Assembly (NCBI GenBank): GCA_963827095.1
Contig: CAWGZZ010000013.1
Coordinates: forward strand, 139,037 to 203,036
DNA from: an uncultured beta proteobacterium
GTDB taxonomy: Bacteria > Pseudomonadota > Gammaproteobacteria > Burkholderiales > Casimicrobiaceae
Length of the DNA stretch: 64,000 nt
Direction: 5' to 3'
Shown: piece after piece, positions 1-64,000 of the stretch
Numbering within the stretch: the stretch's first letter is position 1
Layout of the letters: each line of letters opens with the position of its first letter
The notes under the pieces: generated by a model
What the model was told of the DNA's origin: nothing
Databases searched by the model: none
What the model saw: only the letters and a program-made list of their open reading frames with translations
Made by a program: the position numbers and the translations under genes

Positions 1-745
1 AGCGTGAGCGGGTCGATCCGCAGGCGGCCCGCCGCGCGCTCGTCGGCGAGCAGCGCCAGCATCGACGGATAGCTCGCCAGGAACGCCGGCTGGTAGTCGT
101 TCAGTTCGGCGACGAGGCGTCGGCAGCGGATCCAGGATCGAGAAGCCGCGGGCCGCGATCCAGGGACTGCTCCGGCACAGGCGCTCCCACGACGCGATGC
201 TCGCGAAATGCTCGCCGGTCGCGGCCACCAGCGCGGCGCGCCCGCCGCGCCCGAGCAGCGGCCCCGCGAGCTGCGCTGCCAGGCGCAAGGGGTCGACAGC
301 CGCGGCCATCAGCGCGTCGAACGTCGCCAGCGCGTCGGCGTCCTGCACGTAGATGCCCGGCACGCCGGTGCTGCCCGAGCTCTTCCACACCACGAAGCGG
401 TCGAGGAAGCTCCGGCCGATGTGGCTGCGGTCGGCGAGAAAGGCCTCCACGCCCGCCCGCGTCACCTCGGAGTCGGTCACCCACTCGTCGAAGCGCGCCA
501 TCAGCACGCTCTTGGTGACCACCGGCACGTCGGAAGGGGCGAGCGGGCGCTCCGGCAGCCCGCGGTAAAGATCGCGATAGAGCCGCGAGTGCGTGCGCGC
601 GAAGGCCACCAGCGCGGCGAAGCGCTCGCGCGCGGCCGCGTCGATCGCCGCCCGGCCGAGCGCTGCGCGTCCACCAGATTTCGTGCATCCGCGACAGCCA
701 CGTCCAGTAAGCCACCGAAGCGCGGAGCGGTTCCAGCGCGGTCAT
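1..745 (-). pseudogene. phenylacetate-CoA ligase / coenzyme F390 synthetase-like adenylate-forming enzyme, N-terminal part (runs off left edge); frame broken twice
   Basis: Hand translation of the minus strand gives three segments. (1) MTALEPLRASVAYWTWLSRMHEIWW. (2) ALGRAAIDAAARERFAALVAFARTHSRLYRDLYRGLPERPLAPSDVPVVTKSVLMARFDEWVTD...WKSSGSTGVPGIYVQD, an SSGTTG-type AMP-binding motif. (3) LVAELNDYQPAFLASYPSMLALLADERAAGRLRIDP. The frame steps by +1 near 660 and near 125. Confidence 0.6.
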
Positions 746-760
746 CGGAGGAGCTTCGTG

Positions 761-859
761 CTGCGCATTCCGGCATTCGCCCCTGGGGCGGCCCGGCGGG
801 ATCATCGACCCTCCTTCACTCTGCGCACCGCGGGGTCCGCCCTTGGGGCGGGCGGCGGG
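761..859. promoter_or_regulatory. imperfect ~40-bp direct repeat (2 copies, 60-bp period) in the divergent intergenic region between the ligase-like gene and adh
   Basis: CTGCGCAttccggcattCGCCCcTGGGGCGGcccGGCGGG (761-800) versus CTGCGCAccgcggggtcCGCCCtTGGGGCGGgcGGCGGG (821-859). A further CTGCGCA lies at 862 and a related CTGCGCG at 894. Confidence 0.3.
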
Positions 860-958
860 CGCTGCGCAGGCTCCACTTCAGAGTGTACGCGCTCTGCGCG
901 CATCGACCCGCCGCCGAAGGTGGATTACGATCTCCATCAACGGCGCAAGGAGACGACG

Positions 959-1947
959 ATGCATGCGATGGTTCTGCGATCCCCGCGCACGGCGCTGCAA
1001 TACGCGCAGGTGCCGGACCCCCGCGCGGGGCCCGGCCAGCTGGTGGTCAAGGTCCACGCCTGCGGCGTCTGCCGCACCGACCTGCACGTCGTCGACGGCG
1101 AATTGCCGGACATCCCGCCGGATATCATCCCCGGCCACGAGATCATCGGCGAAGTCGCGGCGCTGGGGCCGGGTGTCGACGGATTCCGCGTCGGCGAGCG
1201 CGTGGGAATCCCCTGGCTCGCCTTCACCTGCGGCCGCTGCCGCCATTGCCGCGCCGGCCGCGAGAATCTCTGCGACGCGGCGCGGTTCACCGGCTACACC
1301 GTCGACGGCGGCTACGCGGAATACGTGGTGGCCGACAGCCGGTACTGCTTCGCGATGCCGGCCGGACTGTCCGCCGTCGAGCTCGCCCCGTGGCTTTGCG
1401 CGGGGCTCATCGGCTACCGCGCGCTCGCGATGGCCGGCGACGCCATGCATCTCGGCATCTACGGCTTCGGCGCCGCCGCGCACCTCATCGCGCAGGTCGC
1501 GCGCCATCAGGGGCGGCAGATCTACGCGTTCACGCGGCCGGGCGACGCGGTCGCGCAGGGCTTCGCGCGCGAGCTGGGGGCGGCGTGGGCGGGCGGCAGC
1601 GACGAGCCCGCGCCCTGCCCGCTCGACGCGGCGATCCTGTTCGCGCCGGTGGGCGCGCTGGTGCCCAAGGCGCTCAGGGACGTCGACAAGGGCGGCATCG
1701 TGGTGTGCGCGGGCATCCACATGAGCGACATCCCGCAGTTTCCCTACGCGATCCTGTGGCACGAGCGGCGCATCGCGTCGGTGGCCAACCTCACGCGGCG
1801 CGACGGGCTCGCTTTCATCGACATCGCGCAACGGGTGCCCGGTGCGCGCCGAGGTGAAGCCCTATGCGCTGGCCGATGCCAATGCTGGCACTGTCCGACC
1901 TGCGCAGCGGCGCCCTTTCCGGGGCGGCGGTGCTGACGATCACCTGA
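959..1947 (+). pseudogene. zinc-dependent alcohol dehydrogenase (MDR family); two +1 frame breaks in the last 110 nt, probably an intact gene with sequence errors
   Basis: AAGGAG lies 7 nt upstream of ATG 959. MHAMVLRSP...VKVHACGVCRTDLHVVDGELP...PGHEIIGEV...CGRCRHCRAGRENLC are the Zn-ADH motifs. The tail reads IAQRVP | VRAEVKPYALADANA | ALSDLRSGALSGAAVLTIT-stop only after hops at about 1839 (a CCC run) and about 1887. The 989 nt equal 987+2. Confidence 0.85.
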
Positions 1948-1963
1948 ACCGGGAGCGTGCGCC

Positions 1964-2743
1964 ATGGCCCTCGTCCTGACCGAGACTCGCGATGCCGTCG
2001 GCATCATCACCCTCAACCACCCCGGCAAGCGCAACGCGCTCGCCAAGGCGCTGGTCGACGACATCATCGCCGCGATGCTGGATTTCGAGGCGCGCAAGCT
2101 GCGGGTGGTGATCCTGCGCGCGGCGACCGGCGCCAAGGTCTGGTCGGCCGGCCACGACGTCGGCGAGCTGCCGGAATCGCGACGCGATCCGCTGGGCTGG
2201 GACGATCCGCTGCGCTACCTGATCCGCGGCATCGAGGAATTCCCATCGCCGGTCATCGCCATGGTCGAGGGCGGCGTGTGGGGCGGCGCTTGCGAGACGG
2301 TCTTCGCCTGCGATCTCGTCGTCGCGGCACCCAGCGCGACCTTCGCGATCACGCCGGCGCGCCTCGGCGTGCCCTACAACATCGCCGGCATGCTGACGTT
2401 CCTCAACGCGTCCTCGATGCGCATCGCCAAGGAGATGGCGTTCACGGCCAGGCCCATCTCCGCGGAACGCGCGGAGCGACTCGGCATGATCAACTATGTC
2501 GTCCCCGCCGACGACCTGGAGCGCTTCACCGTCGCCCTGGCCGATGACATCGCCGCCAACGCGCCGCTGTCGATCGCCGTGATGAAGGAGCAGCTGCGCA
2601 TCCTCGCCGGCGCGCATCCGATGTCGCCACAGGGCTTCGAGCGCGTGCAGGGACTGCGCCGGCTCGTCTACGACAGCAATGACTACCAGGAAGGCATCCG
2701 CGCGTTCAAGGAAAAGCGCAAGCCGCTGTTCCGCGGCAACTGA
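1964..2743 (+). CDS. scpB: methylmalonyl-CoA decarboxylase (enoyl-CoA hydratase/crotonase superfamily, YgfG/ScpB-like)
   Basis: Intact 259-aa ORF. From memory it is near-colinear with E. coli YgfG: KVWSAGHDVGELPESRRDPLGWDDPLR, MVEGGVWGGACE, VYDSNDYQEGIRAFKEKRKPLFRG. Confidence 0.85.
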   Translation: MALVLTETRDAVGIITLNHPGKRNALAKALVDDIIAAMLDFEARKLRVVILRAATGAKVWSAGHDVGELPESRRDPLGWDDPLRYLIRGIEEFPSPVIAMVEGGVWGGACETVFACDLVVAAPSATFAITPARLGVPYNIAGMLTFLNASSMRIAKEMAFTARPISAERAERLGMINYVVPADDLERFTVALADDIAANAPLSIAVMKEQLRILAGAHPMSPQGFERVQGLRRLVYDSNDYQEGIRAFKEKRKPLFRGN

Positions 2744-2746
2744 GCC

Positions 2747-2834
2747 GCAAACCGGGGACAGACCACGTCTTCCCGCGGCGGCCAAGTCACGCCGCGGAGT
2801 CCACCACGGAAAACGTGGTCTGTCCCCGGTTTGC
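2747..2834. repeat. 88-bp nested palindrome (22-bp outer stem, 7-bp inner stem) between convergent scpB and the RidA gene; REP-like element or bidirectional terminator
   Basis: gcaaaccggggacagaccacgt (2747-2768) is the exact reverse complement of 2813-2834. The inner pair is ccgcggc (2773-2779) / gccgcgg (2791-2797). It starts 3 nt after the scpB stop and ends 2 nt before the RidA stop. Confidence 0.8.
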
Positions 2835-2836
2835 GC

Positions 2837-3241
2837 TCAGCCCGGCCGCGGCCGGCGGGCGATGACTTCGACCTCGATGCGCATCTCGGGCCGTGCCAGC
2901 GCGGCCACGACGATGATCGTGTGCGGAGGGCGGTGCGCGCCGAAGAACGCGCCGCGCGCGGCGAGCGCGGCGGTCGTGTCCGCGCCGTCGACGAGCAGCG
3001 TAGTGAGCTTCACGACGTCGGCCGGCCCGCAGCCCGCAACCTGCAGCACCCGCGCGAGATTGGCATACGCCTGCGCCGCCTGCGCCGCGACGTCCCCGAT
3101 TCCCACCAGCTCGCCCTGCGCATCGCGCGCCACCTGTCCGGCGGTGAACACCAGATCGCCGACGATCGCGGCGTGCTCGTAGCTCGCCGGCCGATAGATG
3201 TCGGGCGGGCTTACCAGCGCAATCGCGTTGGGGTCGGTCAT
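2837..3241 (-). CDS. RidA/YjgF/L-PSP family reactive-intermediate deaminase
   Basis: MTDPNAIALVSPPDIYRPASYEHAAIVGDLVFTAGQVARDAQGELVG...IEVEVIA has the typical YjgF fold signature. The internal ATG at 3241 of ORF 2837..3295 gives a 134-aa protein. Confidence 0.8.
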   Translation of the reverse strand: MTDPNAIALVSPPDIYRPASYEHAAIVGDLVFTAGQVARDAQGELVGIGDVAAQAAQAYANLARVLQVAGCGPADVVKLTTLLVDGADTTAALAARGAFFGAHRPPHTIIVVAALARPEMRIEVEVIARRPRPG

Positions 3242-3465
3242 GGCGTGCGCTCCTGTGATCGCGGCGATGCATCCGGTCGGCCGCCGCCTCCGCATTCTAG
3301 GCGATCGCGTGGCGGCCGGACAAAGCCCTTCACCGCGACAGCGGCGCCGCGGCCCCGGTGAGCGTCACGCAGACTTGCGCGTTTCCTGCGGCGGATCAAG
3401 GCGCGACGGCGGCAACGGCCGAACAATGGGGGTTCGCCGTCCAAGCCTGCCCATGCGGAGCTCCG

Positions 3466-4659
3466 ATGCCACATGCCCGAATGTCCCCGATCCCGAGCCT
3501 GCGCAGGCTCGCCCGCGTCGTCGCGACGCTGGCCGTGCTCACGACCTGCGGCTGGGTGTTTCAGGCTGCTGCGGGCGAGCCGGCGAAGCCGCGACCGCCA
3601 GGCACGCCCGTCCAGGTCACCCCGGAGATGGAAGGCGCCGGCATCGTGTCGAGCGGCGTCACGCTGCCGCCGATCCCGCCCGCGACCGGCGACCGCAGGA
3701 ACCCGGTGCCGTCGTGGGGCAAGCCGCTGCCCTATCCGATCGTGATCGCCGATCGCCGCAACAACCGCCTGCTCGAGGTCACGCCCGACAAGCGCATCGT
3801 CTGGGAATTCCCTTCCCCGAGCCTCAAGGTCTACCGGGGGAACGAGGACGTCAATTTCTCCCCGGACGGGCGCCGGCTCGCCGTCAGCGAGGAAGACAAC
3901 TTCGACGTCCACATCGTCGATTACGAATCACGCCGGATCACGTGGACCTACGGCGTGCCGGACACCAAGGGCAGCCAGCCAGGGTTGCTCAACTATCCCG
4001 ACGACGCGCACCTGCTCGCCGACGGCAAGTTCGTGACCGCGGACATCCGCAACTGCCGCGTGCTCATCATCGATCCCGCCGACAGCCGCATCGTCACCCA
4101 ATGGGGCAAGCCCGGGCAGTGCCGCCACAATCCGCCGCACCAGCTGGGACACCCGAACGGCGCCACGCCGCTCGACAACGGCGATCTCCTGATCACCGAG
4201 ATCGCCGATGCCTGGATCTCGCGCATCACGCGCGAGGGCAAGGTGCTCTGGAGCGTGCGCGCGCCGAACATCCACTACCCCTCGGACGCCTTCCCGACGG
4301 TCGACGGCAAGCAGGTGATCGTCGCCGACTTCTGGAAGCCCGGGCGCATCGTGATCTTCGACCCCGCCACGCGCAAGGTGACCTGGGAGTATTTCGTCAC
4401 GGAAGGCGACCGCATGTTCGACCACCCGTCCATCGCCCGCGAGCTTCCGGACACCGGCGACATCCTCGTGGTCGACGATCTGCGCGACCGCGTCGTCGTG
4501 ATCGACCGCGCGACGAAGCAGATCATCTGGCAGTACGGGGTGACGGGCACGAAAGGCCACGCGCCCGGCTACCTCAACTATCCGGACGGCTTCGACATCG
4601 ACGTGTTCCGCGATTGGAAGGGCGCGCTCGCCGGGCGTCAGCCCACCGCGGTGAAGTAG
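3466..4659 (+). CDS. secreted beta-propeller-type repeat protein, function unknown
   Basis: GGAG lies 5 nt before ATG 3466. The N-terminus MPHARMSPIPSLRRLARVVATLAVLTTCGWVFQAAAG looks like a signal peptide. There are recurrent blade-like units: RIVWEF, ITWTYGVPDTKGSQPGLLNYPDDAHLL, IVTQWG, VLWSV, VTWEY, IIWQYGVTGTKGHAPGYLNYPDGFDI. The ORF is intact. Confidence 0.55.
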   Translation: MPHARMSPIPSLRRLARVVATLAVLTTCGWVFQAAAGEPAKPRPPGTPVQVTPEMEGAGIVSSGVTLPPIPPATGDRRNPVPSWGKPLPYPIVIADRRNNRLLEVTPDKRIVWEFPSPSLKVYRGNEDVNFSPDGRRLAVSEEDNFDVHIVDYESRRITWTYGVPDTKGSQPGLLNYPDDAHLLADGKFVTADIRNCRVLIIDPADSRIVTQWGKPGQCRHNPPHQLGHPNGATPLDNGDLLITEIADAWISRITREGKVLWSVRAPNIHYPSDAFPTVDGKQVIVADFWKPGRIVIFDPATRKVTWEYFVTEGDRMFDHPSIARELPDTGDILVVDDLRDRVVVIDRATKQIIWQYGVTGTKGHAPGYLNYPDGFDIDVFRDWKGALAGRQPTAVK

Positions 4660-6425
4660 CGCCCGCCCGCCTCGGTCGCCCTCCCCTCGGCCACGAGCTT
4701 GCGCAGGTGCGCGAGCAGCGAGCGGGCCGCGATGCCGTGCAGCCTGGGGTCGGCATCGGCATAGGCCTGCGGGACCAGCTCTTCGCAGGTCGCGCCGGCG
4801 CGGCTGTCGAGCGCCTCGACCACCCGCGCCTCGCGCCACAGGCGATGGGCGACGAGGCGCCGGATTTCGCGGTGCGGCGAGCCGATGAGGTAGCCGTGGC
4901 CGGGCGCGATGATGGCGATGTCGAGCGCGAGCAATGCCTCGAGCGAGCGCAGGTACGCGCCCATGTCGCCGTCCGGCGGGTTGATGATGACGGTCGAGCC
5001 TTGCATCACGTGATCGCCGGTGAAGAGCATCTTCGTCGCTTCGAGCAGGTAGCAGAGGTGGTTGGAAGCGTGCCCCGGCGTGTGCAGCGCGCGCAGCGTG
5101 AGGCTTCCCAGGCGCAGGGTCTCGTCGTGGGCGGCCATCCAGTCCGGCGCAAAATCCGTGTCGTGCGAGTCGACGGCAGGCGCCGGCCGGCCGATGACGC
5201 GAGCGCCGGTGGCTGCCTGCAGCGCGCGCGCCGCCGGGGAATGATCGCGGTGCGTGTGCGTGCACAGGATCCAGCGGATGCGCCCGGCGCCGGCGGCGAG
5301 GACGGCGGCGACGTGCGCATCGATCGGCGGTCCCGGATCGATCACCGCGATCTCGTCGTCGCCGACCAGATAGGTGTTCGTTCCGGGGCCGGTCATCACG
5401 CCGGGGTTGGGCGCGATCACCCGGGTGACCAGGCCATCGAGCCGCTTCGGCACCCCGGGGACGAGATCGTAGGTCACCTGCATGGTCTCGTCGGGATCGC
5501 TCCAGCGGACCTCGGCGTACGGGGCTTCGCCGCGGCGGAAGATCTGCGGACCCTCGCGGCCCTGCGCCACCGCGGGACGATTGGCCTCGATCGGCCCTCG
5601 CGCACGCACGTGCGCGAGCGCCTCCTCGACCGTGGCAAAGCGCGCGAATTCGCCAAGCGCCACGCGCGTCACGAACGCGACCTCGATCTCCTTGCGCTCC
5701 GCCCGCTCCAGCGCATCGGCGGGCCGCAGCCAGAGGCTGTTCACGGTCTCCGCGTTGTCGTGCGAGCCTTCCTGCCCGCCCGGCGCGCGGGCGACGAAAA
5801 AGCGCGTGTCGAAGCGGCGCGGGCGGATCGGCGGCGTGATCCAGTGATCGAAGTAGTGGATCTCGTGCGCGGGCAGCGCCAGGCGGTGGCGGGCGAGGAT
5901 ATCCGCGAAGCTTCCCTCGCCGCGGTTGAGCGCGTCGCGGTGCTCGGCCATCGCGGCGATGCGCTCCGGCGCCGCCGGACCGCCGGCTTCGTCGCTCGCG
6001 AACACGATGCCCGCCTCCTCGAAGCACTCGCGCGCAGCCGCCACCCAGTAGGCGAGCGCCCCGGCGGACATCCCGAGCGCGCGGCTCGCCTCGTCGTCCG
6101 TGAGTCCGTGCACGCGCTCCCAGGTGCGGGCATCGGCGTCGGCAGCTTCCAGCGTCCCGCCGGGGAAGACGTACGCGCCGCCGAGGAAGACCGCCTTCTC
6201 GGCGCGCCGCAGCAGCAGGAGTTCCAATCCCGGCGCGGCGTCGCGCAGCAGGATAAGCGTTGCGGCCGGGCGGATTGCGAGCGCGGTCTCGCGCGGAGGG
6301 TTCACGGGCAGGCTCCGTCGGTGCGCGGGCGGCGCGGGCGGGCGATCGGGTTCGAGCGATGCGTTCGGGTCATTCGGGCAGCGTTCACGGTGGCAGGAAG
6401 CGAGAACCGATGGTGCGGCCCGCAT
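4638..6425 (-). CDS. fusion protein: N-terminal Nudix-like domain plus C-terminal MBL-fold metallo-hydrolase
   Basis: Intact ORF. The Nudix box remnant is FPGGTLE...(about 40 aa insert)...RECFEEAGIV. The MBL motif is ILCTHTHRDHSPAA...LHTPGHASNH...TGDHV...APGHG. The true start may be GTG 6305 (VNPPRETALAIRPAATLILLRD) rather than 6425. Confidence 0.8.
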   Translation of the reverse strand: MRAAPSVLASCHRERCPNDPNASLEPDRPPAPPAHRRSLPVNPPRETALAIRPAATLILLRDAAPGLELLLLRRAEKAVFLGGAYVFPGGTLEAADADARTWERVHGLTDDEASRALGMSAGALAYWVAAARECFEEAGIVFASDEAGGPAAPERIAAMAEHRDALNRGEGSFADILARHRLALPAHEIHYFDHWITPPIRPRRFDTRFFVARAPGGQEGSHDNAETVNSLWLRPADALERAERKEIEVAFVTRVALGEFARFATVEEALAHVRARGPIEANRPAVAQGREGPQIFRRGEAPYAEVRWSDPDETMQVTYDLVPGVPKRLDGLVTRVIAPNPGVMTGPGTNTYLVGDDEIAVIDPGPPIDAHVAAVLAAGAGRIRWILCTHTHRDHSPAARALQAATGARVIGRPAPAVDSHDTDFAPDWMAAHDETLRLGSLTLRALHTPGHASNHLCYLLEATKMLFTGDHVMQGSTVIINPPDGDMGAYLRSLEALLALDIAIIAPGHGYLIGSPHREIRRLVAHRLWREARVVEALDSRAGATCEELVPQAYADADPRLHGIAARSLLAHLRKLVAEGRATEAGGRYFTAVG

Positions 6426-6512
6426 TCATCCCGGGTCAAGCCTGCGGATCCCCGCCGGCGGTGGCCGAGCCACGACCGGCCCGAGACAACGCGCCGGAGC
6501 CGACGAACGGTC

Positions 6513-6540
6513 GCGACAGGTGGTATCATAGTGATATCAT
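6513..6540 (+). promoter_or_regulatory. candidate sigma70-type promoter for the SPFH gene inside a local AT-rich patch
   Basis: GCGACA (6513-6518), a 16-nt spacer, then TATCAT (6535-6540). A second TATCAT lies at 6524-6529 and the palindrome TGATATCA at 6532-6539. It sits about 60 nt upstream of ATG 6600. Motif resemblance only. Confidence 0.3.
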
Positions 6541-6599
6541 TTCGATAGGACTTGCCGCCGGGCATTCCGCCCCGGACGGGTCCTGACACGGAGGTCGAG

Positions 6600-7517
6600 A
6601 TGGAACGCGCATCGAACACCCGGGGGCCCTCCCACGAGGAACGCCCGATCGCCACCGGCAACGGCTTCTTCGCGCTGGTACTGGCGTTGGCCCTGCTTGC
6701 GGGCGGCGCCGCGATGGTGTGGCAGTCGGTGGGTCGCGGGCGACCGGACTGGTGGACGCTCGCGCTGGCCGTCGTGTTGCTGCTGCTGGGCGCGCTGACT
6801 TTGGCGGGGCTCTACACGCTGCAGCCCAACGAAGCGGCCATCCTGCAGCTGTTCGGCGACTACAAGGGCACCAGCCGGGTGCCGGGGCTGCGCGCGACCA
6901 ATCCGTTCTACACGCGCAAGAAGATGTCACTGCGCGCGCGCAACCTGAACGGCGACCGCTTGAAGGTCAACGACAAGCGCGGCAATCCGATCGAGATCGC
7001 CGCGGTCGTCGTCTGGCACGTGGAGGACACCGCCAAGGCCGCGTTCGACGTCGACGACTACGAGATGTTCGTCAAGGTGCAGAGCGAATCGGCGGTGCGC
7101 CACCTCGCGTCGTCGTTTGCCTACGATGCCGAGGAAAAGCAGGACGTCACCCGCGAGCCCACGCTGCTCGAGAGCGCCGACGTCGTCGCGCGCGCTCTGG
7201 TCAAAGAGCTGCAGGCGCGCCTCGAGCAGGCCGGCGTCGTGGTCGAGGAAGCCCGTCTCACCCACCTCGCCTACGCGCCCGAGATCGCTCAGGTGATGCT
7301 GCGGCGCCAGCAGGCCGAGGCGATCATCGCCGCGCGCCAGAAGATCGTGCACGGCGCGGTGTCGATGGTCGAGATGGCGCTGGCCGAGCTTTCCGCGAAG
7401 AAGGTCGTCGAGCTCGACGACGAGCGCCGCGCGTCGATGGTGTCCAACCTGATGGTCGTGCTGTGCGCCGAATCCGAAGTGCAGCCGGTCATCAATACCG
7501 GGACGCTCTACACCTGA
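6600..7517 (+). CDS. SPFH/band 7 domain membrane protein
   Basis: GGAGG precedes ATG 6600 (MERASN...). Two TM-like stretches are followed by [17 protein letters not shown]...[11 protein letters not shown]..., typical of SPFH, and then a coiled C-terminus. The ORF is intact. Confidence 0.8.
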
Positions 7518-7559
7518 TCCGCCGCCGCCCCGCAGCGCGGGCGGCGCGGCATCCTGACG

Positions 7560-7748
7560 ATGGCCGACAAGAAAGCCTTCCTGCTGCGCGTCGATCCTGC
7601 GTTGTGGGCGGAAATCGAGCGCCTGGCGCAGGCCGAGCTGCGCAGCGCCAACGCGCAGGTGGAGTTCCTGCTGCGCGATGCGCTGGCGCGGCGCGGCATC
7701 GCCCTCAAGCGGGGCAAGGACGACAAGCCGCGCGAGCCCCGGGATTGA
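7560..7748 (+). CDS. small Arc/MetJ-type ribbon-helix-helix DNA-binding protein
   Basis: The 62-aa sequence MADKKAFLLRVDPALWAEIERLAQAELRSANAQVEFLLRDALARRGI matches the RHH pattern (a beta strand then two helices). It lies immediately downstream of the SPFH gene. Confidence 0.6.
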   Translation: MADKKAFLLRVDPALWAEIERLAQAELRSANAQVEFLLRDALARRGIALKRGKDDKPREPRD

Positions 7749-7779
7749 GGTCGGTGGTCATCGCGCTGCCGGATGCGAT

Positions 7780-8703
7780 TCAGTCGCGCAGCGACGAAAC
7801 CGCCACCCGCGCCGCCGCCAGGTCCCAGGCTGCCTGACCCACGGTCTTGAACACCGGCGCTTCGCCCGTCCGCTCGATCCCGGCGTCCAGGATCGACGCC
7901 AGTCCGCGAACGCCGGTCCAGTCAATGCCGGCCTGGATGAGGTCGCCTGCTTCGTGCCGCGCGCCCTCCGGATCGTCCACGACGATCCGCCGGCGGTGCA
8001 GCAGCTCGGGAGGGAATTCGGCCATGTCCGGCTTGAAGGCGCCGATGCCGATGGCCAGCGTGTGCGGCGCGATGCGGGCTGGGATCACCGGCGTGCGCGC
8101 CGTGGTCAACGCGATGACGACATCGGTGGCGGGAAGCACGAATTGCAGCTGCGCAGCCGTCGTCGCCTGCGCGGCGACCTGCGGGTGCCGCCTGCGCAGC
8201 GAAGCGATGAAGGCTTCGGCGGCGGGCACGTCGATGCCCGCGATCCAGAACTCGTTGATGCCGAGAAACTCCGCCAGCGCGTCGGCGTGCGCCGACGCCT
8301 GGGTGCCGGTGCCGATGATCAGCACCGACGACGGTCGCCTCGCGGCCAGCGCCTCGATGCCGAGCAGGGTGACCGCCGCGGTGCGCCGCGCGGTCACCGT
8401 CGGGCCGTCGAGCAGGGCAAGCCGTCGGCCGGTCGCGGTGTCGAAGACGATCACTTCGCCCTGGATCGCCGGCAGTGCGTGCTGCGCGTTGTTCGCGTGC
8501 ACCGTCACCAGCTTCACCACGCTGAGATCGCTGCCGACCGCCGGCATGCACAGGAGCACGCTGGCGGCGTCGATCGTCACCACCTGCCGCTCAGGCGCCT
8601 TGATCCGCCCGCCGGCCAGTTCGAGCGCCGCCTGCGCGACGGCCGGGACCAGTCGGGCGTACGGCAGCGCTTCCGCGGTCTGCGACGGGCTCAGGATCTT
8701 CAT
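7780..8703 (-). CDS. ornithine cyclodeaminase / mu-crystallin family protein
   Basis: Intact 307 aa: VVKLVTVHANN, GPTVTARRTAAVTLLG, LIIGTGTQASAHADAL (Rossmann GxGxQA), AIGAFKPDMAE, and FKTVGQAAWDLAAA at the C-terminus. Confidence 0.8.
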   Translation of the reverse strand: MKILSPSQTAEALPYARLVPAVAQAALELAGGRIKAPERQVVTIDAASVLLCMPAVGSDLSVVKLVTVHANNAQHALPAIQGEVIVFDTATGRRLALLDGPTVTARRTAAVTLLGIEALAARRPSSVLIIGTGTQASAHADALAEFLGINEFWIAGIDVPAAEAFIASLRRRHPQVAAQATTAAQLQFVLPATDVVIALTTARTPVIPARIAPHTLAIGIGAFKPDMAEFPPELLHRRRIVVDDPEGARHEAGDLIQAGIDWTGVRGLASILDAGIERTGEAPVFKTVGQAAWDLAAARVAVSSLRD

Positions 8704-8755
8704 GTCCCGCCATTCTGCTCCGGCCCGGCCGACTTGGTGGCGCCGTCCATCGCGG

Positions 8756-9454
8756 TCAGGCCCGTTCGAAGCCGGCGCGGACGAACTTGAGATAGGTGGC
8801 GATCACGGCCTCGGGCACCCGGGTCATCGTTCGCCCCTTGCGCGCAAAGCCCAGCATCAGGTAACTGCGCATGCCCATCAGCATGAACGCGAGCGCCCGG
8901 ATCTCGCTTTCGTCGTAGCCCGGCAGCGCGCCGTTCTGCCACGCGAGGTGCAGCGAGTGGACGTAGCCCCTGGTCACGTTGTCGAAGTGGACGCGATGCG
9001 CCTTCGGCGCCAGGGTTTCCGCTTCGTTGAGCAGCCGGTAGAAGCCGGGATTCTCGACGAGGTAGCCGAAGAGCTCGCGCACGCCGCGCTCCTCGACGTC
9101 GATCAGGCTGGCGGCGCCGTGCATCCGCGCGGCGAGCCTGTGCAGCATGTCGAGCCCGACCGCCGGCAGCAGCCGGTCGAAGAGATCCTGCCGCGACTTT
9201 AAGTACGTGTAGAACGTGCCCTGCGCCACCCTGGCGCGCGCGGTGATCCGCGCGATCGACGCCTTTGCGTAGCCGACCTCGCCGATGATCGCGGTCGCGG
9301 CGCGCAACAGGTCGTGCCGGGTCTTCTCGAGGCGCAGCGCCCGCATGCCGGCTTCCTTGGCGACGGGCGCCTTCTTCGCGCGCGGCTTCGCTCGCGCGGG
9401 CGCTGCGGACTTGCGCGCGCGCGCTGCGCGGGGCCGCGCGGCTTCCTTGCCCAC
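8756..9454 (-). CDS. TetR family transcriptional regulator
   Basis: The HTH region is RHDLLRAATAIIGEVGYAKASIARITARARVAQGTFYTYLKSRQDLF. The longest ORF starts at GTG 9454 with a basic Ala/Lys/Arg tail. An ATG at 9346 with AAGGAAG upstream would give a canonical ~196-aa TetR. Confidence 0.85.
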   Translation of the reverse strand: MGKEAARPRAARARKSAAPARAKPRAKKAPVAKEAGMRALRLEKTRHDLLRAATAIIGEVGYAKASIARITARARVAQGTFYTYLKSRQDLFDRLLPAVGLDMLHRLAARMHGAASLIDVEERGVRELFGYLVENPGFYRLLNEAETLAPKAHRVHFDNVTRGYVHSLHLAWQNGALPGYDESEIRALAFMLMGMRSYLMLGFARKGRTMTRVPEAVIATYLKFVRAGFERA

Positions 9455-9473
9455 GTTCGAGTTCTTGGCCGTA

Positions 9474-9517
9474 ACTAATTGTTTTTATTTCACTAATTGC
9501 GGACGCCCGTTGCGGAC
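9474..9517. promoter_or_regulatory. AT-rich putative promoter/operator region upstream of the TetR gene, with two pairs of short direct repeats
   Basis: ACTAATTG at 9474-9481 and 9492-9499. TTGCGGAC at 9497-9504 and 9510-9517. It is embedded in gtaactaattgtttttatttcactaattg, the most AT-rich stretch in this part of the window. Confidence 0.3.
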
Positions 9518-9774
9518 ATTCGCATGAATGTGCAGCACCGTGCAGGGTTGATGCCCGCACGGTGCCCACAGTTCAATCAGGAACTTCGCCGCGAATAGTG
9601 AATCCGAGCTAACCGGTATTCTGCAGCTCATCGCCCGAGTACGGCGGCTTGCAACCGACGAGGGGTCCATCTACAGCCGTTCGAAGGGTTGGTCGTCGGC
9701 CATGCTGTCCTCGTCAACGTACAAGTCTTGACGCACCCGTCGGCGGATCGCCGCGTATGCTGGGCGTCATTCTT

Positions 9775-10179
9775 TCAGCGTCCGCGCCCGCTGTACCAAT
9801 GGTCGCGCAGCTTTTCCAGCTCACACACCACGGCAGCGGGAAATCCTTGCCGCTCTGGACGCCGGTCGACGAGGAGCTCCTGGAAATAGGCCTGGCACGA
9901 ATTGTAGTTGTCCCATTGCAGCGCTATTAGATTGATGATCCGCGGGAAGTGGGTGACAAGGGCACGCGGGAACACGTCGGGCGGCAGATGGCCGAGCCAT
10001 TTCTCGGTCGCCGGCAGCAATTGCTCCAGAGGCATCGCCCTGCGATGTCTTGACCAATCTTGCTCCCCGGCAGGGGATTCGCCCGCCGGCGCTGTTGGCC
10101 GCATAGCCACTTCGCCCCGAGTGTGGGGTTGGTCAATGCCGTTTAGTACATCCCACGTGCGCCGGCGATAGATCGACAT
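9775..10179 (-). CDS. hypothetical protein (134 aa) inside the island remnant
   Basis: GGGAG precedes ATG 10179. MSIYRRRTWDV...PLEQLLPATEKWLGHLPPDVFPRALVTHFPRIINLIALQWDNYNSCQAYFQELLVDRRPERQGFPAAVVCELEKLRDHW. The C-terminal ~85 aa look like a folded conserved domain. I cannot assign a family. Confidence 0.5.
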   Translation of the reverse strand: MSIYRRRTWDVLNGIDQPHTRGEVAMRPTAPAGESPAGEQDWSRHRRAMPLEQLLPATEKWLGHLPPDVFPRALVTHFPRIINLIALQWDNYNSCQAYFQELLVDRRPERQGFPAAVVCELEKLRDHWYSGRGR

Positions 10180-10613
10180 AGTGGCTCCCTTGCATACCGA
10201 TCCGCAGACCGGGACAGCGTCGGAGGCGACATTGGAAACGGATGCCAATGCGCGCAGTCTAGACCCAGCGAAGGCGAGCGGCAACGCGATCGCCGACACG
10301 CGATCCCCGATCCGTTGTGCACGATCCTGTCCCTCAGCCGACGATGTCCAACGGCCGGGAGATCGCCGCGTGATTTCGACTCCCCTTTCGGGGGCCGACT
10401 GGTGCGGATCGTCACCGTCGTCACCTTCGCCACAGACGCCCCAGCGACCGCCGTCCGGCACGGGCCGGCCGAAGGACCCCCGATCTGGTCTGCGGCCCCC
10501 GCTGGAGCGGTTGGTCATCGGCCGGCGTATGCCCTTCGCGCAGGCAATCGCGGCCATGCTGCGCCGCTACCGGCGATAGGGCGGGGGCGCGATGGTGCAT
10601 CGCCAATCGTCGC

Positions 10614-11054
10614 TCAATGCCGCGCGCCCCGTACACGACCTTCAGCCTTCTCGCGGCGGTAGTCGGCGACGGTGCGGGCGAGACCCGCTTCGAGATCGAT
10701 CTTGTGGTGCCAGCCGAGACCGTGCAGGCGCGAGCAATCGAGCAGCTTGCGCGGCATCCCATCCGGTTTGGTCGGATCCCAACCCAGTTCGCACGTGGCG
10801 CCGCACGCGTCGCGAACGCGTTCGACCAGTTCGCGGATCGACACCTCCTGGCCCGAACCGATGTTTACCCCATCGGGTGGATCATCCAGGCCGAGCAGGA
10901 AGAGCGCCGCGTCGGCCAGGTCGTCCACATGTAGGAACTCCCGCAACGCCACGCCCGTGCCCCACAGGTTGACGCTCGCGTCGCCGCGCTCACGCGCCTC
11001 CTCGAATAGCAGGCGCGCTTGCGCGCCGGCTTGCCGCAGGTGCGGGTGCACGAC
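10614..11054 (-). pseudogene. fcl: GDP-L-fucose synthase (Fcl) 3' fragment, N-terminal half missing
   Basis: Only the C-terminal ~140 aa are present: [27 protein letters not shown]...[18 protein letters not shown]...[38 protein letters not shown]. This matches the Fcl C-terminal half from memory. No Rossmann N-terminus lies upstream; homology stops at about 11050. Confidence 0.75.
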
Positions 11055-11282
11055 TTGAAGCACACCTTCGGGCGGCGGTTGCGGGCCGCCGGCGTATCGT
11101 TCGAGGACCGGCAGGATTTGCTCGGTCACCGCTCGGGACGCATCACCACGCGCTACTCGGCGGCGGAGTTGCAGAACCTGATCGCGGCGGCGGAAAGGGT
11201 GTGCGAGCTGGGTGTCCACAAAATGCCCACACTCGTGATTTTGAAAAGAAAAGCGCCTGCCGCGGCTTCGGCAAGCGCTTGA
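11040..11282 (+). pseudogene. tyrosine-type (phage) integrase, C-terminal catalytic stub only
   Basis: [44 protein letters not shown] carries the HxxR ... LGH ... Y catalytic motifs. About 80 codons remain. The 5' end abuts the truncated fcl fragment on the other strand at about 11040. Confidence 0.75.
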
Positions 11283-11298
11283 TGTTGCAGTAGAAATC

Positions 11299-11375
11299 TG
11301 GCGCGCCCGGCAGGAATTGAACCCACGACCCCCTGGTTCGTAGCCAGGTACTCTATCCATCTGAGCTACGGGCGC
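11299..11375 (-). tRNA. tRNA-Arg (anticodon ACG)
   Basis: Minus strand GCGCCCGTAGCTCAGATGGATAGAGTACCTGGCTACGAACCAGGGGGTCGTGGGTTCAATTCCTGCCGGGCGCGCCA. The acceptor stem is perfect (7 bp), the anticodon loop is CTACGAA and CCA is encoded. The T stem has two G-U pairs. Confidence 0.9.
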
Positions 11376-11379
11376 ATCT

Positions 11380-12944
11380 TTAAATTATAGCATCGTGCTT
11401 GTCGCGGCCGCCACCCGTGCTTTCGCCCTTGCCGGCGTCCGGCGCCGCCGCTGGTGCATGCGGTGCCGGCGTGCGCTGCCGCCGCAATGCCCACGCCTTG
11501 CCGAGCATCGAGAGCCCGAGCCAGGCCGCGATGATCGCGAGCGGGATCGCCAGCGTCCGCGGCCACAGGAAGCCGATGACCGACGTCGCGAGCGCGAACG
11601 CCGCAAGCTTCACCAGCAATCCCGATTCCGCCGGTCCCAGCAGGCGACGGTTCGTGAGCGCCGCCCCCATCGCGTTGCCGACGGAAATCGCGCCTGCGGC
11701 GGCGCGCCCGGCGCTGCCCGAGGCCGCGTGGCGCACGGGTGCCGCGGGGCTGCCCTCCTCCGATCTTGCGCACCCGATTGCGGCGCGTCAGCACGATTTC
11801 GGTGGCGCGGCGCAGGTCCTCCTCGTACATCGCGGCCATCTCCGCGGCGAAGCCCCGGTCCTCGATCGCGACGTCGAGCTCCCAGTTCTGTATCCAGCTC
11901 GCGAAGTTGAGGTTGGTCGAGCCCACGCGCGCCCACAGTCCGTCGGCCACCGCGGTCTTCGCGTGCAGCATCGTGCCGTTCCACTCGAACACGCGCACGC
12001 CCGCGGCGAGCAGCGGCCGGTAGCCGGCGCGCGAGAGCGGCTGCAGCGCGGCGATGTCGCTGGCGCCGGGGACCAGCAGCCGGACGTCGACCCCGTCGCG
12101 GGCCGCCGCGCACAGCGCCTGCACGTACGGCGACAGGCCGACGAAATAGGCGTCGGTGAGCCACAGGTAGTCGCGCGCCGCCGAGGCGATCAGCTGGTCG
12201 AGCCGGAAGACGCCGGCCGCGCTGGGCGTGCCGGCGATCACCCGCACGGCAACGTCGCCGGCGCGCGCGATGTCGCCGGGCGCGGTCATGTCCTTCTTCG
12301 CGAGCGCCGCCCCGCCGCAGGCACGCCACACCTCGGCGAACGCTTCCTCGAGCTCGGCGACCGCGGGGCCGCGAATCTCGATCCCCGTATCGCGCCAGGG
12401 CTCGAGCAGGCGTGCCGGGTCGCCGCGCCACGCCGCGCTGATGCACACGCCGGTGACGAAGCCGACGCGGCCGTCGATCGCGATCGTCTTGCGGTGATCG
12501 CGCGACACCCAGGCGAGCGGCGTCGTGATGGCGAATGGGTTGAAGCGGCGGACTTCGGCGCCGGCGGCGCGCAGCTGCGACCCACAGTTCCCGCGCGCCC
12601 AGCGAACCGAGCCAATCGTAGATCACGCGCACGCGGATGCCGGCACGCGCCTTCGCGGCCAGCGCGGCGGCGAACTCCTGTCCGACGTCGTCGTCCTGCC
12701 ACAGATAGGACTCGAACAGGATCGTGCGCTCGGCCTTGGCGATCGCGTCGAGCCAGGCCGGATAGTTCCCCGCCGCATCGCGCAGGATGCGCACTGCATT
12801 GCCCTCGATGCGTGGCGATCCGGTCGCGCGCGCAAAGGCCCGGTCCAGCAGGCCCAGCGCCGACTCGTCCATCGTCGCGGGCGGCGGCCTGGGCACAACG
12901 CCGCCGCGCTCGGTCGGCAGCCTGCCGTCGATCTGCTGCACCAT
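11380..12944 (-). pseudogene. phospholipase D / cardiolipin synthase-like protein with two HKD motifs and a C-terminal membrane tail; two +1 frame breaks
   Basis: Three segments in frames 0, 1 and 2. (1) ...[40 protein letters not shown]. (2) [18 protein letters not shown] ... [22 protein letters not shown]. (3) [45 protein letters not shown]. Breaks lie near 12590 and 11740. The TAA stop is 4 nt from tRNA-Arg. Confidence 0.75.
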
Positions 12945-13144
12945 GCGATGCTCCCCGCCGTTGCCGGTCGCTCGACGCGCAGCGACTGCGTCAATCTGCG
13001 CGCCGGCCCCCGCTCCCGCCGCCATTATGAGCCGCGGCTTAGCGTCGGGGCATGCTTCTCAGGGGACACTATGAAGTCGCCGACAAAACGACTTGACGCA
13101 CATCGCACAAGCGACAGTTCTCGCGCCGGAGTGCGGTGCAATAC

Positions 13145-13237
13145 TGGCGGAGACGAAGGGATTCGAACCCTTGATGCAGTTTTTGGCCGCATGCTCCCTT
13201 AGCAGGGGAGTGCCTTCGACCTCTCGGCCACGTCTCC
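13145..13237 (-). tRNA. tRNA-Ser (anticodon GCU), long variable arm
   Basis: Minus strand GGAGACGTGGCCGAGAGGTCGAAGGCACTCCCCTGCTAAGGGAGCATGCGGCCAAAAACTGCATCAAGGGTTCGAATCCCTTCGTCTCCGCCA. The anticodon loop is CTGCTAA and the T arm is AAGGGTTCGAATCCCTT. Confidence 0.9.
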
Positions 13238-13313
13238 GGTGAACGGGTGATTGTACGGCTGCGAGCCTCGGCCAGTCAAACGAATGACGAAAAATCGCTG
13301 AAGAAACCGCAAG

Positions 13314-14565
13314 TTACGCAGTCGCCGGCGCCTGCTCCAGCTCGAACGCCTTGTGCAGCACGCGCACGGCGAGCTCGAGGTACTTCTCGTCGATCACCAC
13401 CGAGATCTTGATCTCGGAGGTCGAGATCATCTGGATGTTGATGCCCTCGTCGGCGAGCGCCTTGAACATCTTGCTCGCGAGGCCCGACGTGCGAGCGCAT
13501 GCCGATGCCGACGGCGGACACCTTGCAGATCCGGTTGTCGCCGATGATCTCGCGCGCGGCGAACACCTTGCCGCGCTCGCGCGCCAGCACGTCGAGCGCC
13601 TTCTGGTATTCGCGCGCGGTTGACGGTGAACGAGAAGTCGGTGTGCCCCGACGCGCCGATGTTCTGCACGATCATGTCGACGTCGATGTTGGCGGCGGCG
13701 ATCGGGCCGAGGATCGCGTACGCGATGCCTGGGCGATCCTCCACGCCCATCACCGAGATCTTGGCTTCGTCGCGCGTGAACGCGATGCCGGAAATGATCG
13801 CCTGCTCCATGGTGTGATCTTCCTCGTAGGTGATGAGCGTGCCGGCGGAAGTGACCTCGGGGTCCTCGAGCGACGAGAGCACGCGCAGCTTGACCTTGTA
13901 CTTGCCCGCGAACTCGACCGAGCGGATCTGCAGCACCTTCGAGCCGAGGCTCGCCATCTCGAGCATTTCCTCGAAGGTGACGTTGTCCAGGCGCCGCGCC
14001 TCGGGCACGATCCGCGGGTCGGTGGTGTAGACGCCGTCGACGTCGGTGTAGATCTGGCACTCGTCGGCCTTCAGCGCCGCGGCCAGCGCGACGCCCGAGG
14101 TGTCGGACCCGCCGCGCCCGAGCGTGGTGATGTTGTCCTCGGCGTCCACGCCCTGGAAGCCGGCGACGATGACGATCGTGCCGGCCTCGAGGTCGGCGCG
14201 CATCTTGTCCTCGTCGATCGTTGAGGATGCGCGCCTTGGTGAACGCGCTGTCGGTCAGCACCTGCACCTGCCCGCCGGTGTAGCTCTTCGCCTTGAGGCC
14301 CATCGCCTCGCAGCGCGATCGCGAGGAGCCCGATCGTCACCTGCTCGCCGGTGGCGGCGACGACGTCGAGCTCGCGCGGGTTCGGGCTCGGCGAGAGCTC
14401 CTTCGCCAGCGCCAGCAGGCGGTTGGTCTCGCCGCTCATCGCGGAGACCACGACGACCAGCTGGTGGCCCTCGCGATGGAAGCGCGCGACGCGCCGGGCG
14501 ACGTTCTTGATGCGGTCGGTGGTGCCGACGGACGTGCCGCCGTATTTCTGGACGATCAGGGCCAT
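13314..14565 (-). pseudogene. lysC: aspartate kinase; four +1 frame breaks, probably an intact gene with sequence errors
   Basis: Segments: [26 protein letters not shown]...[14 protein letters not shown] | [24 protein letters not shown] | [18 protein letters not shown]...[16 protein letters not shown]...[15 protein letters not shown] | ...[16 protein letters not shown] | [30 protein letters not shown]. The frames run 0,1,2,0,1. The 1252 nt equal 1248+4. Confidence 0.9.
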
Positions 14566-14608
14566 TGCGTGGTCTGACAGCGGTTGGAAGGCCGACGCGC
14601 GCGGCGCG

Positions 14609-15853
14609 TCAGAGCGCGGCGGAAGACGAGCGTCGCGTTGGTGCCGCCGAAGCCGAACGAGTTCGACAGCGCGGCGCGGATCTTCATCGCGCGCGCGGTG
14701 AGCGGCACGAAGTCGAGGTCGCACTTCGGGTCGCGGTTGACGAGGTTGGCCGTGGGCGGCGCCACCTGGTCGCGCAGCGCGAGCGCGGTGAACACCGCCT
14801 CGATGCCGCCGGCGGCGCCCAGCAGGTGGCCGGTCATCGACTTGGTCGACGACACGGCGAGCTTGTCGGCGTGGTCGCCGAACAGCGCGCTTGACCGCGA
14901 CGCACTCGGCGATGTCGCCCAGCGGCGTCGACGTGCCGTGGGCGTTGATGTAGTCGATGTCGTCGGGGTTGAGCCGCGCGTTCCTGCATCGCGTTGGCCA
15001 TGCTGCGCGCCGCGCCGCGGCCGTCTTCGGGCGGCGCGGTGATGTGGTGCGCATCGGCGCTCATGCCGTAGCCCGCGAGCTCGCAGTAGATGCGCGCGCC
15101 GCGCGCCTTGGCGTGCTCGTATTCCTCGAGCACCAGCACGCCGGCGCCCTCGCCCAGCACGAAGCCGTCGCGGTCGATGTCCCAGGGGCGGCTGGCGGCG
15201 GTCGGGGTCGTCGTTGCGCGTGGACAGCGCGCGCGCGGCGCAGAAGCCGCCCATGCCGAGCGGGCTCACGGTCGACTCCGTGCCGCCGGCGACCATCACG
15301 TCGGCGTCGCCGTACTCGATGATCCGCGCCGCCTCGCCGATGCTGTGGTTGGCCGTCGAGCAGGCGCTGACCATGGCGAGGTTGGGACCCTGGTAGCCGT
15401 AGTGGATCGACACCAGTCCCGCGACCATGTTGATGATCGACCCGGGCACGAAGAACGGCGAGATCTTGCGCGGCCCGCCGTCGAGGTACGCGTGCTTGGT
15501 GTCCTCGATCATCGGCAGGCCGCCGATGCCCGAGCCGATGCACACGCCGACGCGCTCCTTGTCGCCGGTGTAGCCGTCGAGCCCGGCGTCGCGCACCGCC
15601 TCCATCGAGGCCGCGAGGCCGTAGTGGATGAACGTGTCGTAGCGCCGCGCCTCCTTCGCCGACAGGTACTTGCGTGACGTCGAAGTCCTTCACCTCGCCG
15701 GCGATGCGCGACGGGAACGCCGAGGCGTCGAAGCGGGTGATCCGGCCCGATGCCGGAGCGCGCGGCGAGGATCGTCTCCCAGGCCGCGGCGAGGCCGATG
15801 CCGACGGGCGAGACGATGCCCAGTCCGGTGACGACGACACGGCGTCGGGACAT
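14609..15853 (-). pseudogene. fabF: beta-ketoacyl-ACP synthase II; about six +1 frame breaks
   Basis: Segments: MSRRRVVVTGLGIVSPVG | ITRFDASAFPSRIAGEVKDFD | ...MVSACSTANHSIGEA...VMVAGGTES | [27 protein letters not shown] | [16 protein letters not shown] | [14 protein letters not shown]...[16 protein letters not shown]. The frames run 0,1,2,0,1,2. The natural stop is probably TGA 14611-14609, which needs a sixth step; as sequenced, the open frame runs to 14556. Confidence 0.9.
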
Positions 15854-15972
15854 GGCGGTGTTTGGAATCCGGTGAAGAGCGGAACCCGCGGGGATCAGCG
15901 GCGGCGCTTCAGCCGGCCGCGCGCTGCAATCGCGGCGAGCCGGCCGGGGCAGCCCGGCCGGCCCGCGGCGAA

Positions 15973-16212
15973 TCACTTCTTGACGTGCGAGCCGATGTAG
16001 TCGATCGCCTGCTGGACGGTGGTGATCTTCTCGGCCTCCTCGTCGGGGATCTCGGTCTCGAACTCCTCTTCGAGCGCCATCACCAGCTCGACGGTGTCGA
16101 GCGAATCGGCGCCGAGGTCGTCGACGAACGACGACTCGTTCTTGATCTCGGCTTCGTTGACGCCGAGCTGCTCGGCGACGATCTTCTTAACTCGTTGTTC
16201 AATGTTTTCCAT
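15973..16212 (-). CDS. acpP: acyl carrier protein
   Basis: [73 protein letters not shown] contains the DSLD phosphopantetheine site. Intact at 79 aa. Confidence 0.95.
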
Positions 16213-16333
16213 GCTTCTCCTCCCGCTGCGGGAATGACCGAGTCGAAACCGCGCGGATTTTACCAGAAGGCCGCGACTCGCCCTGATCGCGCTGCCGTTC
16301 GCCGTCATGCCGGCGCTCGCCTGGCCCAGCCGC

Positions 16334-17079
16334 TCAGTCATGTACATGCCGCCGTTGACGTGCAGCGTCGCGCCGGTGATGTACGCCGCCCGCGGCGACG
16401 CCAGGAACACGACGGCCTCGGCGACGTCCTCGGGCGTGCCGAGCCGGCCGAGCGGAATGCGCTCCAGCAGCTTGCCGCGCTGCGCCTCGGGCAGCGCGCG
16501 GGTCATGTCGGTGTCGATGAACCCGGGCGCGACGCAGTTGACGGTGATGTTGCGGCTGCCGACTTCCTGCGCCAGCGACTTGGTGAAGCCGACCAGCGCC
16601 GCCTTGGCCGCCGCGTAGTTGGCCTGCCCGGCGTTGCCGCTCGCGCCGACCACCGAGCCGATGTTGATGATCCGCCCGTGGCGCGCCTTCATCATCCCGC
16701 GCAGCACCGCCTTGGCGAGCCGGAACACCGGCTTCAGGTTGGTCGCCATGATGGCGTCCCACTCGTCGTCCTTCATCCGCAGCAGCAGGTTGTCGCGGGT
16801 GATGCCGGCATTGTTGACGAGGATCGTGACGGCGCCGAAGCGCGCCTCGATGTCGGCCAGCGCCGCGTCGACTGCGGCGCCGTCGGTGACGTCGAGCGCG
16901 ATGCCGCTGCCGCGTTGCCCGCCGCCGCGAGGTACGCGGCGATCTTCGCGGCGCCCTCGTCGGTCGTCGCCGTGCCGACCACCGTGGCGCCGTCGCGGGC
17001 GAGCGCCAGCGCGATCGCGCGGCCGATGCCGCGCGTCGCGCCGGTGACCAGCGCGCACCTGCCCGTCGAGCGTGCTCAT
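16334..17079 (-). pseudogene. fabG: 3-oxoacyl-ACP reductase; three frame breaks, including loss of its stop codon in the main frame
   Basis: Segments: MSTLDGQV | [42 protein letters not shown] | [12 protein letters not shown]...[12 protein letters not shown]...[24 protein letters not shown]...LHVNGGMYM. Breaks lie near 17050 (+1), near 16920 (a -1/+2 type) and just before the TGA at 16336-16334. Confidence 0.9.
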
Positions 17080-18060
17080 CGCTCATTCGCGACGTCCGTG
17101 TCGCGCGTTCGGCCGGTCAGCGCCGCCGCGGCGATCTCCGCGCGCGCCGCGTCGATGCCGTGCTGTCGGTCAGCGCGTACGACTGCGAGGTCCGGCGCGA
17201 TCCGCCGGTTGAGGCCGGCGAGCACCTTGCCGGGCCCGCATTCGACGACGTGCGTGACGCCGCGCGCGGCGAACGCCTGGATCGTCTCGACCCAGCGCAC
17301 CGGGCTCGCCGCCTGCTGCGCGAGCGCGTCGCGGATCGCCGTCCGGCGTCGGCTGCTCCTGCGACGTCGACGTTGTGCACCACCGGGATCGCCGGCGCCG
17401 CGACGGCGACTCGGCGAGCCGCGCCGCGAGGCGCTCCGCCGCGGGCTTCAGCAGCGAGCTGTGGAACGGCGCCGACACCGGCAGCAGCACGCGCGCTTCG
17501 CGCCGCGCGCCTTGCGCGGCCGCGATCGCGCGCTCGACGGCCTCCGTGTGCCCGGCGATCACGACCTGGCTCGGCGCGTTGAAGTTGACGGGCTCGACCA
17601 CCTCGCCCTGCGCCGCTTCGGCGCACGCCGCGCGCGACGCCGGCGTCGTCGAGGCCGAGGATCGCGGCCATCGCGCCCACGCCGGCCGGCACCGCCTCCT
17701 GCATCGCCTGCGCGCGGAAGCGCACCAGCGGCAGCGCGTCGGCGAACGCGAGCGCGCCGGCGGCGACCAGCGCCGTGTATTCGCCCAGGCTGTGGCCGGC
17801 GACCACGACCGGCCGCGGCGCCGCCGGCGGCGAGCCAGGCGCGCCACACCGCAACGCCGGCCGCGAGCATCACCGGCTGCGTGTTGACCGTCTGGTTGAG
17901 CGCCTCGGCCGGGCCGTTCGTCGACCAGCGCCCAGAGGTCCTGGCCGAGCACGTCCGAGGCCTCGTCGAAGGTCGCGCGCACGACCGGGTGCGCGGCGAA
18001 GTCCGCCAGCATGCCGACCGACTGCGAGCCCTGCCCGGGAAAGACGAATGCGAGTTTCAT
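17076..18060 (-). pseudogene. fabD: malonyl CoA-ACP transacylase; at least five frame breaks
   Basis: Segments: MKLAFVFPGQGSQSVGMLADFA | MLAAGVAVWRAW | VVAGHSLGEYTALVAAGALAFADALPLVRFRAQAM | VNFNAPSQVVIAGHTEAVERA...PVSAPFHSSLLKPAAE | PVVHNVDV | VRWVETIQAFAARGVTHVVECGPGKVL. The stop overlaps the fabG ATG (ATGA). Confidence 0.9.
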
Positions 18061-18117
18061 GTGCGAGTTCCTGAGTGCGGTCGGTACTCGGTCGACGGAT
18101 CGCGTGCACGCGGCTGC

Positions 18118-19093
18118 TCACCGCGTCAGCCAGCGGACGAGCACCGATCCCCAGGTGAATCCGCCGCCGACGCCGACCAGCATCACGTGCTGCCCGGGCT
18201 GGATGCGGCCGTCGCGCACCGCGACGTCGAGCGCCAGCGGGATCGACGCGGCCGACGTGTTGCCGTGGCGGTCGACCGTCGCGACCACCTTCGCCGGCGG
18301 CAGGCCGAGCTTCTTCGCCGTGGCGTCGATGATCCGGATGTTGGCCTGGTGCGGAATCAGCCAGTCGATGTCCGCCGGCGTCATGCCGTTGGCCGCGAGC
18401 GCCTCGTGCGCGACCTCGGCCAGCACCTTGACCGCGAACTTGAACACCGCCTGGCCGTCCATCGTGCAGAAGGCGAGCCCTCGATCACGCCGTTGCGCGA
18501 CGTGGCCCGGCGACTTCGAGGATGTCCGCGTGGCTGCCGTCGGCGTGCAGGTGCGTCGACGAGGATGCCCGGGCGCTGCGCTGCGGCAGCAGCACCACCG
18601 CGCCGGCGCCGTCGCCGAACAGCACGCAGGTGCCGCGGTCGTTCCAGTCGAGGATGCGCGAATAGATCTCGGCGCCGACCACCAGCGCGTTGCGCGCGCT
18701 GCCGCTCGCGACCATCTTGTCGGCGAGCGCCAGCGCGTAGACGAAGCCGCGAGCACACCGCCTGCACGTCGAACGCCGCGCCCGCCGGCGACGCCGAGCT
18801 TGTCCTGGAGGATGCAGGCCGTCGACGGGAAAGATCATGTCCGGCGTGGTGGTCGCGACGACGATGAGGTCGACGTCGGCCGCCGCGATGCCGGCGGCGT
18901 CCAGCGCGCGCCGCGACGCGGCGCAGCGCGAGGTCGGAGGTCGTCTCGTCGTCGGCGGCGATGTGGCGCTGCGCGGATGCCGGTGCGCGCGACGATCCAG
19001 TCGTCGCTGGTGTCGACGCGCTGCGCGAGGTCGGCGTTGGTGACGACGCTGCGCGGGCAGGTAGCTGCCGGTGCCGGCGATGCGGCTATGCAC
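18118..19093 (-). pseudogene. fabH: beta-ketoacyl-ACP synthase III; roughly ten frame breaks in 976 nt
   Basis: Segments: [13 protein letters not shown] | [27 protein letters not shown] | [27 protein letters not shown] | QAVCS | [16 protein letters not shown]...[31 protein letters not shown] | [12 protein letters not shown]...[11 protein letters not shown]...[16 protein letters not shown]...[11 protein letters not shown]. The GTG 19093 start overlaps the plsX stop. Confidence 0.85.
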
Positions 19094-20160
19094 CGACGGC
19101 TCCGCCCGCGGCGGCATCGGCCGCGCGCGGCGATCGACGCCGGGCGCCGGCTCGCGGCATCGCCGCCATCCGCTGCGCGATCTTGTCGAGCACGCCGTTG
19201 CGTCACTTCGGCGTAGGCCTTGGCGATCGCGTACCGAGAACGCGAGCTTGTCGGCGCCGCCGTGGCTCTTGACGACGATGCCCTTCAGGCCGATCAGCGT
19301 GGCGCCGTTGTAGCGGCGCGGGTCGATGCGGCGCTTGAACGCCTGCAGCACCGGGTAGGCGACCAGCGCCGCGAGCTTGGTCAGCGGGTTGCGCGTGAAC
19401 TCCGCCTTGAGGAACTCGTAGAGCATCTGCGCGAGGCCCTCCGAGGTCTTCAGCGCGACGTTGCCGACGAAGCCGTCGCAGACCACGACGTCGGTCGTGC
19501 CCTTGAAGATGTCGTTGCCTTCGACGTTGCCGTGGAAGTTGAGGCCGGAGGCCTTCAGCAGCTCGGCGGCTTCCTTGACGACGTCGTTGCCCTTGATGTC
19601 CTCCTCGCCGATGTTGAGCAGGCCGACGGTGGGCTGCTCGATGCCGTCCACGGCGGCGGCGAGCGCCGCGCCCATCACCGCGAACTGCACCAGCTGCTCG
19701 GGCGTGCAATTGACGTTGGCGCCGAGGTCGAGCACGTGCGTACGCCGCGTCTTCGGTCGGCAGCTGCGCGGCGATCGCCGGCCGGTCGATGCCGGGCAGC
19801 ATCTTCAGCACGAAGCGCGAGATCGCCATCAGCGCGCCGGTGTTGCCGGCCGACACGCAGGCCTCGGCCGTCGCCGTCCTTGACCAGGTTGATCGCGACC
19901 CGCATCGAGGAGTCTTTCTTGTTGCGCAGCGCGAGCGCGGGCGGCTCGTGCATCTCGACCACTTCGCTCGCGGCGTGGATGCGTCAGCCGGTCGCTGCGC
20001 TCGAGCGCAGCTTCGCGAGCGCGGCGCGCAGCGGCGCTTCGAGGCCGACGGCGATCACCCGCGCGTCGGGCGTGCGCTCGAGGAAGTCGAGCGCGGCCGC
20101 CAGCGTCACCGACGGGCCGTGGTCGCCCCCCATCGCGTCGATGGCTACGGTGACAGGCAT
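19086..20160 (-). pseudogene. plsX: phosphate acyltransferase PlsX; several frame breaks
   Basis: Segments: [27 protein letters not shown] | [12 protein letters not shown] | [28 protein letters not shown] | [22 protein letters not shown]...[12 protein letters not shown]...[13 protein letters not shown]...[16 protein letters not shown]. It sits in the canonical position between rpmF and fabH. Confidence 0.85.
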
Positions 20161-20242
20161 GCGCAGGATGCCGCGTGCTACGGTCGTCATTCCGGCGGGC
20201 GGCGGACGCGCGGCGGCCCGCGGACCGCGGTCGCGCCGGTCG

Positions 20243-20425
20243 CTACTCGTCGGCCTTGGTCTTGACGACCTGCTTGCCGCGGTAGTAGCCGCTCGGGCTG
20301 ATGTGGTGGCGCCGGTGCGTCTCGCCGGTGACCGGCTCGACGGCGAGCGCCGGCGCGGCGAGCGAGCTGTGGGCGCGGTGCATGCCGCGCTTCGACGGCG
20401 ATTTCTTGTTCTGCTGGACAGCCAT
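20243..20425 (-). CDS. rpmF: 50S ribosomal protein L32
   Basis: [53 protein letters not shown]. 60 aa, intact. Confidence 0.95.
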
Positions 20426-20482
20426 GGGTTTCTCCTGACGTAGGTGCTGCAATCCGTGTTCATCTGCCGGCCCGCGCCGGGT

Positions 20483-21034
20483 TCAGCGTCGGGCCTTCTT
20501 TCCTGGTGCCGCTTTCAGTCCGGCCAGCGCCCCGAACGGCGACGCGCTGCCGGTGGCCTCGCCCGCCGCCGCCGCCAGCCCGGTCCCGGCCGCAGGGCAC
20601 TGCGCCTCGGGGCATCGGGGGGCAAACGGCAGCGTCAACAGCAATTCGTCCTCGACCAGCGCCAACGCATCGAGCGGCGCATCGGCCAGGAGCACTTCAT
20701 GCTCGTGGTCTTCCTCGTCGAGCCGCGCCAGCTCGCCTTCGTCGCGCGCGAGCAGCAGCAGCGTCGACTGCTCGACCGGCCAGGCGAAAGGCTGCAGGCA
20801 CCGCTGGCACGTGAGCGGCACCACGCCGGACAGCGCCACTTCCAGCGCCGGCCGCCCGCCCGCGTCGGCGCTCCCGGTGATCCGGTAGTCGACCTGCGCA
20901 GTCCCGCCTTCCTCCGCGAGCAGGTCGGACACCCGCGGCAACGCGGCGGCGTCGACCCGTCCGGCGATCACCGCCTGCCGCGCTGCGACGCCGTAGCCGT
21001 CGAAGCGGCCTTCCGGTTTCATTGGACGACGCAC
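20483..21034 (-). CDS. yceD: YceD/DUF177 family protein (23S rRNA accumulation protein)
   Basis: Conserved position upstream of rpmF. CQRCLQPF ... LPFAPRC is the Cys pattern typical of DUF177. The ORF is intact. Confidence 0.8.
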
Positions 21035-21256
21035 AGCGGCTCCCCGTCATCCGGTCGAGCCCTGTGCCGCAGCCCGCCGATCGTGCTCGACCTGCCGGTC
21101 GGGGCCCGGATCGTCGCTGCCGATCCGGTCGCGCAACCCGTCGATCAAAAACGTTGGATAATACCGCGACCGCCCCCGCATGTCAAAAAATGTCCACAAA
21201 AACAACGCGCAATCCGCCTGCCTCCGCGAACGGCTCCGAGCTCCGCCCGACCGCTC

Positions 21257-21835
21257 GTGCTGGCGTCGACCTCGCGCTACCGTCGCGCCCTGCTGAACCA
21301 GCTCGGCCTGTCCTTCGCCGTCGCGTCGCCCGCCACCGACGAGACACCGCTGCCGGGCGAGACCCCGGTGCATACGGCGCTGCGCCTCGCCGAAGCCAAG
21401 GCGCGCAGCGTGGCGCAGGATCATCCGGCCGCGCTGGTGATCGGCTCCGACCAGGTCGCCGATTGCGACGGCCGCGCCGTCGGCAAACCCGTCGACCACG
21501 CCGACGCGGTGGCGCAGCTGACGGCGCTCTCCGGCCGGACGGTGGTGTTCCATACGGGACTGGCGCTGCTCGACGCCGCGACCGGCGACTGCCAGACGGC
21601 GATGATCGACGTCCGCAGCACGTTCCGCGAGCTCGCACCGGCGGAGATCGAAGCCTACCTGCGGCGCGACCAGCCCTATGACTGCGCGGCGTCGGTCAAG
21701 TCGGATGCGCTGGGCATCGCCCTGTTCGTCCGCATCGAAAGCGACGACCCGACCGCGCTGGTCGGCCTGCCCTTGATCCGCCTGACCGACATGCTCCGCG
21801 CCGCCGGCGTCGCAATCCTGGCGCAGCCCGGCTGA
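21257..21835 (+). CDS. Maf-like nucleoside triphosphate pyrophosphatase (YceF type)
   Basis: LASTSRYRRALLNQLGLSF...ATDETPLPGE...LVIGSDQVADCDGRAVGKP...YDCAASVKSDALGIALF...DPTALVGLPL. The open frame begins at GTG 21257, only 1 aa before LASTS. An ATG at 21190 (MSTKTTRN...) joins it only through a +1 hop near 21250, so the N-terminus is uncertain. Confidence 0.8.
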   Translation: MLASTSRYRRALLNQLGLSFAVASPATDETPLPGETPVHTALRLAEAKARSVAQDHPAALVIGSDQVADCDGRAVGKPVDHADAVAQLTALSGRTVVFHTGLALLDAATGDCQTAMIDVRSTFRELAPAEIEAYLRRDQPYDCAASVKSDALGIALFVRIESDDPTALVGLPLIRLTDMLRAAGVAILAQPG

Positions 21836-21880
21836 TCGTTGCCGGCTCGCACCCCACGCACCCCCGTTGCGAGCGCGAAC

Positions 21881-22588
21881 ATGCCGGGCCGCCTCTTCCT
21901 CGTTCCGAACCTGCTGGGGGTGGTGCCGCCCGGGAATGTCCTGCCTGCGCGGACGATCGCGGTCGCGGGCGGGCTCGCGCATTACGTCGTCGAGAACGCG
22001 AAGCCCGCTCGCGCGTTCCTGAAGACGATCGGCACGGCCGTTCCCCTGCAGCAGATCGAGATCACCGAGCTGGGCGCGGACCCGTCGCCACAGCGCTGCG
22101 CGCAGCTGCTGGCGCCCGCACGTGCCGGGGCCGATCTCGGGATGCTGTCGGATGCCGGCTGCCCGGGTGTGGCCGACCCCGGCTCGCTGCTGGTCGCCGC
22201 CGCGCACGGCGAGGGCATCGCCGTGGTGCCGCTGGTCGGGCCCTCGGCGGTGCTGCTCGCCTTGATGGCTTCCGGCATGAACGGCCAGGGCTTCACCTTC
22301 CACGGCTACCTGCCCGTCAAGCCGGAGGCGCGGGCGGACGCGATCCGCCGGCTGGAGGCCGCATCGCGCGAGTCGGGCGCGGCGCAGCTGTTCATCGAAA
22401 CGCCCTATCGCAACGCGGCGCTGATCGGGGCGCTCGCCGCCACGTGCAGGCCCGGCACGCGCCTGTGCGTCGCCGCCGATCTCACGGCCGAGACCGAGAC
22501 GATCGAGGCGCGGGAGATCCGCGCGTGGCGCGGCCGCGATCTCACCGCCTACGCAAAGCGTCCGGCGATGTTCGTGCTGCAGGCGTGA
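21881..22588 (+). CDS. SAM-dependent methyltransferase, tetrapyrrole-methylase (RsmI-like) fold
   Basis: MPGRLFLVPNLLG...MLSDAGCPGVADPGSLLVAAAH...VVPLVGPSAVLLALMASG...FIETPYRN. Intact. The longest ORF starts at 21839. Confidence 0.7.
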   Translation: MPGRLFLVPNLLGVVPPGNVLPARTIAVAGGLAHYVVENAKPARAFLKTIGTAVPLQQIEITELGADPSPQRCAQLLAPARAGADLGMLSDAGCPGVADPGSLLVAAAHGEGIAVVPLVGPSAVLLALMASGMNGQGFTFHGYLPVKPEARADAIRRLEAASRESGAAQLFIETPYRNAALIGALAATCRPGTRLCVAADLTAETETIEAREIRAWRGRDLTAYAKRPAMFVLQA

Positions 22589-22597
22589 GGTTTCCGC

Positions 22598-23032
22598 CTA
22601 CGTGTGGTCGTCGCTGATGTAGCTCTTCAACATCCGGTTCTCGAAGCTCTGCTCTTCGTAGACCGCCTTGGCGACGTCGTGGAACGAGATCACCCCGAGC
22701 AGCGTCGTGCCGTCGAGCACCGGCACGTAGCGGGCGTGGCGCTCGAGCATCATCCGCCGCAGATCCATCACGTCGAGCTTCGGACCCGCGGACGGCGGAT
22801 CGCGCATGACGATCGCGCCGACGGAGAGATCGCCCAGCGTGCCGCCGCGCTCGGCCAGCGCCGCCAGGACCTCGGCGAACGTCAGCATTCCCGTCATCCG
22901 GCCCTTGTCCATCACCACCAGAGAGCCGATGTCGAGCTGGACCATCACCTTCACCGCCTCGACGACCAGCGCCTCGGACGGCGTGGTGTACAGGGTGGTG
23001 CCCTTGATGCGCAGGATTTCGCTGACCAGCAT
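22598..23032 (-). CDS. CBS domain pair protein
   Basis: MLVSEILRIKGTTLYTTPSEALVVEAVKVMVQLDIGSLVVMDKGRMTGMLT...HARYVPVLDGTTLLGVISFHDVAKAV shows two CBS motifs. Intact. Confidence 0.8.
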   Translation of the reverse strand: MLVSEILRIKGTTLYTTPSEALVVEAVKVMVQLDIGSLVVMDKGRMTGMLTFAEVLAALAERGGTLGDLSVGAIVMRDPPSAGPKLDVMDLRRMMLERHARYVPVLDGTTLLGVISFHDVAKAVYEEQSFENRMLKSYISDDHT

Positions 23033-23129
23033 ACGGCCTCCTCGGGGCGCGCCCCTTTCCGCCACGCGCGGCGCTCAGGTTACTCCGGGCGCGCCCTGAG
23101 ACGCAACGGGCAACGCGGCGCCCGCCCCG

Positions 23130-25369
23130 CTACTTGTAGAGGACCTGTGGCAGCCAGAGGCCGATCGCCGGCCAGATGTACAGCAGCGCCAGCGCGAGGA
23201 CCTGGATGCCCATGAACGGCATCATTCCGGCGAAGATCTGGTTCAGCGTGACGTGCTTCGGCGCCACGCCCTTCAGGTAGAACGCGGCCATCGCCACCGG
23301 CGGCGACAGGAACGCCGTCTGCAGGTTGAGCGCGACCAGCAACCCGAAGAACAGCGGGTCGATGTTGAATTTCGCCAGCAGCGGAATGAAGATCGGCATG
23401 AAGATGACGATGATCTCCGTCCATTCCAGCGGCCAGCCGAGCAGGAAGATGATGACCTGCGCGAGGATCATGAACTGGATCGGCGTCAGGCCGAGCGAGA
23501 GCACCCAGTGCTCGACCACTTCCTGCCCGCCCAGCAGCGCGAACGCGGCGGAGAAGATCGACGAGCCGACGAACAGCCAGCACACCATCGCCGACGTCTT
23601 GGCGGTCAGGAACACCGACTCCTTCACCGTGGACTGGAGCTTCACCTGGAACACGGCCAGCAGGCACCACACCGCCGTGGCGCCGATCGACACCCAGCCC
23701 ACCCACAGCGGCGGTCCGGATTCCAGGACCTCGAACTTGTACAGCAGGAACCACACGACCGACACGCCGAGCAGGAGCCACAGGGGCAGCCACATGCGAG
23801 AAGATGCGGCGGACCCGGTCGGGCGGATTCTTGAGCAGCGCATACACCGCCGCCAGCGCGAAGCCGCCGAACGACCCGACCGCCGCCGCCTCGGTCGGCG
23901 TCGCGAGCCCGAACACGATCGAGCCCAGCACCGCGAGGATCATCACCGCCAGCGGGAAGAACGACGACAGCAGCATCTTGAAGATTTCGAGGCGGGGGAA
24001 GGTGAAGATCAGGTAGAACGTGAGCAGGCCCGCGGCGCCGATCGCCAGAACGATCCAGAAGGCGTTGGGTGCCGGGATCCGGTGCCAGTCGGCGGCAGGG
24101 GCTTTGGCTTCGGCTTTCGCCACCGGCGCCGCCGTCTTGCTCGGCGCAGCCGCCGGCGCTCTCGGTCGCGAGCAGCGCCCGCCGGCGGCGCCGCGACGGC
24201 GGGCGCCTGCGCAGCGCCCGCGGCCGGCGGCTCGGCAAGGCCGGTGGCGGCCTTTTCCGTGTCGGCCGGCGGCTCGGCGAGCCCGGTCCCGCCCTTGTCC
24301 GCCTCGGCCGGGGGTTCGGCGAGCCCCGACCCGGCCGCCTCGGCCGCCTGGGCCGGCTGGCCGAGGCCGGAATCGGCGCCCATCTGCTGCAGCGCCGAGG
24401 TGTCTTCGACGACGTCGGGCTTGGTCAGCGCGTGCCAGGTGAGCCCCATCAGCACGGCGAACACGATCGCCGGCATCAGCGTCGTCGCCAGCTCGCGGAC
24501 CAGCGGTCGGTTGGACGCCGCGGCATTGCCCGATCGCTTCAGGCGCAGAGAGCAGGCCGGGCAGGACCCGGTTGCCGCCCGCGGCGACGATCGCCGCGGT
24601 GTGCGGGGGCAGCGTGACCTTGCGCTCGCTCTCCGCGCAGCGGCGGCGCGAGGTCCGGCCGGATCTTGGCGAGGATCATCACGTAGGCGATGTAGAGCCC
24701 GGCCAGCATGATCCCCGGGAAGAAGGCGCCGGCGTAGAGCTGCACGACCGAGACGCCGGCCACGGCGCCGTAGACGATCAGCATCACCGAGGGCGGGATC
24801 AGGATGCCGAGGCAGCCGCCGGCGGTGATCACGCCGGCGGTGACCTTGATGTTGTACCCGGCGCGCAGCATCGCCGGCATCGCGAGGAGGCCCATCAGCG
24901 TCACCACGGCGCCGACGATCCCGGTGGCGGTGGCGAACACCGCGCAGGTGATCAGCGTCGCCACGGCCAGCGACGCCGGCACGCGCGCCAGCGCGAGATG
25001 CAGGCTCCGGAACAGCTTCTCGATCAGGTTCGAGCGCTCGACGAGGTAGCCCATGAACACGAACAGCGGGATCGAGATCAGCACGTCGTTGGACATCACC
25101 GCGTACGCGCGCTGCACCATCAGGTCGAGCGTCTGCTGGGTGGCGAGCGCGGGGTTCTGGCTGGCGTAGGCGAGCCACGCGAACATCACCCCCATGCCCA
25201 TCAGCGTGAACGCGGTGGGGAAGCCGAGCATGATGGCGACGACGATCAGCGCCAGCATCAGCAGGCCGAGGTGGCCGTTGGTCATCTGCGACGGCGCCGG
25301 CATCAGCACGAACACCATCACGACGACCAGCGCCATGATGGACAGGCCGAACCAGACTTCCTTTCTCAT
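23130..25369 (-). pseudogene. TRAP transporter large permease (DctM family) with a ~270-codon internal insertion; about five frame breaks
   Basis: N-terminal half: MRKEVWFGLSIMALVVV...GFPTAFTLMGMG...IPLFVFMGYLVERSN...ILIPPSVMLIVYG. Insert: ...LMPAIVFAVLMGLTWHAL..., an Ala/Pro/Glu repeat linker, then ...FWIVLAIGAAGLLTFYLIF. C-terminal half: LGLATPTEAAAVGSFG...LTPIQFMILAQVIIFLLGWPLEWTEIIVIFMPIFIPL...LSPPVAMAAFYLKGV. The ATG overlaps the small-permease stop (ATGA). Confidence 0.85.
24221..24346. repeat. three tandem 42-bp units inside the TRAP large-permease insertion (14-aa repeats)
   Basis: Units at 24221-24262, 24263-24304 and 24305-24346 each begin cggccgg(c/g)gg(c/t)tcggc(a/g)ag. In the coding frame they read AAGSGLAEPPAEAD / KGGTGLAEPPADTE / KAATGLAEPPAAGA. 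Confidence 0.8.
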
Positions 25370-25993
25370 TTCGCCCCCGCCTCGCTCGCGACCACGATTT
25401 CGTCAAGCCTGGCGATGTCCTCGTCCTTCACGTGGACCATCGCCTTCAGCTTGTCGACGTCGACTTCCTCGACGTCCTCCTCGCGCGAGGGCCATTCGCC
25501 CTGTTTCAGGCAGATCACGCAGCGGATGATCTCGACGATCCCCTGCACCAGCAGGAAGATGCCCGCCACCGGGATGATCGTCTTGAACGGGTAGATCGGC
25601 GGGCCGTCGGCGGTGATGTTCGAGTGCTCGCTGATCGCCCAGGATTCGCCGGCGTAGCGGTAGCCCGCCCAGCAGAAGGCGATCACGCCGGGAATGAAGA
25701 AGACGAGGTAGAGCGCGAGGTCGAGCCCCGCCTGCAGCCGCGGCGGAAAGAAGCCGTAGAGCACGTCGCCGCGGACGTGGCCGTTCTTCGACAGCGTGTA
25801 GGCCCCCGCCATCATGAACAGCGTGCCGTACATCATGATCATGACGTCGAAGGCCCAGGCGTGCGGCTGCCCGAGCGCGTAACGCGAGAACACTTCCCAC
25901 GAGATGAGCAAGCGTGAGCGAGACGATCAGCCACGCGAACAGGTGGCCGACCCAGGTGCTGACCTTGTCGACGAACAGCAGGGCTTTCTGCAT
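25366..25993 (-). pseudogene. TRAP transporter small permease (DctQ family); one +1 frame break
   Basis: MQKALLFVDKVSTWVGHLFAWLIVSLTL | LISWEVFSRYALGQPHAWAFDVMIMMYGTLFMMAGAYTLSKNGHVRGDVLY... The hop lies near 25910. The 628 nt equal 627+1. Confidence 0.8.
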
Positions 25994-26061
25994 GGCTCGA
26001 TTCCCCCGATGACGGCGCCGGAGGCGGCACCGGTGACGGCCGCTGCCTCCGAATCCGGGCG

Positions 26062-26101
26062 ATCAAATGAAAACACCATCCGGGCGCGTGCCGGATGGTG
26101 T
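26062..26101 (-). terminator. intrinsic-terminator-like hairpin between the TRAP binding-protein gene and the permease genes
   Basis: The minus strand reads caccatccgg-cacgcgc-ccggatggtg (10-11 bp stem, 26073-26101) followed by TTTTCATTT. It lies 20 nt after the binding-protein stop (26122). Confidence 0.6.
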
Positions 26102-26121
26102 CTTCGCTCCCTGGGTCAGCG

Positions 26122-27294
26122 TCAGGCCTTCTTCGGGGCGGGCTTGGCGCCGAAATAGTGGTTGTACGCCATGCGCCGGTTGACGTAGGTGTCGAGGTCC
26201 CAGCGCACCGTGCGCTCGGCGAACTTCTTCTGCGACTCGACGATCTCCTTGAACAGCGCGTTCTCGCCCGACTTCTTCTCGGCCACCTGGTCGTAGATCT
26301 CGATCTGCTTCTGCAGGATCGCATCGGGCGTCTTGTAGAACTTGACGTTCTGCTTGGTCTGCAGCTCGATGTAGTCCTGCGAGTAGCGGTCGATCGCCTT
26401 CCACGACATGTCGGCGGACGACGCTTCGACGGCGTTGGCGATGATCGCCTTCATCTTGTCGGGCAGCGCGTCGAACTTGGTCTTGTTGAACGTGATCTCG
26501 AACTGCTCGGCGTTCTGGTGGAAGCTCTGCAGCATGCAGACCTTCGACACGTCCGGGAATCCGAGCAGGCGGTCCGACGACGCGTTGTTGAACTCGGCGG
26601 CGTCGAGCAGGCCGCGGTCCATCGCCGGGATGATTTCGCCGCCGGGCAGCGCGTTGACGGCCGCGCCCATGCCGGTGAAGACGTCGATCGAGATGCCGAC
26701 GGTGCGGTACTTGAGCCCCTTGAAGTCGTCGACCTTGGTGATCGGCTTCTTGAACCAGCCGAGGGGCTGCGTCGGGTGCGGCCCGTACGGGAACGACACG
26801 ACGTTGGCGCCGATCGACGCGTAGAGCTTCGCCAGGAGCTCGCGGCCGCCGCCGTACTTGTGCCACGACAGCAGCATGTTGCCGTCCATGCCGAACGCGG
26901 GGCCGGAGCCCCACAGCGCCAGCGCCGTCTGCTTGCCGTAGTGATAGACCAGCACGCCGTGGCCGCCGTCGAGCGTGCCCTTCGACACGGCGTCGAGCAG
27001 CCCGAACGCGGGCACCACGGCGCCCGCGGGCAGCACCTCGATCTTGAGGTCGCCGCCGGTCATGTCGTTGACCTTCTTCGCGTAGTCGAGGGCGAATTCG
27101 TGGAAGATGTCCTTCGACGGCCACGTGCTCTGCCAGCGCATCGTGATCGGGCCGGTCTGGCCTTTGGCGATCATCGGGAAGCCCAGCGTGGCGCCGGCGG
27201 CCGCGGCGCCGGTCGCGGCGCGCAGGAACTTGCGGCGCGATCCGGTCGTGGGGGTGGATTCCGGCGACGCCGGAAGGGTCGATTTGCGGGTCAT
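26122..27294 (-). CDS. TRAP transporter substrate-binding protein (DctP family) with a Tat-type signal
   Basis: Intact 390 aa. SRRKFLRAATGAAAAGATLGFPMIAKG is a twin-arginine leader. ...MRWQSTWPSKDIFHEFA...GLKYRTVG...NASSDRLLGFPDV... Confidence 0.85.
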   Translation of the reverse strand: MTRKSTLPASPESTPTTGSRRKFLRAATGAAAAGATLGFPMIAKGQTGPITMRWQSTWPSKDIFHEFALDYAKKVNDMTGGDLKIEVLPAGAVVPAFGLLDAVSKGTLDGGHGVLVYHYGKQTALALWGSGPAFGMDGNMLLSWHKYGGGRELLAKLYASIGANVVSFPYGPHPTQPLGWFKKPITKVDDFKGLKYRTVGISIDVFTGMGAAVNALPGGEIIPAMDRGLLDAAEFNNASSDRLLGFPDVSKVCMLQSFHQNAEQFEITFNKTKFDALPDKMKAIIANAVEASSADMSWKAIDRYSQDYIELQTKQNVKFYKTPDAILQKQIEIYDQVAEKKSGENALFKEIVESQKKFAERTVRWDLDTYVNRRMAYNHYFGAKPAPKKA

Positions 27295-27475
27295 GCTTCC
27301 TCCGATGAAGTTGCGCCGCGGCGCGGCGCCCTGGATGGCTGTCGTGACGGCTGCGGTCGGATGGGATCGACGCGGGCCAACCCGCCTGCGTCCACCGTTT
27401 CCGACTCTTCCTTGAAGTGTATACCGGTCCCTTCGCTCGCGTCCATTGCGTCCGCGGGCCTCGGGGTCCGGATCG

Positions 27476-28114
27476 CTACGCGTCCATTGCGCGCCGTTCG
27501 CGCAACGCCTGCGCCAGCGTGCCGCTGTCGACGTACTCGAGCTCGCCGCCGACCGGGACGCCGCGCGCGAGCCGGCTCACCTTGAGCCCGCGCGCGCCGA
27601 GCAGCTCGCCGATGTAGTGCGCGGTCGCCTCGCCCTCGTTGGTGAAGTTGGTCGCGAGCACGACCTCCTGCACCACGCCGTCGGCGGCGCGCTTCAGCAG
27701 GCGCTCGAGGCGGATCTCCTTCGGTCCGATGCCGTCGAGCGGGGAAAGGCGTCCCATGAGAACGAAATACAGCCCGCCGTACGCGTTGGTCTGCTCCACC
27801 ATCAGCAGGTCGGCGGGCGTCTCGACGACGCAGAGCAGCGAGGCGTCGCGCCTGGCGGAACGGCACAGCGCGCAGACGGCGTCCTCGGTGAAGGTATTGC
27901 AGCGCTCGCAGTGGCGGACCGTCTCGGCCGCGTGAACCAGCGCCTGCGCGAGGCGGACCGCGCCGTCGCGGTCGTGCTGCAGCAGGTGCAGCGCCATCCG
28001 CTGCGCGGCCTTGGGGCCGACGCCGGGCAGGCAGCGCAGCGCGCGGGCGAGCGCATCCTGGCCCGACGGCGCCTCGCCCGGCGGCGGCGCTCGCCCCTCG
28101 CGACGCGGTTCCAT
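27476..28114 (-). CDS. recR: recombination protein RecR
   Basis: [20 protein letters not shown] (HhH), [16 protein letters not shown] (Zn finger), [16 protein letters not shown] (Toprim). Intact. Confidence 0.95.
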
Positions 28115-28129
28115 CGGACGGACTTCGCC

Positions 28130-28456
28130 TCAGAAGGGGAGCTTCATTCCGGGCGGCATCGGCATGCCCATCGTGAGCCCGGCCATCTTTTCCTGCGTCG
28201 TCGCCTCGACCCGCCGCACGGCGTCGTTGACGGCGGCAGCCACGAGGTCCTCGAGCATGTCGCGGTCCTCGGTCAGCAGCGACGGATCGATCGTCACCCG
28301 CTTGACGTCGTGCCGGCAGGTCATCAGCACCTTCACCATGCCGGCGCCGGACTGGCCCTCGACCTCGATGCGCGCGAGATCCTCCTGCGCCTTCTTGAGG
28401 TTGTCCTGCATCTGCTGCGCCTGCTTCATCAGGCCGGCGAGCTGGTTCTTCATCAT
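28130..28456 (-). CDS. ybaB: nucleoid-associated protein YbaB/EbfC
   Basis: [61 protein letters not shown]. 108 aa, in the canonical dnaX-ybaB-recR position. Confidence 0.9.
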
Positions 28457-28527
28457 CGGTGCAACTCCTCGCGGTGCCGCGGCGCCGCGCCGGACGACAG
28501 GTGATCCGGCGCGGACGGGCGAACGGT

Positions 28528-30259
28528 TCAGGAAACGGGCTTGATCGAATCGGGGTTGATCGTCGCGTCGAAGCGCGCGACGACGTCGCGCACGAACGGC
28601 TCGTCGCGGAACTGGGCTTCGGTGCGGGCCTTGTGCTCCGCGCGCTCGCGCCGCGCCTGCGCGGCGAGCGAGGTGTCCTCCGCCGACGACACCTCGAACG
28701 CGAGCCGGACCTTCATCCCGGTGGCCTCGTCGAGCGCGGCCTTCAGCTTGTCGGCGTAAACCTTGTCGGTGAGATGCCGCTGCGCGTCCGGCACGCCCAG
28801 CACGAGCTCGCGGTCGGTGCAGCGCAGGAGCGCGGTCTGCGCCGCGAGCTGCCCGGCGATGCCGCCGAGCCGCAGGCCGGCGACGAATGCCGGCCAGGCG
28901 CCCGGATCCGTGGGAAGCGCCCGCACCGGCGGGCCGGCCTCGGCCGCCGGTCCGCCGACGGCAGCGGGCGCAGCGCGCGCGGCAACGGTCGCCGATCCGG
29001 CAGCGGGTTCCGCGACTCGATTGACGGCGCGCGGGCGCCCGCGTGGGCGCGGCAGCGGGCACCGGCCCAGCCGTGGACGGAGCCAGGGACACCGCGGCCG
29101 CGGACGCCGGCCGCGGGCCCGGCGCGGCTCGCTGCCGCGGCGCGCCGTCGACCGCCGCGGGCTTGCCCGCGCCGCCCCCTGGCTCGAACGCCAACAGGCG
29201 CAGCAGGGTCATGGCGAAGCCGGTGGCCTCGTCCGGCGCAAGCGGCAGGTCGGCGCGACCCTGCACGCAGATCTGGTAGGCGAGCTGCACCAGCTCGGGC
29301 GACATCGCAGCCGCGTACGCGGCGACCCGCTCGCCGTCGTCGGTGGCCTGCGCGGCCGCCGGCACGGCCTGCACCGTCGCGATGCGGTGGTACAGCGACG
29401 CGAGCTCCTCGAGCGCCGAGGCGAAGGCGATGCTGCGCGCCGACAGCGCGTCGACCTCGGCCAGCAGCGCCGGCCCGTCGCCGGCGAGCAGCGCGTCGGC
29501 GAGCCGGTAGACGTGCTGCGTGTCGACTGCGCCCAGCATCGCGCGCACGGCGGGCTCGCGCACTTCGCCGCTGCCGTAGGCGATCGCCTGGTCGAGCAGC
29601 GACAGCGCGTCGCGCATCGATCCCTGCGCGGCGCGGGCGACCAGCGCCAGCGCCCGCGGGTCGGCGGCGATCTCCTCGGCGGCCAGCACCGACGCGAGCC
29701 GCTCCTCGATCAGCGCCACCGGCAGCTGCTTCAGGTTGAACTGCAGGCAGCGCGACAGCACGGTGACCGGGATCTTCTGCGGATCGGTGGTCGCGAGCAC
29801 GAAGCGCACGTGCTCCGGCGGCTCCTCGAGCGTCTTCAGCATCGAATTGAAGGCCGCCTTCGACAGCATGTGGACTTCGTCGATCAGGTAGACCTTGTAG
29901 CGGCCCACCGTCGGCGCGTAGCGCGCGTTGTCGAGGATCTCGCGCATGTTGTCGATGCCGGTGTTCGACGCGGCGTCGAGCTCGAGCAGGTCGACGAAGC
30001 GGCCGGCGTCGATGTCGAGGCACGCCGCGCAGGTTCCGCAGGGCGTCGCCGTGACGCCGTTGGTGATGCAGTTGAGGCTCTTGGCGAGGATGCGCGCGAT
30101 GGTGGTCTTGCCGACCCCGCGCGTTCCGGTCAGCAGGTAGGCATGGTGCAGGCGGCCGCGGGTGAGCGCATTGGTCAGCGCCTGCACCACGTGCGCCTGT
30201 CCGGCGAGCTCGGCGAAGCTCTTCGGGCGCCACTTGCGGGCCAGCACCTGATAGGTCAT
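28528..30259 (-). pseudogene. dnaX: DNA polymerase III subunit tau/gamma; one +1 frame break in the Pro/Ala-rich linker
   Basis: [28 protein letters not shown]...[23 protein letters not shown]...[11 protein letters not shown]...[10 protein letters not shown]. The C-terminal domain (...[24 protein letters not shown]...[18 protein letters not shown]) lies in frame +1 from about 29000. The 1732 nt equal 1731+1. Confidence 0.9.
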
Positions 30260-30385
30260 GTCGGTCGGGCGTCGGGCATTGCGCGTTCGGCGAAGATCCG
30301 CAACGATGATCGATGCGCCGTCAGGCGCAGTGGAACTCGGTTGCGCTCAGTTTCGACCTGAACGCCGAACGCGCGAGCCCAAGAG

Positions 30386-30485
30386 GGGTGGCGAGCCGTT
30401 CCCCCGGCACTTGCAGTGAGTCGCTGTGGCTGCTTCCTTCCGGACCTGACCAGGTTCACGACGCTGCAATGCGGGGCGACCCGCC
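30386..30485 (-). ncRNA. ffs: signal recognition particle RNA (4.5S/SRP RNA, small bacterial type)
   Basis: The minus strand contains the conserved domain IV core CCUGGUCAGGUCCGGAAGGAAGCAGCCACAG. The flanking arms pair: GGCGGGUCG with CGGCUCGCC, and UUGCAG with CUGCAA. It lies about 125 nt upstream of dnaX on the same strand. Confidence 0.85.
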
Positions 30486-30725
30486 TTTGATCGGTGGCGC
30501 AACGTGCGCCTCGTGGATTATCGGCTATCGGTGCGTCCACGGCAAGCAATCGGCGGCGGACGGGACCGGGCCCATCCCCCCGCGCCCGCCACGCAGGGGG
30601 GTGCGGCGACGGGTCCTGCACTCCCGGGGGACCGACGCTGCCGGAACAGGTCGGCACGCCCGCTGTCTATAATCGGCCGCGCCCCCCGCCTTCCAAGCGT
30701 CCGCGCCGCCTCCCCCCGCCCGAAA

Positions 30726-33591
<2,866 letters not shown>

Positions 33592-33663
33592 GCCGGGATT
33601 CTACCAAACGCAGTCAGCGCTTCGCGACGCGGCGTGTCTCGGCGTGGCCCGACATGCTCCCGC

Positions 33664-33754
33664 GTAGCCCGGCGTTGAGCCGCTGGCGAAACCCGGGGCA
33701 ACGGCGGCCATTGCCACGACCACCCGGGTTTCGCTGCGCTCAACACCGGGCTAC
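33664..33754. repeat. REP-like element, inverted pair A (between the rarA stop and the serS start)
   Basis: GTAGCCCGGCGTTGAGCCGCTGGCGAAACCCGGGG (33664-33698) faces CCCGGGTTTCGCTGCGCTCAACACCGGGCTAC (33723-33754). It belongs to the same unit family as pairs B and C. Confidence 0.8.
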
Positions 33755-33760
33755 ACCGGC

Positions 33761-35083
33761 TCACGAATCGTCGCCGCGTGCCTTGGCGTCCTGCGCCCGC
33801 AGCCAGAGGAGCTTGTCGCGGATCTTCGCCTCCAGCCCGCGCTCGGTCGGCTCGTACCACGACACTTGCGCCATGTCGTCGGGAAAATAGTGCTCGCCGG
33901 CGGCGAAGGCGCCCTCCTCGTCGTGCGCGTAGCGGTAGCCCTTGCCGTAGCCCAGGCCCTTCATCAGCTTCGTCGGCGCGTTGCGCAGCCGCAGCGGCAC
34001 CGGCCGCGAGCCGTCCTCGGCGATGAACGCGCGCGCCGCGTTGTACGCGACGTAGACGGCGTTGGACTTCGCCGCGCACGCGAGATAGATGCACGGCCTG
34101 CGCGAGCGCCAGCTCGCCCTCCGGCGTGCCGAGCCGCTCGTAGGTCTCGACCGCCGCCAGCGCAAGGCTCAGCGCGCGCGGATCGGCGAGGCCGATGTCC
34201 TCGCTCGCCATGCGGATCAGCCGCCGCCCGACGTAGAGCGGATCGGCGCCGCCGTCGAGCATCCGGCACATCCAGTACAGCGCGGCGTCCGGATTCGAGC
34301 CGCGCACCGCCTTGTGCAGCGCCGAGATCTGGTCGTAGAACGCCTCGCCGCCCTTGTCGAAGCGGCGCAGCGAGCGGGCGATCGTCGCCTCGACGAAGCC
34401 GAGGTCGATCGGCGCGCCGCGGCCGCTGCCCGCGGCGGTGGCGAGCTGCTCGACCATGTTGACGAGCCGGCGGCCGTCGCCGTCGGCATACGCGATCAGC
34501 GCGTCGCGCGCGGTCGGCTCGACCGTCATGCCCGGGAGCGCGACCGCGAGCGACCGGTCGAGGAGCGCCGCGAGCTCGTCCGCGGCCAGCGGCTCGCAGC
34601 ACGTAGACCGCCGCGCGCGAGAGCAGCGCGCCGTTGACCTCGAACGACGGGTTCTCGGTCGTCGCGCCGATGAACGTGACGATCCCCTGCTCGACGTAGG
34701 GCAGGAACGCGTCCTGCTGCGCCTTGTTGAAGCGGTGCACCTCGTCGACGAACAGGATCGTGTGCCGTCCCGACTGCGGCGAGCGTCGCCTCGGCCCGCG
34801 CGACCGCGTCGCGGATGTCCTTGACGCCGGAGAGCACCGCCGACAGTGCGATGAACTCGGCGTTGAACGCCTCCGCCATCAGCCGCGCGAGCGTGGTCTT
34901 GCCCACGCCCGGCGGACCCCACAGGATCATCGAATGGGGCTTTCCCGACGCGAACGCCACGGCGAGCGGCTTGCCCGGGCCGAGCAGGTGGCGCTGGCCG
35001 ATCACGTCGGCGACGGCTTCCGGGCGCAGCCGCTCGGCGAGCGGCGCGGCCGGATTGTTCGGGGCGAAGAGGTCGTCGGCCAT
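33761..35083 (-). pseudogene. rarA: replication-associated recombination protein A (AAA+ ATPase RarA/MgsA); three +1 frame breaks
   Basis: Segments: [26 protein letters not shown]...[19 protein letters not shown] | [42 protein letters not shown] | ...[40 protein letters not shown] | [15 protein letters not shown]...[23 protein letters not shown]. The frames run 0,1,2,0. Confidence 0.9.
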
Positions 35084-35161
35084 CGCGTCGCTATGGGCGG
35101 GGCGAGAGGCGCCGGTCGCGCGACGCGGTCGTTCGCGGCGCCGTTTCCCATGGCGAGCCCG

Positions 35162-35798
35162 CTACTCCCCGACGATGTCCGCGCCGGGCGGCGTGACGAA
35201 GCGGAACTGCGCCGCATCGAGCGGCGGGTTGCGCTCGAAGTCCGCGAACACGAGCGTCGTCACGTTGCCGAAAGTGTCGGTCAGCTCCATCACGCGCGGC
35301 AGGTTGTCCTTGAAGCCGATGCGCACGCGCTCGAACCCGGTATCCGCCGCTTTGGGCCGGGCCTCGATCAGCTCGAGGCCGCCGCCGCTGCCGCCGTCGC
35401 TGACGATGAAGTTGCGCTCCAGCGCGTTGTCGCCCGCGAGCAGCGCCGCCGGGCTCGACCCGAGGGCGAGATCGAGCTTGCGCACGATGACCTGGTTCAG
35501 GTCGCGGTCGTAGATCCAGAGCTTGGCGCCGTCGCCGACGATCAGCTGCTCGTAGGGCTTTTCGTACGCCCAGCGGAACTTGCCCGGGCCGCTGGAAGGT
35601 GAACGTGCCGGTCGACTCCTTGACCGCGGACTGGCCCTTGCCCACGACCCGCTGCGCGAACGCGGCCTTGCCGGTGCGCGCGCTGCCGACGAAGGCCTGC
35701 AGCTGCTCGAGGCCGCTCGCCTCGACGGCGGCCGCGGCGGCGAGCGCCAGCGCTGCCAGCAGCGCCGCGGCGCCTCGGCACGGGTAGCGGGAGGTCAC
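35162..35798 (-). pseudogene. lolA: outer-membrane lipoprotein carrier protein LolA; one +1 frame break
   Basis: VTSRYPCRGAAALLAALALAAAAAVEASGLEQLQAFVGSARTGKAAFAQRV...GTFTFQRPG | KFRWAYEKPYEQLIVGDGAKLWIYDRDLNQVIVRKLDLALGSSPAALLAG. There is an extra G/C in cccGGGcaag at about 35584. The 637 nt equal 636+1. Confidence 0.85.
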
Positions 35799-35800
35799 GA

Positions 35801-36145
35801 TCAGGTCCCTGGAATGTTGACGATGCAGTTGCCGACGGCGTCGAGGATGACGTACGTGTGGTCGCGCCCCTTGATGTCCTTCATGCCGCCCGCCTCCTTG
35901 TACTGCTGCGCGAACACGCGCCACGTGTCGAACGCCCATTCCGGGTCGAACTCGCAGCCGCTCACGTACCAGTTCGGGCCGCAGAAATCGGGCGGCAGCA
36001 GCGTCCGGGCGCGCTCGATCGCCTGCGCCGCCGTGATGCGGGGCGCGTCGGGCGGCCGGTCGCGCGGGCAGTACGCGCCTTCGCGATAGACCAGGACCGG
36101 GCCGCCGAGTGCGGTCGAAGCGCAAAGAAAGAGGCGGCGACGTAG
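35801..36145 (-). CDS. small Cys-containing hypothetical protein wedged between ftsK and lolA; start codon not identifiable
   Basis: Strong GC3 coding signal through ...[100 protein letters not shown]. The TGA 35803-35801 is 2 nt from the lolA GTG. Upstream, the frame runs into REP pair B with no in-frame ATG, GTG or TTG. Confidence 0.45.
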
Positions 36146-36226
36146 CCCGGCGTTGAGCGCAGCGAAACCCGGGCAACCTGCCCATGGCCCCTGCCCCCGG
36201 GTTTCGCTGCGCTCAACCCGGGCTAC
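36142..36226. repeat. REP-like element, inverted pair B (between the ftsK stop and the small ORF)
   Basis: GTAGCCCGGCGTTGAGCGCAGCGAAACCCGGG (36142-36173) faces CCCGGGTTTCGCTGCGCTCAACCCGGGCTAC (36196-36226). Confidence 0.85.
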
Positions 36227-36261
36227 GACCCGGGCTGCGATCCGCGCAACGCGGCCCGCGT

Positions 36262-38575
<2,314 letters not shown>

Positions 38576-38740
38576 CACCCTCTTTCTTCTTGAAAAACAT
38601 GAATTTGCCGCCGAGACTTCAAGCGACGCATTATACAGGTTTCGGGAACCGGTCGGAAGGCGCAGCACCCTCGGGCCGGGGAAGGACTGCGCCGACGGAG
38701 CGCATCCCCATTTCGATTACAATCGCCGATTGGCCTCTAG

Positions 38741-39718
<978 letters not shown>

Positions 39719-39751
39719 GCCGCCGCCGGTCCCCGTGATCGCGCGCCGCGC

Positions 39752-39857
39752 GTAGCCCGGGTTGAGCGTGAGCGAAACCCGGGTGGGCCTGCGGCCGGCG
39801 TGCATCGTGGGCATCGCCGCGTCCACCCGGGTTTCGCTCACGCTCAACCCGGGCTAC
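39752..39857. repeat. REP-like element, inverted pair C (between trxB and the Smr gene)
   Basis: GTAGCCCGGGTTGAGCGTGAGCGAAACCCGGG (39752-39783) faces CCCGGGTTTCGCTCACGCTCAACCCGGGCTAC (39826-39857), an exact reverse complement. Each unit can also fold on itself: CCCGGGTT, 12 nt, AACCCGGG. Confidence 0.85.
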
Positions 39858-39892
39858 GATTGGCGCACCGTCATCGAGTCGGGTGTTCATCC

Positions 39893-40600
39893 ATGGCGAA
39901 GCTGGCGGACCTGAAGAAGATCGTCGACGAGGCGCGCGCCGCCGTGCCGCCGCCGAAGCACGCCTCGGGGGCGGCGACGAAGCAGATCCCGCTGCCGGCG
40001 ACGGGCCGCGCAGCGCCCCCGCCGGCGTCACCCAAGCGCGCGCTCGCGGCGCAAAAGCATGCGGGCGGCGACATCGACCTCGCGCAGGCGTTCGCCGACG
40101 TGCAACGCCTCGCACCCACCACGCGCCGCAGGCACTCGCCGCCGCGCCCGGCGCCGATCCCGGCGCAACGGATCGCCGACGATCGCGACGCGCTCGAAGC
40201 GTCGAAGTACGGCGACAACCCGGCCCCCGACTCGTGGGAGGTCGGCCAGGAGCTGGAGGGCGAGCAGACGTTCCTGCGCTCCGGGCTGGGCAGCGACATC
40301 CTGGCGAAGCTGCGGCGCGGCCACTGGTCGGTGCGCGGCGAGCTCGACCTGCACGGGCTCAATTCCGACGAGGCGCGCGACGTCCTGGCCGATTTCCTCT
40401 TCGCCGCGAGGCAGCACGGCGACCGCTGCGTGCGGGTGATCCACGGCAAGGGCCTCACGTCCCCCAACCGCGAGCCGGTCCTCAAGGGCAAGGTGAGGCG
40501 CTGGCTCGCGCATTGGGACGACGTGCTCGCCTATTGCGAGGCACCTCGCCACGCGGGCGGCGGCGGCGCGGTGCTGATCCTGCTGCGCGGGAAGTCGTAG
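39893..40600 (+). CDS. Smr/MutS2-type endonuclease domain protein
   Basis: MAKLADLKKIV... with a C-terminal Smr domain: [56 protein letters not shown]. Intact. Confidence 0.8.
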   Translation: MAKLADLKKIVDEARAAVPPPKHASGAATKQIPLPATGRAAPPPASPKRALAAQKHAGGDIDLAQAFADVQRLAPTTRRRHSPPRPAPIPAQRIADDRDALEASKYGDNPAPDSWEVGQELEGEQTFLRSGLGSDILAKLRRGHWSVRGELDLHGLNSDEARDVLADFLFAARQHGDRCVRVIHGKGLTSPNREPVLKGKVRRWLAHWDDVLAYCEAPRHAGGGGAVLILLRGKS

Positions 40601-40603
40601 CGG

Positions 40604-41431
40604 CTACAGCACCCGGTGCGTCAGCGCCGGCAGTTCCGCGCGCACGTCGGCGAGCCGTGCAGGATCGACGTCGCCGACGACCACACCCGGACCCTCCGCG
40701 TGCTCGGCGACGACCTCGCCCCAGGGATCGACCAGCAGCGAATGACCGTAGGTCCGGCGGCCGTTCGGATGCGTGCCGCCCTGCGCCGCCGCCAGCACGT
40801 AGCACTGGTTCTCGACCGCGCGGGCGCGCAGCAGCAGGTGCCAGTGCGCCGCACCGGTGGTTGCGGTGAATGCGGCGGGAACGAGGATCAGCGCGAGCTC
40901 GCCCAGGCCGCGGTAGAGCTCGGGAAAGCGCAGGTCGTAGCACACGGACATCCCGACCCGCCCGCACGGCGCGTCGAACGCGACCGGCGTGGTCCCGGGC
41001 TCGATCGTGCGTCCCTCCTCGTAGCGCTCGGCGCCGCGCGTGAAGGCGAAGAGGTGGATCTTGTCGTAACGCGCGATCCGCGCGCCGTCCGGGCCGAAGA
41101 CGAGACTCGCGCTGCGCACGCGCTGCGCGTCGCTGCAGGCGAGCGGCACGGTCCCGCCGACGAGGTGGATCGCGTGCCGGCGCGCCTGCGCCGCGAGCCA
41201 GTCCTGCTGCGCCCCACCGCCGTCGGCTTCGCGCGCCGCCAGCTTGTCGGTGGGCCGGGCGCCGAGGATGCCGAAATACTCCGGCAGCAGGACGAGGCGC
41301 GCGCCCTGCGCGGCGGCGGCCGCGATCAACGGCTCGGCCTGCGCCAGATTGGCGGCGACGTCGCCGCCGGACACCGTCTGCACGGCGGCCACCCGGAACG
41401 ACGGCTTTCCGTTCGTCTGCTCACCCTGCAT
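40604..41431 (-). CDS. carbon-nitrogen hydrolase (nitrilase superfamily, Nit/YafV-like)
   Basis: FRVAAVQTVSG...LVLLPEYF (catalytic Glu)...ARYDKIHLF (Lys)...GMSVCYDLRFPELY (Cys)...VLAAAQGG. Intact. I prefer ATG 41431, which has GGAGG 8 nt upstream. In-frame ATGs also lie at 41461 and 41506 inside the tandem array, and the longest ORF starts at TTG 41557. Confidence 0.85.
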   Translation of the reverse strand: MQGEQTNGKPSFRVAAVQTVSGGDVAANLAQAEPLIAAAAAQGARLVLLPEYFGILGARPTDKLAAREADGGGAQQDWLAAQARRHAIHLVGGTVPLACSDAQRVRSASLVFGPDGARIARYDKIHLFAFTRGAERYEEGRTIEPGTTPVAFDAPCGRVGMSVCYDLRFPELYRGLGELALILVPAAFTATTGAAHWHLLLRARAVENQCYVLAAAQGGTHPNGRRTYGHSLLVDPWGEVVAEHAEGPGVVVGDVDPARLADVRAELPALTHRVL

Positions 41432-41517
41432 CTGCGTTCCCTCCGTCTGCGTTCCCTGCATCTGCGTTCCCCGCGTCCGGGTCCCCTGCAATCGCGCCCC
41501 CCGCATCGTCGCCACCC
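41413..41517. repeat. degenerate 15-bp tandem array (about 7 units) spanning the yhdP-nit intergenic region and the nit start
   Basis: Units tcgtctgctcaccct / gcatctgcgttccct / ccgtctgcgttccct / gcatctgcgttcccc / gcgtccgggtcccct / gcaatcgcgcccccc / gcatcgtcgccaccc. On the coding strand they read as pentapeptide steps RGARL QGTRT RGTQM QGTQT EGTQM QGEQT. Confidence 0.8.
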
Positions 41518-41564
41518 TGTTCGCTGCCGGGCGAGCGGGTTCGCCCTTCCCGCCCAACTCCCCG

Positions 41565-44500
41565 CTACGGCGTCGGTCCGGCGGCGGCCTTCGCGGCGCC
41601 TGGTCGGGTGACCACCGGGTCGGCCCAGCTTCCCGTTACCTGGTATTCGTAGCTGAACATCTGCTCGAACGGATCGCGAAACACTTTCTGCGCGAGCAGG
41701 GAACCGGCCCCGATCGCCGCGCCGATGATCGGATTGGCCAGGAACAGCAGCGCGGCGCCGGTGGAGATGCTGGCGGACAGCGACGGCAGCACCTTCACCG
41801 CCAGGTGCTGCGTTTCGCTCGCCAGGTCGACGTCGCCCGAGATCTCGACCTTGGCGGCCGGCCCGGCGAGGCGCAGGTTCGAGGTCTTCAGCACCCCATT
41901 CTGGATGCGGACGTCGCCGGCGATCTCGTCGAAGGCGAAACCCTCGCTGAAGACGTCGGTGAAATCGAGCGTGATGCGTCGCGGCAGCGCCTGCAGCGAG
42001 AGGACGCCGAGCAGCTTGCCAATGCCGGGCTCGATCTTGGTGAAGCGGCCCGGACCGACGTCGATGCGGAAGGCGCCGGAGAGCGTGGGATAGTCGAAGT
42101 CGCTCGGTGCCCCGGCCCATTCGAGCGTGCCGCTCACCTTGGTCGGCGCGTTCTGCACGGCGTCGAGGTAGCCGATGCGGGAGAGGAACTTGCCTGCGTC
42201 CGTCACCGCCAGCGCGATGTCGAGCCGCGTCTGCTGGTCGTTGCCCGCCGACTGCCAGCGGCCGCTGGCGTCGAGCCGCCCGCCGTCGTTGGCGAGCGCA
42301 AGCTTGTCGATCCGCCACTCCGTGCCGCGCGGATGGGCGACGAACTCCAACTGCCCGACGTCGCGGCCGCGCAGGAACAGCGCCTCGGCCCGGACGTCGA
42401 TTTCGGGCCACGGATTGTCGGTGCCCGCCTCGACCTTGGTGGGGGCCGCGGCCGGCGCGGCCTTGCCGTGCGGGACTTGCGCGGCGTCGGGCGGGAGGAA
42501 ACGCGAGAGGCGAGCGGACAGCCGGCCGTTGGGCGCATCGCGCGACGGCGCGCTCCACGTCGCCGTGCCGGCCAGCTCCTTCGCGCGCATGTCGAGGTTC
42601 CAGTCATCCTTCGCCCGCCGCGCGCTCACCTTCATGTCGTTGAAGTGGCGCCCGACGGCTTCCAGCGCGCCGACCTCGAGATCGATGCCGGCGACCTCGA
42701 GGCTGTCGCGGCCGGCGGGCATCGGCGGCGCCCGCCGTTTCACCGCGAGCCAGTCGTCCAGATTGAGCGCCGGCAGCACGCCGCGCACCCACAGCCCCGG
42801 ACGATCGGCGCGCTCGGCCGCGCCGCCGTCCGCCGCCCGGCCGAGCACGAACAGCGCGCGATCGACGGTGGCACCATCGGGCGCCAGCTTGCGATGGAGC
42901 AGCAACCGGCCCACCTGTCCGTAGGTCACCGTCAGCGTGTCCTCGTTCGGCGCGGCCGCGTTGCCCCGGCGCGCGACGCGCAGCGGCACGGCCTCGCCCG
43001 CCGGCTTGCCGAGCGGCGCCGGAAGGTCGATCGCCGTGTTGCGCAGCGTGCTTTCGAGCGACCACGACGACGAGGCGCCGATGCTCGCCGCGAGGCTCCA
43101 GTCGACGCTGCCCGAAACGGCGTCGCCGAACGGCGGATTGAACTCGCGGCGCAGCGCCGCGACCGACGTGCTGCCCGTCCCGGAGACCTGCACCTCGTCG
43201 GCGTCGCTGGTGATGCCGATCTTCGCCGGCCCGCCGAGCACCTCGACCGCGACGTCGCGCGCGACCGCGCCCTTCTCCGAGAACTGCAGCTTGCCGTTGA
43301 TCGCGGAGAGCGGCGGCGCGCCGGCGAGCCGCAGCTCGTTGCCGGTCACCGCGTATTCTCCGGTGACCCGCGTTCCCGCCGTCTGCCCGAGCGGCAGCAC
43401 CACGTTGCAGCGCGAGCCGGCCGGTGCCCGTGGCCTGCGCGCCGTCGGTGTAGTGGTCGATCCATCCGGCGACCGGGCTCTCGTCGATGAAGCGCAGGAC
43501 GTCGGCGGTCGCCATCGTCCCGGCGCCGTCGATGTGCAGCAGCGGATGGTCCGCGCGCAGGTCGTCGATCTCCACCTTGAAGCTGCCGAGCTGGGCTCCG
43601 GCCATGCGGCCTCGCGCGGCGTCGACGGTGAGGCGCGTCCCGTCCAGCCGCAGGTCGGCATCGAGATCCGACAGCGGCGGCCATCCCGCCGCATAATCGA
43701 GCGCCCCGCCGCCGACCCTGGTCGCGATCGTGAATTGCCCGCCCTTGCGATCCGCGAAGGGAAAGTCCGCTAGCCGGCCGGCGAGCTTGATCCGGACTTC
43801 TCCGGTCGTTCCCCCCGTGAGCGCCGCGCGCAGCCATTCCCGGACCTTCGGCTCGGTCGCCGTCGGCAGGTAACGGTGCACCTGCGCGACGCTGATGTGG
43901 CTGAGCTGCGCATTGACGTCGATCGTGCCCGGACCCTGCGCAGTGCTTCGGTATTGCCCCGACGCGCGGCCTGTCGTGTCCTCGATCGCGAACTCGAGCC
44001 GCTCGATGCGCACCACCGTCTGGTCGGGCCGGTGCTCCCAGCTCACGTCACCCTGCAGGCGTTCGACCGGCACCGCGTCGGCCAGCACGCCGCCGAGCTC
44101 GAGGGCCGCGCTGCGGCTCGTGAGCTTGAGGTCGCCGGCGGCCTGCGTCATCTCCATGCGGCCGGACAGTCCGGCGATGCCGGGCAGGTTGCCACGGGAG
44201 GCCACGCCGACGTCGGTGAAATCCGCGGCCGCGCTGTACACGCTTGGCGTCTCGAGCGCGCCTTCCCACAGGATGCGGCCGCGCGTGAGCGTCCCGCGCG
44301 GCGCATACAGCGCGAGGTTCGACCGCACGCTCTCCGGCAGCGGCAGCTGCGCCGCCAGCTCGCGCAGCGGCGCGAGCTGCAGCCGGTCGAACTCGATCAG
44401 TCCCGTGGCCCCCCCGCCGCGCTCGCCGTGCGCCACGCGACGGAAAGATCGGTCGGATCGAAACGCAGTCCGGCGGTGGTGACGAACGCGAGCTGGCGCG

Positions 44501-45485
44501 TGTAGACCTCATGGCGGGGCGGCGCGACGCGCCAGCCGGCGCGCCCCGAGAGGCTCGCGAGATCGAGCTCGGGCTGGCCGACGGCGAGCCTCGCCTTCAC
44601 CTCCTTCAGCTCGAGGTCGGCGACGACGTCCTTCGGCCCCCCGTCGGCGAACTCGACCCACATCCGCACCGCGCCCTGTCCGCTGGTGATGGGGGCCGGA
44701 AACGGCAGCCATTCGCTCCACGCCGCGATGTCCGCGTAATCGAGTCGCGCGTAGAGCTTCCCCGTCGCCCGCTGCCAGTCGCCGGCGACCGCCCCGCGGA
44801 AATCCCCGCGCACGTCGATCGGCGCGGCAATCTCCGCCGGCGGCGTCCCGCGCAGGCCGAAGCGGTGCCGGCCGAAGTGACTCTCGAGCCGGAACACGAC
44901 GTGGTCGAGCACGAGTTGCGGCGCATTGCGCAGGTCGTCGTTCCAGGTGACGAGGGCGTCGCGGACGTCGATGTGCGGCTGCCGCAGCAGCCACGCGGCG
45001 ATCGGCGAATCGTCGCTCACCTGGTCCGGGTCGAATTCCATGCCGGCGATGCGCAGCATGCCGGCACGGTCGCGCCGGATGGCGAGGCGCGGCTTGACGA
45101 TGACGAGCTGCTTCAGGCGCAGGTCGAGCGCCGGCAAGGACGTCCACGCGACGACGAGGTCGACTTCGGGCAGGTCGAGCAGAGGCGTGGTGCCGGTGCC
45201 GCTGCGCACCCGTAAGCCGTGAACCACCACCTTGGGATTCCAGCCGTCCCAGCCGGTGGACAGCCGCTCGATCTCCACGGGCTGCTGCAGCTGCGCCGAC
45301 AACGCGGCGGCGAGATCGTCGCGGTAGTTCTCGACGTGCGGGAACACGACGAAGCGCACCAGGAGCAGCGCCACGCAGAACAGCGCGATCCCCGACACCA
45401 AGGCCATCCCGCCGAAACGCAGGATCCGGATCAGTGCCGCGGCGAGCGGGGACGGGGCGCGAACGGGCGCGCGCTGGGAAGGCAT
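41565..45485 (-). pseudogene. yhdP: YhdP/AsmA2-family large inner-membrane-anchored protein (TIGR02099-like); two or three frame breaks
   Basis: N-terminal TM: ILRFGGMALVSGIALFCVALLLVRFVVFP...VEIERLSTGWDGWNPKVVVHGLRV. The C-terminus ...GDVDLASETQHLAVKVLPSLSASISTGAALLFLANPIIGAAIGAGSLLAQKVFRDPFEQMFSYEYQVTGSWADPVV is typical of YhdP. Hops lie near 44420 (a -1/+2 type) and near 43430. Confidence 0.8.
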
Positions 45486-45605
45486 AATGGACGACGATTA
45501 TCGCATTGTGGCGCCGGCGCACCCGCCGCCCGGCCGGGCAGGCATGCCTGCGGCGAAACGACGATCCGCACGCGCAACCTTCCTCCCAACCCGCGCCATC
45601 CGCCC

Positions 45606-48343
45606 ATGGAGCTTGCCGCCGCCCTTGCGTTCAGCCGCTACGCGACCGCCGCGCTGGCGGCGCATCCGCAGGACGCCGACCTGCTCGCCGCGACGCTGGC
45701 GCAGCCGTTCGACTGGGCCGGCGCGGAAGCCGATCTCGCGGCGTACGCCGCCGCCGGCGACGCCACCGCGCTCGCCGTGGCACTGCGTGCGCTGCGCCGC
45801 CGCGTGCTGGTGCACACGGCCGCCCGCGACCTGACCGGGCGCGCCGACCTGCGCGAGGTCTGCACGGCGATGACGCGCCTCGCCGAGGTCTCGCTGCGCG
45901 CCGCCCTCGGATGCCACCACGCCGCGCTCGCCGCCGTGCACGGCGAGCCCGTCGACGCGGCAGGCGCCCGGCAGGAGCTGATCGTCATCGGCATGGGGAA
46001 GCTGGGCGGCGGCGAGCTCAACGTATCGTCGGACATCGACCTCGTCTTCATCTTCCCCGACGACGGCGAGACGACGGGACCGCGTACGCTCACCAACGGC
46101 GAGTTCTTCGACCGGGTCGGCCGGCGGGTCATCGCGGCGATCGACGAGCGCACGCCGGACGGCTTCGTGTTTCGCGTCGACATGCGGCTGCGGCCCTACG
46201 GGGACAGCGGGCCGCTCGACCGCCTCCTACGCCGCGCTGGAGCAGTACCTGGTGACGCAGGGGCGCACCTGGGAGCGCTACGCCTGGCAGAAGGCCCGCG
46301 GGCTGACGGGCGCGCGGCACGACGAACTCGCAGCGCTGGTCACGCCGTTCGTGTATCGCAAGTATCTCGACTTCGACGCCTACGAGGGCCTGCGCGACGT
46401 CCATGCGCAGATCCGCGAGCAGGGCAAGCGGCGCGATTACCAGTCCAACATCAAGCTCGGTCCGGGCGGCATCCGCGAGATCGAGTTCACCGTGCAGGCG
46501 CTGCAGCTGGTTCGCGGCGGGCGCGAGCCGGGACTGCGCGAGCGCGGCACGCTGCCGGCACTCGCCGCCCTCGCCGCGCGCGGGCTCCTCCCGCCGGGCG
46601 CCGTTGCCGCGCTCGAGACCGCCTACGTGTTCCTGCGCAATCTCGAGCACCGGCTGCAGTACCGCGACGACGAGCAGACGCAGACGTTGCCGGGGGCCGC
46701 GGCGGAACGGGAGGCGCTCGCGCAGGCGATGGGTTACGAGCACGCGGCAGCGTTCGAAGCCGACCTCGCCGCGCACCGGGCCAGCGTCGAGGAGCAGTTC
46801 ATCTCGGTGTTCGGCGATTCGCGCAGCCGCACCACGGCGGCGGCGCCGTCCCCCGCGACGGCGACGGGCGAACGCGCGGTCGCCGACCGCTTCGCAGCGA
46901 TCTGGCGCGAGGGCGTGGGCACGGAGTCCACGCTGAAGGCGTTCGCGCGCGGCGGGCTTCGCCGATCCCGAGGCGCTGGCGGCGACGCTGGCCCGGGTGC
47001 GCGCGGGCGGCCGCTACCTGCAGCTGCCGTCGCTGTCCCGGCAGCGCTTCGACCTGCTGCTGCCGCAACTGCTGGCCGCGGCGGTCCACGTGCCGGTGCC
47101 GGGCGCCGACCCGCAGACCGTGTTCGGGCGCCTGCTGGCGCTGCTCGAGGCGGTGAGCCGCCGCAGCGCCTACCTCGCGCTGCTGATCGAGCACCCGCCG
47201 CTGCTGCCGCGGCTGACGCAATTGATGGGCGCTTCGGCGTGGGCGGCCGAGCAGCTGACCGGGCACCCGATCCTCCTCGACGAGCTGCTCGATCCGCGCG
47301 TGCTGCTGGCGGAGCCCGACTGGAGCGTCTGGCGCGCGGAGATCGCGCGTTTGCTGGCCCAAACCGCGGGCGATCCGGAGTCGGCGATGGACGCCCTGCG
47401 CCACTTCCAGCACGCGCATTCGTTCCGCCTGCTCGCGCAGGACCTCGCCGGCACGCTGACGGTCGAGCGCCTCGCCGACCACCTGTCCGCGCTGGCCGAC
47501 ACGCTGCTCGCCGCGACGCTGGCCGAAGTGTGGAAGCAGGTCGAAGGCGCCGCCGCGGCGGCGCCGCAGTTCGCGATCGTCGGCTATGGCAAGCTCGGCG
47601 GCAAGGAGCTGGGTTACGCCTCGGATCTCGACCTCGTCTTTCTCTACACCGGCGACGACGAGCAGGCGCCGGTGCGCTACGCGCGCCTCGCCCGGCGGCT
47701 CATCACGTGGCTCACCAGCACCACGCCGGCGGGTCCGCTCTACGACGTCGACATGCGGCTTCGCCCCGACGGCGACTCGGGCCTGCTCGTCTCGCCATTC
47801 AGCGCGTTCTGCCGCTACCAGCGCGAGAAGGCCTGGACCTGGGAGCACCAGGCGCTGACGCGCGCGAGGTTCGTCGCCGGCGACGCCGGGATCGGGACCG
47901 CATTCGAGGCCGAGCGCGAGGCGATCGTGCGCCTGCCGCGCGACCTCGACCGTCTGCGCACCGACGTCGTCGACATGCGCCGCAAGATGCTGGCCGGGCA
48001 TCCGAACCCGACGCCCCGATTCGATCTCAAGCACGATCCGGGCGGCATGGTCGACGTCGAGTTCGCCGTCCAGTACCTGGTGCTCGCGCATGCCCGCGAC
48101 CACGCGCCGCTCACGCGCAACGCCGGCAACATCGCGCTGCTCGCCCTCGCCGGGGAGCTGGGCCTCGCCGAGCCGGCGCTGGCGGGCGCGGCGGCCGATG
48201 CTTACCGCGACTACCGCCGGCTGCAGCACCAGATCCGCCTCACCGGCGCGCAGCATGCGCGCGTCGATCCGCAGACGCAGGCCGAGCGCCGGGCCGCGGT
48301 GACGGCCCTGTGGCGGCACGTGTTCGGGAGCGACTGGGCATAA
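45606..48343 (+). pseudogene. glnE: bifunctional glutamine synthetase adenylyltransferase/adenylyl-removing enzyme; two +1 frame breaks
   Basis: Segments: MELAAALAFSRY...VIGMGKLGGGELNVSSDIDLVFIFPDDGET...FRVDMRLRPYGDSGPL | VTQGRTWERYAWQKARGLTG...NIKLGPGGIREIEFTVQ | ...IVGYGKLGGKELGYASDLDLVFLY...YDVDMRLRPDGDSGLLV...LKHDPGGMVDVEF. The frames run 0,1,2. The 2738 nt equal 2736+2. Confidence 0.9.
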
Positions 48344-48403
48344 CCCGGCGCCGGACCGGGGCATCGGGTAAAATGTTTGTTTTGCGAGCAGGGAGAGACT
48401 GCG

Positions 48404-49327
48404 ATGTCGATGGCCGACCGTGATGGCTTCATCTGGTACGACGGCAGGATGGTGCCGTGGCGCGAGGCCACCACCCACGTGCTGACGCACACGCTGCATT
48501 ACGGCATGGGTGTGTTCGAAGGCGTGCGCGCTTACCAGACCCCGCAGGGGCCGGCGATCTTCCGGCTGCGCGACCACACCGACCGGCTGTTCCGCTCGGC
48601 CCACATCTTCGGCATGAAGATCCCCTTCCCCAAGGAGGTGATCGACGCCGCGCAGCTCGCCTGCGTCCGCGACAACAAGCTCGAGTCCTGCTACATCCGG
48701 CCGATCGCGTTCTACGGCTCCGAAGCGATGGGCGTGGCGGCAAAGTCCAATCCGGTACGCGTCGCGATCGCCGCCTGGCCATGGGGCGCCTACCTCGGGA
48801 CCGAAGGCCTCGAGAAGGGCATCCGCGTGAAGACCTCGTCGTTCACGCGCCACCACGTGAACATCACGATGACGGGCGCCAAGGCCTGCGCCAACTACCT
48901 CAATTCGATCCTCGCCAACCAGGAAGCGACCCACGACGGCTACGACGAGGCGCTGCTGCTCGACGCCCAGGGTTATGTCTCGGAAGGCTCCGGCGAGAAC
49001 GTCTTCCTGGTCATCGGCGGCGCGCTGCACACCCCCGACATCGGTTCTGGCGCCCTCAAAGGCGTGACCCGCGACACCGTGATGACGCTGGCGCGCGAGC
49101 TGGGGATCGCGATCCACGAGCGCCGCATCCTGCGCGACGAGGTCTACTGCGCCGACGAAGCCTTCTTCACCGGCACCGCGGCCGAAGTCACGCCGATTCG
49201 CGAGCTCGACAACCGCCAGATCGGCGAAGGCACGCGCGGCCCGATCACCGCGAAGCTGCAGGCGCTCTACTTCGAAACCGTCAGCGGCCGCAATCCGTCG
49301 AAGTCGGCGTGGCTGTCGCGGGTGTGA
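48404..49327 (+). CDS. ilvE: branched-chain amino acid aminotransferase
   Basis: GGGAGAG precedes ATG 48404. MSMADRDGFIWYDGRMVPWREATTHVLTHTLHYGMGVFEGVRAY...YIRP...TGAKACANYLNSILA...EGSGENVF...LKGVTRD...TGTAAEVTPI. Intact. Confidence 0.9.
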   Translation: MSMADRDGFIWYDGRMVPWREATTHVLTHTLHYGMGVFEGVRAYQTPQGPAIFRLRDHTDRLFRSAHIFGMKIPFPKEVIDAAQLACVRDNKLESCYIRPIAFYGSEAMGVAAKSNPVRVAIAAWPWGAYLGTEGLEKGIRVKTSSFTRHHVNITMTGAKACANYLNSILANQEATHDGYDEALLLDAQGYVSEGSGENVFLVIGGALHTPDIGSGALKGVTRDTVMTLARELGIAIHERRILRDEVYCADEAFFTGTAAEVTPIRELDNRQIGEGTRGPITAKLQALYFETVSGRNPSKSAWLSRV

Positions 49328-49329
49328 CG

Positions 49330-49530
49330 ATGGCCGACGCCAAGGACGCGGTGCCGGTCGAGGTCGAGCCGAAGGACCTGCCGGTGTTCTGCCCCAATCC
49401 GTCGATGCCGCTCTGGTCGTCCCATCCGCGCGTCTTCCTCGACATCGCCGACACCGGCGCGGCGATGTGCCCGTATTGCGGCACGCGCTACGTGCTGCGC
49501 GGCGGCCCGCACAAGGGCGGCCATCACTGA
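49330..49530 (+). CDS. small zinc-finger (CHCC-type) protein
   Basis: The 66-aa sequence MADAKDAVPVEVEPKDLPVFCPNPSMPLWSSHPRVFLDIADTGAAMCPYCGTRYVL carries the C..H...CxxC pattern. It starts 3 nt after the ilvE stop. Confidence 0.6.
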   Translation: MADAKDAVPVEVEPKDLPVFCPNPSMPLWSSHPRVFLDIADTGAAMCPYCGTRYVLRGGPHKGGHH

Positions 49531-49599
49531 CACCCCCGGCGCCGGCACGCGCGCGGCGCGCGCCGTGCGCGCCTGCGCTGCGGTCTCCCGGATGGAGCG

Positions 49600-50649
49600 A
49601 TGAGCGAGCGCATCCTGGTCGTCGCGCCGTCGTGGGTGGGCGACGCCATCCTGTCCGAGCCTCTGGTCGCGCTGCTGCGGGCGCAGTTCGACCCTGCCAC
49701 GATCGACGTGCTGGCGCCGCCCTGGTGCGGCCCGGTCTACGCACGCATGCGCGGCGTCGGCCGCGTCATCGCGAATCCGATCGGGCACGGCCGGCTGGAC
49801 ATTGCGGGACGGCGGGCGCTCGCCCGCGCGCTTCGCGGCAGCGGCCCGGAGGCGGGGTACACCCGGGCCTACGTGCTGCCGCATTCGTGGAAATCCGCGC
49901 TGGTGCCGTGGCTCGCCGGGATTCCGCGCCGCATCGGCTATCGCGGTGAATCGCGCTGGGGATTGCTGAACGACGCCCGGCGCCACGCGTGGAAAACGCT
50001 GCCTCGCCTGGTCGACCGCTTCGCCGCGCTCGCGGTCGCGGCGGATGCGCCGCCGCCCGAAGCCTGCGCGCCCGTGCTCGTGCCGGATGCGGGCAATCGC
50101 GCCGCGGCCGCGCAGGCGCTCGGACTGGCGCTCGATCGGCCGGTCGCGATCCTGTGCCCCGGCGCCGAGTACGGGCCCGCCAAGCGCTGGCCCGCCGGCC
50201 ATTTTGCCGAGCTCGCCCGCCGCTTCGCCGCCGACGGCATGCAGGTGTGGCTGATCGGCTCGCCGAACGACGCGCCGGACGCGGCGGCCGTGGTCGCCTC
50301 GGCGGGCGACGCCGGGGGCGCGGTGCGCGACCTGTCGGGCCGCACCGACCTCGGCACCGCGGTCGACCTGCTGTCGCTCGCCACGATCGTCGTCAGCAAC
50401 GACTCCGGGCTGATGCACGCGGCGGCCGCGGTGGGCGTCCCGCTGGTTGCGCTCTTCGGCTCGTCGTCGCCGGCCTACACGCCGCCGCTGTCGCCGCGGG
50501 CGCGCATTGCCAGGATCGAGATCGCGTGCAGCCCCTGCTTCAAGCGCGAGTGCCCGCTCGGGCACTTCAAATGCATGCGCGAGCTCGATCCCGACGCCGT
50601 GTATCATCTCGCGCGGAGCGGGACCGTCGCGACGGCAGACCCGCGCTGA
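49600..50649 (+). CDS. waaF: ADP-heptose:LPS heptosyltransferase II
   Basis: MSERILVVAPSWVGDAILSEPL...GIPRRIGYRGESRWGLLND...ILCPGAEYGPAKRWPAGHFAEL...LIGSPND...VSNDSGLMHAAAAVGVPLVALFGSSSP...CSPCFKRECPLGHFKCM. Intact at 349 aa. Confidence 0.85.
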   Translation: MSERILVVAPSWVGDAILSEPLVALLRAQFDPATIDVLAPPWCGPVYARMRGVGRVIANPIGHGRLDIAGRRALARALRGSGPEAGYTRAYVLPHSWKSALVPWLAGIPRRIGYRGESRWGLLNDARRHAWKTLPRLVDRFAALAVAADAPPPEACAPVLVPDAGNRAAAAQALGLALDRPVAILCPGAEYGPAKRWPAGHFAELARRFAADGMQVWLIGSPNDAPDAAAVVASAGDAGGAVRDLSGRTDLGTAVDLLSLATIVVSNDSGLMHAAAAVGVPLVALFGSSSPAYTPPLSPRARIARIEIACSPCFKRECPLGHFKCMRELDPDAVYHLARSGTVATADPR

Positions 50650-50663
50650 CCCCGCATCCACCC

Positions 50664-51098
50664 ATGGCCAAGATCCGTACGCCGCCGATCTACACGACGC
50701 CCACCGACGCGGCGATGGCGTTCTACCAGGCGTTCGAGGCGAAGGATCTCGACGCGATGATGGCGACCTGGGCCGAGGACGAGGACATCGTCTGCGTGCA
50801 TCCCGGCGGCGCGCGGCACGTCGGCTACGACGCCGTGCGCCAGGGCTGGGAGCAGCTGTTCGCCGGCGATGCGCGCCTCGCGTTCCGGCTGGAGCAGGTC
50901 GTCGTGATCGAGACCGTCGGTCTCGCGATGCAGAGCGTGGTCGAGCACATCACGATCGGCAACGACGGGAAGTCGCGGGGCACCGCGGTATGCACGAACG
51001 TGTTCCTGCGCACCCCGTACGGCTGGCGCATGGTGATGCATCACGCATCGCCGGCGCCGGCGGCGCCCGTCGAGCCGCCGGCCGGGCCGCTGCACTGA
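50664..51098 (+). CDS. SnoaL/NTF2-like (DUF4440-type) protein
   Basis: TPTDAAMAFYQAFEAKDLDAMMATWAEDEDIVCVHPGGARHVGYDAVRQGWEQLF...NVFLRTPYGWRMVMHHASP is the pattern typical of NTF2-like small proteins. Intact. Confidence 0.65.
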   Translation: MAKIRTPPIYTTPTDAAMAFYQAFEAKDLDAMMATWAEDEDIVCVHPGGARHVGYDAVRQGWEQLFAGDARLAFRLEQVVVIETVGLAMQSVVEHITIGNDGKSRGTAVCTNVFLRTPYGWRMVMHHASPAPAAPVEPPAGPLH

Positions 51099-51140
51099 AG
51101 GAACGCGGCGGCACCATCCCCGCCCGGCCGCCTCGGCCGG

Positions 51141-51944
51141 TCACGGCGCCGGCGCGGCATCCCGATCCTCCACCGGATCGCTGAACAGCATCGCGTGGAT
51201 CCGGTTCTCGAGGTCCTTGTAGGCCTCGACCCGCGCGCCGGTGCGCGGCAGGCTGTTGATCTCGGCCTTCACCTGCCCCGGGTGCGGCGACAGCAGCAGG
51301 ATCCGGTTGCCGATCAGGATCGCCTCGGAGATCGAGTGGGTGACGAAGAGCACGGTGAAGCGCGTGTCGTCCCACAGCTGCAGCAGCTCGTCCTGCATCT
51401 TGCGCCGCGTCAGGGCGTCGAGCGCGGCGAACGGCTCGTCCATCAGCAGCACGTCGGGTTCCATCGCCATCCCGCGCGCGATGGCCACGCGCTGCTTCAT
51501 GCCGCCGGAGAGCGTGTGCGGGAAGCTGTCGGCGAACGGCGTGAGGTTGACCTTGGCGATGTACTCCATCGCCTTGTCCTCGGCCGCGCGGCCGGCGAGC
51601 TTGCCGCTCGCGCGCAGCGGAAAGACGACGTTCTCCTTCACCGTCTTCCACGGCAGCAGCTGATCGAATTCCTGGAACACCATCATCCGGTCGGGACCGG
51701 GGGCGCTGACCAGGCGATCCTTGAGCCGGATCTCGCCCTCGGTGGGCGCGAGGTAGCCGCCGACCGCCTTCAGCAGCGTGGACTTGCCGCAGCCGGAGGG
51801 TCCGAGCAGCACGAAACGATCCGAGCGCAGCACGGAAAAGTCCACGCGGTAGGTCGCGGTGACGAGGTGGTCGCGCGTCTTGTACTGCAGCGTGACGCCG
51901 CGCACATCCAGCAGCGGCCGATCCGCGGTGGCGACGGCCGCCAT
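51141..51944 (-). CDS. ABC transporter ATP-binding protein (nitrate/sulfonate/taurine NitT-TauT type), no cognate permease or binding protein nearby
   Basis: Walker A LLGPSGCGKSTLL, MVFQEFDQLLPWKTVKENV, signature LSGGMKQRVAIAR, Walker B LLMDEPFAALD, FVTHS. Intact at 267 aa. Its ATG shares one base with the chaA stop (TGATG). Confidence 0.85.
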   Translation of the reverse strand: MAAVATADRPLLDVRGVTLQYKTRDHLVTATYRVDFSVLRSDRFVLLGPSGCGKSTLLKAVGGYLAPTEGEIRLKDRLVSAPGPDRMMVFQEFDQLLPWKTVKENVVFPLRASGKLAGRAAEDKAMEYIAKVNLTPFADSFPHTLSGGMKQRVAIARGMAMEPDVLLMDEPFAALDALTRRKMQDELLQLWDDTRFTVLFVTHSISEAILIGNRILLLSPHPGQVKAEINSLPRTGARVEAYKDLENRIHAMLFSDPVEDRDAAPAP

Positions 51945-53103
51945 CAGCGCAGCACCAGCAGCATGAGGTAGGACAGGAACAGCATCAGGTGGACGGCTCC
52001 CTGCAGGACGTTGGTGCGCCCGCTCGCGAAGGTGAGCATGCTGACGAGCAGCGTCAGCAGCAGCATCGCCTCCTCGACCGGCTCCAGCCCGAGCACGACG
52101 GTGTAGCCCCGCGCCAGGCCGATGATCACGACGGCGGGGATGGTGAGCGCGAGCGTGGCCAGCACCGAGCCGAGCAGGATGTTGACGGAGCGCTGCATGC
52201 GGTTCGCGCGCGCCGCCTGGATCCCGGCAAGCCCTTCGGGCGCCAGGACCAGGATCGCGACCGCAAGCGCGCCCAGCGCCGTGCGGCGCGCCGAGGGTCT
52301 CGATGCCGTGGTCGAGCAGCACCGCGAGCTTCTCGGCGAGAAAGATGACCAGCCCGAGGTACAGCACGAGCAGCAGCGTGTGATGCGGCACGGAGCGCAC
52401 GGCGGAGGAATGCCCGTGCATCTCGCCCGCGGCGGCGGCAGGCGGTGCTTCCTCGAGGCGATCGAGGAAGAACGCGCGATGGCGCGTCGTCTGGATCGCC
52501 AGGAAGACCGCGTACAGGCCGACGCACATGACGATCAGGAACGCCTCCTGGCCGCGCGAGAACGTCGGCCCCGGCGTCGACAGCGTGAAGTTGGGGACGA
52601 CCATCCCGAACACCGACAGCGCGACGATGACGCTGAGGTAGGCATTGACCCCCTTCAGGTTGTATTCCTGCTCGTGGTAGCGCAGGCCGCCCAGCAGCAG
52701 CGCCGCGCCGACAAGGCCGTTCAGGACGATCATCACCACCGAGAACATCGTGTCGCGGGCGAGCGTCGGGTTGGGATCGCCGGTGGTCATGACGATGCCG
52801 ATGGTCATGATCTCGATGCTCGCCACCGACAGCGTCAGGATCATCGTGCCGTACGGCTCGCCGAGCAGCGGCAGCCAGGCCGTCGGCGTGGCGCACGACC
52901 GACATCGCGCCCAGGATGATCACCACGAACAGCCACGCGAACATCAGCGCGCCGATCCAGGTGCCCGCCTCCCCGATCAGCCGCCCGCGCCCGAGGCCGG
53001 CGAACACGATCGCGGTCACGACGATGACGGCGAGCGACGCCTCCCGGCGGTACGCGGGGGCCGCCGCGGCGTCGTCGGGGCGGGACTCAGGCCGTGCCGC
53101 CAA
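51944..53103 (-). pseudogene. chaA: calcium/cation:proton antiporter (CaCA family, ChaA-like); two +1 frame breaks
   Basis: Segments: ...AVIVVTAIVFAGLGRGRL...MFAWLFVVIILGAMSVVRHAD | ILTLSVASIEIMTIGIVMTTGDPNPTLARDTMFSVVMIVLNGLVG...HEQEYNLKG | MQRSVNILLGSVLATLALTIPAVVIIG...FASGRTNVLQGAVHLMLFLSYL. The frames run 0,1,2. The TTG 53103 start is uncertain. Confidence 0.7.
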
Positions 53104-54552
53104 CCGTCAGCCCGTCGATCTTGAGCGTCGGCTGGCCGACGCCGACCGGCACGCTCTGGCCGTCCTTGCCGCAGGTCCCCACGCCGGAGTCCATCTCGAG
53201 ATCGTTGCCGACCATGGACACGCGGGTGAGCGCATCGGGGCCGTTGCCGATCAGCGTCGCCCCCTTGACCGGATACGCGAGCTTGCCGTTCTCGATCTTC
53301 CAGGCCTCGGCCATCGAGAACACGAACTTGCCGCTGGTGATGTCGACCTGGCCGCCGCCGAAGTTGGCGGCGTAGATGCCGTCCTGCACGGATGCCAGGA
53401 TCTCGGCCGGGTCGTGGCCGCCGGCGAGCATCAGCGTGTTGGTCATCCGCGGCATCGGCATGTGCGCGAAGGACTCGCGGCGCCCGTTGCCGGTCGGCGC
53501 CACGCCCATCAGCCGCGCGTTCTGCCCGTCCTGCATGTAGCCCTGCAGGATGCCGTCCTCGATCAGCACCGTGCGCTGCGTCGGATTGCCCTCGTCGTCG
53601 ACGTTGAGCGAGCCGCGGCGGCGCGCGAGCGTGCCGTCGTCGATCACGGTGATGCCCTTCGGCCGCGACGCGCTGCCCGACCCGCCCCGAGAATGCGCTC
53701 GTGCCCTTGCGGTTGAAGTCGCCCTCGAGCCCGTGGCCGATCGCCTCGTGCAGCAGGATGCCCGGCCAGCCGGGCCCCAGGACCACGGTCATCGTGCCGG
53801 CGGGCGTCTCCCGGGCGCCGAGGTTGAGCGTGGCCTGGCGCACCGCGAGCTCGGCGTAGCGGGCGAGCACGTCGTCGGTGAAGTACGCGTAATCGAAGCG
53901 CCCGCCGCCGCCGGCGTGGCCCTGCTCGCGGCGGCCGTCCTCCTCGACGATGACCGTCAGCGACACGCGCACCAGCGGCCGGACGTCGGCGGCGATCAGC
54001 CCGTCGCTGCGCGCGACCAGCACCGCCTCGTATTCGCCGGCGATCGAGGCCATCACCTGCATCACCCGCGGATCGCGCGCCCGGGCCATCTTCTCGAGGC
54101 GCTCGAGCAGGCCGACCTTCGCCTCCTCGGGCAGCGAGGTCACCGGATCCTGCGGCGCGTAGAGCGACCGGGCGTTGCCGATCCGCCCCAGCGGCGCGAC
54201 GGCGGACTGGCCCTGGCGGCCGATGGCGCGGGTCGCGACGGCGGCCTCCTCGAGCGCGGCCGAGCGTGATGTCGTCCGAGTAGGCAAAGGCCTGCTTCTC
54301 GCCGTGCACCGCGCGGATGCCCACGCCGCCGTCGATGCTGAAGGCGCCGGACTTGACGATGCCCTCCTCCAGACTCCAGCTCTCCATCCGCGAGTACTGG
54401 AAGTAGAGGTCGGCGAAGTCGACCTCGTGCGTGTGGATCGAGGCCAGAATGCGGGCGAGATCGGCGGTGTCGAGCCCGGCGGGCTCGAGCAGGAGCCGCC
54501 GGGCCTCGGCGAGGAGGACGGCGTCGACAGGGGGAAGCGAAAGGTCGGTCAC
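53087..54552 (-). pseudogene. tldD: metalloprotease TldD; two +1 frame breaks
   Basis: Segments: ...[51 protein letters not shown] | ...[34 protein letters not shown] | [33 protein letters not shown]...[18 protein letters not shown]...[23 protein letters not shown]. The 1466 nt equal 1464+2. Confidence 0.9.
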
Positions 54553-54591
54553 GGGAGTCCTTGGTCGGGCCGCCGCAGGCGATCGGCGGGG

Positions 54592-55366
54592 TCAGCCCCG
54601 CGGCGAGGACGCTATTGTCGCACCGGATGCGCCTTCCTGCGCCGCGCTGCCCTTGCCGAGGTAGGTGGCCGCCACCTGCGGGTTCGCGGCCAGGCTGGCG
54701 CTGTCGCCCTCGATCGCGAGCTCCCCGGTCTCCAGCACGTAGCCGTAATCCGCGACCTGCAGCGCCGCCCGCGCGTTCTGCTCGACCAGCAGGATCGACA
54801 CGCCGCTCTCGCGCAGCGCCGCGATGATCCGGAAGATTTCGCGCACGATCAGCGGGGCGAGCCCGAGCGACGGCTCGTCGAGCATCAGCAGCGCCGGCTT
54901 CGCCATCAGCGCGCGACCCATCGCCAGCATCTGCCGCTCGCCGCCGGAGAGCGTGCCCGCGAGCTGGTCGCGACGCTCGAGCAGGCGCGGGAAGCGCGCG
55001 TAGACCTCGTCGAAGCGTCGCCCGCCACGTGCGGTCCCCCTGCCGCGCCCGGCTGAAGGCGCCGAGCTCGAGATTGTCGGCCACGCTCATCGCCGCGAAC
55101 AGCTCGCGCCGCTCGGGCACCAGGACCAGACCGCGGGCCACCCGCTGCTCGACGGACAGCGCGGTGGCCGGCGCTCCGCGATAGCGAATCTCGCCGCGCG
55201 CCGGCAGCAGGCCCATGATCGCGCCCAGCAGCGTCGTCTTGCCGGCGCCGTTGGGGCCGATCACGGTGACGATCCTGCCCGTCTCCACGGTGAGCGAGAT
55301 GTCCTGCACCGCCTCGACCTTGCCGTAGGCGACGCGCAGGTTGCGCACCTCGAGCAGTGCACTCAT
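54592..55366 (-). pseudogene. livF: branched-chain amino acid ABC transporter ATP-binding protein (LivF type); at least one +1 frame break
   Basis: [47 protein letters not shown]...LVPERRELF | [30 protein letters not shown]...ILLVEQNA. The hop lies near 55030. Confidence 0.85.
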
Positions 55367-55489
55367 GCAGGCTCCGCCGCGCTCATCGGGCAACCTCGCG
55401 CCGGCTTGTCCTGCGCGCGGGCGGCACCTGCCCTGGGCTTCGCCGCTGCGTAATCTGCGCGCCCGCGGAGCGGGCACGTCCGCGCATGC

Positions 55490-57271
55490 TCATGCGACGC
55501 CTCCGAGGTAGGCTTCGAGCACGGCAGGATTGCGCTGGATCTCGGCCGGCAGGCCCTCGGCGAGCTTTTCGCCGAAGTCCATCACGACCAGCCGGTCGGT
55601 GAGACCCATCACGAACTCCATGTCGTGCTCGACCAGCAGAATGGTCATGCCCTCCGCGCGCAGGTGCGCGCAGGAGCGCGGCCAGTTCCTGCTTTTCCAG
55701 AAAGCGCAGGCCGGCCGCGGGCTCGTCGAGCAGCAGCAGCACCGGATCGGCGGCGAGCGCCCGGGCGATCTCGACGATGCGCTGCTTGCCCAGAGGCAGG
55801 CTGCCCGCGCTGTGCGTGCGTCTGCGCCGCCAGCCCGACGCGCGCGATCGCGCGCGCGGCCTCGGCCTGCGTCCGGGCTTCCTCGCGGCGGTCGAGCCGC
55901 AGCGCGGCACGAACGACGCCGGACGAGCCGCGCAGGTACGCGCCCAGCGCGACGTTGCCGAGCACCGTCATCTGCGGGATCAGCCTCACGTGCTGGAACG
56001 TGCGGCCGATGCCGCGCCGCGCGATCTCGAACGGCTTGCAGCCGCCGATCGATTCGCCGCGGAAGGTGACCGCGCCCGCCGTGAGCGGGAGCGCGCCGGA
56101 GATCAGGTTGAACATCGTGCTCTTGCCGGCGCCGTTGGGCCCGATCAGGCCGAGGATCTCGCCGGGGCGGATCACGAACGACAGGTCGTTCACCGCGACC
56201 AGGCCGCCGAACTGCTTGCGCGCCCGGGCGACGTCGAGGAGGACGCCGGCCGGCGCGTTCCGCGCGCGCGCCGGCAGCGGCGCCGCCGCCGGCACCGGCG
56301 GCGGCGCCCGCGCCGGCAGCAGGCGCGCGAGCCACGGCCACACGCCCTCGCGCGCGCGCTGCAGCACCAGCACCATCAGCACGCCGAACACGACGATCTC
56401 GAAGTTGCCGCTCTTGCCGAGCAGCGTCGGCAGGATGTCCTGCAGCACCTGCTTCAGCAGCGTCACCAGCGTGGCGCCGATCACGGCACCCCACACGCTG
56501 CCGGCGCCGCCCACGACGGCCATGAACAGGTACTCGATGCCCTGGTTGATGCCGAAGGGCGTGGGGTTGATGAACCGCTGCAGGTGCGCGTAGAGCCAGC
56601 CGGAAATGCAGGCGAGCAGCGCCGCATACACGAACACGACGATGTTGAGCCGCGCCGTGTCGACGCCGAACGCCTCCGCCATCTCGGCCTGGCCCTTGAG
56701 CGCGCGGATGGCGCGGCCCGGGCGCGAGTCGAGCAGGTTGTTCGTGCTCCACAGCGCGACCAGCGTGATGCCCCAGATCAGGTAGTAGAAATGGCGCTCG
56801 TTGCGCAATTCGGTGCCGAACAGCCCCAGCGCGGGAATTCCGGTGAGGCCGGTGTACCCGCCGAGGAACTCCAGATTGCCGAACACCAGCGAGATGCTGA
56901 TGCCCCAGGCGATCGTCGCCAGCGGCAGGTAGTGCCCCTTCATCCGCAGCGTGATGAAGCCGAGGAACAGCGACAGCGCCAGCGTGAGCGACGAGCCCGA
57001 CGACGAGGTTGATCCACGGCGACACCGCGTACTGCGTGCTGAGGATCGCCGTCGTGTACGCGCCGATGCCGACGAATGCGGCCTGCCCGAACGACGTCTG
57101 CCCGGCGACGCCGGTCAGCAGGACCAGGCCGAGCGCGACGATGCTGTAGAGCCCGATGTAGTTGCCGAGCGTCACCCAGAACTGCGGCGCGACGAGCGGC
57201 ACGCCGACCAGGACCGCGATGAAGCCGGCATAGCCCCACGCGCCGAACGGCAGCTTGTAGCCTGAGCTCAC
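55490..57271 (-). pseudogene. fused branched-chain amino acid ABC transporter permease (LivM-like) and ATP-binding protein (LivG-like); three +1 frame breaks
   Basis: Permease part: [25 protein letters not shown] | ...[24 protein letters not shown]...[19 protein letters not shown]. It runs on in the same polypeptide into the ATPase part: [49 protein letters not shown] | [31 protein letters not shown] | [16 protein letters not shown]. The frames run 0,1,2,0. Confidence 0.85.
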
Positions 57272-57334
57272 GCCGCGCGTCCCCGTGCGCGAGCGTCGGC
57301 CGGCGTCGAGGCGCAGGACCCCGAGCTCATCCGG

Positions 57335-58375
57335 TCACTCCTCGTCCTGGTGCTGCGTGGTCAGGCTGCGCCACAGCAGCACCGGAATGATCAGCGTGAA
57401 CACGATCACTTCCTTGAACCCGCTGGCCCAGAACGACGCGAACGCCTCGACCTGGCCGACGAACAGCGCGCCGGCCGCCGCCAGCGGATAGCTCGACGAG
57501 GCCGCCGATGATCGCGCCGACGAAACCCTTGAGGCTCACCAGGAATCCGGAATCGTAGTAGACGGTCATGATCGGCCCGATCAGCACGCCCGGAGAACGC
57601 GCACAGCGGCGCGGCGAGGATGAACGTGAGCGCGCCGGCGAGATCGGGCGACATGCCGACCAGCCGCGCGCCGACGCGGTTGAGCGCGGTCGCGCGCAGC
57701 GCCTTGCCGACCAGCGTCCGGCCGAAGAACAGGTAGAGCCCCGCGATCAGCGCGATGCTGGTCGCCACGACCAGCATGCTCTGCACGCTGATGCGGATGC
57801 CGCCGAGCTCGAACGGAATCCGCCGAGAACGGCGGCGTGCGCGAGCCCTCGGCGCCGAAGAACCAGAGCCCCAGCCCGGTCAGCGCGAAATGCACGGCGA
57901 CCGAGACGATCAGCAGCACCAGCACGCTCGCCTCGGCCAGCGGCTGGTACGCGATGCGGTACAGCAGCGGGCCGAGCGGCGGTGACCAGCGCCAGCGTCA
58001 CCAGGATCTGCGCCCAGAACGGAAGCGTCGGCGACGGCGAGGCACCACGCGGCCGCGGCGATCGCGAGCGGGATGCCGGTCCACGTCAGCGAGCTGCCGC
58101 GGAATCCGCCGCGCCTCGCCGCGGCGCAGGCAGGCGTAGATCTCCATGACGCCGGCGACGGCGGCCATGCCGGCCAGCAGCCCGACGGTGCCGGGCGGCT
58201 TGCCCAGCTGCAGGCCGGCCAGCGTCAGCGTGCCGTAGGCGACGAACTCGCCGGACGGAATCCAGATCACGCGCGTGACGGCGAACACCAGCACCAGCGC
58301 GAGCGCCAGCAGCGCGTAGACGGCACCGTTGGTGATGCCGTCCTGCACCAGCAGCGCGAAGATCTGGAGGTCCAT
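57335..58375 (-). pseudogene. livH: branched-chain amino acid ABC transporter permease (LivH type); five or more frame breaks
   Basis: Segments: [48 protein letters not shown] | ...VAVHFALTGLGLWFFG | SIALIAGLYLFFGRTLVGKALRATALNRVGARLVGMSPD | LIGPIMTVYYDSGFLVSLKGFVGAIIGGL | hand-read tail ...[19 protein letters not shown], stop 57337-57335. Confidence 0.8.
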
Positions 58376-58458
58376 GTCGTCAGCACGCGGCCTGGCCGCG
58401 CCATGAAAAAGGCCGGCTGCGGACGCTGCCGCACCCGGCCTTCGTCAGGGGCGCAACG

Positions 58459-59613
58459 TCACTTCGCCAGCACCCACTTCCCGTTGTCGATCTTGATCAT
58501 CGTCCGCGCGCGGTTGTCGAGGCCGTTGTGCTCGGTCGGCGACATCGTGTACACGCCGTGCGTGGCCACCAGCTCCTTGGTGCCCTCCAGCGCATCGCGC
58601 AGCGCGAGCGCGGAATTCCTTGGTGCCCGGCTTCGCCTTCTTCAGCGCCTCGGGGATCGCCTTGGCCAGCAGCAGGTAGGCATCCCAGGCGTGGCCGCCG
58701 AAGGTCGTCCGCGAGTCCTTGCCGTATTTCGCTTCGTACTTGCCGATGTACTCGGCGGCCGTCTTCTTGATCGGGTTCGAGTCCGGCAGCTGCTCGAAGA
58801 CGAGCATCGGCCCGATCGGCAGCAGCGTGCCGTCGCCGTCCTTGCCGACGACGCGCAGGAAATCGGGGTTGGCGACGCCGTGCGTCTGGTAGATCTTGCC
58901 CTTGTAGTTGCGGGCGGCGAGCTCCTTCTGCGGTGTGGCGCCCGGCGTGCCCGACGCGCCGATCAGCACGGCGTCGGGATTGGCGGCGACGATCTTCAGG
59001 ATCTGCCCGGTGACCGACGGGTCGTTGCGGTTGTACTTCTCCTCGGCGACGATCTTGATGCCGGCCGTCTGCGCGGAGCGGCGCATCTCGGCGAGCCAGC
59101 CGTCGCCATAGGCGTCGGCGAAGCCGATGTAGGCCATCGTCTTCACGCCGTTCGCCTTCATGTGGACGGCGATCGCGTCGGCCATCAGCGCGTCGTTCTG
59201 CGGCGTCTTGAACACCCACCGCGTCTTCGGGTTCGCCGGGTCGACGATCCGCGCGGACGCCGCCATCGAGATCATCGGCGTCTCCGCGTCGGCCACGACG
59301 TCGACCATCGCCAGCGAGTTCGGCGTGATCGTCGAGCCGACGACGACGTCGACCTTGTCCTCGGAGATGAGCTTCTTGGTGTTGGTCACCGCCTTGGTCG
59401 TGTCCGAGCCGTCGTCGAGCACGATCCAGTTGACCTTCTGGCCGCCGATCGTCGTCGGCAGCAGCTCGATGGTGTTCTTCTCGGGGATGCCCAGCGACGC
59501 GGCGGGACCGGTCGCCGACAGCGTGACGCCGACGTTGATGTCGGCACGCCGCGGGGTTGACCGTCCAGGACGAGCGCGGCGGCGAGCGCCGGCAGCAGTT
59601 TGCGGACGTGCAT
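58459..59613 (-). pseudogene. branched-chain amino acid ABC transporter substrate-binding protein; two frame breaks (one -1/+2 type, one +1)
   Basis: Segments: MHVRKLLPALAAALVL (signal) | ADINVGVTLSATGPAASLGIPEKNT...LDDGSDTTKAVTNTKKLISEDKVDVVVGSTITPNSLAM...AYIGFADAYGDGW | hand-read tail ALRDALEGTKELVATHGVYTMSPTEHNGLDNRARTMIKIDNGKWVLAK. Confidence 0.8.
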
Positions 59614-59790
59614 GAATTCCTCCAGAGCCTCTTGGGAAATACGGGGATCGCGCGGCCTTGGCGCTTCAGTGCGGCCGTCTGTTGCCGCATCGGCGGCTGG
59701 GTGGGCCGACGCGTGCTGCGGTCACCGGATTCTGGCAAACCCGATGCCCCGGGTCAACGCCCGGGACTTGATTCACCTGAAGAAAGCCGC

Positions 59791-62361
<2,571 letters not shown>

Positions 62362-62479
62362 GGCAAAAATGGTAGCACGCGGACCGCGGCTCCTGCGTCC
62401 GCGCGGCAACTCGCGCGCGATCCGGGTGTCGCAGCGCATTGCGGCACGCCGAGGTTAACGCGACAATCGGAATTTCCCG

Positions 62480-63654
62480 ATGGCCATCCCCACTCCGCTC
62501 TCCCGCGCGCTGTCGCCCCGCCCGCGCACGCTTGCCCTGCGCGACGACGTCGCGCTGGCGGAGATCGCGCCCGCGCGGTGGAACGAGCTCGCGGCCCGGG
62601 CAGCCGCTGCTCTCGCACGCCTTCCTGACGGCGCTGCACGACAGCGGATGCGCCGCGCCGCGAACCGGCTGGCGCCCGCGCTACGTCACCGCCTGGGCCG
62701 ACGACACGTTGCAGGGCGCGCTGCCGATGTACGAAAAGATGCATTCGTACGGCGAATACGTCTTCGACTGGGCGTGGGCGGATGCCTACCGCCGCTACCA
62801 GCGCCGCTACTACCCGAAGCTGGTCGTCGCCATCCCGTTCACGCCGACGTCGGGGCAGCGCCTGCTCGCGGGCGACGACGCGACGCGCGCAGCGCTGCTG
62901 GGGCATGCGCGCGGCGATGCTCGCCGGCGGCGCCTTCTCGTCGCTCCACGTGCTCTTCCCGACGGCGGCCGAGGCCGCGCTCTGCGAGGCCGGCGGGATG
63001 CTGGTGCGCCACGGCGTGCAGTTCCACTGGGACAATCCGGGCTACGGCGATTTCGCCGACTTCCTCGCGGCGTTCAGTCACGACAAGCGCAAGAAGGTGA
63101 AGCAGGAGCGGCGCAAGCTCGCCGAAGCCGGCGTCAAGTTCCAGCGCAAGGTCGGCGGCGAGATCTCCGCCGCGGACTGGGCGTTCTTCCATGCGTGCTA
63201 CGAAGGGACGTACCACGCCCACGGTTCGACGCCGTACCTTTCCCTCGAATTCTTCGAGCGGATCGGGCAGTCGATGCCGGCAAACCTGCTGCTGGTGCTG
63301 GGAACGCGCGACGGCCGGCCGATCTGCGCCGCGCTCGACGTGTTCGACGGCAGCACACTCTGGGGCCGTTACTGGGGCGCGCCGGAATACGTGCCCGGCA
63401 TGCACTTCGAGGCGTGCTATTACCAGGCGATCGAGTTCTGCATCGAGCGCGGCATCGCGCGCTTCGAGGGCGGCGCGCAGGGAGTCCACAAGCTTGCCCG
63501 CGGGCTGCTGCCGGTGGCGACGTCCTCGGCGCATGCCATCGCCGACCCGGCCTTCGCGCGGGCGATCGCCGATTTCTGCGCCCGCGAGCGGGTCGATGTG
63601 GCGCACGCACTCGAGGAGCTCGAGACCGCGAGCCCGTTCCGGAACGGGGCCTAA
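62480..63654 (+). pseudogene. GNAT/FemAB-like acyltransferase (DUF482, COG3146-type); two +1 frame breaks
   Basis: Segments: MAIPTPLSRALSPRPRTLALRDDVALAEIAPARWNEL | QPLLSHAFLTALHDSGCAAPRTGW...MYEKMHSYGEYVFDWAWADAYRRY...PKLVVAIPFTPTSGQRLL | ...FHWDNPGYGDFADFLAAFSHDKRKKVKQERRKL...LWGRYWGAPEYVPGMHFEACYYQAIEFCIERGIARFEGGAQGVHKLARGL. Confidence 0.7.
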
Positions 63655-63827
63655 TCGCGCGCCCGCCGCGTGCGCTGCGCCAACGCCCGCGCGGCATCCG
63701 CAAGCGTCGAGCCACTACCCTCCCTGTACCGCGCGTGGCCGGCGCTGAACCGAGCGTCGGGTTCCAGCGTCGATTCGCCCCGGTCGCATCCCCGCTGCGC
63801 GGGGCCCCTGCTCCCAGGCTCACGACG

Positions 63828-64000
63828 CTACCGGTTGAAATCCTCGTCGGCGGGCGTGGTTTCGGCGGCGCGCGGGGCTTCGTTGCCGGGCGAAGGTTCG
63901 TTGCCGGGCGACGATCCGGGTTTCGGCCCGCGGCGATTGCGATTCGCGTGCGGCCGGTTCTTGCCTTGCCCGGGTCCCGGCCCCTGGCGCTTCGGCCGGT
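63828..64000 (-). CDS. C-terminal tail of an unidentified protein (basic Gly/Pro/Arg/Asn-rich, runs off right edge)
   Basis: Minus-strand hand translation gives ...RPKRQGPGPGQGKNRPHANRNRRGPKPGSSPGNEPSPGNEAPRAAETTPADEDFNR with stop TAG 63830-63828. GC3 is high. The composition resembles the low-complexity tails of RNA helicases and similar proteins, but no catalytic part is in the window. Confidence 0.3.
   Translation of the reverse strand, partial: RPKRQGPGPGQGKNRPHANRNRRGPKPGSSPGNEPSPGNEAPRAAETTPADEDFNR

Follow-up and report, generated by a model that had tools for sequence, protein, structure and literature searches.

Extra wobble bases and broken reading frames in a betaproteobacterial metagenome contig: probable strain-mixed consensus errors

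Introduction

Bacterial gene decay is deletion-biased, and pseudogene-rich genomes such as those of Mycobacterium leprae and of recent symbionts combine stop mutations and deletions with relaxed selection, while essential genes are spared. Programmed +1 frameshifting of the prfB type likewise involves one extra base in a gene, which has to be skipped for the full protein to be made. Frame breaks can also be products of assembly. Protein truncation is a standard symptom of consensus indels in long-read (Nanopore or PacBio CLR) data, where the IDEEL test finds conserved genes split by many single-base indels (PMC9262707), long homopolymers are under-called and the accurate-read assemblies of relatives are intact. 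Collapsed alleles in long-read assembly introduce indel errors and apparent frameshifts as well, as in Trypanosoma brucei Lister 427, in which merged haplotypes generate them near allelic variants (PMC8445201).

The window analysed here, a 64,000-nucleotide stretch of a 424,596-bp NCBI/ENA contig from a public metagenome-assembled genome (MAG), belongs to an uncultured betaproteobacterium of high GC content, close to Casimicrobiaceae and Usitatibacter, and it shares something with each of these systems. As in pseudogene-rich genomes, a large fraction of its genes is frame-disrupted, but their stops, deletions, relaxed selection and sparing of essential genes are not seen in the window. As in prfB, one extra base must be skipped, but the sites are not conserved, lack both a slippery or Shine-Dalgarno context and an adjacent 0-frame stop, and can be numerous within a single gene. 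The split genes, the under-called homopolymers and the intact relatives are all features of long-read consensus indels; the window differs from these in that 87% of its indels are insertions, mostly outside homopolymers, that form C/G doublets at third codon positions. The collapsed-allele precedent matches both the link between insertions and SNP density in the window and its two-allele doublets, although T. brucei is a diploid eukaryote whereas the "alleles" of the window would correspond to bacterial strains that occur together in a metagenome.

Frame breaks in the window and their direction

Around 32 of the roughly 56 genes in the window, many of them essential, are broken by about 80 single extra bases. 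Every gene that an earlier sequence-only reading had named as legible only by switching frames does require such switches, and the codon-usage path and orthologue alignments make the count even larger. The near-uniform +1 direction described there also holds. The codon-usage Viterbi path changes frame dozens of times on the same strand, almost always by +1, and frameshift-aware protein-to-DNA alignment against intact orthologues yields 77 "+1", 11 "-1" and one "+2" events in 28 genes. Reference genes were strand-filtered by the codon-usage path and by gene calls on the contigs of relatives. The codon-usage path and Pfam add the PLD and chaA genes, with two insertions each, and the overall count is about 83 insertions against 12 deletions (sign test p=3e-14). 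What had been underestimated is the number of junctions, which at about 95 is far above what the gene count had suggested: fabH and plsX have 11 each, fabD 10 and livH six to eight. The few genes set apart as exceptions to the +1 rule (fabG, fabD, yhdP, dctM and livK) do contain -1 steps.

DNA alignment to contigs 96-99% identical to the window places 33 single-base insertions to the exact base, 26 of them inside genes. The other seven, with one deletion, are intergenic, at sites that include 20176-20242, 21855, 21865 and 28512, the last lying just beyond dnaX (exact against contig L005).

The lesions are listed gene by gene in Table 1. In glnB both predicted +1 events are present, the second a few bases from the CCC at 60303-60305 to which it had been assigned, and removal of base 60308 gives a protein that ends in ESGEAAV and a stop, as its orthologues do. 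In fabG, deletion in the last codon removes the stop, so that the open reading frame fuses to acpP. After correction, FtsK has about 100% amino acid identity to the intact 778-residue product of contig L001. Among the public gene calls for the source contig, maf is a 192-aa fragment and yhdP appears as two fragments, of 612 and 362 aa. The rebuilt PLD protein has two PLDc_2 matches in Pfam; this gene is assigned from the codon path and Pfam because its sole reference, the public protein P0060, is itself frame-scrambled. The sequence of P0060 matches out-of-frame translations, so this protein too is a chimera read out of frame, and it was rejected as a reference since an alignment to it is meaningless. 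The chaA-like gene is likewise assigned from the codon-usage path and Pfam.

Table 1. Broken genes and intergenic lesions in the window, with the evidence for each. Positions are those of the window; L numbers denote reference contigs.
Feature	Coordinates	Strand	Lesions	Evidence
"Ligase-like" gene A	96..805	-	insertions 119, 661	L168 (96.1% identical, gene intact)
adh, Zn-dependent alcohol dehydrogenase	920..1944	+	extra G 1841 (CCC[G]); insertion 1884	L168, 341 aa; Pfam ADH_N
PLD/cardiolipin-synthase-like	11492..12969	-	two "+1" near 11762, 12579	codon-usage Viterbi path
lysC	13323..14565	-	insertions 13487, 13611, 14224, 14309	frameshift-aware alignment to L002 LysC, 89% identity
fabF	14619..15853	-	insertions 14882, 14985, 15205, 15668, 15747	L002 FabF alignment
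fabG	16336..17073	-	insertion 17054; deletion 16914; last-codon deletion near 16338	L171 FabG alignment
fabD	17112..18060	-	7 insertions, 3 deletions	L171 FabD alignment
fabH	18130..19093	-	9 insertions, one +2 step, 1 deletion	L171 FabH alignment; exact sites 18784-19046 against L005
plsX	19089..20160	-	insertions 19982, 19872, 19754, 19748, 19232, 19201, 19155, 19127	base-level alignment to L005
plsX deletions	19994, 19735, 19144 (2 nt)	-	deletions	L005, gene intact, 356 aa
rpmF-plsX intergenic spacer	20176..20242		4 single-base, one 2-nt and one 3-nt insertion	L005 alignment
maf	21190..21832	+	insertion 21227	L005 alignment
dctM, large TRAP permease	23133..25369	-	insertions 23795, 24542, 24636; deletion 24159	L170 DctM, 746 aa, 91% identity
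dctQ	25369..25993	-	insertion 25911	L170 DctQ alignment
dnaX	28531..30259	-	insertion 29030	exact against L005; L170 DnaX alignment
mltF	30867..32222	+	insertions 31225, 31856, 32142	L170 and L088 alignments; Pfam SLT crosses junction
serS	32313..33591	-	insertion 33035	L170 SerS alignment, 95% identity
rarA/mgsA	33764..35161	-	insertions 34090, 34595, 34776	L088 alignment; Pfam AAA, MgsA_C cross junctions
lolA	35255..35798	-	insertion 35583-35585	exact against L001
142-aa ORF	35800..36230	-	1-base deletion 36133	exact against L001 gene 546-974
ftsK	36265..38600	-	insertions 36625, 37331, 38406; deletion G7 to G6 38541-38546	exact against L001
Intergenic homopolymer	41497..41502		C7 to C6	exact against L001
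yhdP	41568..45485	-	insertion 43408; deletion C8 to C7 44409-44415	exact against L001, intact, 1306 aa
glnE	45606..48340	+	insertions 46218, 46945	exact against L001, intact, 911 aa
chaA-like cation antiporter	51949..53087	-	two "+1" near 52287, 52874	codon-usage path; Pfam Na_Ca_ex crosses junction in rebuilt protein
tldD	53090..54591	-	insertions 53659, 54260	three independent references concur
livF, livG, livM	54595..57336	-	insertions ~55014, 55669, 55826, 56991	alignments to L008, L015, L026, L032, L050
livH	57338..58441	-	insertions 57493, 57590, 57813, 57979, 58034, 58086; additional +1/-1 pair near start	three references concur on the six insertions
livK	58462..59620	-	insertion 58605; -1/+2 step near 59545-59563	alignment and codon path
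mscL	59794..60235	-	insertion 59877	three references concur
glnB (P-II)	60290..60627	-	insertions 60410, 60308-60310	direct sequence reading and alignments
nadE	60754..62361	-	insertions 60891, 61129, 62327	three references concur
DUF482 gene	62468..63645	+	insertions 62598, ~62929	three references concur

Intact genes in close relatives

The near-identical contigs come from other, independent metagenome assemblies and are 99.1% (L001), 96.6-97.9% (L005; 97-98% for L005/L006) and 96.1% (L168) identical to the window. All 33 exactly placed insertions are missing from them, and so are the eight small deletions, of which seven remove 1 nt and one removes 2 nt; these relatives carry full-length genes for FtsK, YhdP, GlnE, PlsX, Adh and Maf. 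In addition, the short-read Illumina/MEGAHIT contigs L170-L172, whose genes stand in the same order, have intact serS, mltF, dnaX, dctQ/M, plsX, fabH, fabD and fabG. That the extra bases are missing from near-identical sequences elsewhere marks them as assembly mistakes and not biology. The broken genes are under purifying selection, as 223 of the 326 in-gene mismatches to close relatives (about 70%) fall at codon position 3, and 214 are synonymous against 112 non-synonymous. Nor are the indels confined to coding DNA, as those in the rpmF-plsX spacer show.

Could the organism itself be losing these genes? Frameshift-aware alignment of the 28 genes to their orthologues finds no internal in-frame stop in any of them, and the signs of the indels show an excess of insertions, not the balanced mix of a pseudogene. 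Genuine pseudogenisation in a decaying genome, for instance that of a host-restricted symbiont, would account for many broken genes, and the public record does hold the frame-shifted sequence. It is nonetheless extremely unlikely, as the essential single-copy genes ftsK, dnaX, serS, fabD/F/G/H and plsX are all hit, together with transporters and non-coding DNA; large deletions are absent along with the stops; substitutions in the broken genes remain concentrated at third positions; and strains 96-99% identical carry none of the indels. The inserted bases are moreover synonymous variants of the adjoining wobble base, a pattern that is not predicted by any mutational process.

The near-uniform +1 direction, and the fact that skipping one base restores the proteins perfectly, would also fit real bases bypassed by genome-wide +1 recoding (programmed +1 ribosomal frameshifting) or by transcript deletion editing, at about one site per 700 bp. 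The probability of such recoding is practically negligible. Even strains that are 99% identical do not share the sites, which have no common slippery motif and no 0-frame stop close by (the previous frame runs on for a median of 118 codons, minimum 8), and a 1-kb gene may contain up to 11 of them. The same insertions are found in intergenic DNA, and -1 events and homopolymer compressions are intermixed with them. The frame breaks do not belong to the DNA of any organism. Insertion-biased consensus errors, the cause that the sequence-only reading had favoured, are supported by the near-identical contigs, the short-read contigs, the intergenic indels, the purifying selection and the lack of stops.

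Wobble doublets and strain variation

The proposal that the insertions sit in short G/C runs fits the two sites singled out for it, in adh (CCC/G, 1838-1841, with a further insertion at 1884) and in lolA, both of which are where they were predicted. It does not extend to the rest: most insertions lie outside G/C runs, with a run of at least three bases at only about 7 of 74, so homopolymer slippage is rejected as their main cause. The insertions are not homopolymer-driven; they are mainly C/G wobble doublets that resemble two alleles in tandem. Deletions do include classic compression of long homopolymers, three of them lying in runs (G7, C7 and C8). L001 has three homopolymers of at least 7 bases; the window is one base short at each of them, and its own runs never exceed 7.

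Of the 26 in-gene insertions placed exactly, 23 adjoin the wobble (third) position of a codon, and in 20 the extra base yields a synonymous version of the codon, for example ACC[G] or CT[G]C. Three in-gene insertions of A or T are synonymous wobble variants too (GT[A]C, CG[T]C and GC[A]C), as are both glnB insertions, CGC[G] and GA[A/G]. Synonymous doublets account for 53 of 74 events (72%; about 28% of insertions are of other kinds), a fraction well separated from those of simulated insertions that were composition-matched (0.41), restricted to G/C (0.32) or CpG-creating (0.40; binomial p=1e-7 against these nulls). Insertion density follows local SNP density (Spearman 0.92, p=5e-4, in nine regions only). 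The commonest natural wobble difference here is C/G exchange (100 of 223), in keeping with the C/G doublets. At the ftsK doublets at 36625 and 37331, L001 has ACC and L177 has ACG, and at several doublets one or other base occurs in more distant relatives, but as these are only 85-88% identical the comparison is uninformative. The synonymous doublets point, if indirectly, to the presence of two alleles.

Together, these results suggest that the window's extra bases, like its few missing bases, are very probably MAG consensus errors, which would stem from strain alleles written in tandem and from homopolymer compression. The assembled population would be a mix of close strains, most of whose differences are synonymous changes at third codon positions, and at some polymorphic wobble sites the consensus of noisy reads may retain both alleles side by side. 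The retained pair would most often be C/G, written "CG", which amounts to a one-base insertion. A second, classic mode of error has removed one base from the longest homopolymers (G7 to G6, C7 to C6, C8 to C7). The affected genes, about 32 of about 56, are then split or truncated by gene callers.

A competing account, still an artefact, is generic long-read consensus noise independent of strain polymorphism, whether from low coverage or from a context-dependent basecaller or polisher error in very GC-rich DNA that inserts G after C, or C before G. Some features of the window agree with it. About 70% of the exactly placed insertions create CpG, and the order "CG" is about four times as common as "GC". 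Roughly 80% of the doublets are C/G pairs, against only 45% of natural wobble differences. Homopolymer compression is seen too, and error density is very uneven, as coverage-dependent noise would give, with about 44 gene events at 13.3-20.2 kb and none at 46.95-51.9 kb. The C/G excess and the order bias mean that a CpG-creating basecaller or polisher error contributes or could be an alternative. As a full explanation generic noise is rather unlikely: a simulated CpG-creating process reaches only 40% synonymous doublets where 72% were observed, the inserted A and T bases are likewise synonymous at wobble positions, and insertion density tracks real, mostly synonymous SNP density. Basecalling error at methylation motifs was also considered and rejected, as CpG or GATC arises only after the insertion and the true sequence lacks the motif.

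The abrupt change in density between those neighbouring regions might instead indicate an origin after assembly, through polishing with reads from the wrong strain, an error during frameshift correction or merging, or intentional corruption of the record. This is very unlikely: random corruption would not yield wobble-synonymous doublets, and mis-polishing with a related strain would effectively be the same two-allele mechanism.

Implications

The strain-mixed consensus reading gives the frame breaks no biological importance; what they affect is the quality of the data. On this stretch of a public MAG contig over half of the genes are mis-called, and truncated fragments have already entered public protein collections. 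Since the insertions look as if wobble SNPs had been written with one allele after the other, they should disappear under strain-aware consensus calling, and deeper coverage by itself may leave them in place. Errors of this class can be flagged from sequence alone with a simple "synonymous doublet" test.

Extent of the frame breaks

The window has a G+C content of 70%, which gives long spurious ORFs in all frames, so that ORF lists are of little use. A codon-usage model trained on intact ORFs and read as a seven-state Viterbi path (non-coding plus six frames) showed dozens of same-strand frame switches within expected single genes, nearly all corresponding to one extra base (+1). A frameshift-tolerant protein-to-DNA aligner, run against intact orthologues from relatives' loci, found 77 +1 events, 11 events with one base missing (-1) and one +2 event in 28 genes, with no internal in-frame stop codons across them. 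The PLD and chaA genes have two +1 junctions each; these rest on the codon path and on Pfam matches that are contiguous in the rebuilt proteins, and the breaks in other genes on orthologue alignment. Roughly 32 of about 56 genes in the window are affected. One base lost in the last codon of fabG fuses it to acpP. The sequence-only reading had listed some 30 genes needing frame changes, mostly +1, and codon path and orthologue alignment reproduced all its specific cases, -1 exceptions included. Its two-insertion reconstruction of glnB was also reproduced, but its second site fits 60308-60310 better than 60303-60305.

Intact counterparts in near-identical contigs

In public collections the window's proteins belong to one NCBI/ENA contig of 424,596 bp; the nearest named relatives, all MAGs, carry the labels Betaproteobacteria, Casimicrobiaceae and Usitatibacter. 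Searching for an exact match to TrxB led to the JGI metagenome contig L001, which is 99.1% identical over 35255-49718 and carries intact ftsK (778 aa), yhdP (1306 aa) and glnE (911 aa). Against it the window has single extra bases at 35583, 36625, 37331, 38406, 43408, 46218 and 46945, and is one base short at 36133 and in each of a G7, a C7 and a C8 run. The same extra-base pattern appears against further metagenome contigs, L005 (96.6-97.9% identity), L006/L007 (97-98%) and L168 (96.1%), in comparisons covering 18757-23048, 27476-29374 and 94-3265. Insertions are most crowded in plsX/fabH, where 1.2 kb contains 15 single extra bases, and intergenic spacers carry insertions of the same kind. 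Every gene is intact in short-read MEGAHIT contigs that share the window's exact gene order (serS-mltF-dnaX-ybaB-recR-dctPQM-CBS-...-plsX-fabHDG-acpP).

Other features of the window

Several loci differ from relatives in other ways or deserve separate mention (table below). One concerns a database protein: the Arg-rich stretches of P0060 (ENA, 1001 aa, PLD family) match out-of-frame translations of the PLD gene. P0060 is itself an out-of-frame chimera, and frameshift-laden long-read MAG proteins therefore contaminate the protein collection.

Features and local differences in the window (L170-L172, short-read MEGAHIT contigs; L008, a relative's locus)
Position	Feature	Observation
2746, 2825	Spacer downstream of ech	27 and 11 bases absent relative to close relatives, larger, natural-looking indels; spacer holds copies of a GCAAACCGGGGACAGACCAC-like repeat
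9471-11491	2-kb region of lower G+C	Almost no coding signal; probably what is left of a gene, or an integrated element that decayed at a tRNA
10645-11004	NAD-dependent epimerase, C-terminal ~119 aa	Sole content of 9471-11491
11299-11375	tRNA-Arg	Adjoined by the 2-kb region
11466-13016	PLD gene	Aligned to P0060
13145-13237	tRNA-Ser(GCT), downstream of lysC	Scores well, which suggests that disruptive indels are absent
20459-20600	yceD, 3' end	T of L005 (GGC[T]GGC, 20573) missing; alignment to the L171 orthologue is nevertheless full-length and free of frameshifts; the T difference may be real or an L005 error
23100-27400	TRAP operon dctPQM	L005/L006 (97% identical) have a lactate permease gene in its place; present in L170-L172; the recR-to-CBS interval is strain-level gene-content variation
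24050-24550	DctM linker	~130 aa, Ala/Pro/Glu-rich, with GLAEPPA-like repeats, joining two membrane halves; architecture common to full-length homologues (700-750 aa)
30387-30485	Bacterial small SRP RNA, upstream of dnaX	Scores well, likewise suggesting no disruptive indels
36179-36215	Upstream of ftsK's neighbour	37 extra bases relative to close relatives; larger, natural-looking indel
41380-41470	CN-hydrolase ORF, N-terminus	Putative short peptide repeat GTQMQGTQTEGTQMQGEQT upstream of the conserved nitrilase-family domain
51949-53087	chaA-like antiporter	Missing from L008 between the ABC ATPase gene and tldD; another strain-variable insertion

Wobble doublets and a proposed cause

What produces the extra bases? 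Homopolymer slips were rejected as their source, runs of at least three bases being involved in only about 7 of 74. In relatives' reading frames, the third codon position is touched by 23 of the 26 exactly placed in-gene insertions, and 20 of the 26 make a synonymous codon variant, as in ACC[G], GGG[C], CTC[G], CT[G]C, GT[A]C, CG[T]C and GC[A]C. All events were then scored for a doublet, defined as two adjacent different bases such that removing either one yields the same best-matching protein. This property holds for 53 of 74 events, against 41% (composition-matched), 32% (G/C-only) and 40% (CpG-creating) of simulated insertions scored by the same procedure (binomial p=1e-7); about a quarter of the insertions form no synonymous doublet. 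C<->G is the most frequent natural wobble difference in the lineage (100 of 223), and insertion density tracks the density of real SNPs to relatives (Spearman 0.92, across nine regions only).

On the simplest reading, the assembled population would be a mix of closely related strains, and the consensus would have set down the two alleles of some wobble SNPs one after the other. The mixture of strains in the source sample and the platform used for sequencing are both inferred. Relative to natural SNPs there is an excess of C/G pairs, and of the order "CG", so that part of the effect is probably due to a context-specific consensus bias. Deletions include a one-base shortening of every homopolymer of at least seven bases seen in L001, and the longest single-base run in the window is no longer than seven; such shortening we take to be the familiar compression error of long reads. 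Allele collapse is documented to have brought indel errors and apparent frameshifts into a long-read assembly (PMC8445201), and the standard way to detect consensus indels from long reads is by the proteins that they truncate (PMC9262707).

Gene decay and recoding

Could the extra bases be real? Genuine gene decay is excluded for practical purposes by intact relatives, the lack of in-frame stops, hits in intergenic spacers and the substitutions that separate broken genes from close relatives, about 70% of them third-position and mostly synonymous, as under purifying selection. Recoding is excluded to the same degree by near-identical contigs without the insertions, by the intergenic hits and by the state of the old frame, whose median open length past +1 sites is 118 codons, so that no prfB-like signal is present there. 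Real DNA with pervasive recoding, the sole residual novel reading, is exceedingly improbable. Together with the intact near-identical and short-read contigs, these exclusions support the explanation first offered for the frame changes, insertion-biased consensus errors. The frame breaks are an artefact of assembly that bears a recognisable signature, and no biological feature.
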